Shown: positions 1-64,000 of the stretch, one piece after another
How the letters are laid out: every line of letters starts with the position of its first letter
Position numbering within the stretch: the stretch's first letter is position 1
Source of the DNA: Mobula hypostoma
Taxonomy: Eukaryota
Direction of reading: 5' to 3'
Length of the DNA stretch: 64,000 bases
Assembly: GCF_963921235.1 (NCBI RefSeq)
Contig: NC_086101.1
Location: forward strand, 22,134,001 to 22,198,000
Position numbers and translations under genes: made by a program
The notes under the pieces: model-generated
Seen by the model: only the letters and a program-made list of their open reading frames with translations
What the model was told of the DNA's origin: nothing
Database searches by the model: none

Positions 1-292
1 CTGTCAGATTCCTCCTTCTCCAGTCCTCTATCTCTTTCACCGATCAACTTCCCAGCTCTTTACTTCACCCCTCCTCTCTTCTGGTTTCACTTATTACTAA
101 TCACCCTCTTCTTCTTCTTCTTCTTCCCCTCCCCCCACCTTCTTACTCTGACTTCCCATCTTTTTTCCCAGTCCTGATGAAGTGTCTTGGCCCGAAACAT
201 TGACTGTTTATTCATTTCCATAGATGCTGCCTGACCTGCTGTGTTCCTCCACCATTTTGTGTGCGTTCCTCTGGATTTCCAGCATCTGCAGA
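1..292 (+). mobile_element. Penelope-like element terminal repeat (pLTR) fragment with hammerhead motif
   Basis: Shares the CTGATGA...GAAAC...GACTG and gatgctgcctgacctgctg...ccagcatctgcag modules with the 3' end of the GIY-YIG elements at 468-1590 and 9267-12945. Confidence 0.7.
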
Positions 293-467
293 TATCCTCA
301 TGTTTGTTATAAGTTACATTTTTATGTAAGTTTTATCATCTTTCATTTTTCATTGGCTGAGTGTTAAATATGCTACACCTGTGTGCCATCCAATAGGCCC
401 TTGTTTATCTCAGAAATTTGCCTTAACTCGGTATGAAAGTGACTCCTTCTGCAAAAATGACCATCCT

Positions 468-1590
468 ATCAACTCTGCTCTTAAACGCATCTCCCCCATT
501 TCACGTGCATCTGCTCTCACTCCATCCTCCCGCAACCCCACTAGGAATAGGGTTCCCCTGGTCCTCACCTACCACCCCACCAGCCTCCGGGTCCAACATA
601 TTATTCTCCGTAACTTCTGCCACCTCCAACGGGATCCCACCACTAAGCACATCTTTCCCTCCCCCCCCCCGCATTCCGCAGGGATCGCTCCCTACGCAAC
701 TCCCTTGTCCATTCGTCCCCCCCATCCCTCCCACTGATCTCCCTCCTGGCACTTACCCATGTAAGCGGAACAAGTGCTACACATGCCCTTACACTTCTTC
801 CCTTACCACCATTCAGGGCCCCAAACAGTCCTTCCAGGTGAGGCGACACTTCACCTGTGAGTCCGCTGGGGTGATACACTGCGTCCGGTGCTCCCGATGT
901 GGCCTTTTATATAATGGCAAGACCCAATGCAGACTGGAAGACCGCTTTGCTGAACATCTACACTCTGTCCGCCAGAGAAAGCAGGATCTCCCAGTGGCCA
1001 CACATTTTAATTCCACATCCCATTCCCATTCTGACATGTCTATCCACGGCCTCCTCTACTGTAAAGATGAAGCCACACTCAGGTTGGAGGAACAACACCT
1101 TATATTCCGTCTGGGTAGCCTCCAACTTGATGGCATGAACATTGACTTCTCTAACTTCCGCTAATGCCCCACCTCCCCCTCGTACCCCATCTGTTACTTA
1201 TTTTTATACACACATTCTTTCTCTCTCTCCTTTTTCTCCCTCTGTCCCTCTGAATATACCTCTTGCCCATCCTCTGGGTCCCCCCCCCTTGTCTTTCTTC
1301 CCAGACTTCCTGTCCCATGATCCTCTCGTATCCCCTTTTGCCTATCACCTGTCCAGCTCTTGGCTCCATCCCTCCCCCTCCTGTCTTCTCCTATCATTTT
1401 GGATCTTCCCCTCCCCCTCCAACTTTCAAATCCCTTACTCACTCTTCCTTCAGTTAGTCCTGACGAAGGGTCTCGGCCTGAAACATCGATGCACCTCTTC
1501 CTAGAGATGCTGGCTGGCCTGCTGCGTTCACCAGCAACTTTTATGTGTGTTGCTTGAATTTCCAGCATCTGCAGAATTCCTGTTGTTTGC
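468..1590 (+). mobile_element. 5'-truncated Penelope-like retroelement (GIY-YIG endonuclease end plus pLTR)
   Basis: ORF 433-1164 ends in CKRNKCYTC...VIHCVRCSRCGLLYNGKT...RFAEH...VATHFN...E...GMN, the PLE GIY-YIG domain; near-identical to the 3' part of the minus copy at 9267-10350; possible 7-bp TSD catccta at 462-468 and 1590-1596. Confidence 0.9.
1456..1495 (+). ncRNA. Minimal type I hammerhead ribozyme motif in Penelope pLTR
   Basis: agtc-CTGACGA-agggtctcggcct-GAAAC-ATC-gatgca; core intact, stem I 3' arm has a 1-nt deletion. Confidence 0.5.
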
Positions 1591-2139
1591 ATCCTAGTTC
1601 TTGTTGTTCTTAGTTCTTTAATCTTTAGTTTCACATCCCCTGTACCCACTTCCCTGTTTTAAACTTTCAGCAAAAGATTGTGAAGTGACAAGTTTCTGAT
1701 TCTCAGACTCTAAAAGAACCTGCAGATCAAAAATCACCAGAATCGACAACTAGCTCACTACTTTTCCTCTCTTTTTGCCCAGCTTATTTAAGTTAATTTT
1801 TAAATACATATTTCTCATTGTAATTTATAGTTTTTAATGTATTGTACTGTAAATAAAAGAACAAATTTCTTGTCTTATGTTAGCGATATTAAACCTCATT
1901 CTGATAATATATAATTTGAATGATTTTTTAAATAAATTACACCATCTGCAGCAGGTATCTCATAGCCCTGTTAGAATATCTGGTGGGTGGTCTTCGGGGT
2001 TCTAACATTTAACTGTCATTCATTTTTGGGGCACTCCTCTGTTTTTATGGATGGTTGCAAAGAAAAAGAATTTCAGGATGTATATTGTATACATTCCTCT
2101 GACATTAAATGTACCTTTGAATCCTTTGAAACTTTTGGA

Positions 2140-2410
2140 ATCACTGGAAGAACAACATCAGCAGCGAACTAGGGATATCGTTCACGTGCTTGGCACCCGA
2201 GACCTAAATCAGATGATCTATTCAGGTGGAAGGAGTTACAAGGTAGACAGAGGAACACATTCAAGGATATGCTGAAAGCCTCCATAAATAAATGCATCAT
2301 TGCCAGTGAATTAGAGTCAATGGGTGCCTGGCATCCATTGTGGACCAAACATGCTGAAAGGTTTGCTTCCATGTTGTCTGGCTCCAGGACTTCTGGGAAT
2401 CTTTGGCTCA
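2140..2410 (+). mobile_element. Decayed RTE-like LINE 3' fragment
   Basis: ggaaggagttacaaggtagacagaggaacacattcaaggatatgctgaaagcctcc resembles the RTE C-terminal G.R..G.QRKRFKD.LK.SL motif. Confidence 0.4.
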
Positions 2411-2416
2411 CTTTGG

Positions 2417-2585
2417 GGTAGCACAGTGACATCACTGGTGGAGCCAGCGCCTCACACGGCCTGGTCGTGGCCGAGTTCAGTCCCTGCCTCTGGGGCTGTC
2501 GGAGTGGAATCTACGTGCTCTCCCTGTGACCACACGGGCTTCCTCCGAGTGCTCAGGTTTCCTCACACATTCCAAAGGAATGGGG
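2417..2585 (+). mobile_element. tRNA-derived SINE (HE1-like)
   Basis: ggtagcacagtg...gagttcagtcc...acgtgctctccctgtgacc...ggcttcctccgagtgctcaggtttcctcacacattccaaag; similar to the copy at 39441-39705. Confidence 0.6.
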
Positions 2586-2813
2586 GTGGGAATTGGGATT
2601 GCTTTCACCTTACTTCATGAAAAACCATAGAACAGATGCGTCACCCAGTCCCTTTGAGAAATCCTGTATCCCTGCAAGATACTCTTCCTTATCAACATCA
2701 CCATTATATTAAGTTCGTGTTCATGTTTAATTATCATTCAACCATCCATGAATACCGATGAATACAGCCAAATGAAACAGTGTTCCTCTGGGGTCAAAGT
2801 GCAAAACGAGGTA

Positions 2814-3721
2814 CAGGTTGGGGACTTATTACCTGAAATTCCAAAATCTGAAAACCGCCAAAATCCTCATTTTTTTTCCAAAGTGCTGACATGATATCAC
2901 AACTGGAAACTTCCACAAGGTGCTGGAGAGGTTCTCTGGCCAGACAGTTCTGAGAAGTGACGTCACAAATGTAATGTTAATGAAAACTAGAAAACCATTG
3001 CATGAAGTGAAAAATTAAGATCTCAATTGTGTATTGAAAGTAAGCTTTCGTCAGCACTGGAATGAACATATGCCGCTTAACAGTATGCCGATCATGAAAC
3101 AAGCGAAGATCTATCACGATGAACTGAAGATTGAAGGTAATTATGAATATTTATCTGGCTGGTTGCCGAAATTTAAGAAAAGGCACGGCATTAAGTTTTT
3201 AAAGATTTCAAGAATGTTAAAGTGTCTGCTGATCACAAAGCAGCAGAGATTCATTGATAAGCTTGCAAATACTGTTGCTGATGAAAATCTAACACCAGAA
3301 TGAGTTTACAATGCTGATTGTTTTAATGCCTTACATAAAACCTATAAAAAAAACTCAAATGCAATCACAGTGTGCTGTAAACATTTCATGAAAAGACGGC
3401 ATCATAGGTAGAGACTGAAATCCTGCCATTGTTTGCTGTTCAACAGCTGATTCAGGTATTCTCTGATACTGCTGTGCTGTTTTTGTTATCCTGCACACAT
3501 TACAGTTATATTATATTAATGGTATGCAACAATTTTTAGAGTGACGTACAAATGTGTGATAAACAAGTGTAAGACAAAGACTGCTTACTGGTTGCACATA
3601 AATTCAGAGTCAAAAATGATGGCGATCCTAAACTATCTCATTATATATTCCAAAATCTGGAAAATCCAAATTCTGGAATTCTTCTAGTCCCACACATTTC
3701 AGATAAGGAGTACTCAACTTG
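2814..3721 (+). mobile_element. Tigger/pogo-type DNA transposon, internally deleted
   Basis: TA-CAGGTTG left end, gataaggagtactcaacttg right end; ORF 3034-3303 contains CENP-B-type HTH motif GWLPKFKKRHGIKFLKI and ...ENLTPE. Confidence 0.8.
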
Positions 3722-4232
3722 CACCATCAGTCTGACATTGGAGAGGGTTTAGAGAAGATTAATGAGAATGATTCCAGGAATGAGAGGGTTACCGTATGAG
3801 GAGCATCTGGCAGCTCTTGGGCTGTATTTCCTGGAGTTCAGGAGAATGAGGGGGGATCTCATAGAAACATTCCGAATGTTAAAAGGCCTGAACAGATTAG
3901 ATATGGCAAAGTTATTTCCCATGGTAGGGCATTCTAGGAAAAGAGGGCACGACTTCAGGATAGAAGGACGTCCTTTAAGAATTGAGAAGCAGAGAAATTA
4001 CTTTAGTTAGAGGATGGTAAATCTGTGGAATTTGTTGCCATGAGTGGCTGTGGAGGCCAAGTCATTGGGTGTATTTAAGGCAGAGATAGGTAGGTTCTTG
4101 ATTAGCCAGGGCATCAAGGGGTATGGAGTGAAGGCAGGGGAGTGGAGATAACTGGTAGAATTGGATCAGCCCATGATTGGCAGAGCAGGCTCAATGGGCC
4201 GACTGCCCTATTTCTGTTCCTATATCTTATAG
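3722..4232 (+). mobile_element. CR1 LINE 3' fragment
   Basis: RMIPGMRGLPYEE.L..LGLY.LEFRRMRGDLIETFRML, typical CR1 ORF2 C-terminus, followed by the CR1 3' UTR. Confidence 0.85.
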
Positions 4233-5259
4233 TCCTATAGTCATACACAGGACAAGGCAGATAGCAGTAAAAATAGTCATACAAAAAATGTATACATAGC
4301 CTAGTCACCAAGCGACATTTCTGCTGCATGGGTGTTGTCAGCAAGAACAATACAGTTATGTCTCTTTTTCTTTGACACCCCTTCATTCTCAGGATCATCA
4401 GCTCCCCCTTCAACCTCATTCCTGCAGTGAAGGAGCCAGCAGGCTTCAACTTTTCTGGGGATTACAAATTAGTAGGATGATCGGTTGTTCATTTGCACAG
4501 TATGGTACTTCACTGCGACTCCTGGAAGATCCGCCGAGAGTACAGGCGTCAGAGTACTGCCACCAGCTTTCCGCTTGCCCCCACGAGGACCGGAATGCCA
4601 TTTGAAAGTGTACTGCAGATTATAGAAAACGGTTGTGTACATTTTTACTTCTCTGTGCATCTCACACTGCATCTTGTCACTTACTTGTTACTACATAGAC
4701 GGCAATCATTCGGTCAAAGGTCAAAAGTCAAATCCATCGTCGCATACACAAGTAGACGTACGCACAGGTGCAATGAAAAACTCACTTGCAGCGGCATCGC
4801 AGGCTCATAGCATCAGACAAGCATTACTGAGTCCATCGGGGACATGCAATCTCCCAGAACAGCAGTCTAATCTCTTCCACCTCTGCTTATTTCTCTGTAG
4901 CCCATCTTAGTATTCACTGATCCCATCAATTCACATGCTATTATTTTGCTACTTATCTGCATGCAGTTTACATTAGTTAGACTGAAGCGCCATCGTCACC
5001 ATCAGCCTCCATAGTATCCAGGACCCCTTCAAGGAGTGATGCTTCAAAAAAGCAACGTCTATCATTAAGGACCCCCATCACTCAGGTCATGTCCTGTTTT
5101 CATTACTACTATCAGGAAGGAGGTACAGAAGCATGAAAGCACACTATCAATGATTCAAGAACAGCTTCTTCCCCTCTGCCATCAGATTTCTGAATGGACA
5201 TTGAACCCATGAACACTACTTCACTACTTTTTTATTTCCATTTTTGCACAACTTATTCT

Positions 5260-7080
5260 GAGGCTGTGTCCTCTGGTCGTAGACTCTCCCCTCCATAGGA
5301 AAAATCATCTCCATATCCAATCTATCAAAGCCTTTCACCATTTGGTAGGTTTCAAAGAGGTAACCCTACATTTTTATGAATTCTACTGAATACAGGCCCA
5401 GAGCCATCAAACACTTCATATGACAAACCATTCAATCCTGGAACCATCTTGTGAATCTCTCCGACCTGTCTCCAGTTTCAGCACATCCTTTCTAACATAA
5501 GGGGCCCAAAACTGCTCAAAATGCTCCATGAGGCATCACCAGTGCTTTATTAAGTCTCAACATTATATCCTTCCTTTTGCATTTTAGTCCACGCCACAGA
5601 TTCAATCTGCAAATTAACCTTCAGGGAATCCTGCACAGGGACTCTCAAGTCCCTTTGTGCCTCAGTTTTTATGTATTTTCTTTCCATTTTGAAAATAGTC
5701 AACCCTTCCATTTCTTCTATCAAAGAGCATGACGATACACTTCCCAACACTGTATTCCATCTGACACGCCATTGCCCATTCCCCTAATCTGTGTAAGTCC
5801 TTCTGTAGCCTCTCTACTTCCCCAAAATTTCCTGCCCTTCCACTTTTCTTCATATCATCCATAAACTTTGCAACAAAGTCATCAATTCCATCATCCAAAT
5901 ATTGACATATAATGTAAAAAGAATCAGTCCCAACACAGACCACTGTGGAACTAGTCCACTAGTCACCAGCAGCCAATCAGAAAAGGCTCCTTTTATTCCC
6001 ACTCCTTGCCTCCTGCCAATCGGCCTCTGCTGTATCCATGCCAGAATCTTTCCTGTAATATCATGGACCTGTATCCTGTTAAGCAGCCTCATGTGTGACA
6101 CCTTCTCAAAGGCCTTCTGAAAATTCAAGTACACAACATCAAGTGATTCTCCTTTGTCTATCCTGCTTGTTATTTCTTCAAAGAATTCTCACAGATTGTC
6201 AGGCAAGATTTTCCCTTGAGGAAACCATGGCCTATTTTATCATGCGCCTCCAAGTTCCCTGACACCTCATCCTTAACAATAGACTCCAACGTCTTCCCAA
6301 CCACTGAGGTCAGACCAAATGGCCTACAATCTTCTTTCCTCTGCCTCTCTCCCTTCTTGAAAAATGCAGTGACATTTGCAAATTTCCAGTCTTCAAGAAC
6401 CATTCCAGAATGTAGTGATTCTTGAAAGGTCATCACTAATTCCTCCACCATCTCTTCAGTCACTTCTTTCATAACACTGAGATGTACACCATCTGGTCCA
6501 GGTGACTTATCTGCCTTCAGATCTTTCAGTTTCCCAAGAAGCTTGCTAGTTATGGTGACTGCACACACTTCGTGATCCCTGACACCCGGAACTTCCAGCA
6601 TACTGTGAATGTCTTCCACTGTGAAGATGAATGCAATATATACTTATTCAGTTTATCCACCACTTCCTTGTCCAGCGGTCTGAAATCCACTTTCACCTCT
6701 CTTTTACACTTTGTGTATCTGAAGAAACTTTTGGTATCCTCTAATATTATTCACTAGCTTACTTTCATATTCCATCTTTACCTTCTTAATGACTTTTTTA
6801 GTTGCCTTCTGTTGACTTTCAAAAGCTTCCCAATTCTCTAACTTCCCACTAATTTTTGCTCTATTCTCTGCCCTCTCTTTGGCTTTTATGTTGGCCTTGA
6901 CTTCTCTTGTTAGCCACAGTTGTGTCATCTTGCCTTTTGAATACTTCTATTTGTGATGTTTATATCCTGTGCCCTGTGAATTGCTTCCAGAACTTCCAGA
7001 CGTTGCTGCTCTGCTGTCATCCCTCCCAGTGTTTCTTTTTCAAATCAGTCTGGCCAACTCCTATCTCATGCCTCCGTTAT
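5260..7080 (-). mobile_element. Decayed CR1 LINE (RT region)
   Basis: Fragments DKSPGPDG, YLNFQKAFEKVSH, VAKFMDD in broken minus-strand ORFs. Confidence 0.85.
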
Positions 7081-7085
7081 TTCCC

Positions 7086-7760
7086 TCATTCCGCTGTAAT
7101 ATTGATACATCTGACTGTTGATGTGAGTGTTACCGGGCGATAGCCATTAAGGCAGCTCACATGATTCTTCTTAGGCACTGGTATAATTGCTGCCTTTTTG
7201 AAGCAAGTGGGAACTTCCGCCCATAGCAGAGAGAGGTTGAAAATGTCCTTGAATACTCCCGCTAGTTGGTTGGCACAGGTTTTCAGAGCCTTGCCAGGTA
7301 CTCCGTTGGGACCTTCTGCCTTGCGTGGGTTCACTCTTTAAAGATAGTTTAACATCGGCCTCTGAGACGGAGATTACAGGATCATTAGGTGCAGCAGGGA
7401 TCTTCACAGTTGTAGTTGTGTTCTCTCTTTCAAAGCATGCATAGAGGACGTTGAGTTCATCTGGTAGTGAAGCATTGCTGCCACTCATGCTATTGGGTTT
7501 CACTTTGTAGGAAGTAATGTCTTGCAGATCCTACCAGAGTTGCCGTGCATCTGATATTGCCTCCAACCTCGTTTGAAATCGTCTCTTTGCCCTTGAAATA
7601 GCCCTCCGCACATCATACCTGGTTTTCTGGTATAGGCCTGGGTCGCCAGACTTAATGCCACAGATCTAGTCTTCAGCAGACGACGTATCTCCTGGCTCAT
7701 CCACGGCTTTTGGTTTGGGAATGTACAGTCTTTGTTGGCACACACTCATCCACATAGGAC
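7086..7760 (-). mobile_element. Rex1/Babar LINE fragment
   Basis: [35 protein letters not shown]...YRPVTLTS; FPNQKPWM. Confidence 0.8.
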
Positions 7761-7799
7761 TGCTGCGTTCCACCAGCATTTTGTGTGTGTCACTTTGTA

Positions 7800-7945
7800 G
7801 AGAACTGTCTTCACTTTCACATGAAACTTTTTCTGTTGATCAGTGTCAAAAAAAGCCAAATCAAATCAACTGTGATTCAATGTTGTAAAACAATAAAGCA
7901 TGGACTTCCAAGGGGAGGGGGTGATTTCTTTATAAGCACTATATA
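7800..7945. mobile_element. Tc1 terminal inverted repeat remnant
   Basis: Similar to the termini of the Tc1 at 55326-56750 (tgttgatcagtgtcaaaaaa...ttcaatgttgtaaaacaataaa...cttccaagggg). Confidence 0.55.
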
Positions 7946-8539
7946 TATATAGTATGTGTGTATGTATATGTGTACAGTGTTTATACACACACACACACAA
8001 ACTGCAAAAATTCTGTTTAAATCAGAATCAGGTTTAATACCACTGACATATGTCATTAATTTTCTTTTTGATTTGCTGCAGCATTACAGTGCAATGCATA
8101 AAATACTATAAATTACAATAAGAAATATGTTTTAAAAATTCAATTAACTGATTAGTGTTAAAATAGAGCAGAAACAGAGTGGTAGTGTTCATGGTTTGTT
8201 CGTTCAGAGATCTGATGGCCTTGGGGTAGATCCATAGCCTGAACGTTGAGTGTGTGTCTTCAGGCTTTTGTACCTCCTCACTGATGGTGGTAATGAGAAG
8301 AGGGCATGTCCTGGATGGTGAGGGTCTTCAAAGATCCGTGCCGCCGTCTTGATGTACCACCTCTTGAAGATGTCCTTTTAATAGATTTGGCTAAATCTAC
8401 AACCTTCTGCAAGCTCTTGTGATCTTGTGCATTGGAGCCTTCGTATAGGCATTGTCTTCAACCGGAACCACCCAATCAACTTAACGTCACCAGGGGGGGA
8501 TAAAACACCTTCTGAATTTATTGTATTTTTACAGACAGG

Positions 8540-9270
8540 GTTACCCCGGTTTTACGCAATGCCTGTCCCCACCCCATTTAGATGGGGCGTTGGCTGGTCG
8601 AGCAGAGTTTTCAAGGATCGCTGAAGTTTAGAAGACGGCAAATGAATTATTTGTTCGCGTTTTGTTTTTGTTCGCTGTTAAGGCTGGGCAGCGCTGGAGG
8701 TAAGAAATAATGTTCAGGGAATGGGAAGCGCGCTTCACGGTGATTCTCGGTGCCGCCGCAGGAGCGCTGAGGCCGAGGTGGCTCGGCATCCAGAACGGCT
8801 CGTACCTTATGGGCCCTGGAAGCTGCTGCCATCACGTTTGAGAACTTCGAGAGAAAGCCTGGTTTCTAATTCTGCGTCCACGCGTCGCCGTTTATAGTGT
8901 TGCTGTGACGCGCACCTCTCCCAAACTTCGCGTCGCGGCAACGCAAACGTAACAACTGTGATTGGTCCGCAAGTCACCCTACGCTGCAGTAGCTTCCCAG
9001 TGGGCGACTGAAGGACTGGGGAGGAATTCTGGCTGCAAAGCTTTCCATAAAGCTTTACAGACCTCCGAAATTATGGAGGACACATTTCGCACGAAAAAAG
9101 ACGCTCTCGTCTTGTTCACCCCGAGACTACCATGACCATGAAGCATTGCGCGGGCAGGTGAGTGCGCATGCGTGATATGCGCGAATTGCCGAGCGACGCA
9201 GACTCACTAACGCACAAGTATAAATACTCACTACGCGTAAGCCACTTGCGTAGTTTACGGCGTTCAGTTA
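8540..9270. promoter_or_regulatory. CpG island / probable promoter region
   Basis: Sharp CpG enrichment in non-repetitive sequence; ATTGG (reverse CCAAT) at 8961-8965; NRF1-like TGCGCATGCG at 9163-9172; contains the signal-peptide exon. Confidence 0.7.
8642..8699 (+). CDS. Exon 1 (signal peptide) of IgV-5TM receptor gene: MNYLFAFCFCSLLRLGSAG
   Basis: Hydrophobic 19-aa leader ending GSAG; strong donor GAG|GTAAGA in phase 1, matching the phase-1 IgV exons; an in-frame upstream ATG at 8582 is also possible. Confidence 0.75.
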
Positions 9271-9355
9271 AGGCTGCAGATGCTGAAAATTCAAGCAACA
9301 CACATCAAAGTTGCTGGTGAACGCAGCAGGCCAGGCAGCATCTCTAGGAAGAGGT

Positions 9356-9393
9356 GCAGTCGACGTTTCGGGCCGAGACCCTTCGTCAGGACT
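9356..9393 (-). ncRNA. Minimal type I hammerhead ribozyme motif
   Basis: Minus strand reads agtc-CTGACGA-agggtctcggccc-GAAAC-GTC-gact: intact core, stem I agtc/gact, GUC cleavage triplet. Confidence 0.65.
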
Positions 9394-11435
9394 AACTGAA
9401 GGAAGAGTTAGTAAGAGATTTGAAAGTGGGAGGGAGAGGGGGAGATCCAAAATGATAGGAGAAGACAGGAGAGGGAGGGATGGAGCCAAGAGCTGGACAG
9501 GTGATAGGCAAAAGGGATATGAGAGGATCATGGGACAGGAGGTCCGGGAAGAAAGACTGGGGGGGGGGAACCCAGAGGATGGGCAAGGGATATATTCAGA
9601 GGGACAGAGGGAGAAAAAAGAGAGTGAGAGAAAGAATGTGTGTATAAAAATAAATAACAGATGGGGTACGAGGGTGAGGTGGGGTATTAACGGAAGTTAG
9701 AGAAGTCAAAGTTCATGCCATCAGGTTGGAGGCTACCCGGATAGAATACAAGGTGTTGTTCCTCCAACCTGAGTGTGGCTTCATCTTTACAGTAGAGGAG
9801 GCCGTGGATAGACATATCAGAATGGGAATGGGATGTGGAATTAAAATGTGTGGCCACTGGAAGATCCTGCTTTCTCTGGCGGACAGAGCGTAGGTGTTCA
9901 GTGAAATGATCTCCCAGTCTGCATCGGGTCTCGCCAATATATAGAAGGCCACATCGGGAGCACCGGACGCAGTATATCACCCCAGCTGACTCACAGGTGA
10001 AGTGTCGCCTCACCTGGAAGGACTGTCTGGGGCCCTGAATGGTGGTAAGGGAGGAAGTGTAAGGGCATGTGTAGCACTTGTTCTGCTTACAAGGATAAGT
10101 GCCAGGAGGGAGATCAGTGGGGAGGGACAAATGGACAAGGGAGTCGCATAGGGAGTGATCCCTGTGGAAGGTTGGAGGAGGGGAGGGAAAGATGTGCTTA
10201 GTGGTGGGATCCTGTTGGAGGTGGCGGAAGTTACGGAGAATTATTTTTTGGACCCGGAGGCTGTTGGGGTGGTAGGTGAGGACCAGGGGAACCCTATTCC
10301 TAGTGGGATGGCGGGAGGATGGAGTGAGAGCAGATGTGCATGAAATGGGGGAGATGCATTTGAGAGCAGAGTTGATGGTGGAGGAAGGGAAGCCCCTTTC
10401 TTGAAAAAAAAGGTGGACATCTCCCTTGTCCTAGAATGAAAAGCCTCTTCCTGAGAGCAGATGCCGCGGAGACGGAGGAATTGCGAGAAGGGGATGGCAT
10501 TTTTGCAAGAGACAGGGTGAGAAGAGAAATAGTCCAGATAGCTGTGAGAGTCAGTAGGCTTATAGTAGACATCAGTAGATAAGCTGTCTCCAGAGATAGA
10601 GACAGAAAGATCTAGAAAGGGAAGGGAGGTGTCAGAAATGGATCAGGTAAACTTGAGGGCAGGGTGAAAGTTGGAGGCAGAGTTAATAAAGTCAACGAGC
10701 TCAGTATGCGTGCAGGAAGCAGCGCCAATGCAGACGTCGATGTAGCGAAGGAAAAGTGGGGGACAGATACCAGAATAGGTTCGGAACATAGATTGTTCAA
10801 CAAAGCCAACAAAAAGGCAGGCATAGCTAGGACCCATGCGGGTGCCCATAGCTACACCTTTAGTTTGGAGAAAGTGGGAGGAGCCAAAGGCGAAATTATT
10901 AAGAGTAAGGACTAATTCCGCTAGACGGAGCAGAGTGGTGGTAGAGGGGAACTGATTAGGTCTGGAATCCAAAAAGAAGCGGAGAGCTTTGAGACCTTCC
11001 TGATGGGGGATGGAAGTATATAGGGACTGGACATCCATGGTGAAAATAAAGCGGTGGGGGCCAGGGAACTTAAAATCATCGAAAAGTTTAAGAGCGTGAG
11101 AAGTGTCATGAACATAGGTAGGAAGGGATTGAACAAGGGGGGATAAAACCATGTCGAGGTATGCAGAAATGAGTTCAGTGGGGCAGGAGCAAGCTGAGAC
11201 AATAGGTCGGCCAGGACAGGCAGGTTTGTGGATCTTGGGTAGGAGGTAGAAACAGGAAGTGCGAGGTGTGTGAACTATAAGGTTGGTAGCAGTGGACGGG
11301 AGATCCCCTGAGCGGATAAAGTGGGTGATGGTGTGGGAGACAATGGCCCGGTGCTCCTTAGTGAGGTCACGATTGAGGGGTAAATAAGAGGAGGTATCCG
11401 CGAGTTGTCGCTGTGCCTCAGCAAGGTAGAGGTCA

Positions 11436-11776
11436 AATGCACGGGGATCTCATTGAAACCCATCGAATGTTGAAAGGACTAGATAAGGTGTAAGTGGCGA
11501 GGATGTTTCCTCTAGTGGGAGTATCCAGAACTAAAGAGCACAGCCTCAAAATTGGGCGGGGGGGGGGCGACCTTTTAGAACAGAAGTGAAGAGGAATTTT
11601 TTTAGCCAAAGAATGATGAATCTGTGGGATGCAGTGGAGTCCAAGTTGGTGGACAGATGTAAAGTGGATTCCTGATTAGTTGGGGCATCAAGCTATCAGG
11701 GATCAGCCATGGTGAAATGGTGGAGTGGACTTGATGGGCTGAATGGCCTAATTCTGCTCCTATGTCTTACGATCTT
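11436..11776 (+). mobile_element. CR1 3' fragment inserted in the Penelope element
   Basis: ggggatctcattgaaacc...ttctgctcctatgtctta; removing it rejoins Penelope gtagaggtc|agtgtgccagac. Confidence 0.75.
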
Positions 11777-13010
11777 AGTGTGCCAGACTACAACAGCACC
11801 TCCCTTATCGGCGGGTTTAATAGTAAGGTTAGGATTAGTGCAGAGGGAGTGGAGAGCAGAGCGTTCGGAAGGAGTGAGGTTGGAATTGGAACAAGGTGCA
11901 GTGAAGTCGAGACAGTTGATGTCCCATCGGCAGTTAGCAATAAAGAGATCCAGAGCAGGCAGAAGACCAGAGTGGGGTGTCTATGAAGAGGAGGAGGGTT
12001 GAAGATGGGAGAAGGGGTCATCGGTGGGGGTGGAAGAGTCCTTGCCGAAGAAGTAGGCTCGGAGACAGCGGAAGAACAGTTCCGTGTCATGGCGAACGCG
12101 GAACTCGCTGAGGTGTGGGCGAAGGGGGACAAAGGTGAGGCCCTTACTGAGGATAGAGCATTCTGCCTGAGACAGTTGAAGGTCGGAGGGGATGGTAAAG
12201 ACCCGGCACGGATGAGAGCTGGGATCAGAGGGGGTGGGGGGAGGCTGGGGGTGTCAGTGGAGAGGGGAGGGTTGGGGTGAGAGGAAGATGGAGCCTCTGA
12301 GGGCCCAGGAGTTGACGGTGGGATCTGAGGGAGACGGGGTTGTAAATTGGTGGTGGGGGAAGGGGAGACGAGAGTCACAATAGCAGCACATAAAGACCCG
12401 GCCTGGAGTTCAAGGCTGGCGTCGCAGTTGGTGGTTGTGCAATCACTTTGAAGGTGTCCATGGTCGTTGCTGGAGTCCGGGTTTTGAATATGCCCTGAGG
12501 TGTTGAAGCCGGCGAGATCAATGGCAGAGGCCGCAATCTGAAGTTCATGCCTGCTAGCATCGGGGCCAGCAGGCTCTGGGGTCTGCAGATGTAGGATCTT
12601 GCGATCTTTGCCTAATATGACAAAGTCAAAAAAACAGCGATTGCAGGCGTGAATCCGACGGAGGATGAAATAACGGGTAGGACCATTGCAGCCGGCGAAG
12701 AAAGTGTCCCGAAGGTGTGGAAGGGTCTGGGATAGGGACACCAAATACCTGTTCATGGCGGAGAGGGTCGCCTTCAAACAAGGCTGTAGTGAAGAAGTTG
12801 CAAAGACTCAGCGGGTCAGACTGCATTGGTGGTTGGGTTGGGTGGGTGAGTGGGTAGGGGAATCGATCTGACGTAAACGGAAGAGATGGGGCTGGGGAGA
12901 GAAACAACAGCAGGGAGGTGATGGGAGGAAAAGTTTTCAGGAGGTTGATTTTCAGCAGTTGTGTGTCAAGGTCATTGATCTCAAACTGAACTCTTTCACT
13001 CTCCTCTCAT

Positions 13011-16000
13011 CAGGGCCGGATTAAGCTAGTGCAGGGCCCTAAATTTTTAAAAAATGCACATAAGTATTAAAACATAAATTATTTACTTGCATAGTAAAGT
13101 AATTAATTTTTCTCATTTGATATACAGCCAGATAATACGATGAATGTCTGACACTTCAGTAGTAGTATTACTTACACATAGGTATCAATTTCAAATGTCA
13201 AAAATAACAAAACTACAATTTAAAAGTTATGTTATCTAGGTTTAGCATGAGCAAATTTGTTGATGATACTGGAAATGTCTATATCACGCAGAAGTTCATG
13301 TTCAATGCTCATTAGAGTGAGATTGTTCAATCTGTTTTGACCCATAGTGCTCCTTAGTGCATTTTTAATCCTTTTCAGTTTTGAAAATGAGCGTTCTCCA
13401 CTGCATTTGGTCACCATGAGTGACAAATAGATGCACAAGGCATTTTCTACATTTGGAAAACATGACTCCAAAGAATTGTCAGTTATCAAACGGTACAACC
13501 GTAACTCTACAAGGTCTTGTTTGGTGCCAATATGAGAAGCAAGATCAGTTTTCAACAGTTCAGTAAGCTACACAAATTCTTCATCAAGACTTTCTTCCAG
13601 ATCTTCCGGATATGATTTAATAAGATTTGATGACCTCTTTACAATCTCTTCAGGTGTAAACAATGGTAACTGATGAAGGAATTCAAAAACACCATTCACC
13701 TTTAGATAAGCTTTCTGCCTTTTTGACAGGGCAGAAAGCAAGCTGTCAATAATGGCAAAAAATGTTCAGCTTTTAAACTTCTGAGAAGGCGTTTGAGATT
13801 CAATAAGTGGATCAAGAGTGCTGGAACTACTGAAATCATCATACGCGCGATTTTGCTTGTGTTTTCTTCAAGTTTGCTGTTGATAATCTTCACACTTAGT
13901 CAGATCCTTGGCTTTTTGCTCAATGTCTAAAAAAGTAGACTGCATAGCTTGAATATATCCATGCAAGGATTCATAGAGTGCACAAGCTGTGTTCAAGTCT
14001 TGGCCAGAAGATTGCAAAGAAGCACTGGTCATTTGAAAACACTGTAATACTTGATCCCACAATATGACCAATATTCCTGTTTCCAACTTCATCATGGTTG
14101 AAAGTAGTCCATGAGCCTGTTGTCAACACCCTGCCTTCTGATCATTGTTATTTGAAATGTCATCCAAGACTTGTTTTATTGCAGAAAAGCTGTGTAAGAG
14201 TGCTTTTGTTGCATCTGCACAAGCTGACCACCTGCTCTGAACATACTGTATGCCAACGTAAGTGAACTTGAGACCAGGTATCTGGAGGCTTTGCTCATTA
14301 CAGCCGGGGACTTTAACCAAGCCAACCTTAGAAAAGCGCTGCCAAAGTTATACCAACATGTCTCCTGCCCCACTAGAGGCCCGAATATACTTAACCACTG
14401 CTACACAGCAGTCAAGGATGCCTACCATTCCGTCCCACGACCTCACTTCGGAAAATCGGACCATTAGGCCGTACTCCTCCTCCCGGCTTACAAACAGAAA
14501 CTGAACCGGGAGGTCACGGTGTCAAAAGTAGTGTCGCGATGGACGGAGGAAACGGATGAGGTCCTCCGTGACTGTTTTGAATCGGTGGACTGGTTAGTAT
14601 TCAAGGACTCGGCAGCTAACCTCGATGAGTATGCCTCAGCTGTCACAGACTTTATTTGGAAATGCATGGAGGACTGTGTGTCTCGCAAGACGATCCGGGT
14701 ATTCCCTAACTGGAAACCTTGGATGAATTATGAGGTCAAGTCCCTTTTGAAGGCTAGAGCTGCAGCTTTTAGGTCCGGGGATGCCAGTCGCTACACGGAA
14801 TCCAGGCGTGAACTCCGGAAAGCCATTAAGGGCGCCAAGAGGCAATATCAAACCAAGTTGGAAGCCCAGGCTAACCAGAGGGATGTCGGTAGACTATGGC
14901 AGGGTCTAAATGAGATCACTGGGCACAAAGAAAAGGCTGGGAATATCAATAACTGTGGCACTTCTCTTCCTGATGAACTTAACGTATTCTATGCAAGATT
15001 CAAAAAGGAGCATCCCGCTCCCTCCGGATGAACCGGACCTGGTGACATCGAGATTCATCATCACAGAGGAGGATGTTAGAAGGGCCTTCCTGAAGATAAA
15101 TCCAAGGAAGGCGACGGGCCCAGATGGCGTCCCAGGACAGGTTCTCTGGGCCTGTGCAAGTGAGCTAGCTGGAATATTTGCTGACATCTTCAACTGCTCC
15201 TTGCTTCAGTCTAAGATCCCCTTGTGTTTTAAGAAGGCAACGATGATCCCGGTGCCGAAGAAGAGCAAGGTGGCATGCCCAAATGACTATCGACCTGTGG
15301 CTCTGACATCAATTGCGATGAAGTGCTTTGAGCGATTGGTTATGGCACACATCAACCACAGCCTACTGTTCAACCTCGACGCTTTGCAATTCGCCTACTG
15401 GAGCAACAGGTCAACAGCAGATGCCATCTCTCTGGCCCTACATTCCTCTTTGGAACATTTGTAGAACAGACGTATATGTAAGGCTCCTTTTTATTGATTA
15501 CAGCTCTGCCTTTAATACCATCATTCCAAATAAACTGATCCCTAAGCTCTGGAACCTAGGTCTTAGCACTCAGATCTGCAGCTGGATCTTCAACTTCCTC
15601 ACAGACAGGACCCAGGCTGTAAAAATAGGGGACAAGCTCTTCTCTACAATTACTCTGAGCACCGGTGCCCCACAAGGCTGTGTACTTAGCCCCCTGCTGT
15701 ACTCACTGTACACCCATGATTGTGCAGCCAAGTTCCAATCGAACTCAATATATAAGTTTGCTGATGACACCACAATTGTAGGCCATATCTTGGGTAATGA
15801 TGAGTTTGAGTACAGAGAGGAAATTAAGAACCTGGTGGCATGGTGTGAAGACAATAACCTATCCCTCAACGTCAGCAAGACGAAGGAATTGGTTGTTGAC
15901 TTCAGAAGGAGTAGCGGCCCGCACAACCCTATTTACATCGGTGGTGCGCAAGTGGAACAGGTCAAAAGCTTTAAGATCCTCGGGGTCAATATCACAAATG

Positions 16001-17351
16001 ACCTGACTTGGTCCAACCAAGCAGAGTTCACTGCCAAGATGGCCCACCAGCACCTTTACTTCCTGAGAAAGCTAAAGAAATTTGGCCTGTCCCCTAAAAC
16101 CCTCACTAATTTTTATAGATGCACCATAGAAAGCATTCTTCTAAGGTGTATCACAACCTGGTATGGAAGTTGTCCTGTCCAAGACCAGAAGAAGCTGCAG
16201 AAGATCGTGAACACAGCCCAGCACATCACACAAACCAATCTTCTGTCCTTGGACTCACTTTACACCGCACGCTGTCGGAGCAGTGCTGCCAAGATAATCA
16301 AGGACACGACCCATCCAGCCAACACACTTTTTGTCCGTCTTCCCTCCGGGAGAAGACTCAGGAGCTTGAAGACTCGTACGGCCAGATTTGGGAACAGCTT
16401 CTTTCCAACTGTGATAAGACTGCTGAACGGATCCTGACCCAAATCTGGGCTGTACCCTCCAAATATCCGGACCTACCTCTCAGTTTTTTGCACAAGCTTA
16501 CGTTCCCTTTTCTATTTTCTATTTATGATTCATAATTTAAATTTTTACTATTTACTATCGATTTGTACTCCAGGGAGCGCAAAGTGCAGAATCAAATGTC
16601 GCTGTGATAATTGCTCTAGTATCAATTGTTTGGCAACAATAAAGTATCTGACATTCTTTTCACAATGGGCAAATGAGCACCACCATCAGATAATGCAGCA
16701 GAAAGGAGATCCCACCGATAAGTAGAAGCAGAAAAAAATATGTACAGGCTTTCTACAAATTGAAAGAAAATTAATGCTTCTTGACAACATTCAGCAGCAC
16801 ATTTTCCAACCAAATTAGTGAATGTGCAAAACATGGAATGTAATCTGCACACTCATTCAGCTCTTTAATTCGTGATTGTAAGCCGCTATACTTGCCACTC
16901 ATGTTGCTGGCATTGTCATAACTTTGACCACGGCAGTCTTTTCTATCAATGTCATTTTCCCTTAAAAAGTCAAGTAAACTATGAGCGAGCTGTTCAGCAC
17001 TATGCCCTTCCATATCCAAAAACTTCACAAATCTGTTAACTGGTCCAGCTGGCAGAACATAGCGCACAATCAAAGTCAGTGGCGTACCCTCCAGCAGCGT
17101 AACAGCACATGCTGTAGTGGCTTGGGAGCATGGGAGATAGCACAAAGGTCACCACAACACAGCAAGGAACCAACACAAGCCTGCACACACATACCATGCA
17201 GCATGCAGCTCCCCCGACATGAAAACAACAACGTTGCCAGATCGTTGTGAGAATACAGTGAGATGTCGATTTCACCAGACTGCAGCTTGCAAGCATTTAC
17301 TGTGGGGCCAGTAGCATATGCTACTTTTGCTACTAGGTTAATCCGGCACTA
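13011..17351 (-). mobile_element. hAT DNA transposon (ZMYM1-like/Tip100-type transposase), decayed and internally deleted
   Basis: TIRs cagggccggattaa / ttaatccggcacta; 8-bp TSD cctctcat / cctctgat; transposase motifs GQSYDNASNMSG, IPCFAHSL, KRMSDT|RWSAC and dimerisation domain CSGERSFSKLKRIKN.LRSTM...RLNNL. Confidence 0.9.
14235..16645 (+). mobile_element. Rex1/Babar LINE, 5'-truncated, nested in hAT
   Basis: APE tail (GDFN...SDH); RT motifs [42 protein letters not shown] (15328-16437); a few stops and frameshifts. Confidence 0.9.
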
Positions 17352-17551
17352 CCTCTGATGCTGCTTGACCTGTTGAACACGTCCAATATTTTCTGTTTTA
17401 ATTTTAGACCTGTGTCTAGTGCAAATGCCCCTTATTGAGAGGAGTTCTTATGTCTACTTCATTTATCACCTTGCCTTGACCCCTGCCCACATTTCACCCT
17501 TTTCAAGGATGCAACTTAATTGATTTTTTTTTTTCCTTCCTTAATGCCCAG

Positions 17552-17854
17552 CTAAAACGATGCAAGTTCAGGGTGCCCTTGGTTCGAATGTTTTGTTGGA
17601 GTCTGGAAACAGTGCTGATCTCCACGGTCGTGAAGTTGTGTGGGAGTTCACCAGCAGCAATGGAACCGAGTTCACCATTTTGGATGTTGGACCAAACCAC
17701 CCAGAAGTGAAACCAAACAAACATTTTAAAGATTTGATTTTTAATCTGTCCACTGGAGATTTATTATTAAGCAATTTAAAGACAAGTGACCAGGGAAATT
17801 ATACTGTCAGCATTGATGGTCAGGAGCGGAGAAAAATAGAATTGCGAATCTTTG
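17552..17854 (+). CDS. IgV-like exon copy 1 (cysteine-free V-set domain)
   Basis: Polypyrimidine + cccag acceptor; TTTG|GTGAGT donor; phase 1-1; 303 bp open; C-strand W (VVWEF), LLLSNLKTSDQGNY motif, no B/F cysteines. Confidence 0.9.
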
Positions 17855-18203
17855 GTGAGTAGCTTGTGTCACTGAGCATTTATAGTACGGTTGGATGCTG
17901 TTCAGCTTGGACAAGTTCTCATGAACAAACACAAATTGCTGCAGGAATTCTGCACATCAGACAGCATCTATGGAGAGGAATGATACTGATGAAGGGTCTC
18001 AGCTTGAAACGTTGACTGTTCATTCCTGTCCTTAACTGCAGCCTGACCCGCTGAGTTCAGGTATGTGAGTGTTACTCTGGATTTCCATAAGATATAGGAG
18101 CAGAAATAGGCCATTCAGCCCATTGAGTCTGCTCTCCCATTTCACCATGACTGACCCATTTTCCTCTCGACTCCACTCTCCTGCTTCTCCCATAACCTAC
18201 ATG

Positions 18204-20838
18204 GGAAAGAGGTGGGGGTGTGGCACTGTTGATTAGATTGGCTGCAGAAAAGGTGGACGCCATGGAGGGATTGTCTACGGAGTCTCTGTGGGTGGAGGTT
18301 AGGAACAAGAAAGGGTCAATAACTTTACTGGGTGTTTTTTATAGACCACCCAATATTAACAGGGATATAGAGGAGCAGGTAGGGAAACAGATCTTGGAAA
18401 GGTGTAATAATAACAGAGTTGTCGTGATGGGAGATTTTCATTTCCCAAATATCGATTGGCATCTCCCTAGAGCAAGGAGTTTAGATGGGGTGGAGCTTGT
18501 TAGGTGTGTTCAGGAAGGTTTCTTGATGCAATATGTAGATAGGCCTACAAGAGGAGAGGCTGTACTTGATTTGGTATTGGGAAATGAACCTGGTCAGGTG
18601 TCAGATCTCTCAGTGGGAGAGCATTTTGGAGATAGTGATCATAATTCTATCCCTTTTACAGTAGCATTGGAGAGAGATAGGAACAGACATGTTAGAAAAT
18701 TGTTTAATTGGAGTAAGGGGAATTTTGAGGCTACCAGGCAGGAAATTGGAGGCTTAAATTGGAAACAGACGTTCTCAGGGAAAAGTATGGAAGAAATGTG
18801 GCAAATATTCAGGGGATATTTGTGTGGAGTTCTGCATAGGTACGTTCCAATGAGACAGGGAAGTTATGGTAGGGTACGAGAACTGTGGTGTACAAAGGCT
18901 GTAATAAATCTAGTCAAGAAGAAAAGAAAAGCTTACAAAACGTTCAGAGAGCTAGGTAATGTTAGAGATCTAGAAGATTATGAGGCTAATAGGTAGGAGC
19001 TTAAGAAAGAAATTAGGAGAGCCAGAAGGGGCCATGAGAAGGCCTTGGCGGGCAGGATTAAAGAAAATCCCAAGGTATTCTACAAGTATGTGAAGAGCAA
19101 GAGGATAAGACGTGAAAGAATAGGACCTATCAAGTGTGACAGTGGGAAAGTGTGTATGGAACTGGAGGAAATAGCAGAGGTACTTAATGAATACTTTACT
19201 TCAGTATTCACTGTGGAAAAGGATCTTGGTGATTGTAGTGCTGACTTGCAGCAGACTGAAAAGCTTGAGCATGTAGATATTAAGAAAGAGGATGTGCTGG
19301 AGCTTTTGGAAAGCATCAAGTTGGATAAGTCGCCGGGACCGGATGAGATGTACCCCAGGCTGCTCTGGGAGGTGAGGGAGGAAATTGCTGAGCCTCTGGT
19401 GATGATATTTGCTTCATCAATGGGGATGGGAGAGGTTCCGGAGGATTGGACGGTTTTGGATGTTGTTCCTTTATTCAAGAAAGGGAGTAGAGATAGCCCA
19501 GGAAATTATAGACCAGTGAGTCTTACCTCAGTGGTTGGTAAGTTGATGGAGAAGATCCTGAGAGGCAGGATTTATGAACATTTGGAGAGGTATAATATGA
19601 TTAGGAGTAGTCAGCATGGTTTTGTCAAGGGCAGGTCGTGCCTTGCGAGCCTGATTGAATTTTTTGAGGACGTGACTGAACACATTGATGGAGGAAGAGC
19701 AGTAGATGTAGTGTATATGGATTTCAGCAAGGCATTTGATAAGGTAGCCTACGCCAGGCTTATTGAGAAAGTAAGGAGGCATGGGATCCAAGGGGACATT
19801 GCTTTGTGGATCCAGAACTGGCTTGCCCACAGAAGGCAAAGAGTGGTTGTGGGCGGGTCATATTCTGCATGGAGGTTGGTCACCAGTGGAGTGCCTCAGG
19901 GATCTGTTCTGGATGACCTGGATGAGGAAGTGGAGGGATGGGTTAGTAAGTTTGCTGATGACACAAAGGTTGGAGATGTTGTAGATAGTGTGGAGGGCTG
20001 TCAGAGGTTACAGTGGGACATTGATAGGATGCAAAACTGGGCTAAGAAGTGGCAGATGGAGTTCAACCCAGATAAATGTGAAGTGGTTCATTTTGGTTGG
20101 TCAAATATGATGGCAGAATATAAAATGGTAAGACTCTTGGCAGTGTGGAGGATCAGAGGGATCTTGGGGTCCGAGTCCATAGGACGCTCAAAGCAGCTGT
20201 GCAGGGTGACTCTGTGGTTAAGAAGACATACGGTGTATTGGCCTTCATCAATCGTGGAATTGAATTTAGGAGCCAAGAGGTAATGTTGCAGCTATATAGG
20301 ACCCTGGTCAGACCCCACTTGGAGTACTGAGCTCAGTTCCAGTCGCCTCACTATAGGAAGGATGTGGAAGCCATAGCAAGGGTGCAGAGGAGATTTACAA
20401 GGATGTTCCCTGGATTGGGGAGCATTCCTTATGAGAATAGGTTGAGTGAAATCGGACTTTTCTCCTTGGAGCGACGGAGGATGAGAGGTGACCTGATAGA
20501 GGAGTATAAGATGATGAGAGGCATTGATCGTGTGCATAGTCAGAGGCTTTTTCCCATGGCTGAAATGGTTGCCACAAGAGGGCATAGGTTTAAGGTACTG
20601 GGAAGTAAGTACAGAGGAGATGTCAGAGGTAAGTTTTTTACTCAGAGAGTGGTGAGTGCATGGAATGGGCTGCCAGCAATGTTGGTGGAGGCGGATATGA
20701 TAGGGTCTTTTAAGAGACTTTTAGATAGTTACATGGAGCTTAGTAAAATAGAGGGCTAGTAATTTCTAAGGTAAGGGCATGTTCAGTACAACTCTGTGGG
20801 CCGAAGGGCCTGCATTGTGCTGTAGGTTTTCCATGTTT
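18204..20838 (+). mobile_element. CR1 LINE ORF2 (APE tail + RT), 5'-truncated
   Basis: GVFYRPPN, MGDF, GDSDHN, DKSPGPD, QHGFVKG, DFSKAFDKV, GVPQGSVL, KFADDTK; splits host sequence ctacatg|ctaatcaagaac that is intact in copies 2 and 3. Confidence 0.92.
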
Positions 20839-20855
20839 CTAATCAAGAACCTATC

Positions 20856-22611
20856 TTCTCCATTTTGTAAATGTCCATTGTAATTTCCATCCATATATTT
20901 AAAGTTGGGCTCTCCTGAGATAACCATTTTCTGGTAAGGGTCTTTTTACCAGCCACCAGCAGTACATTCATTAAATATTTATATCTCTTTTCAACCATTC
21001 TTGAGGTATATACCAAAATATATGGTCTTACTCTCATTTATCTGTTAGTATATCATTGAAATTTGCAGAATATAGCTTAATCAATCTACTCCCTGAACAA
21101 ATAAGAACCAAGAAAAGTGAATTTTCAAAAAAGGGTAACAAAGGTGTGGTTCCAAGGCTGGGGTCTCTAGATGACCCTGGGTTGGGCTAGAAGAAAAGTC
21201 TAGCCGTGGGGGATAGCCCCACCTACATGTGGGTTGAGGGCCCCTACTGCAGTACCTATAAAAGTAAGTTTAAAAAAAACGATGTCCATTACACAGAAAT
21301 GATTTCCTGTGTATTCCTCCCATGTATATATTCTCATTTAGGCGGGGAAAAAGGAATGAATAAATGAATTTTAAAAATTGAGTAATATAAAATCCACGTT
21401 ATAACACTATTTCTCGAGATGGGTATCTCACCGTCTATTTTTGCTTCTGTTTAGTTTATCAGCACTTTTAAAATTAGCCAAACCTTATGGCTCTTCTGGA
21501 GGAGGTGAGGGCTGCCCTCGGAGAACTGACAGTCTTCTCCTAAAATCCTTCTCTTGTCCTGTTCCTGTCCCCTGCTTTCTAGGTTCTCTTACTATTTCCC
21601 AAGCAGTTCGGGATAACTGCTCAGCCAGACTTTCCCTTGGTTTGACCACGCTAATAGACAGTCCTCTGTTATTCATGTCTGTAGTTGCCTCCTCCACCAT
21701 CTGGTACAGTTGCATCCCTTCTTGGTAAAATACCCCCAGTTTAGCAGGGTATGGGATTTGGAATTTAATCTTTTCTTGCTTTAATATTCGTTTTGCTTCG
21801 GAATATTCTTTCCGTTTCTGTAGGACCGCCAGGGGGGTAATCATGATCGAAGTATGTTAACTTCCCCTTCCAAAATACCCTCTTCTTACCCCAGGCCCTT
21901 CGTAGAATCTCCGCCTTGCTCTTGAATCGAAGGAATCTAAGTACCATGGAGCGCGGTTTACTTTGTCTCCGGGAGGCCGCTGGATGAGTGAATTTCAATC
22001 TCTGTAGTCTGAGGAATCTCCAGCGCTTCCCACAGCAGCTTGTCTACAAAGTCCGTCTTCGACAATCCCTGCGCTCCTTCGGGAACATTATAAATCCTGA
22101 TATTTTTCCGTCACGGTCTTCCCTCCTGGTCAAGCAATTTACTTTCCTGTTGATTTAATATTTTTATTGTCTTACTTTTAGTATCTGCTCCACATTTTGC
22201 ATGCGATCTTCCATCTTCTCAATTTGAGTCTCTGCCACCGCTATTTTCTCATTGACGTTGGCGAGCTCTGACTGGATATCATTGAGTTGTTGTTTTATAT
22301 CTTTTTGGACTTCCCTTATCTCTTCCAGAATCCTTATCATATTTGCCGCTTGGACTGCACTAGGCCCAGCGTCAGCATCGCCGCCACGGGCACGTGTAGG
22401 AGAGCCGCACGCTGTACCTCTCTCTTCCATAGGCTCCGCAGTGGTGCTTTTTTTATCTCCATTCTTTCTCCCCATTCTTGCCCCCCCCCTTATCAATTCA
22501 GATATTTTCGAAAGATCTTATATTTGATGGATTAACGGGCCAAAATATGCGTTTTTCCAGAGACGCTGTTGATTTAAGCTGCCATTCTGAGCAATGATGT
22601 CACTGGAACTC
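20856..22611 (-). mobile_element. L1-clade LINE: ORF1 remnant plus short ORF2 C-terminal piece
   Basis: Coiled coil (22164-22496), GRSRRKNIRI linker, PRSMVLRFLRFKSK, KRKEYSEAKRILKQEKIKFQIPYPAKL; ORF2 tail AGKKTLTRKWLSQESPTLNIW. Confidence 0.8.
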
Positions 22612-23807
22612 CAGTATTAGCCTGCACTTTTATACCTTCTTCCAAAGTGTGTGCCCAAACACTTCCCGACACAGTATTCAATCTGCCACCTCTTTGCCCA
22701 TTCTTCTAATCTAAGGCCTCCTGCAGCCTCTCTGCTTCCTCAACACTACCTACCCCTCCATCCATCTTCATATCATCCACAAACTTGGTCATAAAATGAT
22801 CAATTTCATCATCCAAATCGTTGACATGCAATGTAGAAGAATCGGTCCCAACACAGACCCCTGTGGAATACCACTAGTCACCAGCATCCAATCCAAAAAA
22901 AGGCTCCCTTTATTCCCACACATAGCCTCCTGCCACTCAGCCAATGCTAGAACCTTTCCTGTGATACCCTGGGCTCTTAACTTGTTTAGCAGCTTTACGT
23001 GTGACATCTTGTCAAAGGCCTTCTGAAAATTCAAGTACACAACATCCACCAATTCTCTTCATCTATCCTACTTATTATTCAAAGAATTCCAACATATTTG
23101 TCATGCCAGATTTTCCCTTAAGGAGGCCATGCTGACTTTAGCCTATTTTGTCGTGTGCCTTCAAATTCCCTGAAACTACATCCCCAACAATCGAATTCAA
23201 CACTTTCCCAGCCACTCAGGTCAGGGAAACTGGCCTATAATTTCCTTTCTTCTGCCTCCCTCCCTGTTTGAAGAGTGGAGTGACTTTTCAATTTTCCTTC
23301 CTCCAAATCCATGCCAGAATCGATTTCTTGAAAGTTCATTACTAATGCCTCCATAATCTCTTCAGCTACCTCTTTTTGAACCCTGGGGTATTGTTTGGCA
23401 GGACCAGGTGACTTTAGACATTTCTGTTTCCCAAACACCATCTCCCTTGTAATAGCAACTGCACTCACTTCTGTCCCTTGATACTCTTGAACTTCTGGCA
23501 TACTGGTGTCTTCCCCAGTGAAGACTGATAGAAAATACTTGCTCGGTTCGACCACCTTTCCCTTGTCCCGCATTATTTTCCAATGGTCCAATCCTACTAT
23601 TGCCTCCTTTTATATATCTGAAAATATATTGGTATTTTAGGCTAGCTTAGCTACATATTTCATCGTTCCCCCCCCCCACAGCAAAACTGTTTTTTTCAGT
23701 TGCCTTCTGTTTAGTTATATATATCACCTTGCCTTGAACCCTGCCCACATTTCACCCTTTTCAAGGATGCAACATAACTGATTTTTTTTTCCTTCCTTAA
23801 TGCCCAG

Positions 23808-24113
23808 CAGAGATGAAGCAAGTTGAGGGTGCCCTTGGTTCAAATGTTTCGTTGGAGTCTGGAAGCAGTGCCAATCTCCATGGTCGTGAAGTTGTGTGGA
23901 AGTTCACTAGCAACAATGGAACTGAGTTCACCATTTTGGATGTTGGACCAAACCACCCAGAAGTGAAACCAAACAAATATTTTGAAGATCGTTTGATTTT
24001 TAATCTGTCCACTGGAGATTTATTATTAAGCAATTTAAAGACAAGTGACCAGGGAAATTATACTATCAGCGTTAATGGTCGAAAGCTGAGGAAAATAGAT
24101 TTGCGAATCTTTG
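23808..24113 (+). CDS. IgV-like exon copy 2
   Basis: NAGNAG acceptor cccag|cag; GTGAGT donor; phase 1-1; open frame MKQVEGALG...KIDLRIF. Confidence 0.9.
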
Positions 24114-26303
24114 GTGAGTAGCTTGTGTCACTGAGCATTTATATTAGGATTGGATGCTGTTCAGCTTGGACAAGTTCTCATGAACAGACACAAATTGCTG
24201 CAGGAATTCTGCACATCAGACAGCATCTATGGAGAGGAATGATACTGATGAAGGGTCTCAGATTGAAACGTCGCCTGTTCATTCCTCTCCATAAATGCAG
24301 CCTGACCTGCTGAGTTCCTCCAGCACCAGTGTATGTGAGTGTTACTCTGGATTTCCATAAGACATAGGAGCAGAAATAGGCCATTCAGCCCATTGAGTCT
24401 GCTCTCCCATTTCACCATGACTGACCCATTTCCCTCTCGACTCCATTCTTCTGATTCTCCCATAACCTACATGCTCCAACTAATCAAGAACCTATCAACC
24501 TACGCCTTAATTACATCCAGTGACCTGGCCTGCACAGCTGCCAGTGTCAAGAAATTCCACAGATTCACCTCCCTCTGGGAAAAGAGCTTCCCCCTCTCTC
24601 TGTTCTAAATGGATGTCCTTCTATCTTGAGGCTGTGTCTTCTGGTCATAGGTTCCCCCACCAAAGTAAACAGCCTCTTCACATCTGCACTATCTCGGCCT
24701 TTCAGTATTCAATGAGATTCCCCCACCACCCCCAGTCCTTCTCAATTCCAGCGAGTACAGGCCCTGAGCCTTCAATCGCTACTCTTTCCCTCCTGGAATC
24801 ATTCTCGTGAACCTACTCCAATCCCTGTCCAGTATCAGCATGTTCTTTCTTGGATAAGGTGCCCAAAACTGCTCACACCACTCTGAGGCCTCACCCTTGC
24901 CTTATACAGGCCTCAGCATTACATCTTTGTGTTTATATTGTAGTCCTCTTGAAATGAATGCTAACATTTCATTTGCCTTCCTCACAACTGATTCAACCTG
25001 CATATTAACCTTTTGGGAATCCTACATGAGGATTTCCAAATCCCATTGCACCTCAGATTTTTGAATCTTCTTCCCATTTAGAAAGTAGTCTACACTTTTA
25101 TTCCTTCTACCAAAGTGTGTGCCCATACACATCCCGACACAGTATTCAATCTGCCGCCTCTTTGCCCATTCTTCTAATCTGTCTAACTCCTCCTGCAGCC
25201 TCCCTGCTTCCTCAACACTACCTACCCCTCCATCTATCTTCATATCATCAGCAAACTTGGTCGCAAAAATGGTCAATTCCATTATCCGAATTGTTGACAT
25301 ACAATGTAGAAGAATCGGTCCCAACACAGACCCCTATGGAACACCACTAGTCACCAGCAGCCAATCCAAAAAAAGTTTCCCTTTATTCCCACACTTAGCC
25401 TCCTGCCACTCAGCCAATGCTAGAACCTTTCCTGTGATACCCTGGGCGCTTATCTTGTTAAGCAGCTTTATGTGTGACATCTTGTCAAAGGCCTTCTGAA
25501 AATCCAAGTACACAACATCCACCAATTCTCTTCGTCTATCCTACTTATTATTCAAAGAATTCCAACATATTTGTCATGCCAGCTTTTCTCTTAAGGAAGC
25601 TATGGTGACTTTAGCCTATTTTGTCAAGTGCCTCCAAGTTCCCCGAAATTACATCCTCGACAATCGAATCCAACACTTTCCCAGCCACTCAGGTCAGGCT
25701 AACTGGCCTATAATTTCCTTCCTGCTGCCTGCCTCCCTCCCTGTTTGAAGGGTGGAGTGACTTTTCAATTTTCCTGTCCTCCAAATCCATGCCAGAATCG
25801 ATTTCTTGAAAGTTCATTACTAACGCCTCCATAATCTCTTCAGCTACCTCTTTTCGAACCCTGGGGTGTTGTCTGGCAGGACCAAATGACTTTAGACCTT
25901 TCTGTTTCCCAAACACCATCTCCCTTGTAATAGCAACTGCACTCACTTTTACCCCTTGATACTCTTGAACTTCTGGCATACTGGTGTCTTCCCCAGTGAA
26001 GACTGATAGAAAATACTCACTCGGTTCGTCCACCTTTCCCTTGTCCCGCATTACTATCTCTCCAGCGTCATTTTCCAATGGTCCAATCCTACTATTGCCT
26101 CCTTTTATATATCTGAAAATATATTGGTATTTTAGGCCAGCTTAGCTACATATTTCATCTTCCCCCGCCCCCCCCAGCAAAACTTTTTTTTAGTTGCCTT
26201 CTGTTTAGTTATGTATATCACCTTGCCTTGAACCCTGCCCACATTTCACCCTTTTCAAGGATGCAACATAACTGATTTTTTTTCCTTCCTTAATGCCCAA
26301 CAG

Positions 26304-26606
26304 AGATGAAGCGAGTTCAGGGTGTACTTGGTGAAAATGTTTTGTTGGAGTCTGGAAACAGTGCTGATCTCCACGGTCATGAAGTTGTGTGGAAGTTCAC
26401 TAGCAACAATGGAACCGAGTTCACCATTTTGGATGTTGGACCAAACCACCCAGAAGAGAAACCAAACAAATATTTTAAAGATCGTTTAAATTTTAATCTG
26501 TCCACTGGAGATTTATTATTAAGCAATTTAAAGACAAGTGACCAGGGAAATTATACTATCAGCGTTAATGGTCTGAAGCTGAGAAAAATAGATTTGCGAA
26601 TCTTTG
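26304..26606 (+). CDS. IgV-like exon copy 3
   Basis: cccaacag acceptor; GTGAGT donor; phase 1-1; open frame MKRVQGVLG...KIDLRIF. Confidence 0.9.
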
Positions 26607-26849
26607 GTGAGTAGCTTGTGTCACTGAGCGTTTATATTAGGATTGGATGCTGTTCAGCTTGGACAAGTTCTCATGAACAGACACAAATTGCTGCAGGAAT
26701 TCTGCACATCAGACAGCATCTATGGAGAGGAATGATACTGATGAAGGGTCTCAGGTTGAAATGTCGCCTGTTCATTCCTCTCTATAAATGCAGCCTGACC
26801 TGCTGAGTTCCTCCAGCACCAGTGTATGTGAGTGTTACTCTGGATTTCC

Positions 26850-29490
26850 ATAAGACATAGGAGCAGAAATAGGCCATTCAGCCTGTTGAGTCTGCTCTCC
26901 CATTTCCCTCTCGACTCCATTCTTCTGCTTCTCCCATAACCTACATGCTCCAACTAATCAAGAACCTATCAACCTACTCCTTAAATGCATCCAGTGACCT
27001 GGGCTGCACAGCTGCCAGTGGCAAGAAATTCCACAGATTCACCTCCCTCTGGGAAAAGAGCTTCCCCCTCTCTCTGTTCTAAATGGATGTCCTTCTTGAG
27101 GCTGTTTCTTCTGGTCATAGGTTCCCCCACCAAAGTAAACAGCCTCTTCACATCTGCACTATCTCGGCCTTTCAGTATTCAATGAGATTCCCCCACCACC
27201 CCCAGTCCTTCTCAATTCCAGCGAGTACAGGCCCTGAGCCTTCAATCGCCACTCTTTCCCTCCTGGAATCATTCTCGTGAACCTACTCCAATCCCTGTCC
27301 AGTATCAGCATGTTCTTTCTTGGATAAGGTGCCCAAAACTGCTCACACCACTCTGAGGCCTCACCCTTGCCTTATACAGGCCTCAGCATTACATCTTTGT
27401 GTTTATATTGTAGTCCTCTTGAAATGAATGCTAACATTTCATTTGCCTTCCTCACAACTGATTCAACCTGCATATTAACCTTTTGGGAATCTTACATGAG
27501 GATTCCCAAATCCCATTGCACCTCAGATTTTTGAATCTTCTTCCCATTTAGAAAGTAGTCTACACTTTTATTCCTTCTACCAAAGTGTGTGCCCATACAC
27601 ATCCCGACACAGTATTCAATCTGCCGCCTCTTTGCCCATTCTTCTAATCTGTCTAACTCCTCCTGCAGCCTCCCTGCTTCCTCAACACTACCTACCCCTC
27701 CATCTATCTTCATATCATCAGCAAACTTGGTCGCAAAGATGATCAATTCCATTATCCGAATTGTTGACATACAATGTAGAAGAATCGGTCCCAACACAGA
27801 CCCCTATGGAACACCACTAGTCACCAGCAGCCAATCCAAAAAAAGTTTCCCTTTATTCCCACACTTAGCCTCCTGCCACTCAGCCAATGCTAGAACCTTT
27901 CCTGTGATACCCTGGGCGCTTATCTTGTTTAGCAGCTTTACGTGTGACATCTTGTCAAAGGCCTTCTGAAAATCCAAGTACACAACATCCACCAATTCTC
28001 TTCGTCTATCCTACTTATTATTCAAAGAATTCCAACAGATTTGTCATGCCAGTTTTTCCCTTAAGGAAGCTATGGTGACTTTAGCCTATTTTGTCAAGTG
28101 CCTCCAAGTTCCCCGAAATTACATCCCCGACAATCGAATCTAACACTTTCCCAGCCACTCAGGTCAGGCGAACTGGCCTATATTTTCCTTTATTCTGTCT
28201 TCCTCCCTTCTTGAAGAGTAGAGCGACATTTGTAATTTCCAGTCCTCCAAATCCGTGCCAGAATCTATTGTTTCTTGAAAGGTCATTAATTGTGCCTCTA
28301 TAATCACCAGCTACCTCTTTTCGAACCCTGGGGTATTATCTGGGAGGTCTGGGTGACTTTAGTCTTTTCTGTTTCCCAAACACCATCTCCCTTGTAATAG
28401 CAACTGCACTCACTTTTGCCCCTTGACACTCTTGAACTTCCGGCATTGTCTTCCACAGTGTAGACTGATACAAAATGCTCACTCGGTTCATCGACCATTT
28501 CCTTGTCCTACATTACTATCTCTCCAGTGTCATTTTCCAGTGGTCTAATATCTACTCTTGCCTCTCTTTATATATCTGAAAATATATCGGTATTTTTAGC
28601 TAGCTTACCAACATATTTCATCTTCCCCCTCCCAATGTTCTTTTAAGTTGCCTTCTGTTTAAATATCTCTCAATTCTCGAACTTTCCCTCTAATTTTTGC
28701 TCTACTAGATGCTATTTCTGTTGCTTTAATGTTGGCTTTGACTTCACTTGTCAGCCACAGTTGCATCTTTCTACCTTAAGAACACTTCCTCTTCTTTGGG
28801 ATGTATCTATCCTGTGTCTTCCGAATTGCTCCTGGAAACTCCAGCCTTTGCTGCTCTGCCATCATCCCTGCTAGTGTTCCCTTCCAAAGAACTTTGCCCA
28901 GCTCCTCTCTCATGCCTCTATAATTCTCTTCACTCCACTATAATACTGATATATCATATTTGAGCTTCTCCCTCCTAAATTGCAGGATGAATTCTATCAT
29001 ATTATGATCTGTTTCCTAAGGGTTCTTTTACGTTCAGCTCCCTAATCATATCCAGTACATTACACAACACCTAATCCAGAATTGCTGATCCCCCAGAGGC
29101 TTAACCACAAGCTGCTCCAAAAACCCATCTTGGAGGCATTCCACAAATTCCCTCTCTTGGGATCCAGAGTCAACTTGATTTTCCCAATCTATCTGCATAT
29201 TGAAATCTCTTGTGACAAAAGTAACATTACCTTTTTGACATGCTTTTTCTATCTCCTACTGTAATTTGTACACCTTGTTTTGGCTATAGTTCGAAATCCC
29301 GTAAGTAACTCCCATCAGGGTCTTCTTACCCTTGCAGTTTCTTCACTCTACCTACAAAGATTCTACATCTTCTGGTCGTATGTCACCTCCTTCTAAAGAT
29401 GTGATTTAATTTCTTACCAGCAGAGCCACTCCTCCTCCTCTGCCTACATGCCTGTCCTTTCAAGAGACTGTGTATCTTTAGGTATTAAGC
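26850..29490 (-). mobile_element. Old decayed CR1 (the duplicated unit ends inside it; continues into the APE region after copy 3)
   Basis: KFADD, DFQKAFDK and GDF-like motifs in broken minus ORFs; partial copies at 22613-23715 and 24355-26210. Confidence 0.8.
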
Positions 29491-29669
29491 TTATACATCT
29501 GAAGACTTTCTTGTGTCCTCATTTGCTCTTTGCAAGTCAATATAGTGAATCTTGCTCCCTTGCAGATCATTTTCTTTAATGTAGTCTAGCTGTTCAACTG
29601 TCTTTTGAATTCTATAAATAAATGCCTGCACTACTATCCCAGACAATTCATTTCCGAGACTAGTCAAAT

Positions 29670-32600
29670 TAAGTCAAGTTTATTGTCATTTAACTATAAC
29701 GTGTATAACCATACGATGTACAGAGAAACAAAACATTTCTTCGAACCGGGGTGTAAAGCACATAACACACATAGCACATGATGACATATGAAGGTAAGGA
29801 TAAAATCTACAGATGAATCACACATAAATAACAAACTAAAGTAAATTAATATTAAATATTGTAAGGTAAGGAACAGATTAACCAGTGGCACTTCGAATAC
29901 GATACAGCAGGGAGTTCAGAAGCCTGATGGCCTGGGGGAAGAAACTGTTTCTCATTCTGACCGTTATTGTTTATATGCATTGTAGTCTCCTGCCTGCTGG
30001 TAGAAAGTCAAAGAGGATGCTGGATGCAGGGGATCCTTAATAATACTAAGGGCCCTGTACACACAGTGCTCCTGATAAATGACCCTGATGAATGGTAGGG
30101 AGACCCCTATAATCGTGTCAGCTATTCTCACAGTCCTTTGTGGGGATTTCTGGTGCAGTGCTCGACTGCTGCCATACCAGATGGAGATGCAACTTGTCAG
30201 GACACTCTCAATGGGGCTCCTGTAAAACACAGTTAAGAGGGTAAGGGGCGTGGGGGTCAGGTAGCCTTGCTTGCCTCCATCTTCTTAGGAAGTGGAGGTG
30301 CTGCTGTGCCTTCTTTTTCAGGGAGGTGATATCAAGGGACCAGATGAAGTCATTTGTGGTGTGAACTCCCAGCAACTTGGTGCACTTAACTCTCTATACA
30401 GAAGCCAGGTTTTCGCAGAGGGGGATGGTTCATCTGCACCTCCCTGAGGTCCACAATGATTTCCTTTGTCTTCTCAGTGTTCAGGCTTAGGGTGTTTTTC
30501 TCACACCATCCGCCAGCCCCTCCATGTCCTCTCTGTATTCCATCTCATCACGTTCTTGGTAAGGCCGACCACTGTTGTGTCATCCGCAAACTCGGTGACA
30601 CGGCTTGAGCGGGATCATGCGACAGACACAGTCATGTGTCAGCGGCGTGAACAGCCGTGGGCTGAGCACTCAGACTTGGGGAGCGCCAGTGCTCGGCGAA
30701 ATGGAACAAGAGACATTGTTGTCCACATGGACTGACTGTGGCCTTACTGTTAAGATGCCCAGTATCCAATTGCAGAAGGAGGTGCTGAGACCAAGCGAGG
30801 ACAGTTTCTCCACCAGTTTCTGGGGTAGGTTATGATGGTGTTGAACTCAACTCCGAACTGAACTCTATAAACAGCAGTCTGGCGTATGAGACCCCGTTTT
30901 CCAGTTGGGACAGGACAGTGGAAAGCTGTGGCTATTGCATTGTCAGTGGATCGACTTGACCGATAAGTGAACTGGAAAGGATCCAATGTAGCCAGGAGAA
31001 AGGCTTTAATGTGCTCCATGACCAGCCGCTCAAAGTATTTCATAATCATTGATGTTAATGCCAGCCGACGATTGTCATTTTGGTAGGATACTGGCGCTAG
31101 GCACGGACCTCTGCTGTAAGCCATGGCTTCTGATTTTCCCTCACCCGGATGTGTTTCATGATGGTAACATCCTCAGTACACTTCTCTGTGGCTGGTCACA
31201 GAATCGGCACACAGTGTTGCTAGAAAGTTTGGAAACCCTTTAGAATTTTCTCTGTTTCTTCATAAATATGACCGAAAATGTAATCAGTTTTTCATGTTGT
31301 CCTAAAGCTAGATAAAGAGAACCCAATTAAATAAATAACGCCAAAACATTGTACTGGTTTATTCATTTATTTATTGAGAAAAATGCTTCATCATGACATG
31401 TATTTGTTGGAAGAAGTATGTGAACCTTTGCTTTCAGCAACTGATGTGACCCCCTTGTACAGCAACAACTTCAACCAAACATTTCCAGTAACTGTTGATC
31501 AGTCCTGCACATCAACTTGTTGGACGCCGTTCCTCCTTACAAAACTGCTTCAACTCTGGAATGTTGGTGGGCTTCCTTGCATGAACTGCTGCTTCAGGTC
31601 CTTCCACAACATTTTGCATAGGATTAAGGTCAGGACTTTGACAACCATTCCATAACACAAATTTTCTTCTTTTTAAACCATTCTGTTGTTGACTTACTCT
31701 TTCGGATTATTGTCTTGTTGCATTATCCAACTTCTACTGAGCTTCAGGTGACGTACTGCTACCCTGACATTCTCCTGTAAAATATCTTGATACCATTTTG
31801 AATTTGTTGTTCTCTCAACGATTGCAAACCGTCTCAGCCCTGAGGCAGCAAAGCAGTCCCAAACCATGATGCTCCTTCCACCATACTCCACAGTTCAGAT
31901 GAGGTTTTGGTGTTGGTGTGCAGTGCCCTTTTTCTTCCAAACATGGCAATGTGCATTTCTGCCAAAAGGTTCAACTTTTGTCTCATCTGTCCAGAGAACA
32001 TTGTCCCAGAATTGTTATAGAACATCCAGGTGGTCTTTTGCAAACTTGAGAAGTGCAGCAAAGTTTTTTTTCTGGAGAGGAGTGGTTTCCTCTGTGGTGT
32101 CCTTCCATGAACACCATCCTGTTCAGTGTTTTTCTTAAAGGGAACACATGAACAGAGACTTTAGTAAGTTCTAGAGATTTCTGAGGGTCTTTTGCTGTTA
32201 CCCTTGAGTTCTTTTTCACCCTCTTCAGCATTGCACATTGCGCTCTTGGTGTGATCTTTGCAGGATGCCCACTCCTAGGAAAAGTAGCAACAGCACTGCG
32301 TTTCCTCCATTTGTAGCCAATATATTTTACTGTGGACTGATGAACACTCAGGTCTTTAGAAATGCTTTTGTAGCCTTTTCCAGCTTCATGCACCTCTACA
32401 GTTCTTCTTCTAAGGTCCTCTGAAAGTTGTTTTCATTGAGGCATGGTGCATGTAAACAGATCTTTCTTGAGAAGAGCAGGCTTTCAGTAGCCTGACTTTG
32501 TGTGTCTTTTTTATCGGGCAGGGCACCTCTGCAATCCACACCTCCAATCTCATCTCATTGATTGGAACACCTGACTCCATATTTGGAGAAGGCATTAGCC

Positions 32601-33222
32601 CAGAGGTTCACATACTTTTTCCAACAAATACATGTAATATTGGATCTTTTTGCCTCAACAGAAGTTTTTTTTGTGTGATGTATTTAATCGGGTTCTCTTT
32701 ATCTAGCTTGAGGACTTGCATAAAGATCTGATCACATTTTAAGTCATATTTATGCAGAAATAGCGAAAATTTTACAGGGTTCACAAACTTTCTATCAATA
32801 CTGTATTCCTCGAGGTTAACGTGGTTGCCATAGGTAACAACCTCCCTGAACATTCTCCAGTTTGTATTATCAAGGCAGTCCTGCAGTGTAGAGATTGCCC
32901 CCTCAGGCAAGATTTTCACCACCCTTGGAACTGGTTTGACCTGTTTGATCACTGGTTTGTTATGCTGGAATTAACATTACAGATTGGTGATTTGAGAGTC
33001 CATTGTGGGGTTGAGAGACTGCTTTATAGGCAGCTCGTATGTTAATGTAAACTGGTAGCAGATTCAACATGTTGATGGAATTTAGGCAGGACTGCCTTTA
33101 GGTTTGCATGGTTAAAATCACCTGTAATCATGAAGATACCATTGGGGTGTTTGGTTTGAAAGTCACTGATGGTGCTGTAGACCTCACGCAGTACCTTGCT
33201 GGTGGGGGAGGGTATTTACAGC
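29670..33222 (-). mobile_element. Decayed Rex1/Babar LINE interrupted by Tc1
   Basis: ALTSMIMKYFERLV...LDPFQF; GDFNHANLKAVLPKFHQHV at about 33060-33130; Rex-type 3' end near 29670. Confidence 0.75.
31212..32803 (-). mobile_element. Tc1-like DNA transposon, decayed
   Basis: TIRs cagtgttgctagaaagtttggaaaccc / gggttcacaaactttctatcaatactg-TA; HTH GKGYKSISK.L.V..STV, GGRSIMVW.CFAASG, QQDNNPK. Confidence 0.88.
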
Positions 33223-33224
33223 TA

Positions 33225-34756
33225 CAGTGGCATGCAAAAGTTTGGGCACCCCGGTCAAAATTTCTGTTACTGTGAATAGCTAAGCGAGTAAAAGATGACC
33301 TGATTTCCAAAAAGCATAAAGATGACACATTTCTTTAATATTTTCAGCCCGAAAACATTTTTATTTCCATCTTTTACAGTTTCAAAATAACAAAAAAGGA
33401 AAAGGGCCTGAAGCAAAAGTTTGGACACCCTGGTCAGTACTTAGTAACACCCGTTTTGGCAAGTATCACAGCTTGTAAATGCTTTTTGTAGCCAGCTAAG
33501 AGTCTTTCATTTCTTGTTTGGGGGAGTTTCACCCATTTTTCCTTGCAAAAGGTTTCTAGTTCTGTGAGATTCTTGGGCCATCTTGCATGCACTGCTCTTT
33601 TGAGGTCTATCCACAGATTTTTGATGATGTTTAGGTCGGGGAACTGTGAGAGCCATGGCCAGACCTCAGCTTGCGCCTCTTGAGGTAGTCCATTGTGGAT
33701 TTTGAGGTGTGTTTAGGATCATTTTGCTGTTGTAGAAGCCATCCTCTTTTCATCTTCAGCTTTTTTACAGACGGTGTGATGTTTGCTTCCAGAATTTGCT
33801 GGTACTTAATTGAATTCATTCTTTCCTCTACCAGTAAATGTTCCCCGTGCCACTGGCTGCAACACAAGCCCAAAGCATGATCGATCCACCTCCATGCTTA
33901 AGTTCTATTCAAAAAGTTCAAAGGAACATCTAACCAAGCCTGATGCATTTTGGAAACAAGTCCTGTGGACTGATGAAGTTAAAATAGAACTTTTTGGCCG
34001 CAATGAGCAGAGGTATGTTTGGAGAAAAAAGGGTGCAGAATTTCATGAAAAGAACCCCTCTCCAACTGTTAAGCACGGGGGTGGATCGATCATGCTTTGG
34101 GCTTGTGTTGCAGCCAGTGATACCTGTAACATTTACTGGCAGAGGAAAGAATGAATTCAATTAAATACCAGCAAATTCTGGAAGCAAACATCACACTGTC
34201 TGTGCAAAAGCTGAAGATGAAAAGAGGATGGCTTCTACAACAGGATAATGATCCTAAACACACCTCAAAATCCACAATGGACTACCTCAGGGGGCGCAAG
34301 CTGAAGGTTTTGCCATGGCCCTCACAGTCCCCTGACCTAAACATCATGGAGAATCTGTGGATAGACCTCAAAAGAGCAGCGCATGCAAGACGGCCCAAGA
34401 GTCTCACAGAACTAGAAGCCTTTGCAAGGAAAAATGGGTGAAAATCCCTCAAACAAGAATTGAAAGACTCTTAGCTGGCTACAGAAAGTGTTTACAAGCT
34501 GTCATACTTGCCAAAGGGGGTGTTACTAAGTACTGACCATGCAGGGTGCCCAAACTTTTGCTTTGGGCCTTTTACCTTTTTTGTTATTTTGAAGCTGTAA
34601 AAGATGGAAATAGAAATGTTTTCTTGATTAAAATATTAAAGAAATGTGTCATCTTTAACTTTATGCCTTTTGGAAATCAGTTCATCTTTTACTCGCTTAG
34701 CTATTCACAGTAACAGAAATTTTGACCAGAGGTGCCCAAACTTTTGCATGCCACTA
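33225..34756. mobile_element. Tc1-like (IR/DR-type) fold-back derivative made of two transposase 3' halves
   Basis: TA-cagtggcatgcaaaagtttgggcacc / ggtgcccaaacttttgcatgccacta-TA; 33225-33901 is the reverse complement of 34071-34756; WTDE, HGGGSIMLW, QDNDPKH, SPDLN motifs. Confidence 0.9.
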
Positions 34757-35061
34757 TATTCCTGAGCCTCCACATGGGACTTGGATAACTAACCCTAGTG
34801 AAATCCAAGAGGAAGCTATTGACATGATGAAGGAAGCTGTGAGCACTGCCAGAGATGGAGAACCTTCATTGCTGCCCTAAACACCAGCAGTGTAACGGGC
34901 AGTAAAACCAACATTGTGGGCCAAAGGGCCTGTAATGTCCTGTGTTCCAGTTCAGTCCTCTAACCACAAGTCGGTGAGACTGGGCAGGGGTGGCGCATTC
35001 TCTTCTCTGCAGCAGATAAATGGTTATTGCAACATCTCGCAGCTTTTATGTTAACTGGGTG

Positions 35062-38000
35062 AATAATGAGAATAAGGGATAGGCCATTTAGAACGGAGTT
35101 GAGGAAAAGCTTTTTCACCCAGAGAGTTGTGGATCTGTGGAATGCTCTGCCTCAGAAGGCAGTGGAGGCCAATTCTCTGGATGCTTTCAAGAAAGAGCTG
35201 GATAGAGCTCCTAATGACAGTGAAGTCTGGCGTTGTTGTGCAGGAGAGAAGGAGGGTGAAGAGAAATGCGGTAGTCGTGGGGGATTCCATAGTCAGGGGA
35301 ACGGACAGGAGATTCTGTGAGCCTGACAGAGGTACCCGCATGGTGTGTTGCCTCCCAGGTGCCAGGGTACGGGATGTCTCGGATCGGGTCCTGAATATTC
35401 TAAAGGGGGAGGATGAGCAGCCAGTTGTCTTGGTACATGTTGGTACCAATGACATAGATAGGACAAAGGAGGAGGTCCTGAAGAGAGATTTCCAGGAGTG
35501 AGGAAGGAAGCTGAGAAGCAGGACCTCCAGGGTAGTAATCGCGGGATTCCTACCTGTGCCACGTGCTAGCGAGGGCAAGAGGAGTCGGATCAGGCAGATG
35601 AATGCCTGGCTGAGAGACTGGTGCAGGGGGCAGGGCTTCAGATTCTTGGATAATTGGGATCTCTTCTGGGGGAAGTATGACCTGTTCAAAAAGGACAGGT
35701 TACACCTGAACCCGAAGGGGACCAATATCCTGGCGGGAAAGTTTAATAGAGCTGTTAGGGAGGGTTTAAACTAATTTGGCAGGGGGACGGGAACCGGAAT
35801 GATAGAGCGGAGGAAGGGGAAAACAGAAATAAATCTAAGATAGTGAGCAGTAAAGATGTCAGGAAAGACAAGCAGGTGATGGGGCAAATGTGTAGCCATT
35901 GGGATGAGTTGCCGTGCAATAAAGTTGCAGTGAAATCAAAGCAAAAAGTATCAAATACTGGTCTTAAGGTGTTGTACTTAAATGCCCGCAGCATAAGGAA
36001 TAAGGTGGATGATCTTGTTGTACAGCTACAGATTGGCAGGTATGATATTGTGGCCATCACTGAGACCTGGCTAAAGGACACATGTCTCTGGGAGCTGAAT
36101 GTCCAAGGATACACGGTGTATTGGAAGAATAGGAAGGTAGGCAGAGGGGGAGGCGTGGCTTTATTGGTAAGAAATGATATTAAATCATTAGAAAGAGGTG
36201 ATATAGGATCGGAAGGTGCAGAATCTTTATGGGTTGAGCTAAGGAATAGCAGGGGTAAAAGGACCCTGATGGCAGTTATTTATAGGCCTCCAAACAGCTG
36301 CAGGGATGTGGACTACAAATTACAACTGGAAATAGAAAAGGCTTGTCAGAAGGGCAGTGTTATGATAATTGTGGGGGATTTTAACATGCGAGTAGATTGG
36401 AAAAATCAGGTCGGCACTGGATCTCGAGAGAGAATTTGTAGAATGTCTGCGAGATGGCTTTTTAGAACAGCTTGTTGTTGAGCCCACTAGGGGATTGGCT
36501 GTACTGGATTGGGTATTGTGTAATGAACCGGAGGTGATTGGAGAGATTGAGGTGAAGGAACCCTTCCCCTTAGGAGGCAGTGATCATAACATGATTGAGT
36601 TCACTGTGAAATTAGAAAAAGAGAAGCCGAAATCTGATGTGTCGGTGTTTCAGTGGAGTAAAGGAAACTACAGTGGCATGAGAGAGGAACTGGCCAAAGT
36701 TGACTGGAAAGAGAGCACTGGTGGGAAAGACGGCAGAGCAGCAGTGGCTGGAGTTTATGCGAGAAATGAGGAATGTGCAAGACAGCTATATTCCAAAAAA
36801 GAAGAAATTTTCGAGTGGAAAAAGGATGCAACCGTGGTTGACATGAGAAGTCAAAGCCAAAGTTAAAGCTAAGGAGAGGGCATACAAGGAAGCAAAAATT
36901 AGTGGGAAGACAGAGGATTGGGAAGTCTTTAAAACCTTACAAAAGGAAACCAAGAAAGTCATTAAGAGAGAAAAGATTAACTATGAAAGGAAACTAGCAA
37001 ATAATATCAAAGAGGATACTAAAAGCTTTTTCAAGTATATAAAGAGTAAAAGGCAGGTGAGAGTAGATATAGGACCGATAGAAAATGATACGGGAGAAAT
37101 TGTAATGGGAGATGAGGAGATGGCAGAGGAACTGAACAAGTATTTTGCATCAGTCTTCACTGAGGAAGACAGCAGGATACCGGACACTCAAGGGTGGCAG
37201 GGAAGAGAAGTGTGCGCAGTCAAAATTACGACAGAGAAAGTACTCAGGAAGCTGAATAGGCTGAAGGTCGATAAGTCTCCTGGACCAGATGGAATGCACC
37301 CTCGTGTTCTGAAGGAAGTAGCTGTGGAGATTGCGGAGGCATTAGCGATGATCTTTCAAAAGTCGATAGATTCTGGCATGGTTCCGGAAGACTGGAAGAT
37401 TGCAAATGTCACTCCGCTATTTAAGAAGGGGGCAAGGAAGCAAAAAGGAAATTATAGACCTGTTAGCTTGACGTCGGTGGTTGGGAAGTTGTTGGAGTCG
37501 ATTGTCAAGGATGAGATTACAGAGTACCTGGAGGCATATGACAAGATAGGCAGAACTCAGCATGGATTCCTTAAAGGAAAATCCTGCCTGACAAACCTAT
37601 TACAATTTTTTGAGGAAATTACCAGTAGGCTAGACAAGGGTGATGCAGTGGATGTTGTATATTTGGATTTTCAGAAGGCCTTTGACAAGGTGCCACACAT
37701 GAGGCTGCTTAACAAGATGAGAGCCCATGGAATTACAGGAAAGTTACATACATGGATAGAGCGTTGGCTGATTGGCAGGAAACAGAAAGTGGGAATATAG
37801 GGATCCTATTCTGGTTGGCTGCCAGTTACCAGTGGTGTTCCACAGGGATCAGTGTTGGGGCCGCTTCTTTTTACATTGTACATCAACGATTTGGATTATG
37901 GAATAGATGGCTTTGTGGCTAAGTTTGCTGATGATGCGAAGATAGGTGGAGGGGCCGGTAGTGCTGAGGAAACGGAGAGTCTGCAGAGAGACTTGGATAG

Positions 38001-38985
38001 ATTGGAAGAATGGGCAGAGAAGTGGCAAATGAAGTACAATGTTGGAAAGTGTATGGTTATGCACTTTGGCAGAAAAAATAAACGGGCAGACTATTATTTA
38101 AATGGGGAAAGAATTCAAAGTTCTGAGATGCAACGGGACTTGGGAGTCCTCGTACAGGATTCCCTTAAAGTTAACCTCTAGGTTGAGTCGGTAGTGAAGA
38201 AGGCAAATGCAATGTTGGCATTCATTTCTAGAGGAATAGAGTATAGGAGCAGGGATGTGATGTTGAGGCTCTATAAGGCACTGGTGAGACCTCACTTGGA
38301 GTACTGTGGGCAGTTTTGGTCTCCTTATTTAAGAAAGGATGTGCCGACGTTGGAGAGGGTACAGAGAAGATTCACTAGAATGATTCCGGGAATGAGAGGG
38401 TTAACATATGAGGAACGTTTGTCCGCTCTTGGACTGTATTCCTTGGAGTTTAGAAGAATGAGGGGAGACCTCATAGAAACATTTCGAATGTTAAAAGGCA
38501 TGGACAGAGTGGATGTGGCAAAGTTGTTTCCCATGATGGGGGAGTCTAGTACGAGAGGGCATGACTTCAGGATTGAAGGGCGCCCATTCAGAACAGAAAT
38601 GCGAAAAAAAATTTTTAGTCAGAGGGTGGTGAATCTATGGAATTTGTTGCCACGGGCAGCAGTGGAGGCCAAGCCATTGGGTGTATTTAAGGCAGAGATT
38701 GATAGGTATCTGAGTAGCCAGGGCATCAAAGGTTATGGTGAGAAGGCGGGGAAGTGGGACTAAATAGGATAAAATGGATCAGCTCATGATAAAATGGCGG
38801 AGCAGACTTGATGGGCCGAATGTACTACTTCTGCTCCTTTGTCTTATGGTCTACGCCAAGGGATATGGGGAGACTGCAGGCACGGGGTACTGATTGTGAA
38901 TGATCAGCCATGATCACAGTGAATGGCGGTGCTGGCTCGAAGGGCTGAATGGCCTACTCCTGCACCTATTGTCTATTGTCTGTTG
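35062..38985 (+). mobile_element. Outer CR1 3' fragment split by a longer CR1
   Basis: gacagtgaagtc (35222) rejoins aagggatatgggg (about 38838); the intact junction is seen in the copy at 49790-49830 (minus strand). Confidence 0.7.
35223..38832 (+). mobile_element. Long CR1 LINE with ORF1 SGNH esterase remnant and ORF2 (APE + RT), several frameshifts and stops
   Basis: VVGDSIVR, VHVGTND, DRLHLN; LYLNARSIRNK, ITETW, GDFN, SDHN; DFQKAFDKV, KFADD. Confidence 0.92.
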
Positions 38986-39037
38986 TCTCTGCCTCGCTGT
39001 TCCATGTTTGGTTAACCAGACTTGTGTTTAATTGCAG

Positions 39038-39154
39038 GCCCTTCCGCTGATGACATTCCGATGATTGTTCTGTCGATCTCAGCCCTGGTGTTTTCTTCAG
39101 TTTATCTTATTGCAGTTTTTCCTCTGAACATCTGGAAGTGTAAATCAAACAGAG
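39038..39154 (+). CDS. TM1 exon: GPSADDIPMIVLSISALVFSSVYLIAVFPLNIWKCKSNR
   Basis: gtttaattgcag acceptor; AGAG|GTATTC donor; phase 1-1; about 23-aa hydrophobic run followed by basic residues. Confidence 0.8.
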
Positions 39155-39440
39155 GTATTCCATTTTTGTCCAGTTTACACTTTAACATAAATGTGCAGGC
39201 ATTGCTTGCAAATCTTTACTAATATTAGTAACAACAGGCAGAGAGGCGAATGCTTGCAGGCTTTTTCCACTCAGATTGGTTGTGACTCGGAGGTCACAGG
39301 TTTAGAGTGAAAGATAAAATATTCAAGGGGAAGCTGAAGGGGAGCTTCTTTGCTCTGAGGGTGGTACGAGGGTGAACAAGCTGCCAGCAGAAGTGGTAGA
39401 TGTGAGTCCAATTGCAACCTTTAAGAGAATGTTAATGGGG

Positions 39441-39705
39441 TGGCACGATCGCGTAGTGGTTAGCACAATGCTTTACAGTACAGGTAACCTGGGTTCAGTT
39501 CCCACTGTTGCCTGTAAGAAGTTTGTGTGTTCTCCCTGTGAACACGTGGGTTTCCTCCGGGTGCTCTGGTTTCCTCCCAGATTCCACAGGCATACTGGTT
39601 AGTAGGTTAATTGGTCATTGTAAATTATCCCGTGTTTAAGCTAGGGTTAAATTGTGGGTTGCTGGGCGAGGCGGTTTGAAGGGCTGGAAGGTCGGTGCTG
39701 TATCA
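39441..39705 (+). mobile_element. tRNA-derived SINE (HE1-like)
   Basis: A-box-like gcgtagtggttagc, B-box-like ggttcagttcc, core gtgggtttcctccgggtgctctggtttcctccc. Confidence 0.7.
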
Positions 39706-41464
39706 CATTCTCGCGATCGATCCGATACAGTTCATCATTCTCCAACCCTCCGCCCCCCCCCCACCCTATAGACGGGAACCACAGAGTAAAGGAACAAGTG
39801 AGGGGTAAACTCAGAAAGCTAGTGAGTCCTGCTTGGTACCAATCAGCCAGCAGCATTCACACTTACCACATTCTTGCCATCAATCCAGTATGCTTCAAAA
39901 TGGATGGACCAAAGAGCATCACATTACAGAAACAGGCCTGATGGTTCCAAAACGTGACTTAACAACTACTCTATATTACAGTTCCTGTGAACTCTGACAT
40001 GCAACGTCTTTCAGACGCCAAGCACCATCTGGATGATGCTTCTCACCCTCTTACCCCTTGCCCTAAACTTAAGCTGTCCAATGTCTCCCACTATTTACAC
40101 TCCTCCTCATTTGCACATCTTGAATCTGGCTTCCTCCTTGTCCTCCTCCGCTCCAAGGAGAATGAAACACTCCATGCCCTGTTAATGTGGAATGCTGCAA
40201 GTCCGTTTCACTAACTTATTGGCGGACGGTAGAGGAGCTGCGTGGCGTCAGTCGTAGCGAGGACTAGGCCTTAAGCTGCAGTGTCGCTGTTTGCAGCTGC
40301 ACAGGTGAAAGGCGTCAGTTGGTGCGCTCCACTGGGGGCAGTGTGGCGCGGCGTCCAAGCAGGAGTCAGCGCTACCCACGCTTCCCCTCTTCCCCCCTCC
40401 ACCCCGCCCAAGTGTTCAGTCGGGGGTAGACAAGGCGTATTGTGTTCGACTGCAGATTTCTGCAATATTCATGGACTCAGGGTCTTGGAATATACATATT
40501 TTTGTGTGACTGTATTTTATTTGTATCTTATATTTGCTTGCTGCCTTCTATGTGCTTTGTGCTGTGTGTGACTGTTGGTACTGTGTCTTGCACCTTAGCC
40601 ACGATGTAATGCTGTTTTGTTGCACAACACAGCATAGGCCCTTCAGCCTGCAATGTTGTGCCACCCTACCCCATGGTCGATCTAACCCTGTTACTCCGAC
40701 ACATCCCATAACTCTCCGTTTTTCTATCACACATTTGCCTATCTAAGAGTCTCTGGTGTCCCTAATATATCAGCCCCAACCACCACCCCTGGCTGCAGAT
40801 TCTAGGCTCCCACCATAGGTCCTCTGTTGGTTGGGGTTGACCAGGGAAGTTGCATCCCGGCTTTCTACGTGATATGCAAACCAGGGCAGTATGACAGGCT
40901 CCCCTTCTCCACGCTGCTGATGAATCTAAAGGAACTGCAGAGGCCATTACAGTTTGGCACCAGCAGCGCCGCAGAAGTTGCCAGTCAGCATTGAACTCAA
41001 CGTAAGTCTTCCCTATGAGTGGGAGTAGCCGCAAGGCAGCGGAGGCTGGAGATCTGAGTCTTCCTTCTCCCAAATGAGCTGCCAACCACAGCTGCTGAGC
41101 TCCATTTGCCCCAAGGTACCCACCACTGTCTGTGTAAGCAAAACCATTATCTCACCTTACAAGGCTAATATAGAAATATTTCCACATAGCAGGTGTGTAA
41201 AATTAAAGGAGATAAATTTTGAGTGAAGGGTAAGAGGTTTAAAAGTGATTTGAGCAAGAATATTTTTTCAAAGCAAGAAGTCCCTCTGTCTCATTGACTA
41301 TCTTATCTACCTGAGTGACCAATTTCAAAGATCCTGGCCTTCTGCACCAAGCTTTATTCTTTCTGTTCCTTATTAGGTTCAGTATGTACTTTATCACTTC
41401 AGGCATATGTTGACCCATTTGTGTGACTTTTGCAGCTTTGATACTTGTGTCCTTTTCTCCATAG

Positions 41465-41566
41465 AATTACCAAAGTACAAATGGTGGAAGTATGTCCTGT
41501 ATCTATGTAACATCCTGCAACTTCCTGTCATCCTCGCTGCGTTCAGTTGCTCGATTCATTTTAAAG
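41465..41566 (+). CDS. TM2 exon: LPKYKWWKYVLYLCNILQLPVILAAFSCSIHFK
   Basis: ccttttctccatag acceptor; AAAG|GTTTGT donor; phase 1-1; basic loop then hydrophobic helix. Confidence 0.8.
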
Positions 41567-41680
41567 GTTTGTGCACAGATGTTACTCACTTCCATAAGAG
41601 TGACCAACTTCCAAACCTCGGGGGGGGTTTGGAACGGACAAGTACCTTGTTCAGTGCATTTCTGTACAGTGCTTCCTTAG

Positions 41681-41755
41681 GACCACCAGCACCTGCAGCC
41701 CTCGGTCCCACAGCCGAGGGAAGAGAAACTGCTGGAGGTTTCGGCTTCAATAACG
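41681..41755 (+). CDS. Possible optional extracellular-loop exon: PPAPAALGPTAEGRETAGGFGFNN
   Basis: gcttccttag acceptor; weak AACG|GTGAAC donor; phase 1-1, so it can be skipped in frame. Confidence 0.4.
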
Positions 41756-42069
41756 GTGAACAATGCTACACCGCGGCTTGCCAGTAGACTATCAAGGTCA
41801 CATGTTGCTTGTAAATATCGGAATTGTTAGTTTTATTAAGCTGTACCACATGTATTGTAAATATCTGTTTTGCACAGACTGCAGTAGCCTCACAATCTCG
41901 TTGTCTAGCAATAGCAATCAAGTTCTATTCTGTTTTAATGAGCCACTGGCCACACTTAGTGTGGTTGAGCTTAATATCGATAGGTATACTGATAGGCACA
42001 TTGGGGATCTGAACTCCCAGATGGCATTCAATAAAATCCTTATGTTGAAACTCGTTGAGTTGACAGTTT

Positions 42070-42900
42070 GTTGCTATTGACATGGGCAGACAATTGACTC
42101 GGGGTAGAAGTGTAGAGTTATTTGCAGGGGGAGGGGGTTAGCAGGTTTGCAGATGATACAGAGGTTGGTGATTTTGTGGATAGCTTTGAAAAATGGCAAA
42201 GGACATAGATTGTTTGCAGGGGGAAGGGGTTAGCAGGTTTGCAAATGATACAAAGATTGGTGACGTTGCAGTTAGTGTAGAATACTAGAAAAGAACAGAG
42301 ATCACTTGCAGAAATGACAGGTGGCGCTTAATCTGGCCAAACGTGAAGCTTTGCACTTTGGCAGACGACATGTAAAAAGTCAGTGCACTGTTAATGGCAG
42401 GACCCTTAAATGTATTGATGTACAGAGACAACCTGTGGTCCAAGTCTGTAGGTGAAAGTGGCCTCAAGTTGATAGGATGTTAAAGAACGCATATAACATG
42501 CTTATTATCTTTATCAGTTGTGGAACTGATTTCAAGAATTGGGAAGTCATGTTGCGACTTTATTAAACTGTAGCTAGGTTACGTGTGGAGTACTGCATTT
42601 AATTCTAGTTGTCCCATTGCAAAAAAAGAATGCAGAAGCTTTGGAGAGGGTGCAGAAGAGGTTCACCAGGATGCTGCCTCAAATAGAGGGCACATGCCAT
42701 GAGGGGAGTGTGGACAAAAATGTGTTGTTTTCTCTGGAGAGGTTGAGGTTGAGGCTGAGGGGAGACCTGAGAGTTTATAAGGTTATGAGAGGCACGGGTA
42801 CGTATCTGGTATCTTTTTCTTCGGGTTGTAATGTATAATACCAGAGGGCGTGCATCTAAGGTGAGAAATGAGGCATGATCACACCAAGGAACTCTGAGAC
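42070..42900 (+). mobile_element. Heavily decayed CR1 3' region
   Basis: ALERVQKRFTRMLP...LFSLERLRLRLRGDL. Confidence 0.65.
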
Positions 42901-42994
42901 TGCCTACCCATGGGAACAGCGGAGGTTGCATTAGGGTGCTCGCTATCACCCTGTTGGGGGTAAACAGGTGAGCCACAAATGAGCACACGCAACG

Positions 42995-43210
42995 CACTCA
43001 AAATTCTGGAAGTTCGGCAGCATCTGTGGAGGGGAGGGGAATAAAACAGTTGACTTTTCGGTCCAGGACTCTTCATTAGGATTCGTTAGATCTGGATGAA
43101 GAGTCTCGACCTGAAACGTTGACTGTTTATTGTCTTCCTTGGATGCTGCCTGGCTTGCTGAGTTTCTCCAGCATTTTGTGTCTGTTTCTCAAGATTTTCA
43201 GCGACTGCAG
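42995..43210. mobile_element. Inverted pair of Penelope pLTR fragments with degenerate hammerhead motifs
   Basis: Minus motif 43047-43082 followed by plus motif 43092-43125 (gagtctcgacct-GAAAC-GTT-GACTG). Confidence 0.6.
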
Positions 43211-43632
43211 AATCTCTTTTGCTTATGGACAGCAATGAAGCCTTTCTGGTGCTGCTCACGATGGAGCTAGAAGAAATCTGTGGATTGGTCACCGTCTCTC
43301 TGAGGGAAATGGCCACTTCAAGTTTTGGATCGAGACCCTTGATCAGGATTGGAAACAAGAGTGGAGATGCCCATTATAAAAAGATGAGGGGAAAGGGGTG
43401 AAGTAAGAGCTGGCAGGTAATAGGTCAATCCAGGTGAAGCTGGGGGGGTTGGGATGGGGGAGTCATACGAAGATGAGGTAGGGAGAGGAGAGACTGGGCC
43501 TTTCCAGTCTCACCTACATCAGTGGAACTAATATCTAACTACTCTTGGGAAATGGGATTATGCTATCTTGTTGGCTTAATTTCTCAAATTCTGCATAAAT
43601 TGCTAACCCTTACTGTTTGGTGTTTGCTCTAG

Positions 43633-43752
43633 ATTCTTGTTTACTAAATGTGGCTACAGCATGCATTGCAGTTCTATTGTTTACTTTGCCTGTACCATTT
43701 ATCACTCAAGTACCTAAATGCCGGCGAATTCGCAGATTCAGCACCAGTATCG
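43633..43752 (+). CDS. TM3 exon: SCLLNVATACIAVLLFTLPVPFITQVPKCRRIRRFSTSI
   Basis: Branch-like CTAAC at about 43604, tgtttgctctag acceptor, ATCG|GTGAGA donor; phase 1-1; hydrophobic helix then an Arg-rich loop. Confidence 0.8.
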
Positions 43753-43839
43753 GTGAGAAACAGCTCATCAGTTTTATATCAGTTTTACAGTCGTAGTGAT
43801 ATCCAACTCTCTTATCATCATGTCCTCTGTCTCTGACAG

Positions 43840-43923
43840 TTATTTCAGTTACTCAGCTTGCACTGCACGTCATCGTGGTTGGCACCTCAATTGCTTTCTT
43901 CATCAAAGACATCCATCAGGAAA
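43840..43923 (+). CDS. TM4 exon: ISVTQLALHVIVVGTSIAFFIKDIHQE
   Basis: tcctctgtctctgacag acceptor after an 87-bp intron; GAAA|GTGAGT donor; phase 1-1. Confidence 0.8.
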
Positions 43924-44111
43924 GTGAGTTGTCTATTTCTCCATACTGTTCATGATCTAGCAGATGCAGTCACTCAAAGACTATTAGCATAAATCCCTGC
44001 GTGGCCTGGCCTGAAGGCTGACAGGTTGATATAAAGTGTGAGGTGCAGTTTATGTAACATAGTATAATGTTACTGGCACTGTTATAATAACACAGTGAAC
44101 ACAGTAACGCA

Positions 44112-44648
44112 GTCCCCTAATCTGAGGAAAGACATCCTTGCCATAGAGGGAGTACAAAGAAGGTTCACCAGATTGATTCCTGGGATGGCAGGACTTTCAT
44201 ATGAAGAAAGACTGGATGAACTAGGCTTGTACTCGTTGGAATTTAGAAGATTGAGGGGGGATCTGATTGAAACGTATAAAATCCTAAAGGGATTGGACAG
44301 GCTAGATGCAGGAAGATTGTTCCTGATGTTGGGGAAGTCCAGAACGAGGGGTCACAGTTTGAGGATAAAGGGGAAGCCTTTTAGGACTGAGATTAGGAAA
44401 AACTTCTTCACACAGAGAGTGGTGAATCTGTGGAATTCTCTGCCACAGGAAACAGTTGAGGCCAGTTCATTGGCTATATTTAAGAGAGAGTTAAGATATG
44501 GCCCTTGTGGCTAGGGGGATCAGGGGGTATGGAGGGAAGGCTGGTGCAAGGTTCTGAGTTGGATGATCAGCCATGATCATACTGAATGGTGGTGCAGGCT
44601 CGAAGGGCCGAATGGCCTACTCCTGCACCTATTTTCTATGTTTCTATA
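44112..44648 (+). mobile_element. Young CR1 3' fragment
   Basis: Nearly the reverse complement of 47461-48010; RRFTRLIPGMAGLSYEERL. Confidence 0.9.
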
Positions 44649-46199
44649 TAAATATGTGAAACAGCAGCAATAAAAGATGAAAAGTGCCAGTGCAGGACAA
44701 GAGTGTGTCTGTGAGTCACAGCAATTAGAGTTGTGTGTGTAAGGTCAGGAAGGTTTCTCTTTTAGATTGGTTCATCGCGAGATGAGTAACTGCTGCGTGC
44801 TTGTTCTTGCAGAAACGTGGCTTCAGGACAACATCCCACACTTTCAGACCACTCAGCGACTTATGCTTATAGTATTTTGTGACTGTATGTGCTGGATCAT
44901 AACTCTTATGTACTGTGTGTGACTCTGTGTAATGTGTTTGTTCACCTTGGCCCCGGAAGAACGATGTTTTGTGTATGGTTGAATGACAATTATACTTGAA
45001 CAACTTCTATCTGCCATTGCTTGAGTGCACAGCAGTTAGTTGTGTCACAACCTGTGATACACTTGGACATTGAAATACCCCACACAGAGTGCATTCCTCC
45101 TCTGTTCATCTCAGTGCTTCGTCCAAGGGACGGGTTCACTGTTCGGGAGAGGCCTGATTAATGAGTCTGCGGAGCGTAGAAGATGGTATTGAGGAGGTTT
45201 TGTTCATTTGAAATCAGAACTACGGTCATTATTTCATGAACTGATCCCACTATGTTACTTGTCAATGGACAAGGTGACATTAGATTTTGGATGTGCCCTG
45301 TGAGTCCAACTGTTGCTTAACCACTTTGTTATGTCCATAAGACCATAAGACATAGGAGCAGAATTAGGCCATTTGGCCCATCAAGTCTGCTTCGCCATTC
45401 AATCACAGCTGGTCCTTTATTCCCTTCCTCAGCCCCACTCCCTGACCTTCTCCCTGTAACGTTTGATGCTGTGTCCAATCAAGAACCTATCAATCTCTGC
45501 CTTAAACACACACAGCAGCCTGGCCTTCACAGCTGCCTGCGGCAACAAATTCCACAAGTCCACCAGCTGCTGGTGAGGAGACCTTTACCAAAAGGCATAG
45601 GAGCAAATTAGGCCATTTGGCCCTTCGAGTCTGCTCCACCATTCCATCGTGGCTGATTTATTATCCCTCTCAACCCCATTCTTCTGCCTTCTCCCCACAA
45701 TCTTTGACGCCTTGACTAATTAAGGACATCAACATCCGCTTAAAATACACCCAAATACACTCTCTGAATGCACAACATGTCAAACCTTGAAGTGGATGGG
45801 CTACCGCCCTGAATGTCAGGCGGTACCTAATAAAAATGGCCACTGAGTGTATAAAATGAGGGGGTGTTTGCCAACAAATTAACAAATGGAGTTCTAGGGA
45901 GTTGTCGTTCTATAGAGCAGGAAGTTCCAGATTTTGTGAATGAGTTTAATTGCTGAACAAAATAATTAAACATTATTCAGAATAATCTCTGAATGATCGC
46001 CCAAACTGAACACTATAAATTGGATATAAACAGGTGTCAAGGGAATTTGTATGTGGCTGAGGTGTTGATATAAGAATCTGACGTTCCATTTTTTAGTTGG
46101 AAAGGATGCAGGCATCCGTTTTGGCAGGGCTGGTAGCAATGAAGTGAACCTCCATTTGAGATGAGATGGGACTCCTGTCATAACAGAAACATCTCATAG

Positions 46200-46960
46200 G
46201 CTTCTCATGACGCCTTGGATCACCTGGACAATACTAATATTTATGTCAGGTTGATGCTAGTAGACTACAGCTCAGTGTTTAACACAGTCATTCCTACAGT
46301 TCTTCTCAAAAAGCTCCAAAACCTGGACCTCTTTACCTCCCTCTGCAACTGGATCCTTGACTTTCTCACCGGAAGACCATGGCCTGTGCAGATCGGAAAT
46401 AGCATCTCCACCTCACTGATAATCAACACTGGCGCACCTCAAGGTTGTGTGCTTAGCCCACTACTCTACTCACTCTCTAAACCCATGACTGTGTGGTTAG
46501 ACACAGCTCAAATGCCATCTATAGATTTGCTAATGGCACAAATATTATTGGCAGAATTTCAAATGGTTACAAGAGGGCGTACAGGAGTGAGATAGATCAG
46601 CTGTTTGATCCATCAACAACCTTGCACTCAACGTCAATGACACCAAAGAATTGATTGTAGACTTCAGAAAAGGAAAGACATGAGAACACACACCAGTCCT
46701 CACAGAGGGATCAGAAATGGAGAGAGTGAGCAATTTTAAGTTCCTGGGTGCCAAAATCTCTGAGGATCTATCCTGGGCCCAGCATATCATTGCAGTTACA
46801 AAGAGGGTATGATAGCTGCTATATTTCATTTACAGTTTGAGGGGATTTGGTATGTCACCAAAGACATTCGCAGATTTCTATAGATGTACCGTGGAGAGCA
46901 TTCTAACTGGCTGTATCACTGTTTGGAATGGGATGGGGGATACTGTCCTGGATCAGAATA
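46200..46960 (+). mobile_element. Decayed Rex1/Babar RT fragment
   Basis: [11 protein letters not shown]...[16 protein letters not shown]. Confidence 0.8.
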
Positions 46961-47460
46961 AGCTGCAGTTGTGGGTGTAGAGAGAATAGAGCTGTGGGCT
47001 AAGCATGCATCGTTCAGTGTTGGTTGTTATTTTGGATCTAAAATGACCGGTCTCCCAATGAGGAAGTCAAGAATCCATTTTGCAGGAGGAGGCCCAGGTT
47101 TCAAAGCTCTTTCATTATTACTGAGGGGACGATGGTTTTGAGCACTAAGCTGTAATCAGTAAACGGCAGTCAGACGTTTGAGTGGAGGCAGAAGGCAGTC
47201 TGTCTTTCCCAGATTATGTAGCGATTGTGGGGGGTGGGAGAGGGCAGAAGAGGGAGATAGAACATAGAATAGTACAGCACAGTACAGGCCCTTCGGCCCA
47301 CAATGTTGTGCCAACCCTCAAACCCTGCCTCCCATATAAGCCCCCAACTTAAATTCCTCCATATATCTGTCCAGTAGTCTCTTAAACTTCGCTAGTGTAT
47401 CTGCCTCCTCCTATAGAGCTGCATTATTACATCGTGACTCTTAAACTCTATCCCTCGACT

Positions 47461-49330
47461 TATAGAAACATAGAAAATAGGGGCAGGAGTAGGCCATTCG
47501 GCCCTTCGAGCCTGCATCGCCATTCAGTATGATCATGGCTGATCATCCAACTCAGAACCCTGCACCAGCCTTCCCTCCATACCCCCTGATCCCCCTAGCC
47601 ACAAGGGCCATATCTAACTCCCTCTTAAATATAACCAATGAACTGGCCTCAACTGTTTCCTGTGGCAGCGAATTCCACAGATTCACCACTCTCTGTGTGA
47701 AGAAGTTTTTCCTAATCTCGGTCCTAAAAGGCTTCCCAATTTTCTTCAAACTGTGACCCCTCGTTCTGGACTTCCCCAACATCAGGAACAATCTTCCTGC
47801 ATCTAGCCTGTCCAATCCCTTTAGGATTTTATACGTTTCAATCAGATCCCCCCTCAATCTTCTAAATTCCAACGAGTACAAGCCCAGTTCATTCAGTCTT
47901 TGTTCATATGAAAGTCCTGCCATCCCAGGAATCAATCTGGTGAACCTTCTTTGTACTCCCTCTATGGCAAGGATGTCTTTCCTCAGATTAGGGGACCAAA
48001 ACTGCACACAATACTCCAGGTGTGGTCTCACCAGGGCCCTGTACAACTGCAGAAGGACCTCCCTGCTCCTGTACTCGAATCCTCTTGCAATAAATGCCAG
48101 CATACCGTTCGCCTTTTTCACCGCCTGCTGTACCTGCATGCCCACTTTCAATGACTGGTGTATAATGACACCCAGGTCTCATTGCACCTCCCCTTTTCCT
48201 AATCGGCCACCATTCAGATAATAATCTGTTTTCCTATTTTTGCCACCAAAGTGGATAACTTCACATTTATCCACATTAAATTGCATCTGCCATGAATTTG
48301 CCCACTCACCTAACCTATCCAAGTCACCCTGCATCCTCTTAGCATCCTCCTCACAGCTAGCACTGCCGCCCAGCTTCGTGTCATCCGCAAACTTGGAGAT
48401 GCTGCATTTAATTCCCTCATCCAAGTCATTAATATATATTGTAAACAACTGGGGTCCCAGCACTGAGCCTTGCGGTACCCCACTAGTCACTGCCTGCCAT
48501 TCTGAAAAGGTCCCGTTTATTCCCACTCTTTGCTTCCTGTCTGCCAACCAATTCTCTATCCACATCAATACCTTACCCCCAATACCGTGTGCTTTAAGTT
48601 TGCACACTAATCTCCTGTGTGGGACATTGTCAAAAGCCTTTTGAAAATCCAAATATACCACATCCACTGGTTCTCCCCCATCCACTCTACTAGTTACATC
48701 CTCAAAAAAATTCTATGAGATTCGTCAGGCATGATTTTCCTTTCACAAATCCATGCTGACTTTGTCCGATGATTTCACCGCTTTCCAAATGTGCTGTTAT
48801 CACATCTTTGATAACTGACTCTAGCAGTTTCCCCACCACTGACGTTAGGCTAACCGGTCTATAATTCCCCGGTTTCTCTCTCCCTCCTTTTTTAAAAAGT
48901 GGGGTTGCATTAGCTACCCTCCAATCCTCAGGAACTAGTCCAGAATCTAACGAGTTTTGAAAAATTATCACTAATGCATCCACTATTTCTTGGGCTACTT
49001 CCTTAAGCACTCTGGGATGCAGACCATCTGGCCCTGGGGATTTATCTGCCTTTAATCCCTTCAATTTACCTAACACCACTTCCCTACTAACATGTATTTC
49101 GCTCAGTTCCTCCATCTCACTAGACCCTCGGTCCCCTACTATTTCCGGAAGATTATTTATGTTCTCCTTAGTGAAGACAGAACCAAAGTAATTATTCAAT
49201 TGGTCTGCCATGTCCTTGCTCTCCATAATCAATTCACCTGTTTCTGTCTGTAGGGGACCTACATTTGTCTTTACCAGTCTTTTTCTTTTCACATATCTAT
49301 AAAAGCTTTTACAGTCAGTTTTTATGTTCA
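47461..49330 (-). mobile_element. CR1 LINE, 5'-truncated, relatively young
   Basis: ORFs 47552-48151, 48179-48685 and 48702-49330 with DFQKAFD, GVPQGSVLGP, KFADDTK. Confidence 0.92.
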
Positions 49331-51011
49331 CCCATAAGCTTATATGGAGATGATCAGTTTTTGGGTGTTTACTAAGGAGTGGAAAGGCACAGTCTGTGAT
49401 GGAGTGGAGAGAATTACTTTGGGCACCTGTTACCTCCCTGTCATCTTTCCAGCTCGGCAGCCCACTGCTCTCCTCCCACTGCAGTAGATGGAGCAGCAGC
49501 TGGACAGCAGTGAGCTTCATTGTGGAGGTACTGGGTATCAGTGGTAGGAGGAAGTGTGTCTGCTTGGCCCAGCCAGGGGAAGACTGGCTGGCCCCAGAGG
49601 CTCAATTGCATCGGCACAGTTTCTGAAGTTGGTCAGCAGCTGGAGCTTTTGATGACTAACTGACAGCCCCACTTCTTCAAATGGACAGTAGACAGTAGGA
49701 GCAGGAGTAGACCATTCAGCCCTTCGAGCTAGCACCGCCATTCACTGTGATCATGGCTGATCATCCACAATCAGTACCCCTTTCCTGCCTTCTCCCCATA
49801 TCCCTTGACTCCGCTATCATTAAGAGCTCTATCTAATTCTTTCTTGAAAGCATCCAGAGAATTGGCCTCCACTGCCTTCTGAGGCAGAGCGTTCCACAGA
49901 TCCACAACTCTCTGGGTGAAAAAGTTTTTCCTTAACTCTGTTTGAAATGGCCTAGCCCTTATTTTTAAACTGTGGCCTCTGGTTCTGGACTCCCCTAACA
50001 TTGGGAACATGCTTCCTGCCTCTAGCGTGTCCAATCCCTTAATACTCTTATATGTTTCAATCAGATCCCCTCTCATCCTTCTAAATTCCAGTGTATACAA
50101 TCCCAGTCGCTCCAATCTTTCTACATATGACAGTCCTGCCATCCCGGGAATTAACCTCGTGAACCTACGCTGCACTCCCTCAATAGCAAGAATGTCCTTC
50201 CTCAAATTTGGAGACCAAAACTGTACACCATACTCCAGGTGTGGTCTCACCAGGGCCCTGTACAACTGCAGAAGGGCCTCTTTGCTCCTATATTCAACTC
50301 TCCTTGTTATGAAGGCCAGCATGCCATTAGCTTTCTTCACTGCCTGCTGTACCTGCATGCTTACTTTCAGTGACTGATGAACAAGGACACCAAGATCTTG
50401 TTGTACTTCCCGTGTTCCTAACTTGACATCGTTCAAATAGTAATCTGCCTTCCTGTTCCTGCCACCAAAGTGGATAACTTCACATTTATTCACATTAAAC
50501 TGCATCTGCCCACTCACCCAACCTGTCCAAGTCATCCTTCATTATATCAACATCCTCCATACATTTCACACTGCCACCTAGCTTTGTGTCATCTGCAAAT
50601 TTGCTAATGTTACTTTTAATTCCTTCATCTAAATCATTAATGTATATTGTAAATAGCTGCAGTCCCACCACCAAGCCTTGCGGTACCCCACTAGTCACCG
50701 CCTGCCATTCTGAAAGGGACCTGTTAATCCCTACTCTTTGTTTTCTGTCTGCCAACCAATTTTCTATCCATGTCAGTACCCTATCCCCAATACCACGTGC
50801 TCTAATTTTGCCCACTAATCTCCTATGTGGGACCCTATCAAAGGCTTTCTGAAAGTCCAGATACACTACATCCACTGGCTGTCCCTTGTCCATTTTCATA
50901 GTTACATCCTCAAAAAATTCCAGAGGATTAGTCAAGCATGATTTCCCCTTTGTAAATCCATGCTGACTCGGACCGATCCTGTTACTGCTATCGAAACGTG
51001 CTGCTATTTCA

Positions 51012-51198
51012 GCAACACTCATCAAAGTTGCTGGTGAACACAGCAGGCCAGGCAGCATCTCTAGGAAGAGGTACAGTCGACGTTTCAGGCCGAGACCCTT
51101 CGTCAGGACTAACTGAAGGAAAAGCTAGTAAGAGATTTGAAAGTGAGAGGGGGAGGGGCAGATCCAAAATGATAGGAGAAGACGGGAGAGGGAGGGAT
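51012..51198 (-). mobile_element. 187-bp Penelope pLTR insertion with intact hammerhead motif (51074-51110)
   Basis: 14-bp TSD gtgc(t/c)gctatttca at 50998-51011 and 51199-51212. Confidence 0.8.
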
Positions 51199-51558
51199 GT
51201 GCCGCTATTTCATCCTTTATAATTGACTCCAGCATCTTCCCCACCACTGATGTCAGGCTAACTGATCTATAATTCCCTGTTTTCTCTCTCCCTCTTTTCT
51301 TAAAATGTGGGATAACATTAGCTACCCTCCAGTCCTCAGGAACTGATCCTGAATCCATAGAACATTGGAAAATAATTACCAATGCGTCCACAATTTCTAG
51401 AGCCACCTCCTTAAGTACCCTGGGGTGCAGACCATCAGGCCCTGGGAATTTATCAGCCTTCAGTCCCATCAGTCTATCCAAAACTGTTTTCTGCCTCATG
51501 TGAATCTCCTTCAGTTTCTCCGTTACCCTAGGTCCTCCGGCCACTATTACATCTGGGA

Positions 51559-51870
51559 AACAACAGGAATTCTGCAGATGCTGGAAATTCAAGCAACACA
51601 CATCAAAGTTGCTGGTGAACACAGCAGGCCAGGCAGCATCTCTAGGAAGAGGTGCAGTCGACGTTTCAGCCAGAGACCCTTCGTCGGGACTAACTGAGAT
51701 CTCTTCCTAGAGATGCTGCCTGGCCTGCTGCGTTCACCAGCAACTTTTATGTGACTCACTCTTCCTTCAGTTAGTCCTGACGAAGGGTCTCGGCCTGAAA
51801 CGTTGACTGCATCTCTTCCTAGAGATGCTGCCTGGCCTGCTGTGTTCACCAGCAACTTTTATGTGTGTTG
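51559..51870. mobile_element. 312-bp Penelope pLTR insertion (one inverted plus two direct pieces) with hammerhead motifs
   Basis: 13-bp TSD attacatctggga at 51546-51558 and 51871-51883; motifs at 51655-51695 (-) and 51773-51809 (+). Confidence 0.85.
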
Positions 51871-52663
51871 ATTACATCTGGGAGATTGTTTGTGTCCTCC
51901 CTAGTGAAGACAGTTCCAAAGTACCTGTTCAACTAGTCTGCCATTTCCATAATAAATTCACCCGTTTCTGTTTTCAAGGGCCCAACTTTGGTCTTAACTA
52001 ATTTTTTGCTCTTCACATACCTGAACAATCCTTTATATTCTTGGCTAGCTTGCCTTCATATCTCATCATTTCTCCCTGTATTGCCTTTTTAGTTATCCTC
52101 TATTGCTCTTTAAAAGTTTCCCAATCCTCTGGCTTCTTGCTCATCTTTGCTATGTTATACTTCTCTTTTATTTTTATACTATCCTTGACTTCCCTTGTCA
52201 GCCACGGTCGCCCCTTACTCCCCTTGGAATCTTTCTTACTCTTCGGAATGAACTGATCCTGTACTTTCTGTATTATTCCCAGAAATACCTGCCATTGTTG
52301 TTCCACTGTCATCCCTGCTAGGGTATCTTTCCAGTCAACTCTGGCCAGCTCCTCCCTCATGGGTCCATAGTCTCCTTTGTTCAACTGTAATACTGACACT
52401 TCCGATTTTCCCTTCTCCCTCTCAAATTGTAGTTTAAAACTTATCATATTATGGTCACTACCTCCTAATGGTTCCTTTACCTCGAGTTCCCTTATCAAAT
52501 CCGGTTCATTACACAACACTAAATCCAGAATTGCCTTCTCCCTGGTAGGTTCTGTTCAGGTTTTGATGTTGCCATTCTGGGACGTCCCATTATGAATGGC
52601 TATTGATATGATTGATATGCATGTGCGAGATTACTCAGTGTCTTTGCTGTTCTATATTTTCAG

Positions 52664-52756
52664 AACAAAGATATACCTTCCACACTTGGAATGTGCTCAT
52701 CGCCTCAGTGGTCGAATGTACAGTCAGCTTCATCGTGGCCTCAATGTTCCATTACT
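52664..52756 (+). CDS. TM5 exon: QRYTFHTWNVLIASVVECTVSFIVASMFHY
   Basis: ctttgctgttctatattttcag acceptor; TACT|GTAAGT donor; phase 1-1. Confidence 0.8.
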
Positions 52757-55046
52757 GTAAGTATCAAAATGATCAGAACCCTTCAGATCACAAACCAGAT
52801 GCTGGAAATCAAAGCAGCACACACAAAATGCTGGAGGAACTCAGTCATAATGAAAACTTTCCCCAGGGTCCCACTGCCCCTTCAGGTTGGGGTTATGGGG
52901 AAACTTCCAGCACGTTGTTCCTTCCCTGTCCCTGACTGGCTGCTGTCGTTCAGGAGGAGCTCTGGCCTGTATTTTCCCTGCTGCTACTGGAAGCTCCTCA
53001 TGGAGTCATTGGCGTTTTTGTCATAAATAGACTACAAGACGTAGGAGCAGTTTAGGCTATTCAGCCCATTGAGTCTGCTCTGCCACTCCATCAGGGCTAA
53101 TTTACTATCTCTCTCAACCCCATTCTCCTGCCTTTCTCAGTAAAATACCACAATTACACACACATTAAGCAAGCATAGGAAAAGTTAATCTGCGTAAAAT
53201 AACAATATTACACACTAGTCTAACACTTCCCTAGTCATTTCTTGCCAATCAAGCGTTGCAATAGAGTTGTATCCCATCTCACCCTGATATCAGGGGATCA
53301 CTTTTGCCTTTTGGGATTAGAGTATGATTTTCATTAAGGTCCTGCCTGACCTCATCAGAATTCCACAGTGAAGAAAGACACAGTATCAATCAAAAGTATT
53401 GTCAAAACACCCAAAATGTTTTTATTGCCTAGATCCTCTTTATGGACTTCGCTGAGTATTTTCTATTTATAGTGCAGAGGGCTCTTGGTTCTATTCTGTG
53501 AGACGGTGGTAAAACTAATTTTTTGGCCCGATAAGCCTGAATCCTGAAACAGGGCAAGGGGAAAATTAAAATCTGGTGAATTAAATAAAAGAATCCAACG
53601 TAAATACTGATGAATATAAAACTGGAGGATTTCACCGTCTTTCAAGAAAAAAATCTGCCGTCCTTACGGGAGACTGCTGGAAATCTGCAGGAATGCGGAG
53701 CTCCAGAATTTCTTGCTGCGCCTGTCCCCGGATGCTGCGTGGGCCTCAAACGTGAATTACTTCTGTCTCCACAGAGGCTTCCTGACCTGCAACTGCCCTA
53801 AGCCATTCCTATTTTTATTGCACCTTTTAAAATAATTTCAAATTGGTACTTCAGTAATATAGTTTTAGTTTTGATGTTTCAGAGTGATGGGGGACGGACT
53901 GTGGTGTTAAGGTTTCCTGGGATAATGTGGACGAGGCTTGATTTATCCTGTTTTATCACTGTATCCACAGCTTTGCACAGCCGGATTTGCCTTTGGGTCC
54001 GGAAAGGGTACAGCTGGATGACTGGTGAGTGCAGGCGGAGTTTTCCATTCCTTCCCACCCCCCCCCCACCTTGACCTCCCCCAGGGAATATCTGGCCTGT
54101 GCAATTCCCCTCCCTCCCCCCCCCACCCTACCCCAGTGAATATCCGGCCTGTGCCATTCCGGATGGTCAAATTCTTGGGGTAAGTGAAGGTGAAGTCCAG
54201 GGGCTTTTGTCATTTCTCTTTTGGAGATTCCGTGTTGGGGAGCGAATTCAAGAGGTTTTCCATCTCGTAGAGTCGGATCAATCACTGGAGGGAAGGGGTG
54301 GGTGAAACCCGGTGCCGTGTCCATCAGGGGAACATCTGGGAGGAGGGCAGGGACGGAGGATTCCAGAAAGTGCCAGATAAATGAGCCGAAGGGCACTTTG
54401 CACCTGTGGTCTCTCCTGTGTTGGGACTTGGTGTCACTCACATTCCCGGGGTAGGAAGGTGAAAGGAACCTTGCCCATTGGGAGCAGATATGGGAAACGA
54501 GTTGCTGTCTGATTGTCTGCCCCTTCATTTTAAGTATTTGGACATTCAGCACACAGTCCACAATTTTCAATCATTCAGCTGGGAGCAGGCAATGGGAATG
54601 TGATGGCAGACCCTGTCTTGGGGAAAGCCATGATCTTTAAAGGCAAGTAACAAGAAGGCACATTTCCTGGCCTGGCTCCCAGTGCAGGACGGGAGCCTGT
54701 GTCCCGATTCTGCGCTCTCTGAGTGCAGGAAATTCCATCAGTCAGAAGAATGGGGGAGCAAAATTTCCTGTTTACTCCATGTTAAACACCTCCAGGAAGT
54801 TACTGTGGGAGCCTGTGCATAAAGTAACTCTTCCATTGATTGTTAACCCTTTCCCACTGTGTGACCCGGGACCTTCCCCAGTCTGTAAACTGGAGATCCT
54901 GTCTGCACTCTCTATTAAGTCACTAAGAAGGGGTCAAATTCTCAAGAGTAAATGAGAGAGGATTGAAACTCTTTTAGTGACTGTTGGTGAGACAAGTCAT
55001 TGAAATATTGAATATCCATAGTTATTGATTATTTTCTTTATTATAG

Positions 55047-55084
55047 GCAGAAATAAAAGCAACACTAATGAAAAAGGACCGCAG
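55047..55084 (+). CDS. Cytoplasmic tail exon 1: (C)RNKSNTNEKGPQ
   Basis: ttattttctttattatag acceptor; CAG|GTATTT donor; phase 1 to 0, bridging TM5 to the terminal exon. Confidence 0.7.
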
Positions 55085-55325
55085 GTATTTTGTTCGTATT
55101 AATTTCAGCGAATGTATTTTATGCAGTAGAGCTTATTTAATATGCTATAAATTATTGACACACAGCTACAAATTTGTGCACACTGAAATCTTCCCACTCT
55201 GTTTATACAAGTCAGACATTGATACTCACAATCCAATATATTAAGTCAAATCCAATCACATATATCTGACACGCTTACAGAAATTACCTCAGAGGCCAAA
55301 TCTGGACTGTGAATATTAACATATA

Positions 55326-56750
55326 TAGTGCCTATAAAAAGTATTCACCCCCCCTTGGAAATTTTCATGTTTTATTGTTTTACAACATTGAATCACAGTG
55401 GATTTAATTTGCCTTTTTTGACACTGATCAACAGAAAAAGACTTTTTCGTGTTAAAGTGAAAACAGACCTGTATAAAGTGATCTAAATTAATTACAAATA
55501 TAAAACACAAAATAATTGATTGTGTAAGTATTCACCCCCTTCATGTCAGTATTTAGTAGATGCACCTTTGGTAGCAATTATAGCCTTGAGTCTGTGTGGA
55601 TAGGTCTCTGTCAGCTTTGCACATCTGGACACTGCAGTTTTTCTCCATTCTTTACGGAGCTGCACAAGCTCTATCAGATTGCATGTGGATTGTGAGTGAA
55701 CAATGCTTTTCAAGTCCAGCCACAAAATCTCAATTGGTTTGAGGTCTGGATTCTGATTTGGCCATTCCAGGACATTAACTTTGTTGTTTTTAAGCCATTC
55801 CTGTGAAGCTTTGGCTTTATGCTCGAGGTGATTTTCTTGCTGGAAAACAGATCTCCCAAGTCTCAGTTCTCTTACAGATTGCATCACGGTTTCCTCTAGG
55901 ATTTCCCTGTATTTTGCTGCATTCATTTTACCCTCTACTTTCACAGTCCTTCCAGGACCTGCTGCAATGAAGCATCCCCACAGCATGATGCAGCCACCAC
56001 CATGCTTCATGGTAGAGATGGTGTGCTTTTGATGATGTGAGGTGTTTGGCTTATGCCAAATGTAGCATTTAGTGTGATGGCCAAAAAATTCAATTTTGGT
56101 TTCATTAGACCAGCTGACTTCAGAGTCTCCCACATGCCTTCTGGCAAACATTAGCTGAGATTTCATGTGAGATATTTTAACAGTGGCTTTCTCTTTGCCA
56201 CTCTCCCATGAAGGTGTGACTGGTGAAGCACCTGGGCAACAGTCGTTGTATGTGCAGTCTCTCCCATCTCAGCCACTGAAGCTTGTAACTCCTTCAGAGT
56301 TGTCATAGGTCTCTTGGTGGCTTCCCTCACTAGACCCCTGCTCTAGGCAGATTTACAACTGTGCCATATTCTTTCCATTTCTTGATGATTGACAACTGTA
56401 CTCCAAGGGATATTCAGTGTCTTGGAAATTTTCCTGTATCCATCTCCTGATTTATGCTGCTCAATAACCTTTTTGCGGAGCTGCTTGGAGTGTTCTTTTG
56501 TCTTCATGGTATAGTTTTTGCCAGGGTACTGACTCACTAGCAGTAGGACCTTCCAGATACAGGTACATTTTTACAGCAATCAATTGAAATGCCTTGACTG
56601 CACTCAGGTCTCCAAAAACAGATTTCTATTCAACTAATTACGTAACTTTTAAAACCAATTGGCTGTACCAGTGATGATTTAGTGTGTCAATGTTGTAAAA
56701 CAATAAAACATAAAAACTTCCAAGGGAGTGAATACTTTTTACAGGCACTG
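55326..56750 (-). mobile_element. Tc1-like DNA transposon, decayed
   Basis: TA-flanked TIRs (t)agtgcctataaaaagtattcacccc / gagtgaatactttttacaggcactg; ORF 55546-56166 with HGGGCIMLWGCF and WPNQNPDLKPIE. Confidence 0.9.
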
Positions 56751-57140
56751 TATATATAATATGTTTTGCACTGCACTCTGGTACAAAAAAAAACAAATTT
56801 TATGACGTGAGTGATGATAAACCTGATTCTGATTTGGGTCTCGATTGTCGACTGAAAGTGGGAAGGAGGCAGGGAGAGGGGAATCATGGTTGGGAAAAGG
56901 GGAAGGAAGAGGGAAGGGAGCGGGAAGCACTAGAGATCAATAAACCAATTGTTTGGAATCAAATGACCTTGCTGGTGTCTCAGGGAAGGGTATGTCTGCA
57001 CCTGGGCCACCCTTCCACCAGCCCTGGCATTCCTTCTCTCCCACCTGTTCTACACCCCTCCTGCAGCACTCCATCCTCACCATTCCCAATATTCTTTGCT
57101 CCTGCCAGATTTACAAACCTGCTCTCCACATTGATAAGTA

Positions 57141-57190
57141 CAGTCTGTGCAAAGGTCTTCATATGTGCCTAAGACTTTTGCACAGTACTG
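57141..57190. mobile_element. 50-bp Tc1/mariner-type mini-MITE
   Basis: cagtctgtgcaaaggtctt...aagacttttgcacagtactg, preceded by TA. Confidence 0.55.
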
Positions 57191-57382
57191 CACGGATTCT
57201 CCCACTGTCTACACAGCTCCTGTGTCTGAACACGTTGTCTATGAAGGTAACAGAGATGTACTACCATCTTGACCTTCTTTCACAGTCTCTCAGTTTGTAA
57301 ATAGATGTTGCTTTGGTCTTCTGTGCTTTCATATCTCCCTCCTTCACTTACTCTCAGAATTAGAATCAGAATCAATGACATG

Positions 57383-57920
57383 CACTCAGTGGCCACTTTA
57401 TTATGTATGCCTGTACTACTGCTTGTTAATCAAATATCTAATCAGCCAGTCCTGTGGTAGCAACTCAACGTATAAAAGCATGCAGACATGGTCGAGAAGT
57501 TTATTTACTGTTCAGACTGAACATCGGAATGGGGGAAGAAATGTGATCTAAGTGACTTTGTGGAATGACTGTCGGTGCCAGATGGGGTGGATTGAGTATC
57601 ACAGAAACTGCTGATCTCCTGGGATTTTCAGACATTATCTAGATCTTAAAGAGAATGGTATGCAAAAAGAAAAACCCAGCATCCAGTGAGCGGCAGTTCT
57701 GTAGCCATAAATGCCTTGTTAATGAGAGAGGTCAGAGGAGAATGTCAAGCTGACAGAAAGGCAACAGCAACTCAGATGACCACATATGACAACAGTGGTG
57801 TGTAGAAGAGCACCTCTGATTGCAGACCACGTTAAAATCTTGAAGTGGGTGGGGTACCATGAACATACTCAGTGGCCATTTTATTTGGTACAGGAGGTAC
57901 CCTATAAAGAGGCTGCTAAG
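57383..57920. mobile_element. Non-autonomous Tc1-like element
   Basis: Starts cactcagtggccactttatt; the same terminal motif recurs at about 57865 and, inverted, at about 45830-45850. Confidence 0.45.
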
Positions 57921-58544
57921 GTGTGTCTTGTGGAATTCGTTCTTTTTCAGCAGTAGTGCAAGACATTAAAAAAAATCATAAAAGTGACAATAAGAAATAT
58001 AAAAAATAATTAAGTAATGTAGAAAGTGAGGTCACGGGTTTGTGGCCTGTTCAGAAATTTGATGGCAGAGGGAAGGAAGTTGTTCCTAAGATGTGAGTGT
58101 GTGTCTTCATGCTCCTGTACCTCCTCCCTGATGGTCCCAATGAGAAGAGAGCATGTCCTGGGTGGTGGTGGTGGACCTCAGCCAACTTCTTGAAGCATCG
58201 CTTATTGAAGTTGTCCTCTGATGGGGTAGCTAGTGCCCATGATGGAGCTGATTGAGTTTACGATATACGACAGCCTTTTCTGATCACATCCATTGGCACC
58301 CCCATTCCAGACGGCAATGCAACCAGGCAGAATATTCTCCCCGGTACACCTGTTGAAATTTGCTAGAGTCTTTGGTGATGTACCAAATCTCCACAGACTC
58401 CTAATGAAGTATAGCCACTGACCTGCCTTCTTTGTGATTGCGCCAATGTGTTAGGTCAAGGATAGATCCTCAGAATTACTGACACCCTGGAACGTGAAGC
58501 TGATCAGTTTCTGCATTTTACAATTTCACTTTCTGTGTTTTCAG

Positions 58545-58613
58545 AATGCTGAAGAACTGCAGAGTTTCACAACCTTTCCCACAGAAGATGCTGGATATGT
58601 ACATTCCGATTAG
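58545..58613 (+). CDS. Terminal coding exon: NAEELQSFTTFPTEDAGYVHSD*
   Basis: tttcactttctgtgttttcag acceptor; phase 0 matches the preceding exon; ends in TAG. Confidence 0.7.
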   Translation, partial: NAEELQSFTTFPTEDAGYVHSD

Positions 58614-58688
58614 AAAGGGCTGAACAGTCTGCTTTTGGATGCCATTGCCTTGGAAAAACACTATCTGGTGTGACCGAACATTTCGATC

Positions 58689-58870
58689 CTATCGCTCCCA
58701 ACTCAGGACTTGGGCTTCCGAAAAAGCAACACGGCATAATTTCCAGTCTGTTGGCTCCTGACTGGGAATGTTAATCTCTGACAATCTGGCAGAGATTTTA
58801 TCAGCAGCAGAAACTTTATTGCAGGTTCTTTGTGGGAAGAGGCACAGAAGGACTCCCCCAGCAGTCAGCC
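58689..58870 (-). CDS. Candidate terminal exon of an unidentified convergent gene: (G)LTAGGVLLCLFPQR...VLSWER*
   Basis: Minus-strand acceptor ttaactctctccttacag; 60 open codons; phase 1 compatible with candidate exon 60784-60872. Confidence 0.45.
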
Positions 58871-59111
58871 CTGTAAGGAGAGAGTTAAATTTGCTGTTAA
58901 AGTACAATGAGAGTCCATGAACACACATCCATCTGTTCCTCCCCGCCCCAAAGTGCTACACCTGCCCACTCACCACCTCCTTCACCTCCATTCAGGCTTC
59001 CAAACAGCCCTCCCAGGTGATGCAACACTTCACCTACAAATCTGCTGCGGCCCAAAACGTCAATTATTTATTCAAGTACATAGGTGCTGTTTCCTGGCCT
59101 GCTGAGTTCCA

Positions 59112-59113
<2 letters not shown>

Positions 59114-59146
<33 letters not shown>
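59114..59146. repeat. (TG)n microsatellite
   Basis: Pure TG run. Confidence 0.95.
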
Positions 59147-59147
<1 letters not shown>

Positions 59148-59728
59148 GCATGAGAGGCTGTTGGATCAGTAGTTGGCCACTGGGATTGTACAGATCAATG
59201 TATTAAGTGGATGATGAGTATTATTCTGCTTTTCTTTGTACCACTAAGTTATTAATCGATTGTCTTCCTTTTGTATTATAAGCTTTATATGACTGTAGTA
59301 AAGCAATTTCTCTTGCCCTTTAACACGTGTACGCTGCTTGCTTTGTTTGCAAATATATTTTTGAATGCCCTTGCTGATCAGGAAAGAACAGAAAACAAAT
59401 TTTAAAATATTTTCATTACAAGAACTGTTCTTTTCTCTCCTTTTTTTAATCTTTTGAACGTTTCTTTTTCAAAAACATATACTTTATACATATTTTTTAT
59501 ACTGTCAATAGAATTGAGACATTTTTAACTATCAGTTTAAATAGAGAAAACTTTTTCTCACAAAACATCAACACCACTTATGTTCCCTCCAGCTGTGAAG
59601 TGTTTGGCAAGCTGTTCCACAGGACACAGTGCCTCCGTGTTCAGTGGTACCAGGACCTTAAACAGGCTCTTTCCATACACTCCTTCTAATAGCTGATTTC
59701 AGTTTTTGTGCAATTTGTATCTCAAAAA

Positions 59729-59760
59729 AATAAATCAAAAACTGTAAAGAATTAAATAAA
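59729..59760 (+). other. Candidate polyadenylation signals of the IgV-5TM gene
   Basis: AATAAA at 59729 and 59755, at the end of an AT-rich tract about 1.1 kb after the stop. Confidence 0.3.
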
Positions 59761-59779
59761 ATATAACTATTTATTTACC

Positions 59780-60340
59780 CCGAAGGAAATTATTGTTGCA
59801 GGGTTACTCAGTCAGACATTTATTCTTTAAAATACAAAATGTAAGCATTGAGGTACAAATAAATACAAAATGTGCATTAAAAAGTAATGGTGTAAAATAC
59901 CGATGTGCGATGAAATCATGTTCTTGAGGAGTTGTAGAGTCTCATAGTCACAGGGAGAAAGGATCTCCTGTGATGTTCAGTGGTTCACCTCACTGGAATC
60001 AGTCCGTTACTAAAGGTGCTCCCCTCCCTGTCCAGTGCGTCACGGAGGGGGTGACAGGGATTGTCCATAATGCTCCGTAGCATCTACAGCATCCTCCTCT
60101 CGGATACAACCACTGAGGAATCCAGTTCCACCCCCAGAACAGAACCAGCCTTCCAGCTTATTGATCTTCTTGGCATCAGTTGCTCTCACCCCAGCAGAAT
60201 GCGGAATGAGCAGAGCCTCCTCCGGAACTACAGTCAGCTCTGTCCCTTCCTGTACAGAGCCTCTGTATTTTTAGTCCAGTCCAGTTTATTGTCCAGGTGA
60301 GTTCCCGGGTATCTGTAGTCCCGGATGAATTCCACATCTG
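59780..60340 (-). mobile_element. Rex1/L2-type LINE 3' fragment
   Basis: Antisense similarity to the 3' region of 14235-16645 (stop region, activity of ctggactgg-type linker, 3' UTR). Confidence 0.5.
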
Positions 60341-60783
60341 TTCCCTTGATGGAGATGGGAATGCAGGGTGTTCTCACCTTCAGAAGTCCACCACCAACTT
60401 GTTTGTCTTAGTGATTCAAATAGGATTAAAAAGATTAGCTTTATTTGTCACATCGATATTGAAACATCAGAAATGTGTTGCTTGCTTCAAATCTGTGCAG
60501 TCACAGGGAAAACACAGACTCCTTATAGACAGTGGCAGGAATTGAACCCCAATCACGATTGCTAGCGTTGTAAAGCGTTAGGCTAATCGCCACTCTAGTG
60601 TGCTGCCTATGGAGATGCCACGTTCATAACACCGTCCAATAAAATAATCTTCCCATACATTTGCAGTGTTAGTACACTATGTAAAAGTGGTACTAATGTC
60701 ACACATGTAGATACTCTCAGGAATCTGAGAGGCTTTTACACAAAACTCAGCACCACGATGTTTACTGGAAGTCCCCACAATAC

Positions 60784-60872
60784 CTTTGCATTGCTTAAGC
60801 CAATCTCCAGTGCAAACCTCAGCACACACATTAACACAGTGACCTGGGTTAGCAATACACCTTTTGGGGGGC
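60784..60872 (-). CDS. Candidate internal exon of the convergent gene: PPKRCIANPGHCVNVCAEVCTGDWLKQCK
   Basis: ttcaatttccag acceptor; AAAG|GTATTG donor; 89 bp, phase 2 to 1; non-repetitive sequence. Confidence 0.4.
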
Positions 60873-61454
60873 CTGGAAATTGAATATATCACTAAACCGG
60901 TATTTACTTGGAACAGTGGTAGTGGTGGTGGGGGAGCTTAGGCCTGAGGGTCAGCCTCTTGTGTTCGTAACGGAGCCCCCGTGAAATTGGGTGTGCACAG
61001 GGTTGCATCGGGGTGGGGTAGGGGGAATTAGTGCAGAGGGGGAGTGCAGTCAGTGTTCTCCTGGGCTTTCTGTGGTTCGGGTAGGCCTCAGGAACCATCT
61101 AAAATCCTACCCAGTGTTCAGTGTAAGACATGTGAATTGACTGCAACAAACAGGAGTTGTATGTCACTGAAAAGGTAGAAATAATGTTGATGGAACTATG
61201 GAAGAAGAAGAGGTGCTGCATTTGAAGGGGGGGGGGGTGGGTGGAGAGCCTGTGCCCAGTAAATAGGGATTGGAGTAAGCAAAGGGTTTTTCATGGGTGA
61301 ATGGTAATGTATGTCTACGGCAGGGATGATGAACAGATGGTGTGTGTGTGTCCAATGTGGCACATGCAAAGATTGTTAGCATGTGGTATGCAGTACAGCC
61401 CCTCAATTCTTTTGACTGCTTTGTTGGTTTCAATCTGTTTCTGATATACGTTGA

Positions 61455-61712
61455 CAAACGAGAAAATCTGCAGATGCTGGAAATCTGAGCAACAGACACA
61501 AAATGCTGGAGTAACTCAGCAGGCCAGGCAGCACCCGTCGAAAAGAGTACAGCTGACGTTTCGGGCTGAAACCCTTCAGCAGGACTAGAGGACTTAAACT
61601 TCCTCAGGGTAGGCATCCCTGGAAGAAGGGTTTCAGCCCGAAATGTTGACTGTACTCTTTTCCTAGATGCTGCCTGGCCTGCTGAATTCCTCCAGCATTT
61701 TGTGTGTGTCGC
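61455..61712. mobile_element. Inverted pair of Penelope pLTR fragments
   Basis: Minus hammerhead-like motif 61551-61586 (CTGCTGA variant) and plus partial motif from 61624; flanks are mutually complementary. Confidence 0.65.
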
Positions 61713-62159
61713 TCTGATTTACTTTTATTAATTTAGTTAATTAACTTATTTTAATTTATAGAAATGATGAAGGCCTGTAGAGTATTGTTCCTGTTGGCAC
61801 TGGGATCAGTGGATAGGGAAGGGGGTACTTGACAGAGGGATTGGTTTTAGGAAGCAAAGTTCGATTTCACAGGACACCTCAAGTGGGACCAGGCGAGGGG
61901 GTGGATTTCACATAGACACCCAACCCATCGGGCAACAGTAATGCCACAAGGACGCAGGGGAGAAGGGAGAACTCGAGCACCTTAGTGAGAAGAGAGTGGG
62001 CCGATAGAAATGATGTATTGGGGAAGCAAGCTTCAGGAAAAATCAGGGCCCAGTAAATACCTAAAGGAGGGAGAGATGGAGAAGGTGGCTGAGTAAAATA
62101 TAAGAGCAATAAACCGGTTATAGCCAGAGACTCAAATGTTCTTCAGGAAAACACAATAA

Positions 62160-62910
62160 AGATCATAAGATATAGGAGCAGATTAGGCCATTCAGCCCCT
62201 CGGGTCTGCTCCACAATTCCATCATGCTGATTTATTCTCCCTCCCAACCCCATTCTCCCGCCTTCTCACCGTAACCTTTGATGCCTTGATTAATCAGGAA
62301 CCTATCAACCTCCACCTTAAATATACCCAATGACATGGCCTGCACAGCCTTCTGTGGCAATGAATTCGCAGATTCACCACCCTCATCTCTCTTGTAAATG
62401 GACGTTCCTCAATTCTATGCCCCCGTCCTCAGATTGCCCCACTATTGGAAACATCCTCTCCACATACAGTCTAGCTAGGCCTTTCAACAGTCAATAAGAT
62501 TCAATGTGATCACCCTCATTCATTTGAATTCCAGTGAGTACAGGCCCTCATGTGTTCACACTTTTGATCATTCTCATGAACCTCCTCTGGACCCCCTCCA
62601 ATGCAGCTCCTCTTTTCTTAGATAGAGGTGTAAACATGATGAGAGGCATTGATCGTGTGGATAGTCAGAGGCTTTTTCCCAGGGCTGAAATGGTTGCCAC
62701 AAGAGGACACAGGTTTAAGGTGCTGGGGAGTAGGTATAGAGGAGATGTCGGGGTAAGATTTTTACTCGGAGAGTGGTGAGTGCGTGGAATGGGCTGCCGG
62801 CAACGGTGGTGGAGGTGGATATGATAGGGTCTTTTAAGAGACTTTTGGATAGGTACATGGAGCTTAGTAAAATAGAGGGCTATAGGTAAGCCTAGTAATT
62901 TCTAAGGCTC
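62160..62910. mobile_element. Two CR1 3' fragments in opposite orientation
   Basis: Minus 62160-62620; plus 62630-62910 nearly identical to 20510-20780. Confidence 0.8.
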
Positions 62911-63218
62911 TATGGCATGTGTAAAGGTTTTGTTGGCACACAGCAGTGCCTCAATACTGTTGATTGCTCTGTTTGTTTCCTTCAGTCTCTGTAATACTAT
63001 TTTATCAATAGTCAAATAATGAATACAATAAATAAGCTTCGGGGCTCACCCCTTTTCCTTAAAGTACATAATTATTGTTACTAATTAACTCAGTAATGAT
63101 AATCTCTGCTCAGAGTTACAAATTCTCTTTAGGAGTCTATTGTCAATTTATGCACACATTCCGAAAAGGGTTTCCCACCCCTGCCCTCGGGAGTATTCAG
63201 AAGAGTCACCGGCAAAGG

Positions 63219-63305
63219 ATGAAGGGTCTCGGCCCGAAACGTCGACTGCACCTCTTCCTAGAGATGCTGCCTGGCCTGCTGCGTTCACCAGCAACTTTGA
63301 TGTGT
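63219..63305 (+). mobile_element. 87-bp Penelope pLTR mini-insertion
   Basis: Perfect 14-bp TSD gtcaccggcaaagg at 63205-63218 and 63306-63319; the insert starts inside the hammerhead core (ATGA...GAAACGTCGACTG). Confidence 0.85.
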
Positions 63306-64000
63306 GTCACCGGCAAAGGTGTCGAATTTTCAGCCTCACTACTGCCCTCTGCAGGGTGAGCTGTGTGACTGGGTAAAATGCACCGGGTGCAACTTGCCGG
63401 CTTGTCAGATTCCTGGCGGTCATCGAGACAGTGCTCACCCTGAGCTGGACTTCCCCAAACTTTTCCAGTCTTATCTCAGGATCAGGTTCATCATTACTGA
63501 CATGCGTATGTTGTGAAATAAGGTGTTTTGCAGCATCAGCACTGTGCAAGATATTTTAAGAAGTTACAATATGAAATATTAAAAAATAAACAATTGCTTC
63601 AATAAAGTACATTGAGTGTGGGTCTTCAGGCTCCTGTACTTTCCGATGGTAGTACTGAGAAGAGGGCGTATCCCGCCCGGGTGGTGAGCGTCCTTAATGA
63701 TGGATGCTGCTTTCCTGAGGCATCGCATTTTGAAGGTGTTCTAAATGGTGGGTGGCTAGTGTCCCCGATGGAGCTAACGCGATTTGCTTCAGTCAGAAAT
63801 CACTTTCAAGCACTCTGCAATTCATGTTCTCAGTATTCATCTATCTACCTATGGTTCCCAAGGCTGTCATAGCCGGGGTTGGTAGTGGGGATAATCTCCC
63901 ACTACCTATAAAGTGCTCCAAATGCTGTGCGACTCTAACAGCCGCTGACAACCAAGTCCAGCTCTTGGCCTTCACGTGTGGCTCAGCTACTCATGCCGGT

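Follow-up and report, generated by a model that had tools for sequence, protein, structure and literature searches.

Introduction

CD47 is the "don't eat me" protein. It is the only five-pass receptor described in the immune system and has a unique fold; in the human protein, a disulfide between C15 and C245 connects the Ig domain to the TM4-TM5 loop, and a glycine of helix III (G191) and the cysteine of the TM4-TM5 loop (C245) are among the seven residues common to human and viral CD47 (PMC8410850). The CD47 tail is built from small, skippable exons that are used alternatively (PMC10902115).

The locus analyzed here, LOC134346677 of the lesser devil ray Mobula hypostoma, lies in a 64-kb window (the whole stretch of DNA that was analyzed) and varies the CD47 build in a new way; its function is putative. 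Public annotation already contains this real, uncharacterized gene, though without a name. It is a member of a family, not described until now, that carries CD2/SLAM-like domains on a five-pass anchor, an architecture for which CD47 is the only other known example.

Gene model and exon structure

Splice-aware exact protein-to-DNA mapping with GT-AG introns revealed that two isoforms of LOC134346677, listed in the M. hypostoma RefSeq set as "uncharacterized protein", are encoded letter for letter in the window: isoform X3 (P0153, 466 aa) by 11 exons and isoform X2 (P0152, 499 aa) by 10 exons, both with zero mismatches. Mismatch-free coding of both isoforms cannot be due to chance. A preliminary description of this DNA had proposed a "hidden" gene of 50 kb; the exact RefSeq match confirms the gene but not that it was hidden, as the NCBI pipeline had annotated LOC134346677. 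The supported coding exons are as follows.

8582..8699, + strand: coding exon 1, which starts at the annotated ATG, encodes the signal peptide, and ends in phase 1 (both P0153 and P0152 map to it exactly)
17552..17854, + strand: V1 cassette, a cysteine-free V-set exon of 303 nt, phase 1-1, in X2 and X3
23811..24113, + strand: V2 cassette, phase 1-1, with a tandem NAGNAG acceptor of which the annotated isoforms take the AG at 23809-23810
26304..26606, + strand: V3 cassette, phase 1-1, in X2 and skipped in X3
39038..39154, + strand: TM1 exon, phase 1-1, tblastn with ray orthologues 73-93%
41465..41566, + strand: TM2 exon, phase 1-1, supported by exact mapping and tblastn with ray orthologues
43633..43752, + strand: TM3 exon, phase 1-1, skipped in X2 together with TM4
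43840..43923, + strand: TM4 exon, phase 1-1, skipped in X2 together with TM3
52664..52756, + strand: TM5 exon, phase 1-1, exact mapping
53971..54024, + strand: tail mini-exon 1, 54 nt, missing in some orthologous isoforms
55047..55084, + strand: tail mini-exon 2, 38 nt, passing from phase 1 to phase 0
58545..58613, + strand: last coding exon, 69 nt, holding the stop codon

All eight exons to which the preliminary description had given coordinates have AG/GT borders and were read in the correct frames, and several details of its model were revised. The start codon had been placed at 8642, 60 nt downstream of the annotated ATG at 8582; the two ATGs share one frame and one hydrophobic leader, an in-frame TAG at 8579 immediately precedes the ATG at 8582, and the orthologue in Mobula birostris has the same N-terminus as the annotated protein. 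The acceptors of V2 and V3 lie 3 nt downstream of the sites first proposed, and in V3 a mutation has turned the first AG into AA and splicing takes the second AG. The 54-nt tail exon had been overlooked; in the alignment P0153, P0006, and P0155 include it, whereas P0151 and P0001 lack it. Joining the 12 supported exons gives a product of 567 aa instead of the 555 aa first calculated for all exons. An "optional loop" exon between TM2 and TM3 is used by none of the annotated isoforms or orthologues; this region contains dozens of chance open stretches between AG and GT, none of them backed by an isoform or orthologue, and the extra exon was rejected.

The annotated isoforms contain two or three near-identical cysteine-free V cassettes, and the TM3+TM4 pair is skipped in one of them. 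The intron between TM3 and TM4 is only 87 nt long and contains in-frame stops, and the 12.4-kb intron between V3 and TM1 is packed with transposon remains. The earliest polyA-like signals are found 1.1 kb 3' of the last coding exon. The isoforms of LOC134346677, like all supporting proteins, are pipeline predictions.

V domains and their duplication

The V domains had been likened to the cysteine-free V domains of the CD2/SLAM type, an assignment that profile and structural comparisons support. Pfam V-set matched V1 (E 3e-6) and V3 (E 8e-7), and V3 in addition matched Receptor_2B4 (PF11465) weakly; this match, the best for LOC134346677 (E 0.03, 14.9 bits against a cut-off of 21), and that to SLAM (PF06214, E 0.05) both fell below the family cut-offs, whereas two shark paralogues exceeded the Receptor_2B4 cut-off (P0005, 31.2 bits; P0048, 24.5 bits). 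The confident part of the V model (pLDDT 83-90) fits most tightly to CD58, 2B4, and SLAM, with an rmsd of 2.3-2.6 A and a TM-score by target of up to 0.86 on CD58, and CD47 is absent from its best 50 structural matches.

Self-BLAST identified a tandem duplication at 22618..28633, in which a unit of ~2.47 kb carrying V2 and V3 is repeated with 93% identity, and a third copy of the V cassette core at 17461-18203. The V2 and V3 exons are 93.5% identical compared with 97.9% for their flanks; the V exons have therefore diverged more than the flanks, with dN/dS between V copies of 0.5-1.1. No relic C2 exon was found in the long V3-TM1 intron or in the window, and the 64-kb window shows no second membrane anchor to which the V part could belong.

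Membrane topology

Kyte-Doolittle windows gave five hydrophobic peaks (1.95-2.44), one in each TM exon, and the AF2 models of the five-pass part consist of five long helices (pLDDT 45-65). Lys+Arg counts are 5 in the loop after TM1, 5 in the loop after TM3, and 6 in the tail, versus 1 after TM2 and 3 after TM4. Both the peaks and the charge distribution agree with the five-TM, N-out arrangement that had been proposed from the positive-inside rule. The mature ectodomain of LOC134346677 contains zero cysteines and ten N-glycosylation sequons, every one of which lies within the V domains (three to four per domain). On these sequence features, the product is predicted to be exposed at the cell surface, with an extracellular N-terminus and an intracellular C-terminus.

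Orthologues and an elasmobranch family

Orthologues of LOC134346677 were identified in four further ray species. All coding exons are conserved in M. birostris, Hemitrygon akajei, and Hypanus sabinus, while in the sawfish Pristis pectinata the V exons are conserved and the five-pass part matches at the protein level (36% identity, E 7e-36). The proteins of M. hypostoma and M. birostris share 86% identity. For the wider family, a five-pass HMM recovered 34 of the first 155 proteins retrieved, and a word-indexed protein search limited to 8000 candidates, run with a mixed alignment (one full-length row above five-pass parts) and then with a five-pass-only alignment, had 9-10 elasmobranch proteins among the matches listed. 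Every family member looked up is from a shark or a ray, and the public labels are either "uncharacterized" or HEPACAM-, CEACAM-, or contactin-like. Annotation from more than one source predicts the join of a V or V+C2 ectodomain to the five-pass part in many paralogues from at least 15 elasmobranch species, with V+C2 ectodomains in shark paralogues and some ray paralogues. In the family tree, rays and sharks split with 100/99 support, with several lineages in each. These predicted proteins show a shark-and-ray family with a V or V+C2 ectodomain on a common five-pass module, and with separate ray and shark expansions. A search of a limited literature library found no described shark or ray family of Ig-plus-five-pass proteins. 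The earlier suggestion of a little-characterized receptor of cartilaginous fish is thus upheld, as the gene is named "uncharacterized protein" and the retrieved relatives are all from sharks or rays.

The breadth of this family also bears on whether the V and TM exons belong to separate transcripts, the single gene being an artefact of automatic prediction. Such a separation would be compatible with the length and transposon content of the V3-TM1 intron and with the fact that the supporting proteins are all pipeline predictions, but the join recurs across the species, paralogues, and annotation sources mentioned above, the TM1 exon, which follows its acceptor directly, shares its start phase (1) with the V exons, and the window offers neither another anchor for the V part nor a relic C2 exon. 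We consider separate transcripts highly improbable and treat the locus as one gene.

In this family the five-pass part is best conserved at two sites, one a Gly where helix III ends on the outer side and the other a Cys within the TM4-TM5 loop. The Gly hardly varies among family members, with Asp in its place in both Mobula orthologues of LOC134346677. The Cys is conserved in most shark and some ray paralogues, and the TM4-TM5 loop of LOC134346677 contains none. The loss of both family residues, the strong divergence between the two Mobula species, the dN/dS of up to about 1 between V copies, and the loss of the first V3 acceptor could indicate that LOC134346677 has lost its function and is decaying within a gene cluster of fast turnover. 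However, none of the 12 exons is interrupted, their splice sites are intact, V3 can still be spliced in frame at an acceptor 3 nt further on, and one-to-one orthologues with the same architecture are present in the four other ray species, including the sawfish, so that decay has very little probability.

Relation of the five-pass module to CD47

In most family members, the conserved Gly and Cys sit at the positions of CD47 G191 and C245, the equivalence of the Gly with G191 being drawn from topology and not from an alignment with CD47. In protein-language-model feature searches of the ESM Atlas with the five-pass part alone, a CD47 cluster ranked first for two members less than 20% identical to each other, with scores (0.64-0.67) far under the reliable level of the tool. 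As a point contrary to kinship, neither hallmark is kept in LOC134346677 itself, where Asp replaces the Gly of helix III and the TM4-TM5 loop is devoid of Cys.

Profile searches did not recover CD47. The CD47 TM-region model (PF04549) recognized none of 10 full-length family proteins with the E limit set to 1, none of 5 further ones with the limit at 0.1, and none of 24 five-pass parts with the limit at 10; Pfam searches of the individual TM exons, which are too short, returned nothing. The V-set_CD47 model (PF08204), searched with an E limit of 1, recognized neither LOC134346677 nor its ray orthologues; its weak matches (E 0.002-0.09) were confined to paralogues from sharks and sawfish and fell there in the C2 domain. 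The CD47 chain was likewise missed when sequences of solved structures were searched with a whole-family profile and a shark-only profile. Fold searches of the five-pass part (Foldseek and VIA-align) against Swiss-Prot models, PDB, viral models, AlphaFold clusters, and the ESM Atlas found no CD47 and returned only weak matches to cytochrome b561 or generic bundles; these results are weak because the models have a pLDDT of only 45-65. The view of the preliminary description that the gene is not a simple CD47 orthologue stands, since the Pfam CD47 models fail to recognize LOC134346677.

The b561 identity was dropped because cytochrome b561 has six helices instead of five, its four conserved heme histidines are missing from the family alignment, and the scores are at the level common for helical bundles.

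The five-pass module could be unrelated to CD47, having been recruited from another multi-pass gene or arisen anew, with exon shuffling placing it behind an ectodomain of the CD2/SLAM/CEACAM type, in which case its CD47 look is convergence. We give this origin slightly less than an even chance: the Pfam, profile, and fold tests against CD47 were all negative, the V domain is of the CD2-family and not the CD47 type, and phase 1-1 exons ease shuffling, but no alternative donor family was detected (Pfam matches were scattered and below threshold, and those to b561 were weak and without the heme histidines), the Gly and Cys are conserved at key positions of CD47, and CD47 was twice the top Atlas match. 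Tentatively, and with a somewhat smaller chance of being right, the module may instead be a true, very old relative of CD47, of which sharks and rays keep an expanded, fast-evolving sister family with CD2/SLAM-type ectodomains. Collectively, the module is either a very distant CD47 relative or a convergent copy, and the evidence leans slightly towards distant kinship.

Proposed function and significance

LOC134346677 probably encodes a glycosylated, N-out surface protein with two to three CD2/CD58/SLAM-type V domains, five helices, and a tail of mini-exons, which we infer to be a receptor for cell-cell recognition or adhesion. By analogy with the V domains of the CD2 family, the V stack would bind a partner on another cell, and by analogy with the coupling of CD47 to integrins, the five-pass module would serve as an anchor and couple sideways to partner proteins. 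Alternative splicing would change the tail, how many V domains are included and which ones, and whether the TM3-TM4 hairpin is present; loss of the hairpin would leave the topology intact. The immune or adhesion role suggested in the preliminary description is likewise putative.

If the anchor is related to that of CD47, the family bears on the origin of CD47 and suggests that the Ig-plus-five-pass design was once in wider use. CD47 would then not be the sole type of five-pass immune receptor but the lone land-vertebrate survivor of a wider class, and the ray genes with their exchangeable V cassettes could represent a polymorphic self/non-self or pathogen-driven recognition system. In addition, LOC134346677 provides a testable case of exon cassettes controlling the number of outer domains and a pair of membrane helices. 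For genome annotation, names such as "HEPACAM-like" and "contactin-like" are misleading for members of this family.

Comparison with known systems

HEPACAM/HEPACAM2, CEACAM1, and contactin resemble the family in their V- and C2-type Ig domains, and the automatic names arose because of this similarity. However, these proteins are single-pass or lipid-anchored whereas the family is five-pass, and the HEPACAM-, CEACAM-, and contactin-like names are mislabels that ignore the five-pass module, not orthology calls.

The V domains of LOC134346677 resemble those of the CD2/SLAM family (CD2, CD58, CD48, 2B4, and SLAM) and the N-domains of CEACAMs in being V-set domains without the canonical disulfide and, judging from the sequons, heavily N-glycosylated. 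In contrast to LOC134346677 with its five spans, CD2/SLAM and CEACAM proteins are single-pass or lipid-anchored. The CD2/SLAM family also has a membrane-proximal C2 domain, which is absent from LOC134346677, and SLAM receptors carry tyrosine switch motifs, whereas the tail of LOC134346677 has no conserved tyrosine motif, its only Tyr near the C-terminus being Ser in M. birostris. The V+C2 ectodomains of shark and some ray paralogues have the domain order that is typical of the CD2/SLAM family.

With CD47 and the poxviral CD47-like proteins (OPG166/A38L type), the family shares an N-out Ig ectodomain, five helices, and a short tail of small exons, and, as in CD47, conservation of the bundle is highest on its extracellular face. 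CD47 has one Ig domain, whereas LOC134346677 has two or three tandem V domains and the shark members have V+C2. Unlike CD47, LOC134346677 can form neither a B-F disulfide nor a disulfide between ectodomain and loop, because its V domains are cysteine-free. CD47 is a single conserved gene, whereas the elasmobranch family consists of many fast-evolving genes.

Gene structure and annotation of LOC134346677

LOC134346677 of the lesser devil ray (Mobula hypostoma), which the preliminary description took for a hidden gene, is already annotated but carries no name. The annotated isoforms and the window show a product with a signal peptide, a glycosylated CD2-type V stack outside, five spans and a short tail, and with splice variants that alter the number of V domains, the TM3-TM4 hairpin and the tail. 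The window has a G+C content of 44.6% and contains no N. Splice-aware exact mapping places both isoform X3, of 466 aa, and isoform X2, of 499 aa, on it with zero mismatches. The exon structure is a gene model read from genome annotation and sequence.

Exons of LOC134346677 placed by exact mapping of isoforms X2 and X3 (window coordinates)
8582-8699, leader exon, annotated ATG at 8582 (X2 and X3)
17552-17854, V1 exon (X2 and X3)
23811-24113, V2 exon (X2 and X3)
26304-26606, V3 exon (X2 only)
39038-39154, TM1 exon (X2 and X3)
41465-41566, TM2 exon (X2 and X3)
43633-43752, TM3 exon (X3 only)
43840-43923, TM4 exon (X3 only)
52664-52756, TM5 exon (X2 and X3)
53971-54024, tail exon a, missed in the preliminary description
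55047-55084, tail exon b
58545-58613, tail exon c with the stop

The exon borders proposed from the sequence alone were correct in general. All eight exons that had been given coordinates are preceded by AG and followed by GT, the last ending in a stop instead, and are open in the frames required for joining. The region from the leader to TM1 holds three open stretches, each 105-106 codons long (82-87% protein identity) and flanked by an acceptor with its polypyrimidine tract and by a G|GTGAGT donor; all V exons and all five TM exons are phase 1-1. The start required correction from 8642 to the annotated ATG 60 nt upstream, which is immediately preceded by an in-frame TAG; the V2 and V3 acceptors were 3 nt off relative to the annotated isoforms, a 54-nt tail exon (53971-54024) had been overlooked, and the "optional loop" exon found no support. 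Joining all 12 exons yields 567 aa, not 555.

The introns and flanks contain several repeats. LINE-type retroelements are represented by long open reading frames, with motifs of endonuclease and reverse transcriptase, at 14228-16434, 18196-20756 and 35063-38760 (+); one such frame is located between V1 and V2, and another occupies much of the 12.4-kb V3-TM1 intron. The same intron holds two adjoining open stretches (33810-34438, +) resembling a Tc1/mariner-type transposase remnant. Open stretches at 9287-9697 (+) and 1194-1649 (-) encode a near-identical Gly/Arg/Glu-rich peptide on opposite strands, which suggests that the first exon lies between two copies, in inverted orientation, of a single repeat.

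Membrane topology and splice forms

Kyte-Doolittle analysis of the joined product with 19-residue windows gave five hydrophobic peaks (1.95-2.44), one per TM exon, and the charge pattern agrees, bearing out the five helices and positive-inside arrangement proposed earlier. In isoform X2, TM3 and TM4 are skipped jointly (junction 41566|52664) with the frame kept, and loss of this hairpin leaves the N-out/C-in topology unchanged. Since the same skip is annotated in an isoform from Mobula birostris (P0154), the skipped product may be a regulated three-pass form. No conserved tyrosine motif was found in the tail, and the tyrosine of the last exon is a serine in M. birostris.

Origin and type of the V domains

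V2 and V3 lie inside a tandem duplication of ~2.47 kb (93% identity), and the cassette core occurs a third time around V1. Identity is lower between the exons than between the sequences that flank them, at 93.5% versus 97.9% for V2/V3 and 91.1% versus 95.2% for V1/V2, and dN/dS among the V exons is 0.48-1.06, a pattern that fits relaxed or diversifying selection. The NAGNAG acceptor is intact at V2, whereas at V3 (26299-26303) the first AG has become AA and the AG 3 nt downstream is kept, the one that annotated V2 and V3 both take. The annotated M. hypostoma isoforms carry V1+V2 or V1+V2+V3, while a one-V form is also present in M. birostris, a three-V form in Hemitrygon akajei and a V-V-C2 form in Pristis pectinata; no relic C2 exon was found within the window. 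Two three-V forms (P0152, which is X2, and P0155) have the Pfam family PF28299 listed in their precomputed annotations.

There are 3-4 N-glycosylation sequons per V domain and zero cysteines in the mature ectodomain, in keeping with the cysteine-free V domains described earlier. Pfam classed the V exons as V-set, at or slightly over threshold, with sub-threshold matches to Receptor_2B4 and SLAM. Searching solved structures by sequence produced weak V-type matches only, SLAMF6, CD48/CD2 and 2B4 among them. In an AF2 model of V2 with the membrane part, pLDDT was 83-90 within the V domain. Many V domains fit this modelled domain in Foldseek, the tightest being CD58 (rmsd 2.3-2.6 A, with TM by target reaching 0.86), 2B4 (2.5 A) and SLAM (2.7 A), which upholds the earlier assignment to the CD2/SLAM type; CD47 was absent from the best 50 matches.

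A family found in sharks and rays

When 1.84 billion representative proteins were scanned in full by HMMER, the V3 exon as query gave 453 matches, and many of the best single- and double-V matches have 4-6 predicted membrane helices. The nearest relatives, each labelled "uncharacterized protein", come from M. birostris, M. hypostoma (X2, X3), H. akajei, Hypanus sabinus and P. pectinata. Iterating an HMM of the five-pass part (TM1-TM5) of the window's protein recovered 34 of the 155 proteins first retrieved, and every member looked up derives from a shark or ray (Heptranchias, Mustelus, Pristiophorus, Scyliorhinus, Cetorhinus, Heterodontus, Rhincodon, Hemiscyllium, Chiloscyllium, Pristis, Hypanus, Hemitrygon and Mobula). 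Members are labelled "uncharacterized" or, from their Ig domains, HEPACAM-, CEACAM1-, contactin-, hemicentin- or VEGFR2-like; most shark members have a V+C2+five-pass architecture. A literature search with partial coverage turned up no account of a family of this kind.

In a maximum likelihood tree of 23 five-pass parts, rays and sharks are split with support of 100/99, with several lineages within each, and LOC134346677 groups with its Mobula, Hypanus and Hemitrygon orthologues, Pristis coming next. As read from these sequences, the pattern is that of a family expanding separately in rays and sharks. Two M. hypostoma paralogues (LOC134346683 and LOC134346685) lie on the same chromosome-scale record, and the orthologues of M. 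hypostoma and M. birostris share only 86% identity.

In several shark members, P0005, P0032 and P0107 among them, the tail carries a Y-x-S-V type motif with D-P-D-E after it, which in some fits the inhibitory tyrosine motif S-x-Y-x-x-V and which is absent in LOC134346677. Three predicted ray proteins of 700-940 aa (P0009, P0010 and P0022, from Mobula, Hypanus and Hemitrygon) contain 2-3 partial or full five-pass copies with 6-11 hydrophobic peaks; either gene prediction has merged neighbouring genes here, or the module may be genuinely duplicated.

Relationship of the five-pass part to CD47

No match to the CD47 transmembrane model of Pfam (PF04549) appeared in 15 full-length members or, at E up to 10, in 24 five-pass parts alone, and neither whole-family nor shark-only profiles found a CD47 chain among solved structures. 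Fold searches with the five-pass model, run against Swiss-Prot models, viral models, AlphaFold clusters, ESM Atlas and PDB and including a wide VIA-align scan, gave nothing beyond weak matches to cytochrome b561-like folds or generic helical bundles; as confidence in the models is low (mean pLDDT 64.5 for the five-pass part alone, 45-60 in the two-domain model), this result weighs little either way.

Pointing toward kinship, besides the topology and the small skippable tail exons shared with CD47, an ESM Atlas feature search with the five-pass part as query, without the Ig domain, ranked a CD47 cluster first, and did so for both the M. birostris orthologue and a Mustelus member, which share <20% identity; the scores of only 0.64 and 0.67 are leads by the tool's rating. 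The best-conserved positions of the family lie on the outer face of the five-pass part. They are a W-x-x-x-E/K-G motif, closed by a nearly invariant Gly where helix III reaches the outside, and a Cys of the TM4-TM5 loop. In CD47, conservation is likewise concentrated in the outer part of the bundle, and the seven residues common to human and viral CD47 include the C15-C245 pair as well as G191, which sits at the top of helix III (PMC8410850). LOC134346677 itself has Asp in place of the helix III Gly and lacks the loop Cys; we therefore rate distant kinship with CD47 and convergence of the five-pass part as about equally likely. An H. sabinus protein with one V domain and the five-pass part (P0088) has one ectodomain Cys and one TM4-TM5 loop Cys by a crude count, with the signal peptide imprecisely removed, a layout that would be expected for a CD47-like domain-to-loop disulfide.

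Proposed function and comparison with known receptors

LOC134346677 probably encodes a receptor for recognition or adhesion at the cell surface, with a V stack that would bind in trans and a five-pass part that could associate sideways and signal via partners. It shares its topology with CD47, which also has a tail of small skippable exons (review, PMC10902115), while the modelled shape of its V domain resembles the CD2/SLAM family, best CD58, 2B4 and SLAM.

Follow-up and report, generated by a model that had tools for sequence, protein, structure and literature searches.

The ectodomain of LOC134346677, a Mobula hypostoma gene that RefSeq labels an uncharacterized protein, has very probably been lengthened by recent in-frame duplication of a V-domain exon, yielding three V domains in series, the last of which (V3) is encoded by a cassette exon; this would be ordinary growth of a gene rather than a Dscam-like choice system. 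The gene lies in the 64-kb stretch of DNA analyzed here (the window). Its predicted product is a type I-oriented membrane protein in which a signal peptide precedes tandem cysteine-free V-set domains, five TM helices and a short cytoplasmic tail; it may act as an adhesion or immune-type receptor. Judged from sequence, the gene is a member of an uncharacterized family of build V(n)-[C2]-5TM, found here only in elasmobranchs.

Gene Structure and the V-Domain Exons

The exon anatomy of the gene is established by exact identity between the exons in the window and RefSeq isoforms X1 (P0165), X2 (P0160) and X3 (P0161). Isoform X1 has the order leader-V1-V2-V3-5TM, isoform X2 keeps all three V exons and lacks TM3 and TM4, and isoform X3 leaves out V3 and carries two V domains. 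The features of the window are as follows:

8582..8699, + strand: exon 1, with the start codon, 20 extra N-terminal residues and then the signal peptide MNYLFAFCFCSLLRLGSAG; phase 1 at its end
17552..17854, + strand: V1 exon, 303 nt, phase 1-1, cysteine-free V-set
18204..22792, + strand: LINE (endonuclease and RT ORFs) and other sequence in the V1-V2 spacer
22793..28654, + strand: tandem segmental duplication, its 2.47-2.49 kb unit being a V exon joined to a spacer that contains antisense LINE RT debris
23811..24113, + strand: V2 exon, 303 nt, phase 1-1, NAGNAG (cagcag) acceptor; P0165 residues 141-241
26304..26606, + strand: V3 exon, 303 nt, phase 1-1; cassette, included or skipped
39038..39154, + strand: TM1 exon, 117 nt, phase 1-1, based on an RNA contig and P0165
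41465..41566, + strand: TM2 exon, 102 nt, phase 1-1, based on P0165 and RNA
43633..43752, + strand: TM3 exon, 120 nt, phase 1-1, skipped jointly with TM4 in RefSeq isoform X2
43840..43923, + strand: TM4 exon, 84 nt, phase 1-1
52664..52756, + strand: TM5 exon, 93 nt, phase 1-1
53971..54024, + strand: small cytoplasmic exon, 54 nt, phase 1-1
55047..55084, + strand: cytoplasmic exon, 38 nt
58545..58613, + strand: last coding exon, carrying the stop codon

Exon 1 matches P0165 residues 1-39 exactly and ends at the donor GAG/gtaaga. Hydropathy gives five TM segments, and the TM helices are distributed one per exon over five exons; the loose end of an RNA contig past 39154 (AATTACCAAAGTAC...) corresponds to the first letters of the TM2 exon. 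The 54-nt small cytoplasmic exon is missing from isoforms of some relatives (P0159, P0152). All exons from V1 through exon 10 are phase 1-1, so that new V copies stay in frame.

The initial annotation described three paralogous, open V exons with intact acceptors, GTGAGT donors and phase 1-1 boundaries. This description holds: tblastn finds just these three in the 64 kb, and all of them have AG acceptors and identical GTGAGT donors. The length of 306 bp given for V2 was in error, as RNA junctions and RefSeq P0165 and P0160 place the acceptor at 23810/23811, within the cagcag NAGNAG, making V2, like the other two exons, 303 nt. A repeat search and tblastn over the 64-kb window revealed no fourth V exon past the third spacer. 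That no C-type Ig exon precedes TM1 was borne out by tblastn with the C2 domains of three relatives, which matched V exons only and detected no relic C2 exon in the V3-TM1 interval, and the TE filling reported for 26.6-39.0 kb consists of LINE endonuclease/RT and Tc1/mariner remnants.

Against the Pfam V-set profile PF07686 (gathering cutoff 26), V1, V2 and V3 score 27.8, 26.1 and 29.8 bits, respectively, and the three domains together 70.8 bits. The three V exons encode no cysteines, and the classical inter-sheet disulfide between the B and F strands is absent; the usual cysteine positions read LLESG and YTVS or YTIS, as in the disulfide-less N-type V domains of CD2, SLAM and CEACAM. The AF2 model contains three beta-sandwich domains (pLDDT 75-88) joined end to end, the final strand of one domain continuing into the opening strand of the next.

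Serial Splicing of the V Exons

Splicing was followed in Logan contigs assembled from public RNA runs rather than in reads; rare isoforms are dropped from such assemblies and their depths are non-quantitative. Words of the V1 exon are present in runs X1-X4. The V1>V2 and V2>V3 junctions were both recovered in contigs of runs X2 and X3, with V2>V3 joining 24113 to 26304. The V1>V2 contig joins the end of V1 to 23810/23811 and passes unbranched through it into V2; its V1 part had aligned to V3 with 7 mismatches, which is the V1/V3 difference expected there. The V3>TM1 junction was found in run X2 (loose end ...GCTGAGAAAAATAG...) and a V2>TM1 junction, in which V3 is skipped, in one run, X3, the two being distinguished by a V2/V3-specific base 23 nt ahead of the donor. 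No skipping of V1 or V2 was observed among the RNA contig matches listed, and a query running from the end of V3 to TM2 matched no extra splice forms among proteins called on public assemblies.

The joining of the V exons to one another in RNA establishes that they are used in series and not as mutually exclusive heads. V3, a symmetric phase 1-1 exon that is both included and skipped, behaves as a cassette exon, indicating that a two-domain form is also made. The default mRNA would join V1-V2-V3 to TM1 without a linker, giving a longer three-domain ectodomain whose reach or valency may be altered. The multi-domain stalk that the initial annotation proposed is thus supported by the V1>V2, V2>V3 and V3>TM1 contigs and by the three-V RefSeq isoforms X1 and X2. 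Its companion proposal, that isoforms differ in domain number, stands for three V domains (isoforms X1 and X2) and for two (isoform X3, and V2>TM1 in one run); one-V forms are annotated only in relatives.

The same exons had also been viewed as a Dscam-like array, in which each mRNA would carry one of V1, V2 or V3 and thereby place distinct binding heads on one five-TM base. The exons are indeed paralogous and symmetric, differ at 13-19 codons and could be spliced in frame in any subset; moreover, the entire V1 exon is present in run X1 with no V2, V3 or TM1 among the matches listed, suggesting that another V1-containing form may exist. This reading is nevertheless very improbable, as V1>V2 and V2>V3 were assembled in two runs, isoforms X1 and X2 hold all three V exons, and leader>V2, leader>V3 and V1>V3 junctions were all absent among the RNA contig matches listed. 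The one-V isoforms annotated in relatives (P0006, P0151, P0154), which could be taken to favor exon choice, retain the first V, as in plain cassette skipping, and a selector mechanism is not apparent in the TE-filled introns of 2-6 kb.

Duplication, Divergence and Copy Number

The tandem duplication (repeat families D1-D11) has two full units plus a third spacer, to which no fourth V exon belongs; units 2 and 3 are 96.2% identical and the duplicated introns 1.4-5.6% diverged. Upstream, repeat families D2 and D7 end at about 18203 and D1 restarts at 22793, and the insertion between them contains Pfam matches to Exo_endo_phos_2 and RVT_1. V1 and V2 therefore lie 6.26 kb apart rather than 2.49 kb, because the LINE and other sequence interrupt the spacer. 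In a tree of V domains, copies group by lineage; V1 is orthologous in the two Mobula species, and the V2 of M. birostris falls into one group with both V2 and V3 of M. hypostoma. We propose that an ancestral single V exon was duplicated before the split of the two species, giving V1 and V2, and that a second, recent duplication of the 2.5-kb unit with its LINE debris gave V2 and V3, most likely through unequal crossing-over. Units that are 96% identical do invite the suspicion, raised at the outset, that the assembly has collapsed or expanded a repeat here, or has set two alleles side by side as V2 and V3, since assemblies are prone to err at tandem repeats of this size. This suspicion retains next to no probability: V2- and V3-specific sequence and the V2>V3 junction occur at 0 mismatches in independent RNA runs, and two alleles of a single exon could not give rise to such a junction.

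Copy number varies among relatives, the annotated proteins of other rays and sharks having one to three V domains. M. birostris has two annotated V, plus a one-V isoform (X4); Hypanus two near-identical V, plus a one-V isoform (X3); Hemitrygon three V; and Pristis two V and a C2, plus a one-V isoform. Two or three V domains in tandem are thus found in Hemitrygon, Hypanus and Pristis, and also in Heptranchias and a Mobula paralogue. A jackhmmer search with the TM module from the window returned 42 matches (E 1e-113 to 1e-4), so that the five-TM module is common to 42 of the 165 proteins collected (150 representatives together with members of their clusters). Sharks and rays are the source of all 18 representatives queried for their hosts. 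In the window protein, the homologous module likewise follows N-terminal cysteine-free V domains. RefSeq auto-names within the family are 'uncharacterized', 'HEPACAM-like' and 'CEACAM1-like'. A Pfam scan, PDB profile search and Foldseek assigned the TM module to no Pfam family and no structural relative, and a literature search for cartilaginous-fish families that unite IgV with five TM helices found nothing relevant.

The V copies are 84-93% identical pairwise, and the distribution of their differences bears on whether the additional domains do more than lengthen the protein. The V2 and V3 exons differ at 20 of 303 nt (6.6%), compared with 2.7% in 300 nt of flank on each side and 3.4% across both introns (Fisher p about 0.007-0.01). 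In the flanks, V1 is set apart at 50 of 62 variable sites, whereas within the exon the split is 14/10/9. The C-C' and E-F cores do not vary at all; replacements concentrate in the A strand, in the B-C and C''-D regions and in the F-G loop. These patterns would suit a scenario in which selection, or gene conversion with paralogues, had driven the V domains apart, each of them adding its own binding surface and V3 changing ligand specificity and not just length, and the dN/dS of 1.28 for V1-V3 points the same way; however, V1-V2 and V2-V3 give 0.64 and 0.48, and the difference from 1 is not significant for any of these Nei-Gojobori values, which rest on small counts (binomial p = 0.11 and 0.45). 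Synonymous divergence is also elevated (dS 0.12 versus 0.014-0.056 in introns), and positive selection accounts for this less well than gene conversion or a mosaic origin. We regard the case for diversifying selection as weak and functional diversification of the serial domains as unlikely. Alternatively, V3, and perhaps V2, would be young passengers that are included by virtue of copied splice sites, add nothing and are heading for loss or skipping; dN/dS values indistinguishable from neutrality, the low divergence of the introns, the omission of V3 in one run and in isoform X3, and the variable copy number among close relatives all agree with such a fate. Yet V3 is included in both gene-expressing runs, and the presence of two or three tandem V domains in independent lineages suggests that multi-V ectodomains have been repeatedly tolerated or favored, leaving the passenger explanation somewhat improbable.

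A broader proposal, to which we assign a decidedly low probability, is that the gene encodes a fast-evolving elasmobranch five-pass receptor in which lineage-specific gain of V domains, exchange among copies and regulated skipping jointly tune ligand specificity and length. Under that proposal the V1 match of run X1 would hint at tissue-specific forms, and the family would constitute a germline-encoded, splice-modulated diversification system without a bony-vertebrate counterpart. The reading that we prefer, recent in-frame duplication with serial use and a V3 cassette, instead makes the locus a textbook case of IgSF gene growth, where a symmetric phase 1-1 exon is duplicated together with its splice sites and is in frame immediately. 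The duplication is young enough for its unit and TE scaffold to remain recognizable, and RNA shows that the new copy is used and can be skipped.

Comparison with Known Systems

CD47, which has a signal peptide, an N-terminal IgV, five TM helices on separate exons and a short tail with alternative small exons, is the only well-known protein that combines a V domain with a five-pass base. The window protein has the same overall build of IgV followed by five TM helices; AF2 predicts five helices in the whole-protein model (TM3 being split in two) and six in a TM-only model. Homology of the TM module to CD47 was considered and set aside, as searches of Pfam, PDB profiles, the ESM-atlas and Foldseek gave nothing significant. 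The Pfam families CD47 (PF04549) and V-set_CD47 (PF08204) matched neither the window protein nor 18 family members, CD47 chains were absent from the PDB profile and Foldseek results, and a CD47/OPG166 cluster appeared among weak leads of the protein-atlas (ESM-atlas) feature search with a score of 0.60. Foldseek with the TM-only AF2 model returned nothing below E 0.2, a structural negative that is weak given the model's pLDDT of 62. Being cysteine-free, the V domains can form neither the Ig disulfide nor the CD47-type disulfide from IgV to loop, and the elasmobranch family further differs from CD47 in having one to three V domains and, in sharks, also a C2.

The V domains themselves resemble those of CD2/SLAM and the CEACAM N domain in being V-sets without the canonical inter-sheet disulfide. 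V3 gives a weak Pfam match to Receptor_2B4 (E 0.11; 13 bits, below the cutoff of 21) and the gene a weak one to SLAM (E 0.05); for 2B4, the relatives P0005 and P0009 score 31-38 bits, above that cutoff. CD2/SLAM and CEACAM proteins, however, are single-pass or GPI-anchored with V-C2(-V-C2) ectodomains, whereas here tandem V domains are set on a five-pass base, no C2 exon being found. The family as a whole is a sizeable, unstudied one of sharks and rays that unites CD2/SLAM-like V domains with a five-pass base, and it may merit study as a candidate group of immune or adhesion receptors in cartilaginous fishes.

Serial V-type domains also occur in pIgR, JAML, CD4/LAG-3 and IGSF2/3, which give the top Foldseek matches to the model; this similarity is of fold only, with 12-20% identity, and those proteins are single-pass. 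Their domains are old and diverged, in contrast to the recent copies in the window. Skipping of Ig exons is familiar from rabbit pIgR and from many IgSF genes, phase 1-1 boundaries preserving the frame. The exon 4, 6 and 9 arrays of Drosophila Dscam1 share with this gene the arrangement of tandem paralogous exons, all coding for the same kind of Ig domain, inside one gene. In Dscam1, dozens of such exons are mutually exclusive and exactly one per cluster enters each mRNA; in Mobula hypostoma there are three, and they are spliced together.

The gene and its V exons

Searching 1.8 billion protein representatives and then looking up their clusters identified the gene in the window as Mobula hypostoma LOC134346677, named "uncharacterized protein" in RefSeq. 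RefSeq isoform X1 (P0165, 567 aa) matches 12 exons letter for letter from 8582 to 58613, in the order leader, V1, V2, V3, five single-helix TM exons and three small tail exons, with phase 1-1 throughout exons 2 to 10. With V1 as the query, tblastn found exactly three V-like exons across the 64-kb window.

V-set and transmembrane exons of LOC134346677
17552-17854, + strand: V1 exon, 303 nt, phase 1-1 (sequence reading)
23811-24113, + strand: V2 exon, 303 nt, phase 1-1 (sequence reading, RNA, RefSeq)
26304-26606, + strand: V3 exon, 303 nt, phase 1-1 (sequence reading)
39038-39154, 41465-41566, 43633-43752, 43840-43923, 52664-52756, + strand: five TM exons, one TM helix each (P0165 mapping)

Each V exon has a polypyrimidine tract and AG on its 5' side and an identical GTGAGT donor on its 3' side, and individually passes the Pfam V-set gathering score; tblastn and sequence reading thus confirm the initial annotation as to three V exons with AG acceptors, GTGAGT donors and phase 1-1. 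The length of 306 nt it assigned to V2 is corrected to 303 nt: the V2 acceptor is a tandem cagcag (NAGNAG, 23805-23812), and the longer figure arose because the upstream AG was taken, while RNA and RefSeq use the downstream AG. No use of the upstream AG, which would add one codon, was seen in RNA, and the V3 counterpart, caacag, has lost it. V1, V2 and V3 contain no cysteines, the usual Cys positions falling in LLESG and YTVS/YTIS, and in this they are like those V domains of the CD2/SLAM/CEACAM N type that lack the disulfide. The reported absence of a C-type Ig exon before TM1 also stands: no C2-type exon was found between V3 and TM1 in the window, where the intron contains LINE and Tc1/mariner remains.

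Two further RefSeq isoforms are annotated. In X2 (P0160) the TM3 and TM4 exons (43633-43923), both phase 1-1, are skipped together, so that three TM helices remain and the predicted topology of the tail is unchanged, and in X3 (P0161) V3 is skipped. TM3 and TM4 are also missing from M. birostris X3 (P0162). The tail exon at 53971-54024 (54 nt, phase 1-1), which encodes SLHSRICLWVRKGYSWMT, is missing in some M. birostris isoforms and in Hypanus and is another optional cassette. At the N-terminus, the annotated start in exon 1 (8582-8699) puts 20 residues (MGRWLVEQSFQGSLKFRRRQ) before the signal peptide; a typical signal peptide starts at the second Met (MNYLFAFCFCSLL...), whose equivalent is the start in stingray orthologues.

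Serial splicing of the V exons

The RNA sample comprised four public runs from one study (runs X1 to X4, assembled contigs, distinct from the RefSeq isoforms) in which the V1 exon is present and the intron sequence flanking it is not; their contigs were aligned to 23600-26800 and then to TM1. In a 185-nt contig of runs X2 and X3, 107 nt match V2 perfectly from 23810/23811, and the preceding 78 nt aligned, with seven mismatches, to the end of V3. Seven is exactly the number of differences between the ends of V1 and V3, and V1 has the letters found at the four mismatches checked; this contig carries the V1>V2 junction. The contig across the V1 end is unbranched. The V2>V3 junction (24113 to 26304, GT..AG) is present with 0 mismatches in contigs of X2 and X3. 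In run X2, the 30 letters ahead of 39038 (...GCTGAGAAAAATAG...) are the end of V3, and in run X3 the letters at this position (...GCTGAGGAAAATAG...) are the end of V2. The X3-run contig, of 1071 nt, begins 29-30 nt 5' of the V2>TM1 junction, as expected for a start just past a de Bruijn branch where V2 ends, from which V2>V3 and V2>TM1 both proceed. The V3>TM1 and V2>TM1 junctions together show both an mRNA with three V exons and one that skips V3, the counterparts of RefSeq X1 and X3.

The array had initially been read either as a lengthened stalk whose isoforms differ in their number of domains, or as a set of Dscam-like alternative heads. The four junctions seen in RNA, along with RefSeq X1 and X3, support the former. 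The alternative-heads reading is not supported, as the junctions run serially from V1 to V2 to V3, and leader>V2, leader>V3 and V1>V3 are absent among the contigs listed, from which rare forms drop out. Run X1 contains 100% of the sampled V1-exon words (17552-17854) and no intron words, but depth is nil on both V2 and V3, and no contig aligned to TM1. There may therefore be a truncated form, one with V1 alone, or a near-identical paralogue of V1. In runs X4 and X3 there are contigs in which unrelated letters (GTGGTAGTGAGTGGAATACACGAGGCAACC) run into V2 at 23928 and into V3 at 26421, an identical internal offset (117) in the two exons; they are either chimeras of the graph or derive from a paralogue with the same 3' two-thirds of the V exon.

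Origin and divergence of the V copies

V2 and V3 lie within a tandem duplication (22793-28654) whose unit of 2.47-2.49 kb includes antisense LINE RT debris; no fourth V exon was found after the third spacer, 3' of V3. The V1 unit has the same flanks, and an insertion of 4.6 kb, part of it a LINE carrying ORFs for endonuclease and RT, splits the unit. V1 is distinguished at 50 of the 62 variable flank sites, giving the tree (V1,(V2,V3)). At the protein level, V1 of M. hypostoma and V1 of M. birostris are orthologues, and M. hypostoma V2 and V3 cluster with the single annotated M. birostris V2; the second duplication (V2/V3) therefore probably arose in the M. hypostoma lineage only. In the V-domain tree, copies cluster by lineage elsewhere in the family (Pristis, Hypanus, Hemitrygon and Heptranchias), with two near-identical V copies in Hypanus and three in Hemitrygon, which points to repeated gain of V exons or to homogenisation of copies by gene conversion. 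At spacer segments 24242-24455, 24884-24990 and 25419-25525, within the duplication unit, word depths run into the thousands in each of the four RNA runs; the source is expressed TE fragments of high copy number and not LOC134346677.

V2 and V3 differ at 6.6% of exon sites, versus 2.7% in the 300 nt adjoining the exon on each side and 3.4% in both introns combined (p about 0.01). Their dS, 0.12, is raised as well, and dN/dS (0.48 for V2-V3, 0.64 for V1-V2 and 1.28 for V1-V3) is not distinguishable from 1 in any of the three pairs. Sites at which V1 equals V3 number 10 in the exon versus 1 in the flanks, so that exchange between V copies explains the pattern no less well than positive selection does. 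The replacements are located in the A strand, the B-C region, the C''-D region and the F-G loop, and the C-C' and E-F cores show no differences among the three copies.

An elasmobranch five-TM family

The five-TM module was found in 42 of 165 proteins (150 representatives plus cluster members), and all 18 representatives queried for source come from sharks and rays. Proteins of sharks and sawfish are arranged V(+V)+C2+5TM, with the C2/I-set domain placed after the V domain(s) and before TM1 (P0153, P0005, P0157); those of stingrays and devil rays have no C2 domain (P0165, P0152, P0163). Stingrays and devil rays have lost the C2/I-set domain, and no relic C2 exon is left in the window. Some family models, the Hypanus and M. 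birostris paralogues P0010, P0021, P0009 and P0156, contain 7-12 TM segments, and their V domains stand ahead of the TM blocks as well as between them. These probably result from read-through that fused adjacent family genes, in which case the family would form a cluster on a single chromosome.

The V-exon array is already present in the RefSeq isoform models and is not described in the literature searched. It is a young, well-preserved case of an IgSF exon duplicated in the ordinary way and spliced as a cassette, and the uncharacterized elasmobranch receptor family is of more interest than the array itself. The TM module has no Pfam family, no match to CD47 by profile or fold and no significant structural neighbor in AF2 models of low confidence; a CD47 lead in the protein atlas was weak only. 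The modelled ectodomain resembles other tandem V-set proteins, such as pIgR, JAML, CD4/LAG-3 and IGSF2/3. On these grounds membership in CD47 is supported by neither profile nor fold, and the likeness to CD47 is architectural.

Follow-up and report, generated by a model that had tools for sequence, protein, structure and literature searches.

Three V exons lie in the analysed window (the whole stretch of 64,000 nt from Mobula hypostoma), and they are the V1, V2 and V3 exons of a single gene, LOC134346677, whose product consists of a signal peptide, three cysteine-less V-set domains and five membrane helices. All features described here are on the plus strand. The leader exon, which encodes the signal peptide, was placed at 8582-8707 by tblastn (P0165 residues 1-41 and P0006 residues 1-42). 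V exon copy 1 (V1 domain; 17552-17854), copy 2 (V2 domain; 23811-24113) and copy 3 (V3 domain; 26304-26606) are all open, of phase 1-1, and have an identical donor sequence; copy 1 uses an upstream AG acceptor and has a 3-nt in-frame deletion relative to copies 2 and 3. The translations of copies 2 and 3 are 100% identical to V2 and V3 of isoform X1 (P0165; residues 141-241 and 242-343, respectively), and the copy 1 translation agrees with V1 of P0165 by-eye. The five-helix membrane region and tail were located at 39031-58613 by tblastn of P0006, P0001 and P0165, hydropathy and AlphaFold helices, with exons at 39031-39162, 41464-41574, about 43632-43934, 52663-52755, 53964-54041, 55037-55084 and 58542-58610, followed by the stop codon. 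V3 is spliced straight onto the membrane exons. Copy 3 is absent from annotated isoform X3 (P0161, without V3), yet it was found in RNA contigs, with copy-3-type letters at a depth of about 20 in RNA run X11. Use of the three V exons as mutually exclusive cassettes was rejected as the main mode: X1 joins all three serially and X3 only skips V3.

The Pfam V-set family (PF07686; cut-off 26 bits) matched copy 3 at 29.4 bits, copy 1 at 27.2 bits and copy 2 at a borderline 26.0 bits. The AlphaFold model of the V domain (pLDDT 91) has strands A, B, C, C', D, E, F and G. A Foldseek search with this model gave 500 matches or more, none of them above E = 0.001; each of the 50 listed was an Ig V-type domain, and the matches of lowest rmsd among those listed were 2B4 (TM 0.84 at 2.3 Å) and CD58 (0.78-0.80). 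The three translated V exons contain zero cysteines and hence lack the B-F disulfide. The core W, the LLLSNLKTSDQGNY core and the three sequons (NGT, NLS and NYT) are the same in all three translated copies, and the F-G loop differs in each (IDGQER, VNGRKL and VNGLKL), both as the sequence-only reading of this DNA had described. Five helices are predicted in all orthologues; the AlphaFold model of the membrane region is poor (pLDDT 61), and no sequence relative of that region with a solved structure was found at E ≤ 10. No match to PF04549 or PF08204 (CD47) was found at E ≤ 0.1 in the ray orthologues P0001 and P0006, and no paper on a CD47-like family of cartilaginous fish came up in a literature search. 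A general one on how exons and introns become homogenised brought up only loosely related work. The gene belongs to an unnamed family of rays, sawfish and sharks with one to three cysteine-less V domains, five membrane helices and species-variable copy number, which appears to be uncharacterised so far; protein divergence between two Mobula species is 11%. Sawfish and sevengill-shark relatives do carry a C2-type domain.

The three V exons sit in a 2.5-kb tandem array, in which the exon is combined with a short unique intron and repeat-derived sequence. A remnant of the preceding unit (unit 0; 22618-23703), comprising the repeat-derived part only, is 6.5% diverged from 25086-26184, and copy 1 is probably the separated front half of unit 0. 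Unit 1 (23704-26215) was identified as a hybrid by three-way site patterns; its low-divergence tract (24114-25690; intron and repeat-derived sequence) differs by 1.6% from 26607-28160 in unit 2 (26216-28661), whose repeat element extends to about 29491, past the duplicated part. Unit-to-unit divergence is blockwise, between 1.6% and 13%, and the breakpoint is clean. Unit 1 resembles unit 2 up to about 25690 and unit 0 after that, and at 23213/25686/28156 the outlier in the site patterns changes from A to C. Hybrid unit 1 is the footprint of an unequal crossover, with the nearest relative switching at a single breakpoint. In segment II, units 0 and 1 are 4.6% diverged against 1.6% between units 1 and 2, a pattern that one crossover alone does not fully account for.

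Recounting copy 2 against copy 3 gave 20 substitutions in 303 exon nt (6.6%), 12 amino-acid differences and 5 silent-only codons, which bears out the substitution, amino-acid and silent-codon counts made earlier from the sequence. The flanks have 4 differences in the first 241 intron nt 3' of the donor, 2 in the 106 nt 5' of the exon and about 5 between 24690-25390 and 27160-27860. The strength of the exon-flank contrast hinges on the choice of flank: compared with the adjoining low-divergence tract (27/1660, 1.6%) the exon excess has a Fisher p of 6e-6, compared with unique non-repeat flanks only (6/347) p = 0.002, and compared with all non-exon sequence of the 2.5-kb repeat unit (88/2139, 4.1%) only p = 0.053, because the upstream 1.08 kb (22618-23703 versus 25086-26184) is itself 6.5% diverged. 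Exon versus flank divergence was 8.3% versus 8.3% for copies 1 and 2, 8.0% versus 9.6% for copies 1 and 3, and 6.7% versus 2.1% for copies 2 and 3, the sole discordant pair of the three. Since exon and flank divergence against copy 1 are about equal, the V exons are not generally fast; the earlier claim that they diverge faster than their own introns holds for copy 2 versus copy 3 and their near flanks, and not in comparison with copy 1. The exon genealogy is star-like, whereas the flanks group copies 2 and 3 as sisters. CpG hypermutability was rejected as the source of the exon excess, CpG transitions making up only 5 of the 20 differences.

The copy 2/copy 3 excess is limited to one patch and is not exon-wide. 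This divergent patch of copy 3 (26300-26379, corresponding to 23807-23886 in copy 2) contains 13 differences, 12 in the 5' part of the exon and one at intron position -4, and their clustering within 80 nt has a scan-statistic permutation p < 5e-5; the other 227 exon nt hold 8 differences, not significantly above the flanks (p = 0.06). Copy 3 equals copy 1 at 26318, 26343, 26365, 26366 and 26374, five patch sites that form a consecutive run of informative sites and include two silent ones (permutation p = 0.002). At 26300, 26313, 26325, 26326, 26333 and 26334 the state is private to copy 3, the resulting amino-acid changes being Q4R and the two-base codon changes A8V and S11E. These six private changes exceed the neutral-drift prediction over 35-80 nt (P between about 2e-5 and 0.04, by window and rate assumed). 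No local template of at least 12 nt was found for them, and their states are matched by no copy in the window, nor in three related rays; no fourth V exon copy was found within the 64-kb window and no V3-like domain in other annotated proteins of 312-992 aa. The patch is thus a contiguous cluster with a genealogy at odds with its flanks, as a conversion tract would be, and copy 1 as donor needs either a very short tract (11-43 nt) or private changes arising later. Exon-restricted gene conversion, which the sequence-only reading had named as an alternative, accordingly stands in part: the clustered patch, the five-site run and the alteration of copy 3 favour it, and the six changes without a donor in the window do not.

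For related species, letters were taken from short assembled contigs aligned to one array unit, and the variants come from the sites listed, a further 208 lying beyond the list; one contig, record 29, is probably a V1/V2 chimera. The related ray (probably M. birostris) yielded exactly two V contigs at equal depth, consistent with the M. birostris V1 and V2 proteins, and the longest M. birostris isoform has two V domains; this ray appears to have V1 and V2 only. Judged by sequence, copy 2 is the orthologue of the related ray's V2, which equals copy 2 at all 11 patch sites covered by the contig, and this match across the patch points to copy 3 as the altered copy. At 26365 copy 3 has the silent state derived in V1, at 26318 a derived state is common to copies 1 and 3 of M. 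hypostoma only, and at 26490 one is common to copies 1 and 2 of M. hypostoma only. At two positions copy 3 departs from both copies 1 and 2 and agrees with rays that are more distantly related (26325 T and 26488 A), a hint that the V3 lineage is older. Hypanus has two V domains identical to each other, and in the family comparison V domains within one species are more alike than orthologous V domains between species.

The reading we favour, with a probability of about 0.55, is that a recent unequal crossover followed by short-tract gene conversion made the exon-intron contrast, a scheme in which we infer how the events were ordered, which way conversion ran and where the private changes came from. 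V1 and V2 would be old duplicates, ~8% apart, already present before the related ray split off. The third unit would have been added in the M. hypostoma lineage, by an unequal crossover within the repeat-derived part, and the recent ancestor that units 1 and 2 would share through this crossover would explain the 1.6% flank divergence. Short stretches may later have been exchanged among the exons by gene conversion: the 5' 65-80 nt of V3 would have acquired V1 states, V1 and V2 would have come to have a common species-specific state at codon 63, and V3 would have picked up its tight private cluster, possibly from the same repair event. Two genealogies within one 2-kb stretch would then give rise to the exon-intron contrast, and not a faster exon rate.

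Diversifying (positive) selection on a ligand-contacting surface after duplication, the cause of the exon excess proposed by the sequence-only reading, is very unlikely, although there are 12 amino-acid changes per 101 residues, the private two-base codon changes of copy 3 form a cluster together with Q4R, the CDR-like loops B-C, C'-C'' and F-G hold 5 of the 12 variable residues, the whole protein is fast-evolving (89% identity between two Mobula species) and dN/dS is near 1, not far under it. The dN/dS comparison, set beforehand as a refuting test, gave 0.48 (NG86), 0.60 (LWL85) and 0.65 (ML) for copy 2 versus copy 3 and 0.6-1.5 against copy 1, estimates that rest on three sequences only and none of which is demonstrably above 1; the private copy 3 changes give ~0.54. 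The replacement share between copies 2 and 3 (13/20) lies under the neutral share (binomial test 'greater', p = 0.96). At silent sites, 7 changes were observed where ~1 is expected at the intron rate (P(≥7) = 1e-4), and exon dS is 0.12 versus 0.016 in intron and flank; this seven-fold silent inflation is as strong as that at replacement sites, and selection on amino acids alone therefore cannot account for the exon excess. The near-equality of exon and flank divergence against copy 1 also speaks against such selection. Strands C, C', F and G form the binding face in CD2/SLAM-type domains. On the AlphaFold model, the variable residues map to strands A/A'/B, to the C'-D region and to two connections, the B-C loop and the F-G turn; between copies 2 and 3, no residue changes in strands C, C' or F, and G differs at its first residue alone. 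That the private front cluster of V3 (Q4R, A8V and S11E) and the loop changes (19, 22, 26, 52 and 91) represent adaptive remodelling of a newly added third domain is a further proposal, which we regard as unlikely.

A possible history, to which we assign a low probability, is that the V3 exon lineage is old and the flanks alone were homogenised. The V2/V3 split would then precede the split from the related ray, which would subsequently have lost V3, and crossover or conversion would have wiped flank divergence and spared the exon front, possibly by selection against homogenised exons. This agrees with the star-like exon genealogy (6.7%, 8.0% and 8.3%) beside flanks that pair copies 2 and 3, with an upstream 1.08 kb as diverged as the exon, and with 26325 and 26488, where copy 3 is like the distant rays. 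A parallel is offered by the MHC class I and II loci, where homogenisation affects the introns and the exon for the binding domain keeps its divergence. It fits poorly with copy 3 having, from codon 31 on, the V2-specific derived states (K31 and VNG-KL) of copy 2 and the related ray's V2, with the lack of a third contig beside the two equal-depth V contigs of that ray, and with a silent state at 26365 that is V1-derived and not ancestral, and it requires two conversion tracts to end at both edges of the 80-nt patch. A single conversion, its donor an unseen V exon paralogue at another place in the genome, could have written the entire patch, private states included, and would cover all 13 differences, adjacent double changes too, in one event; given that the searches described above for a fourth copy in the window, a local template, a V3-like domain in other annotated proteins and the private states in three related rays all returned nothing, this is distinctly unlikely. 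It is highly improbable that copies 2 and 3 are alleles of one unit wrongly set in tandem: false duplications do arise in heterozygous regions of long-read assemblies, but here divergence between units falls into blocks with a clean breakpoint, the window is without gaps, RNA contigs have copy-1-, copy-2- and copy-3-type letters at similar depth, and annotated isoform X1 has all three domains in series.

With unequal crossover and short-tract conversion as the preferred reading, the copy 2/copy 3 contrast is nothing out of the ordinary for an array of duplicated exons. An exon more diverged than its introns is often read as a sign of pathogen-driven selection; in the ray case such an inference needs three controls, namely silent sites, an outgroup copy and repeat-unit breakpoints, and with these in place, all that is left of the signal is a recent crossover and a single patch of 80 nt. 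As a lead, the gene itself is modest. If adaptive remodelling of V3 were true, exon duplication, conversion and selection would together constitute a germline route to ectodomain diversity in an unstudied, fast-evolving shark and ray receptor family of V-domain repeats and five membrane helices.

Among known receptors, the ray gene is like the CD2/SLAM family (2B4/CD244, CD58 and CD48) in its V-set fold without the canonical disulfide and in the weak Pfam 2B4 and SLAM matches of its relatives; its own domains score below the 2B4 and SLAM model thresholds. CD2/SLAM proteins have a membrane-proximal C2-set domain, cross the membrane with one helix and end in a signalling tail, whereas the ray gene has up to three V domains in series, no C2-set domain and five helices. 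With CD47 it shares its general layout, in which a V-type domain at the N-terminus leads into five membrane helices and a short tail, and a language-model feature match to the CD47 cluster (score only 0.63) is a lead at most; unlike in CD47, the V domains are cysteine-less and repeated, and the ray orthologues scanned are without a Pfam CD47 match. Compared with diversifying loci, the ray V exons lack the excess of replacement changes found in MHC peptide-binding exons, and their dN/dS is not demonstrably above 1 (three sequences), unlike that of MHC-like and KIR-like loci. The closest likeness is to the concerted evolution of tandem duplicates such as globin and MHC class I/II genes, although the units here are exons of one gene and not whole genes, and about half of the patch is without an identified donor, unlike in known conversion systems. 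As in those systems, neighbouring segments have differing genealogies, one repeat unit is a hybrid, silent and replacement sites are both shifted in a short patch, and states are shared in a checkerboard among paralogues and species.

Nucleotide and protein self-searches of the whole window returned exactly three copies of an open 303-nt exon (copy 1, 17552-17854; copy 2, 23811-24113; copy 3, 26304-26606), each with an AG acceptor, phase 1 at both ends and an identical donor sequence, and each translating to a V-set immunoglobulin domain of ~100 residues with zero cysteines. The window gene is almost certainly Mobula hypostoma LOC134346677, because its isoform X1 (P0165) has V2 and V3 domains 100% identical to the translations of copies 2 and 3, and a V1 that agrees with copy 1 when compared by eye. 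The protein was searched back against the window DNA to map the exons: a leader exon at 8582-8707, the three V exons within a 30-kb interval, and a membrane region (five hydrophobic helices) with a short tail on about seven exons ending at 58610. V1, V2 and V3 are spliced in series in isoform X1, and V3 is skipped in the annotated isoform X3; M. hypostoma RNA contigs carry letters of copy-1, copy-2 and copy-3 type at similar depths. Annotated isoform X2 (P0160) lacks 68 residues including membrane helices 3 and 4 (window about 43632-43934) and, if made, would keep three helices and place its tail on the opposite side of the membrane. The acceptor AG of copy 1 lies five bases upstream of that used by copies 2 and 3 (17547-17556, 23803-23812, 26296-26305); this upstream AG is gone in copy 3 (CCCAG to CCCAA) through one of that copy's private changes.

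The sequence-only reading held that the V exons diverge faster than their introns, and recounting confirmed this for copies 2 and 3, which differ at 20/303 exon positions (12 amino-acid changes, 5 silent-only codons), against 4 differences in the first 241 intron nt past the donor, 2 in the 106 nt preceding the exon and 25/1554 in the tract 24114-25690 (Fisher p = 6e-6 against the low-divergence flanks; p = 0.002 against unique, non-repeat flanks only). The contrast is marginal (p = 0.053) when the exon is set against the whole repeat unit, because the 1.08 kb upstream is already 6.5% diverged. Nucleotide-level divergence comparisons rest on n=3 sequences, among which exon and flank are about equal for copies 1 and 2 (25/300 and 36/436) and for copies 1 and 3 (24/300 and 42/436), copies 2 and 3 (20/300 and 9/436) being the sole discordant pair. 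A faster exon rate would appear in all three pairs, so the excess does not apply to the three exons in general. Diversifying selection, proposed as its cause, did not hold up: silent differences between copies 2 and 3 number 7 against ~1 expected at the intron rate (P = 1e-4), silent sites are inflated as greatly as replacement sites (dS 0.12, dN 0.057), and dN/dS is 0.48 (NG86), 0.60 (LWL85) or 0.65 (ML). Selection for diversity is thus neither shown nor needed to explain the exon/intron contrast.

Of the differences between copies 2 and 3, thirteen cluster in an 80-nt patch at the 5' end of the copy 3 exon (26300-26379; permutation p < 5e-5); the 8 in the other 227 exon nt are no significant excess over the flanks (p = 0.06). 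Within this patch copy 3 equals copy 1 at five consecutive informative sites (26318, 26343, 26365, 26366 and 26374; run test p = 0.002); its state at 26365 is silent and derived in V1, and the derived state at 26318 is common only to copies 1 and 3 of M. hypostoma. Exon-restricted gene conversion, also proposed earlier, would account for this run. Six states are private to copy 3 (26300, 26313, 26325-26, 26333-34), none of which occurs, among the sites listed, in contigs of three related rays (organisms B, C and D). These six changes are more than neutral change would give (P ranges from about 2e-5 to 0.04 with the choice of window and rate), their dN/dS is ~0.54, and selection for diversity may conceivably have acted on them. 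Elsewhere, copies 1 and 2 have the same species-specific state in codon 63 (26490), and sharing follows a checkerboard at codons 26 and 59 too.

The V exons lie in a tandem array of period ~2.49 kb. In each unit the exon is preceded by ~105 nt of unique sequence and followed by ~240 nt of unique intron, after which comes sequence from a high-copy interspersed repeat (further window copies at 5259-7111 and 36093-38849; k-mer depth 1e5-1e6 in all four runs). Three-way comparison of the repeat-derived part of unit 0 (remnant 22618-23703), unit 1 (23704-26215) and unit 2 (26216-28661) revealed a switch of nearest relative at about 23213/25686/28156, before which units 1 and 2 are near-identical with unit 0 the outlier, and after which units 0 and 1 are alike with unit 2 the outlier. 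The middle unit is a hybrid, the pattern that unequal crossover between two older units leaves. Copy 1 and the array remnant are separated by 18203-22618, which resembles material inserted later into a single original first unit. A different short interspersed repeat, with no relation to the array, has two copies of 92% identity at 20495-20758 and 62621-62882.

We conclude that the exon/intron contrast is real and comes from two genealogies spliced together, because the recent crossover-derived likeness of units 1 and 2 meets an exon front with another genealogy. A recent unequal crossover would have made the two units similar, an exchange with V1 would have overwritten the front of the copy 3 exon, and a cluster of private changes would also have altered it. 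At two sites copy 3 has the states of the distant rays, which keeps alive another reading: an older V3 lineage whose flanks were homogenised later. Cross-species letters came from contigs of four public runs placed on one array unit (25090-27550), an incomplete set. Organism B, ~2-4.5% diverged in contig pieces in or beside the unique part, has exactly two contigs across the exon front, at equal depth (74.8 and 73.4), and their differences translate to V1 and V2 of M. birostris (P0164); on this agreement B is probably M. birostris, whose longest annotated isoform has two V domains only. Over 148 nt, the V2 contig of B and copy 3 disagree at 11 sites, and at every one of these the contig has the copy 2 letter; sites private to copy 2 number only three in the same stretch, so copy 2 is the ordinary V2 orthologue and copy 3 the changed copy. 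The G of the window at 26321 corresponds to C in contigs of the two rays that are more distant (runs X10 and X13), a change that would make the otherwise conserved glycine 7 arginine and that may be a contig-placement artefact.

On an AlphaFold model of V3 (43-sequence alignment, pLDDT 91), positions differing between copies 2 and 3 lie in strands A/A'/B (4, 6, 8, 11, 14), the B-C loop (19, 22, 26), the C'-to-D region (52, 59, 63) and the F-G turn (91), with no difference in strands C, C' and F and only the first residue of G affected. Their pattern is neither random nor clearly ligand-facing. The top loops and first residues of V3 would abut V2 in a linker-free domain chain. Among the matches listed, the lowest-rmsd solved structures were 2B4/CD244, CD58 and CD48, with JAML, myelin P0 and nectin also ranking high; CD2-family domains bind through strands C, C', F and G, the face that is near-invariant here between copies 2 and 3.

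Close relatives were confined to rays, sawfish and sharks in a full HMMER search of 1.8 billion proteins. The window gene (8582-58610) is a member of this unnamed family, whose proteins have a signal peptide, then 1-3 V-set domains lacking cysteine, and a region of five membrane helices with a short tail; sawfish and sevengill shark members have an extra C2-type domain. Family members carry the NCBI labels 'uncharacterized', 'HEPACAM-like' or 'CEACAM1-like'. M. hypostoma isoform X3 (P0161) and M. birostris P0164 are 89% identical (50/468 residues differ), with changes spread alike through leader, V domains and membrane helices, a high divergence for a species pair with ~3% flanking-DNA difference. 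Both V domains of Hypanus sabinus (P0152) are identical at the protein level, which implies that the exon was duplicated very recently or has been fully homogenised there, and in Hemitrygon, Pristis and Heptranchias a protein's own V domains are closer to each other than to orthologues; these protein comparisons point to concerted evolution of the family in all four genera. The overall plan of the family is similar to that of CD47, but no sequence match to CD47 was found for the ray orthologues scanned.
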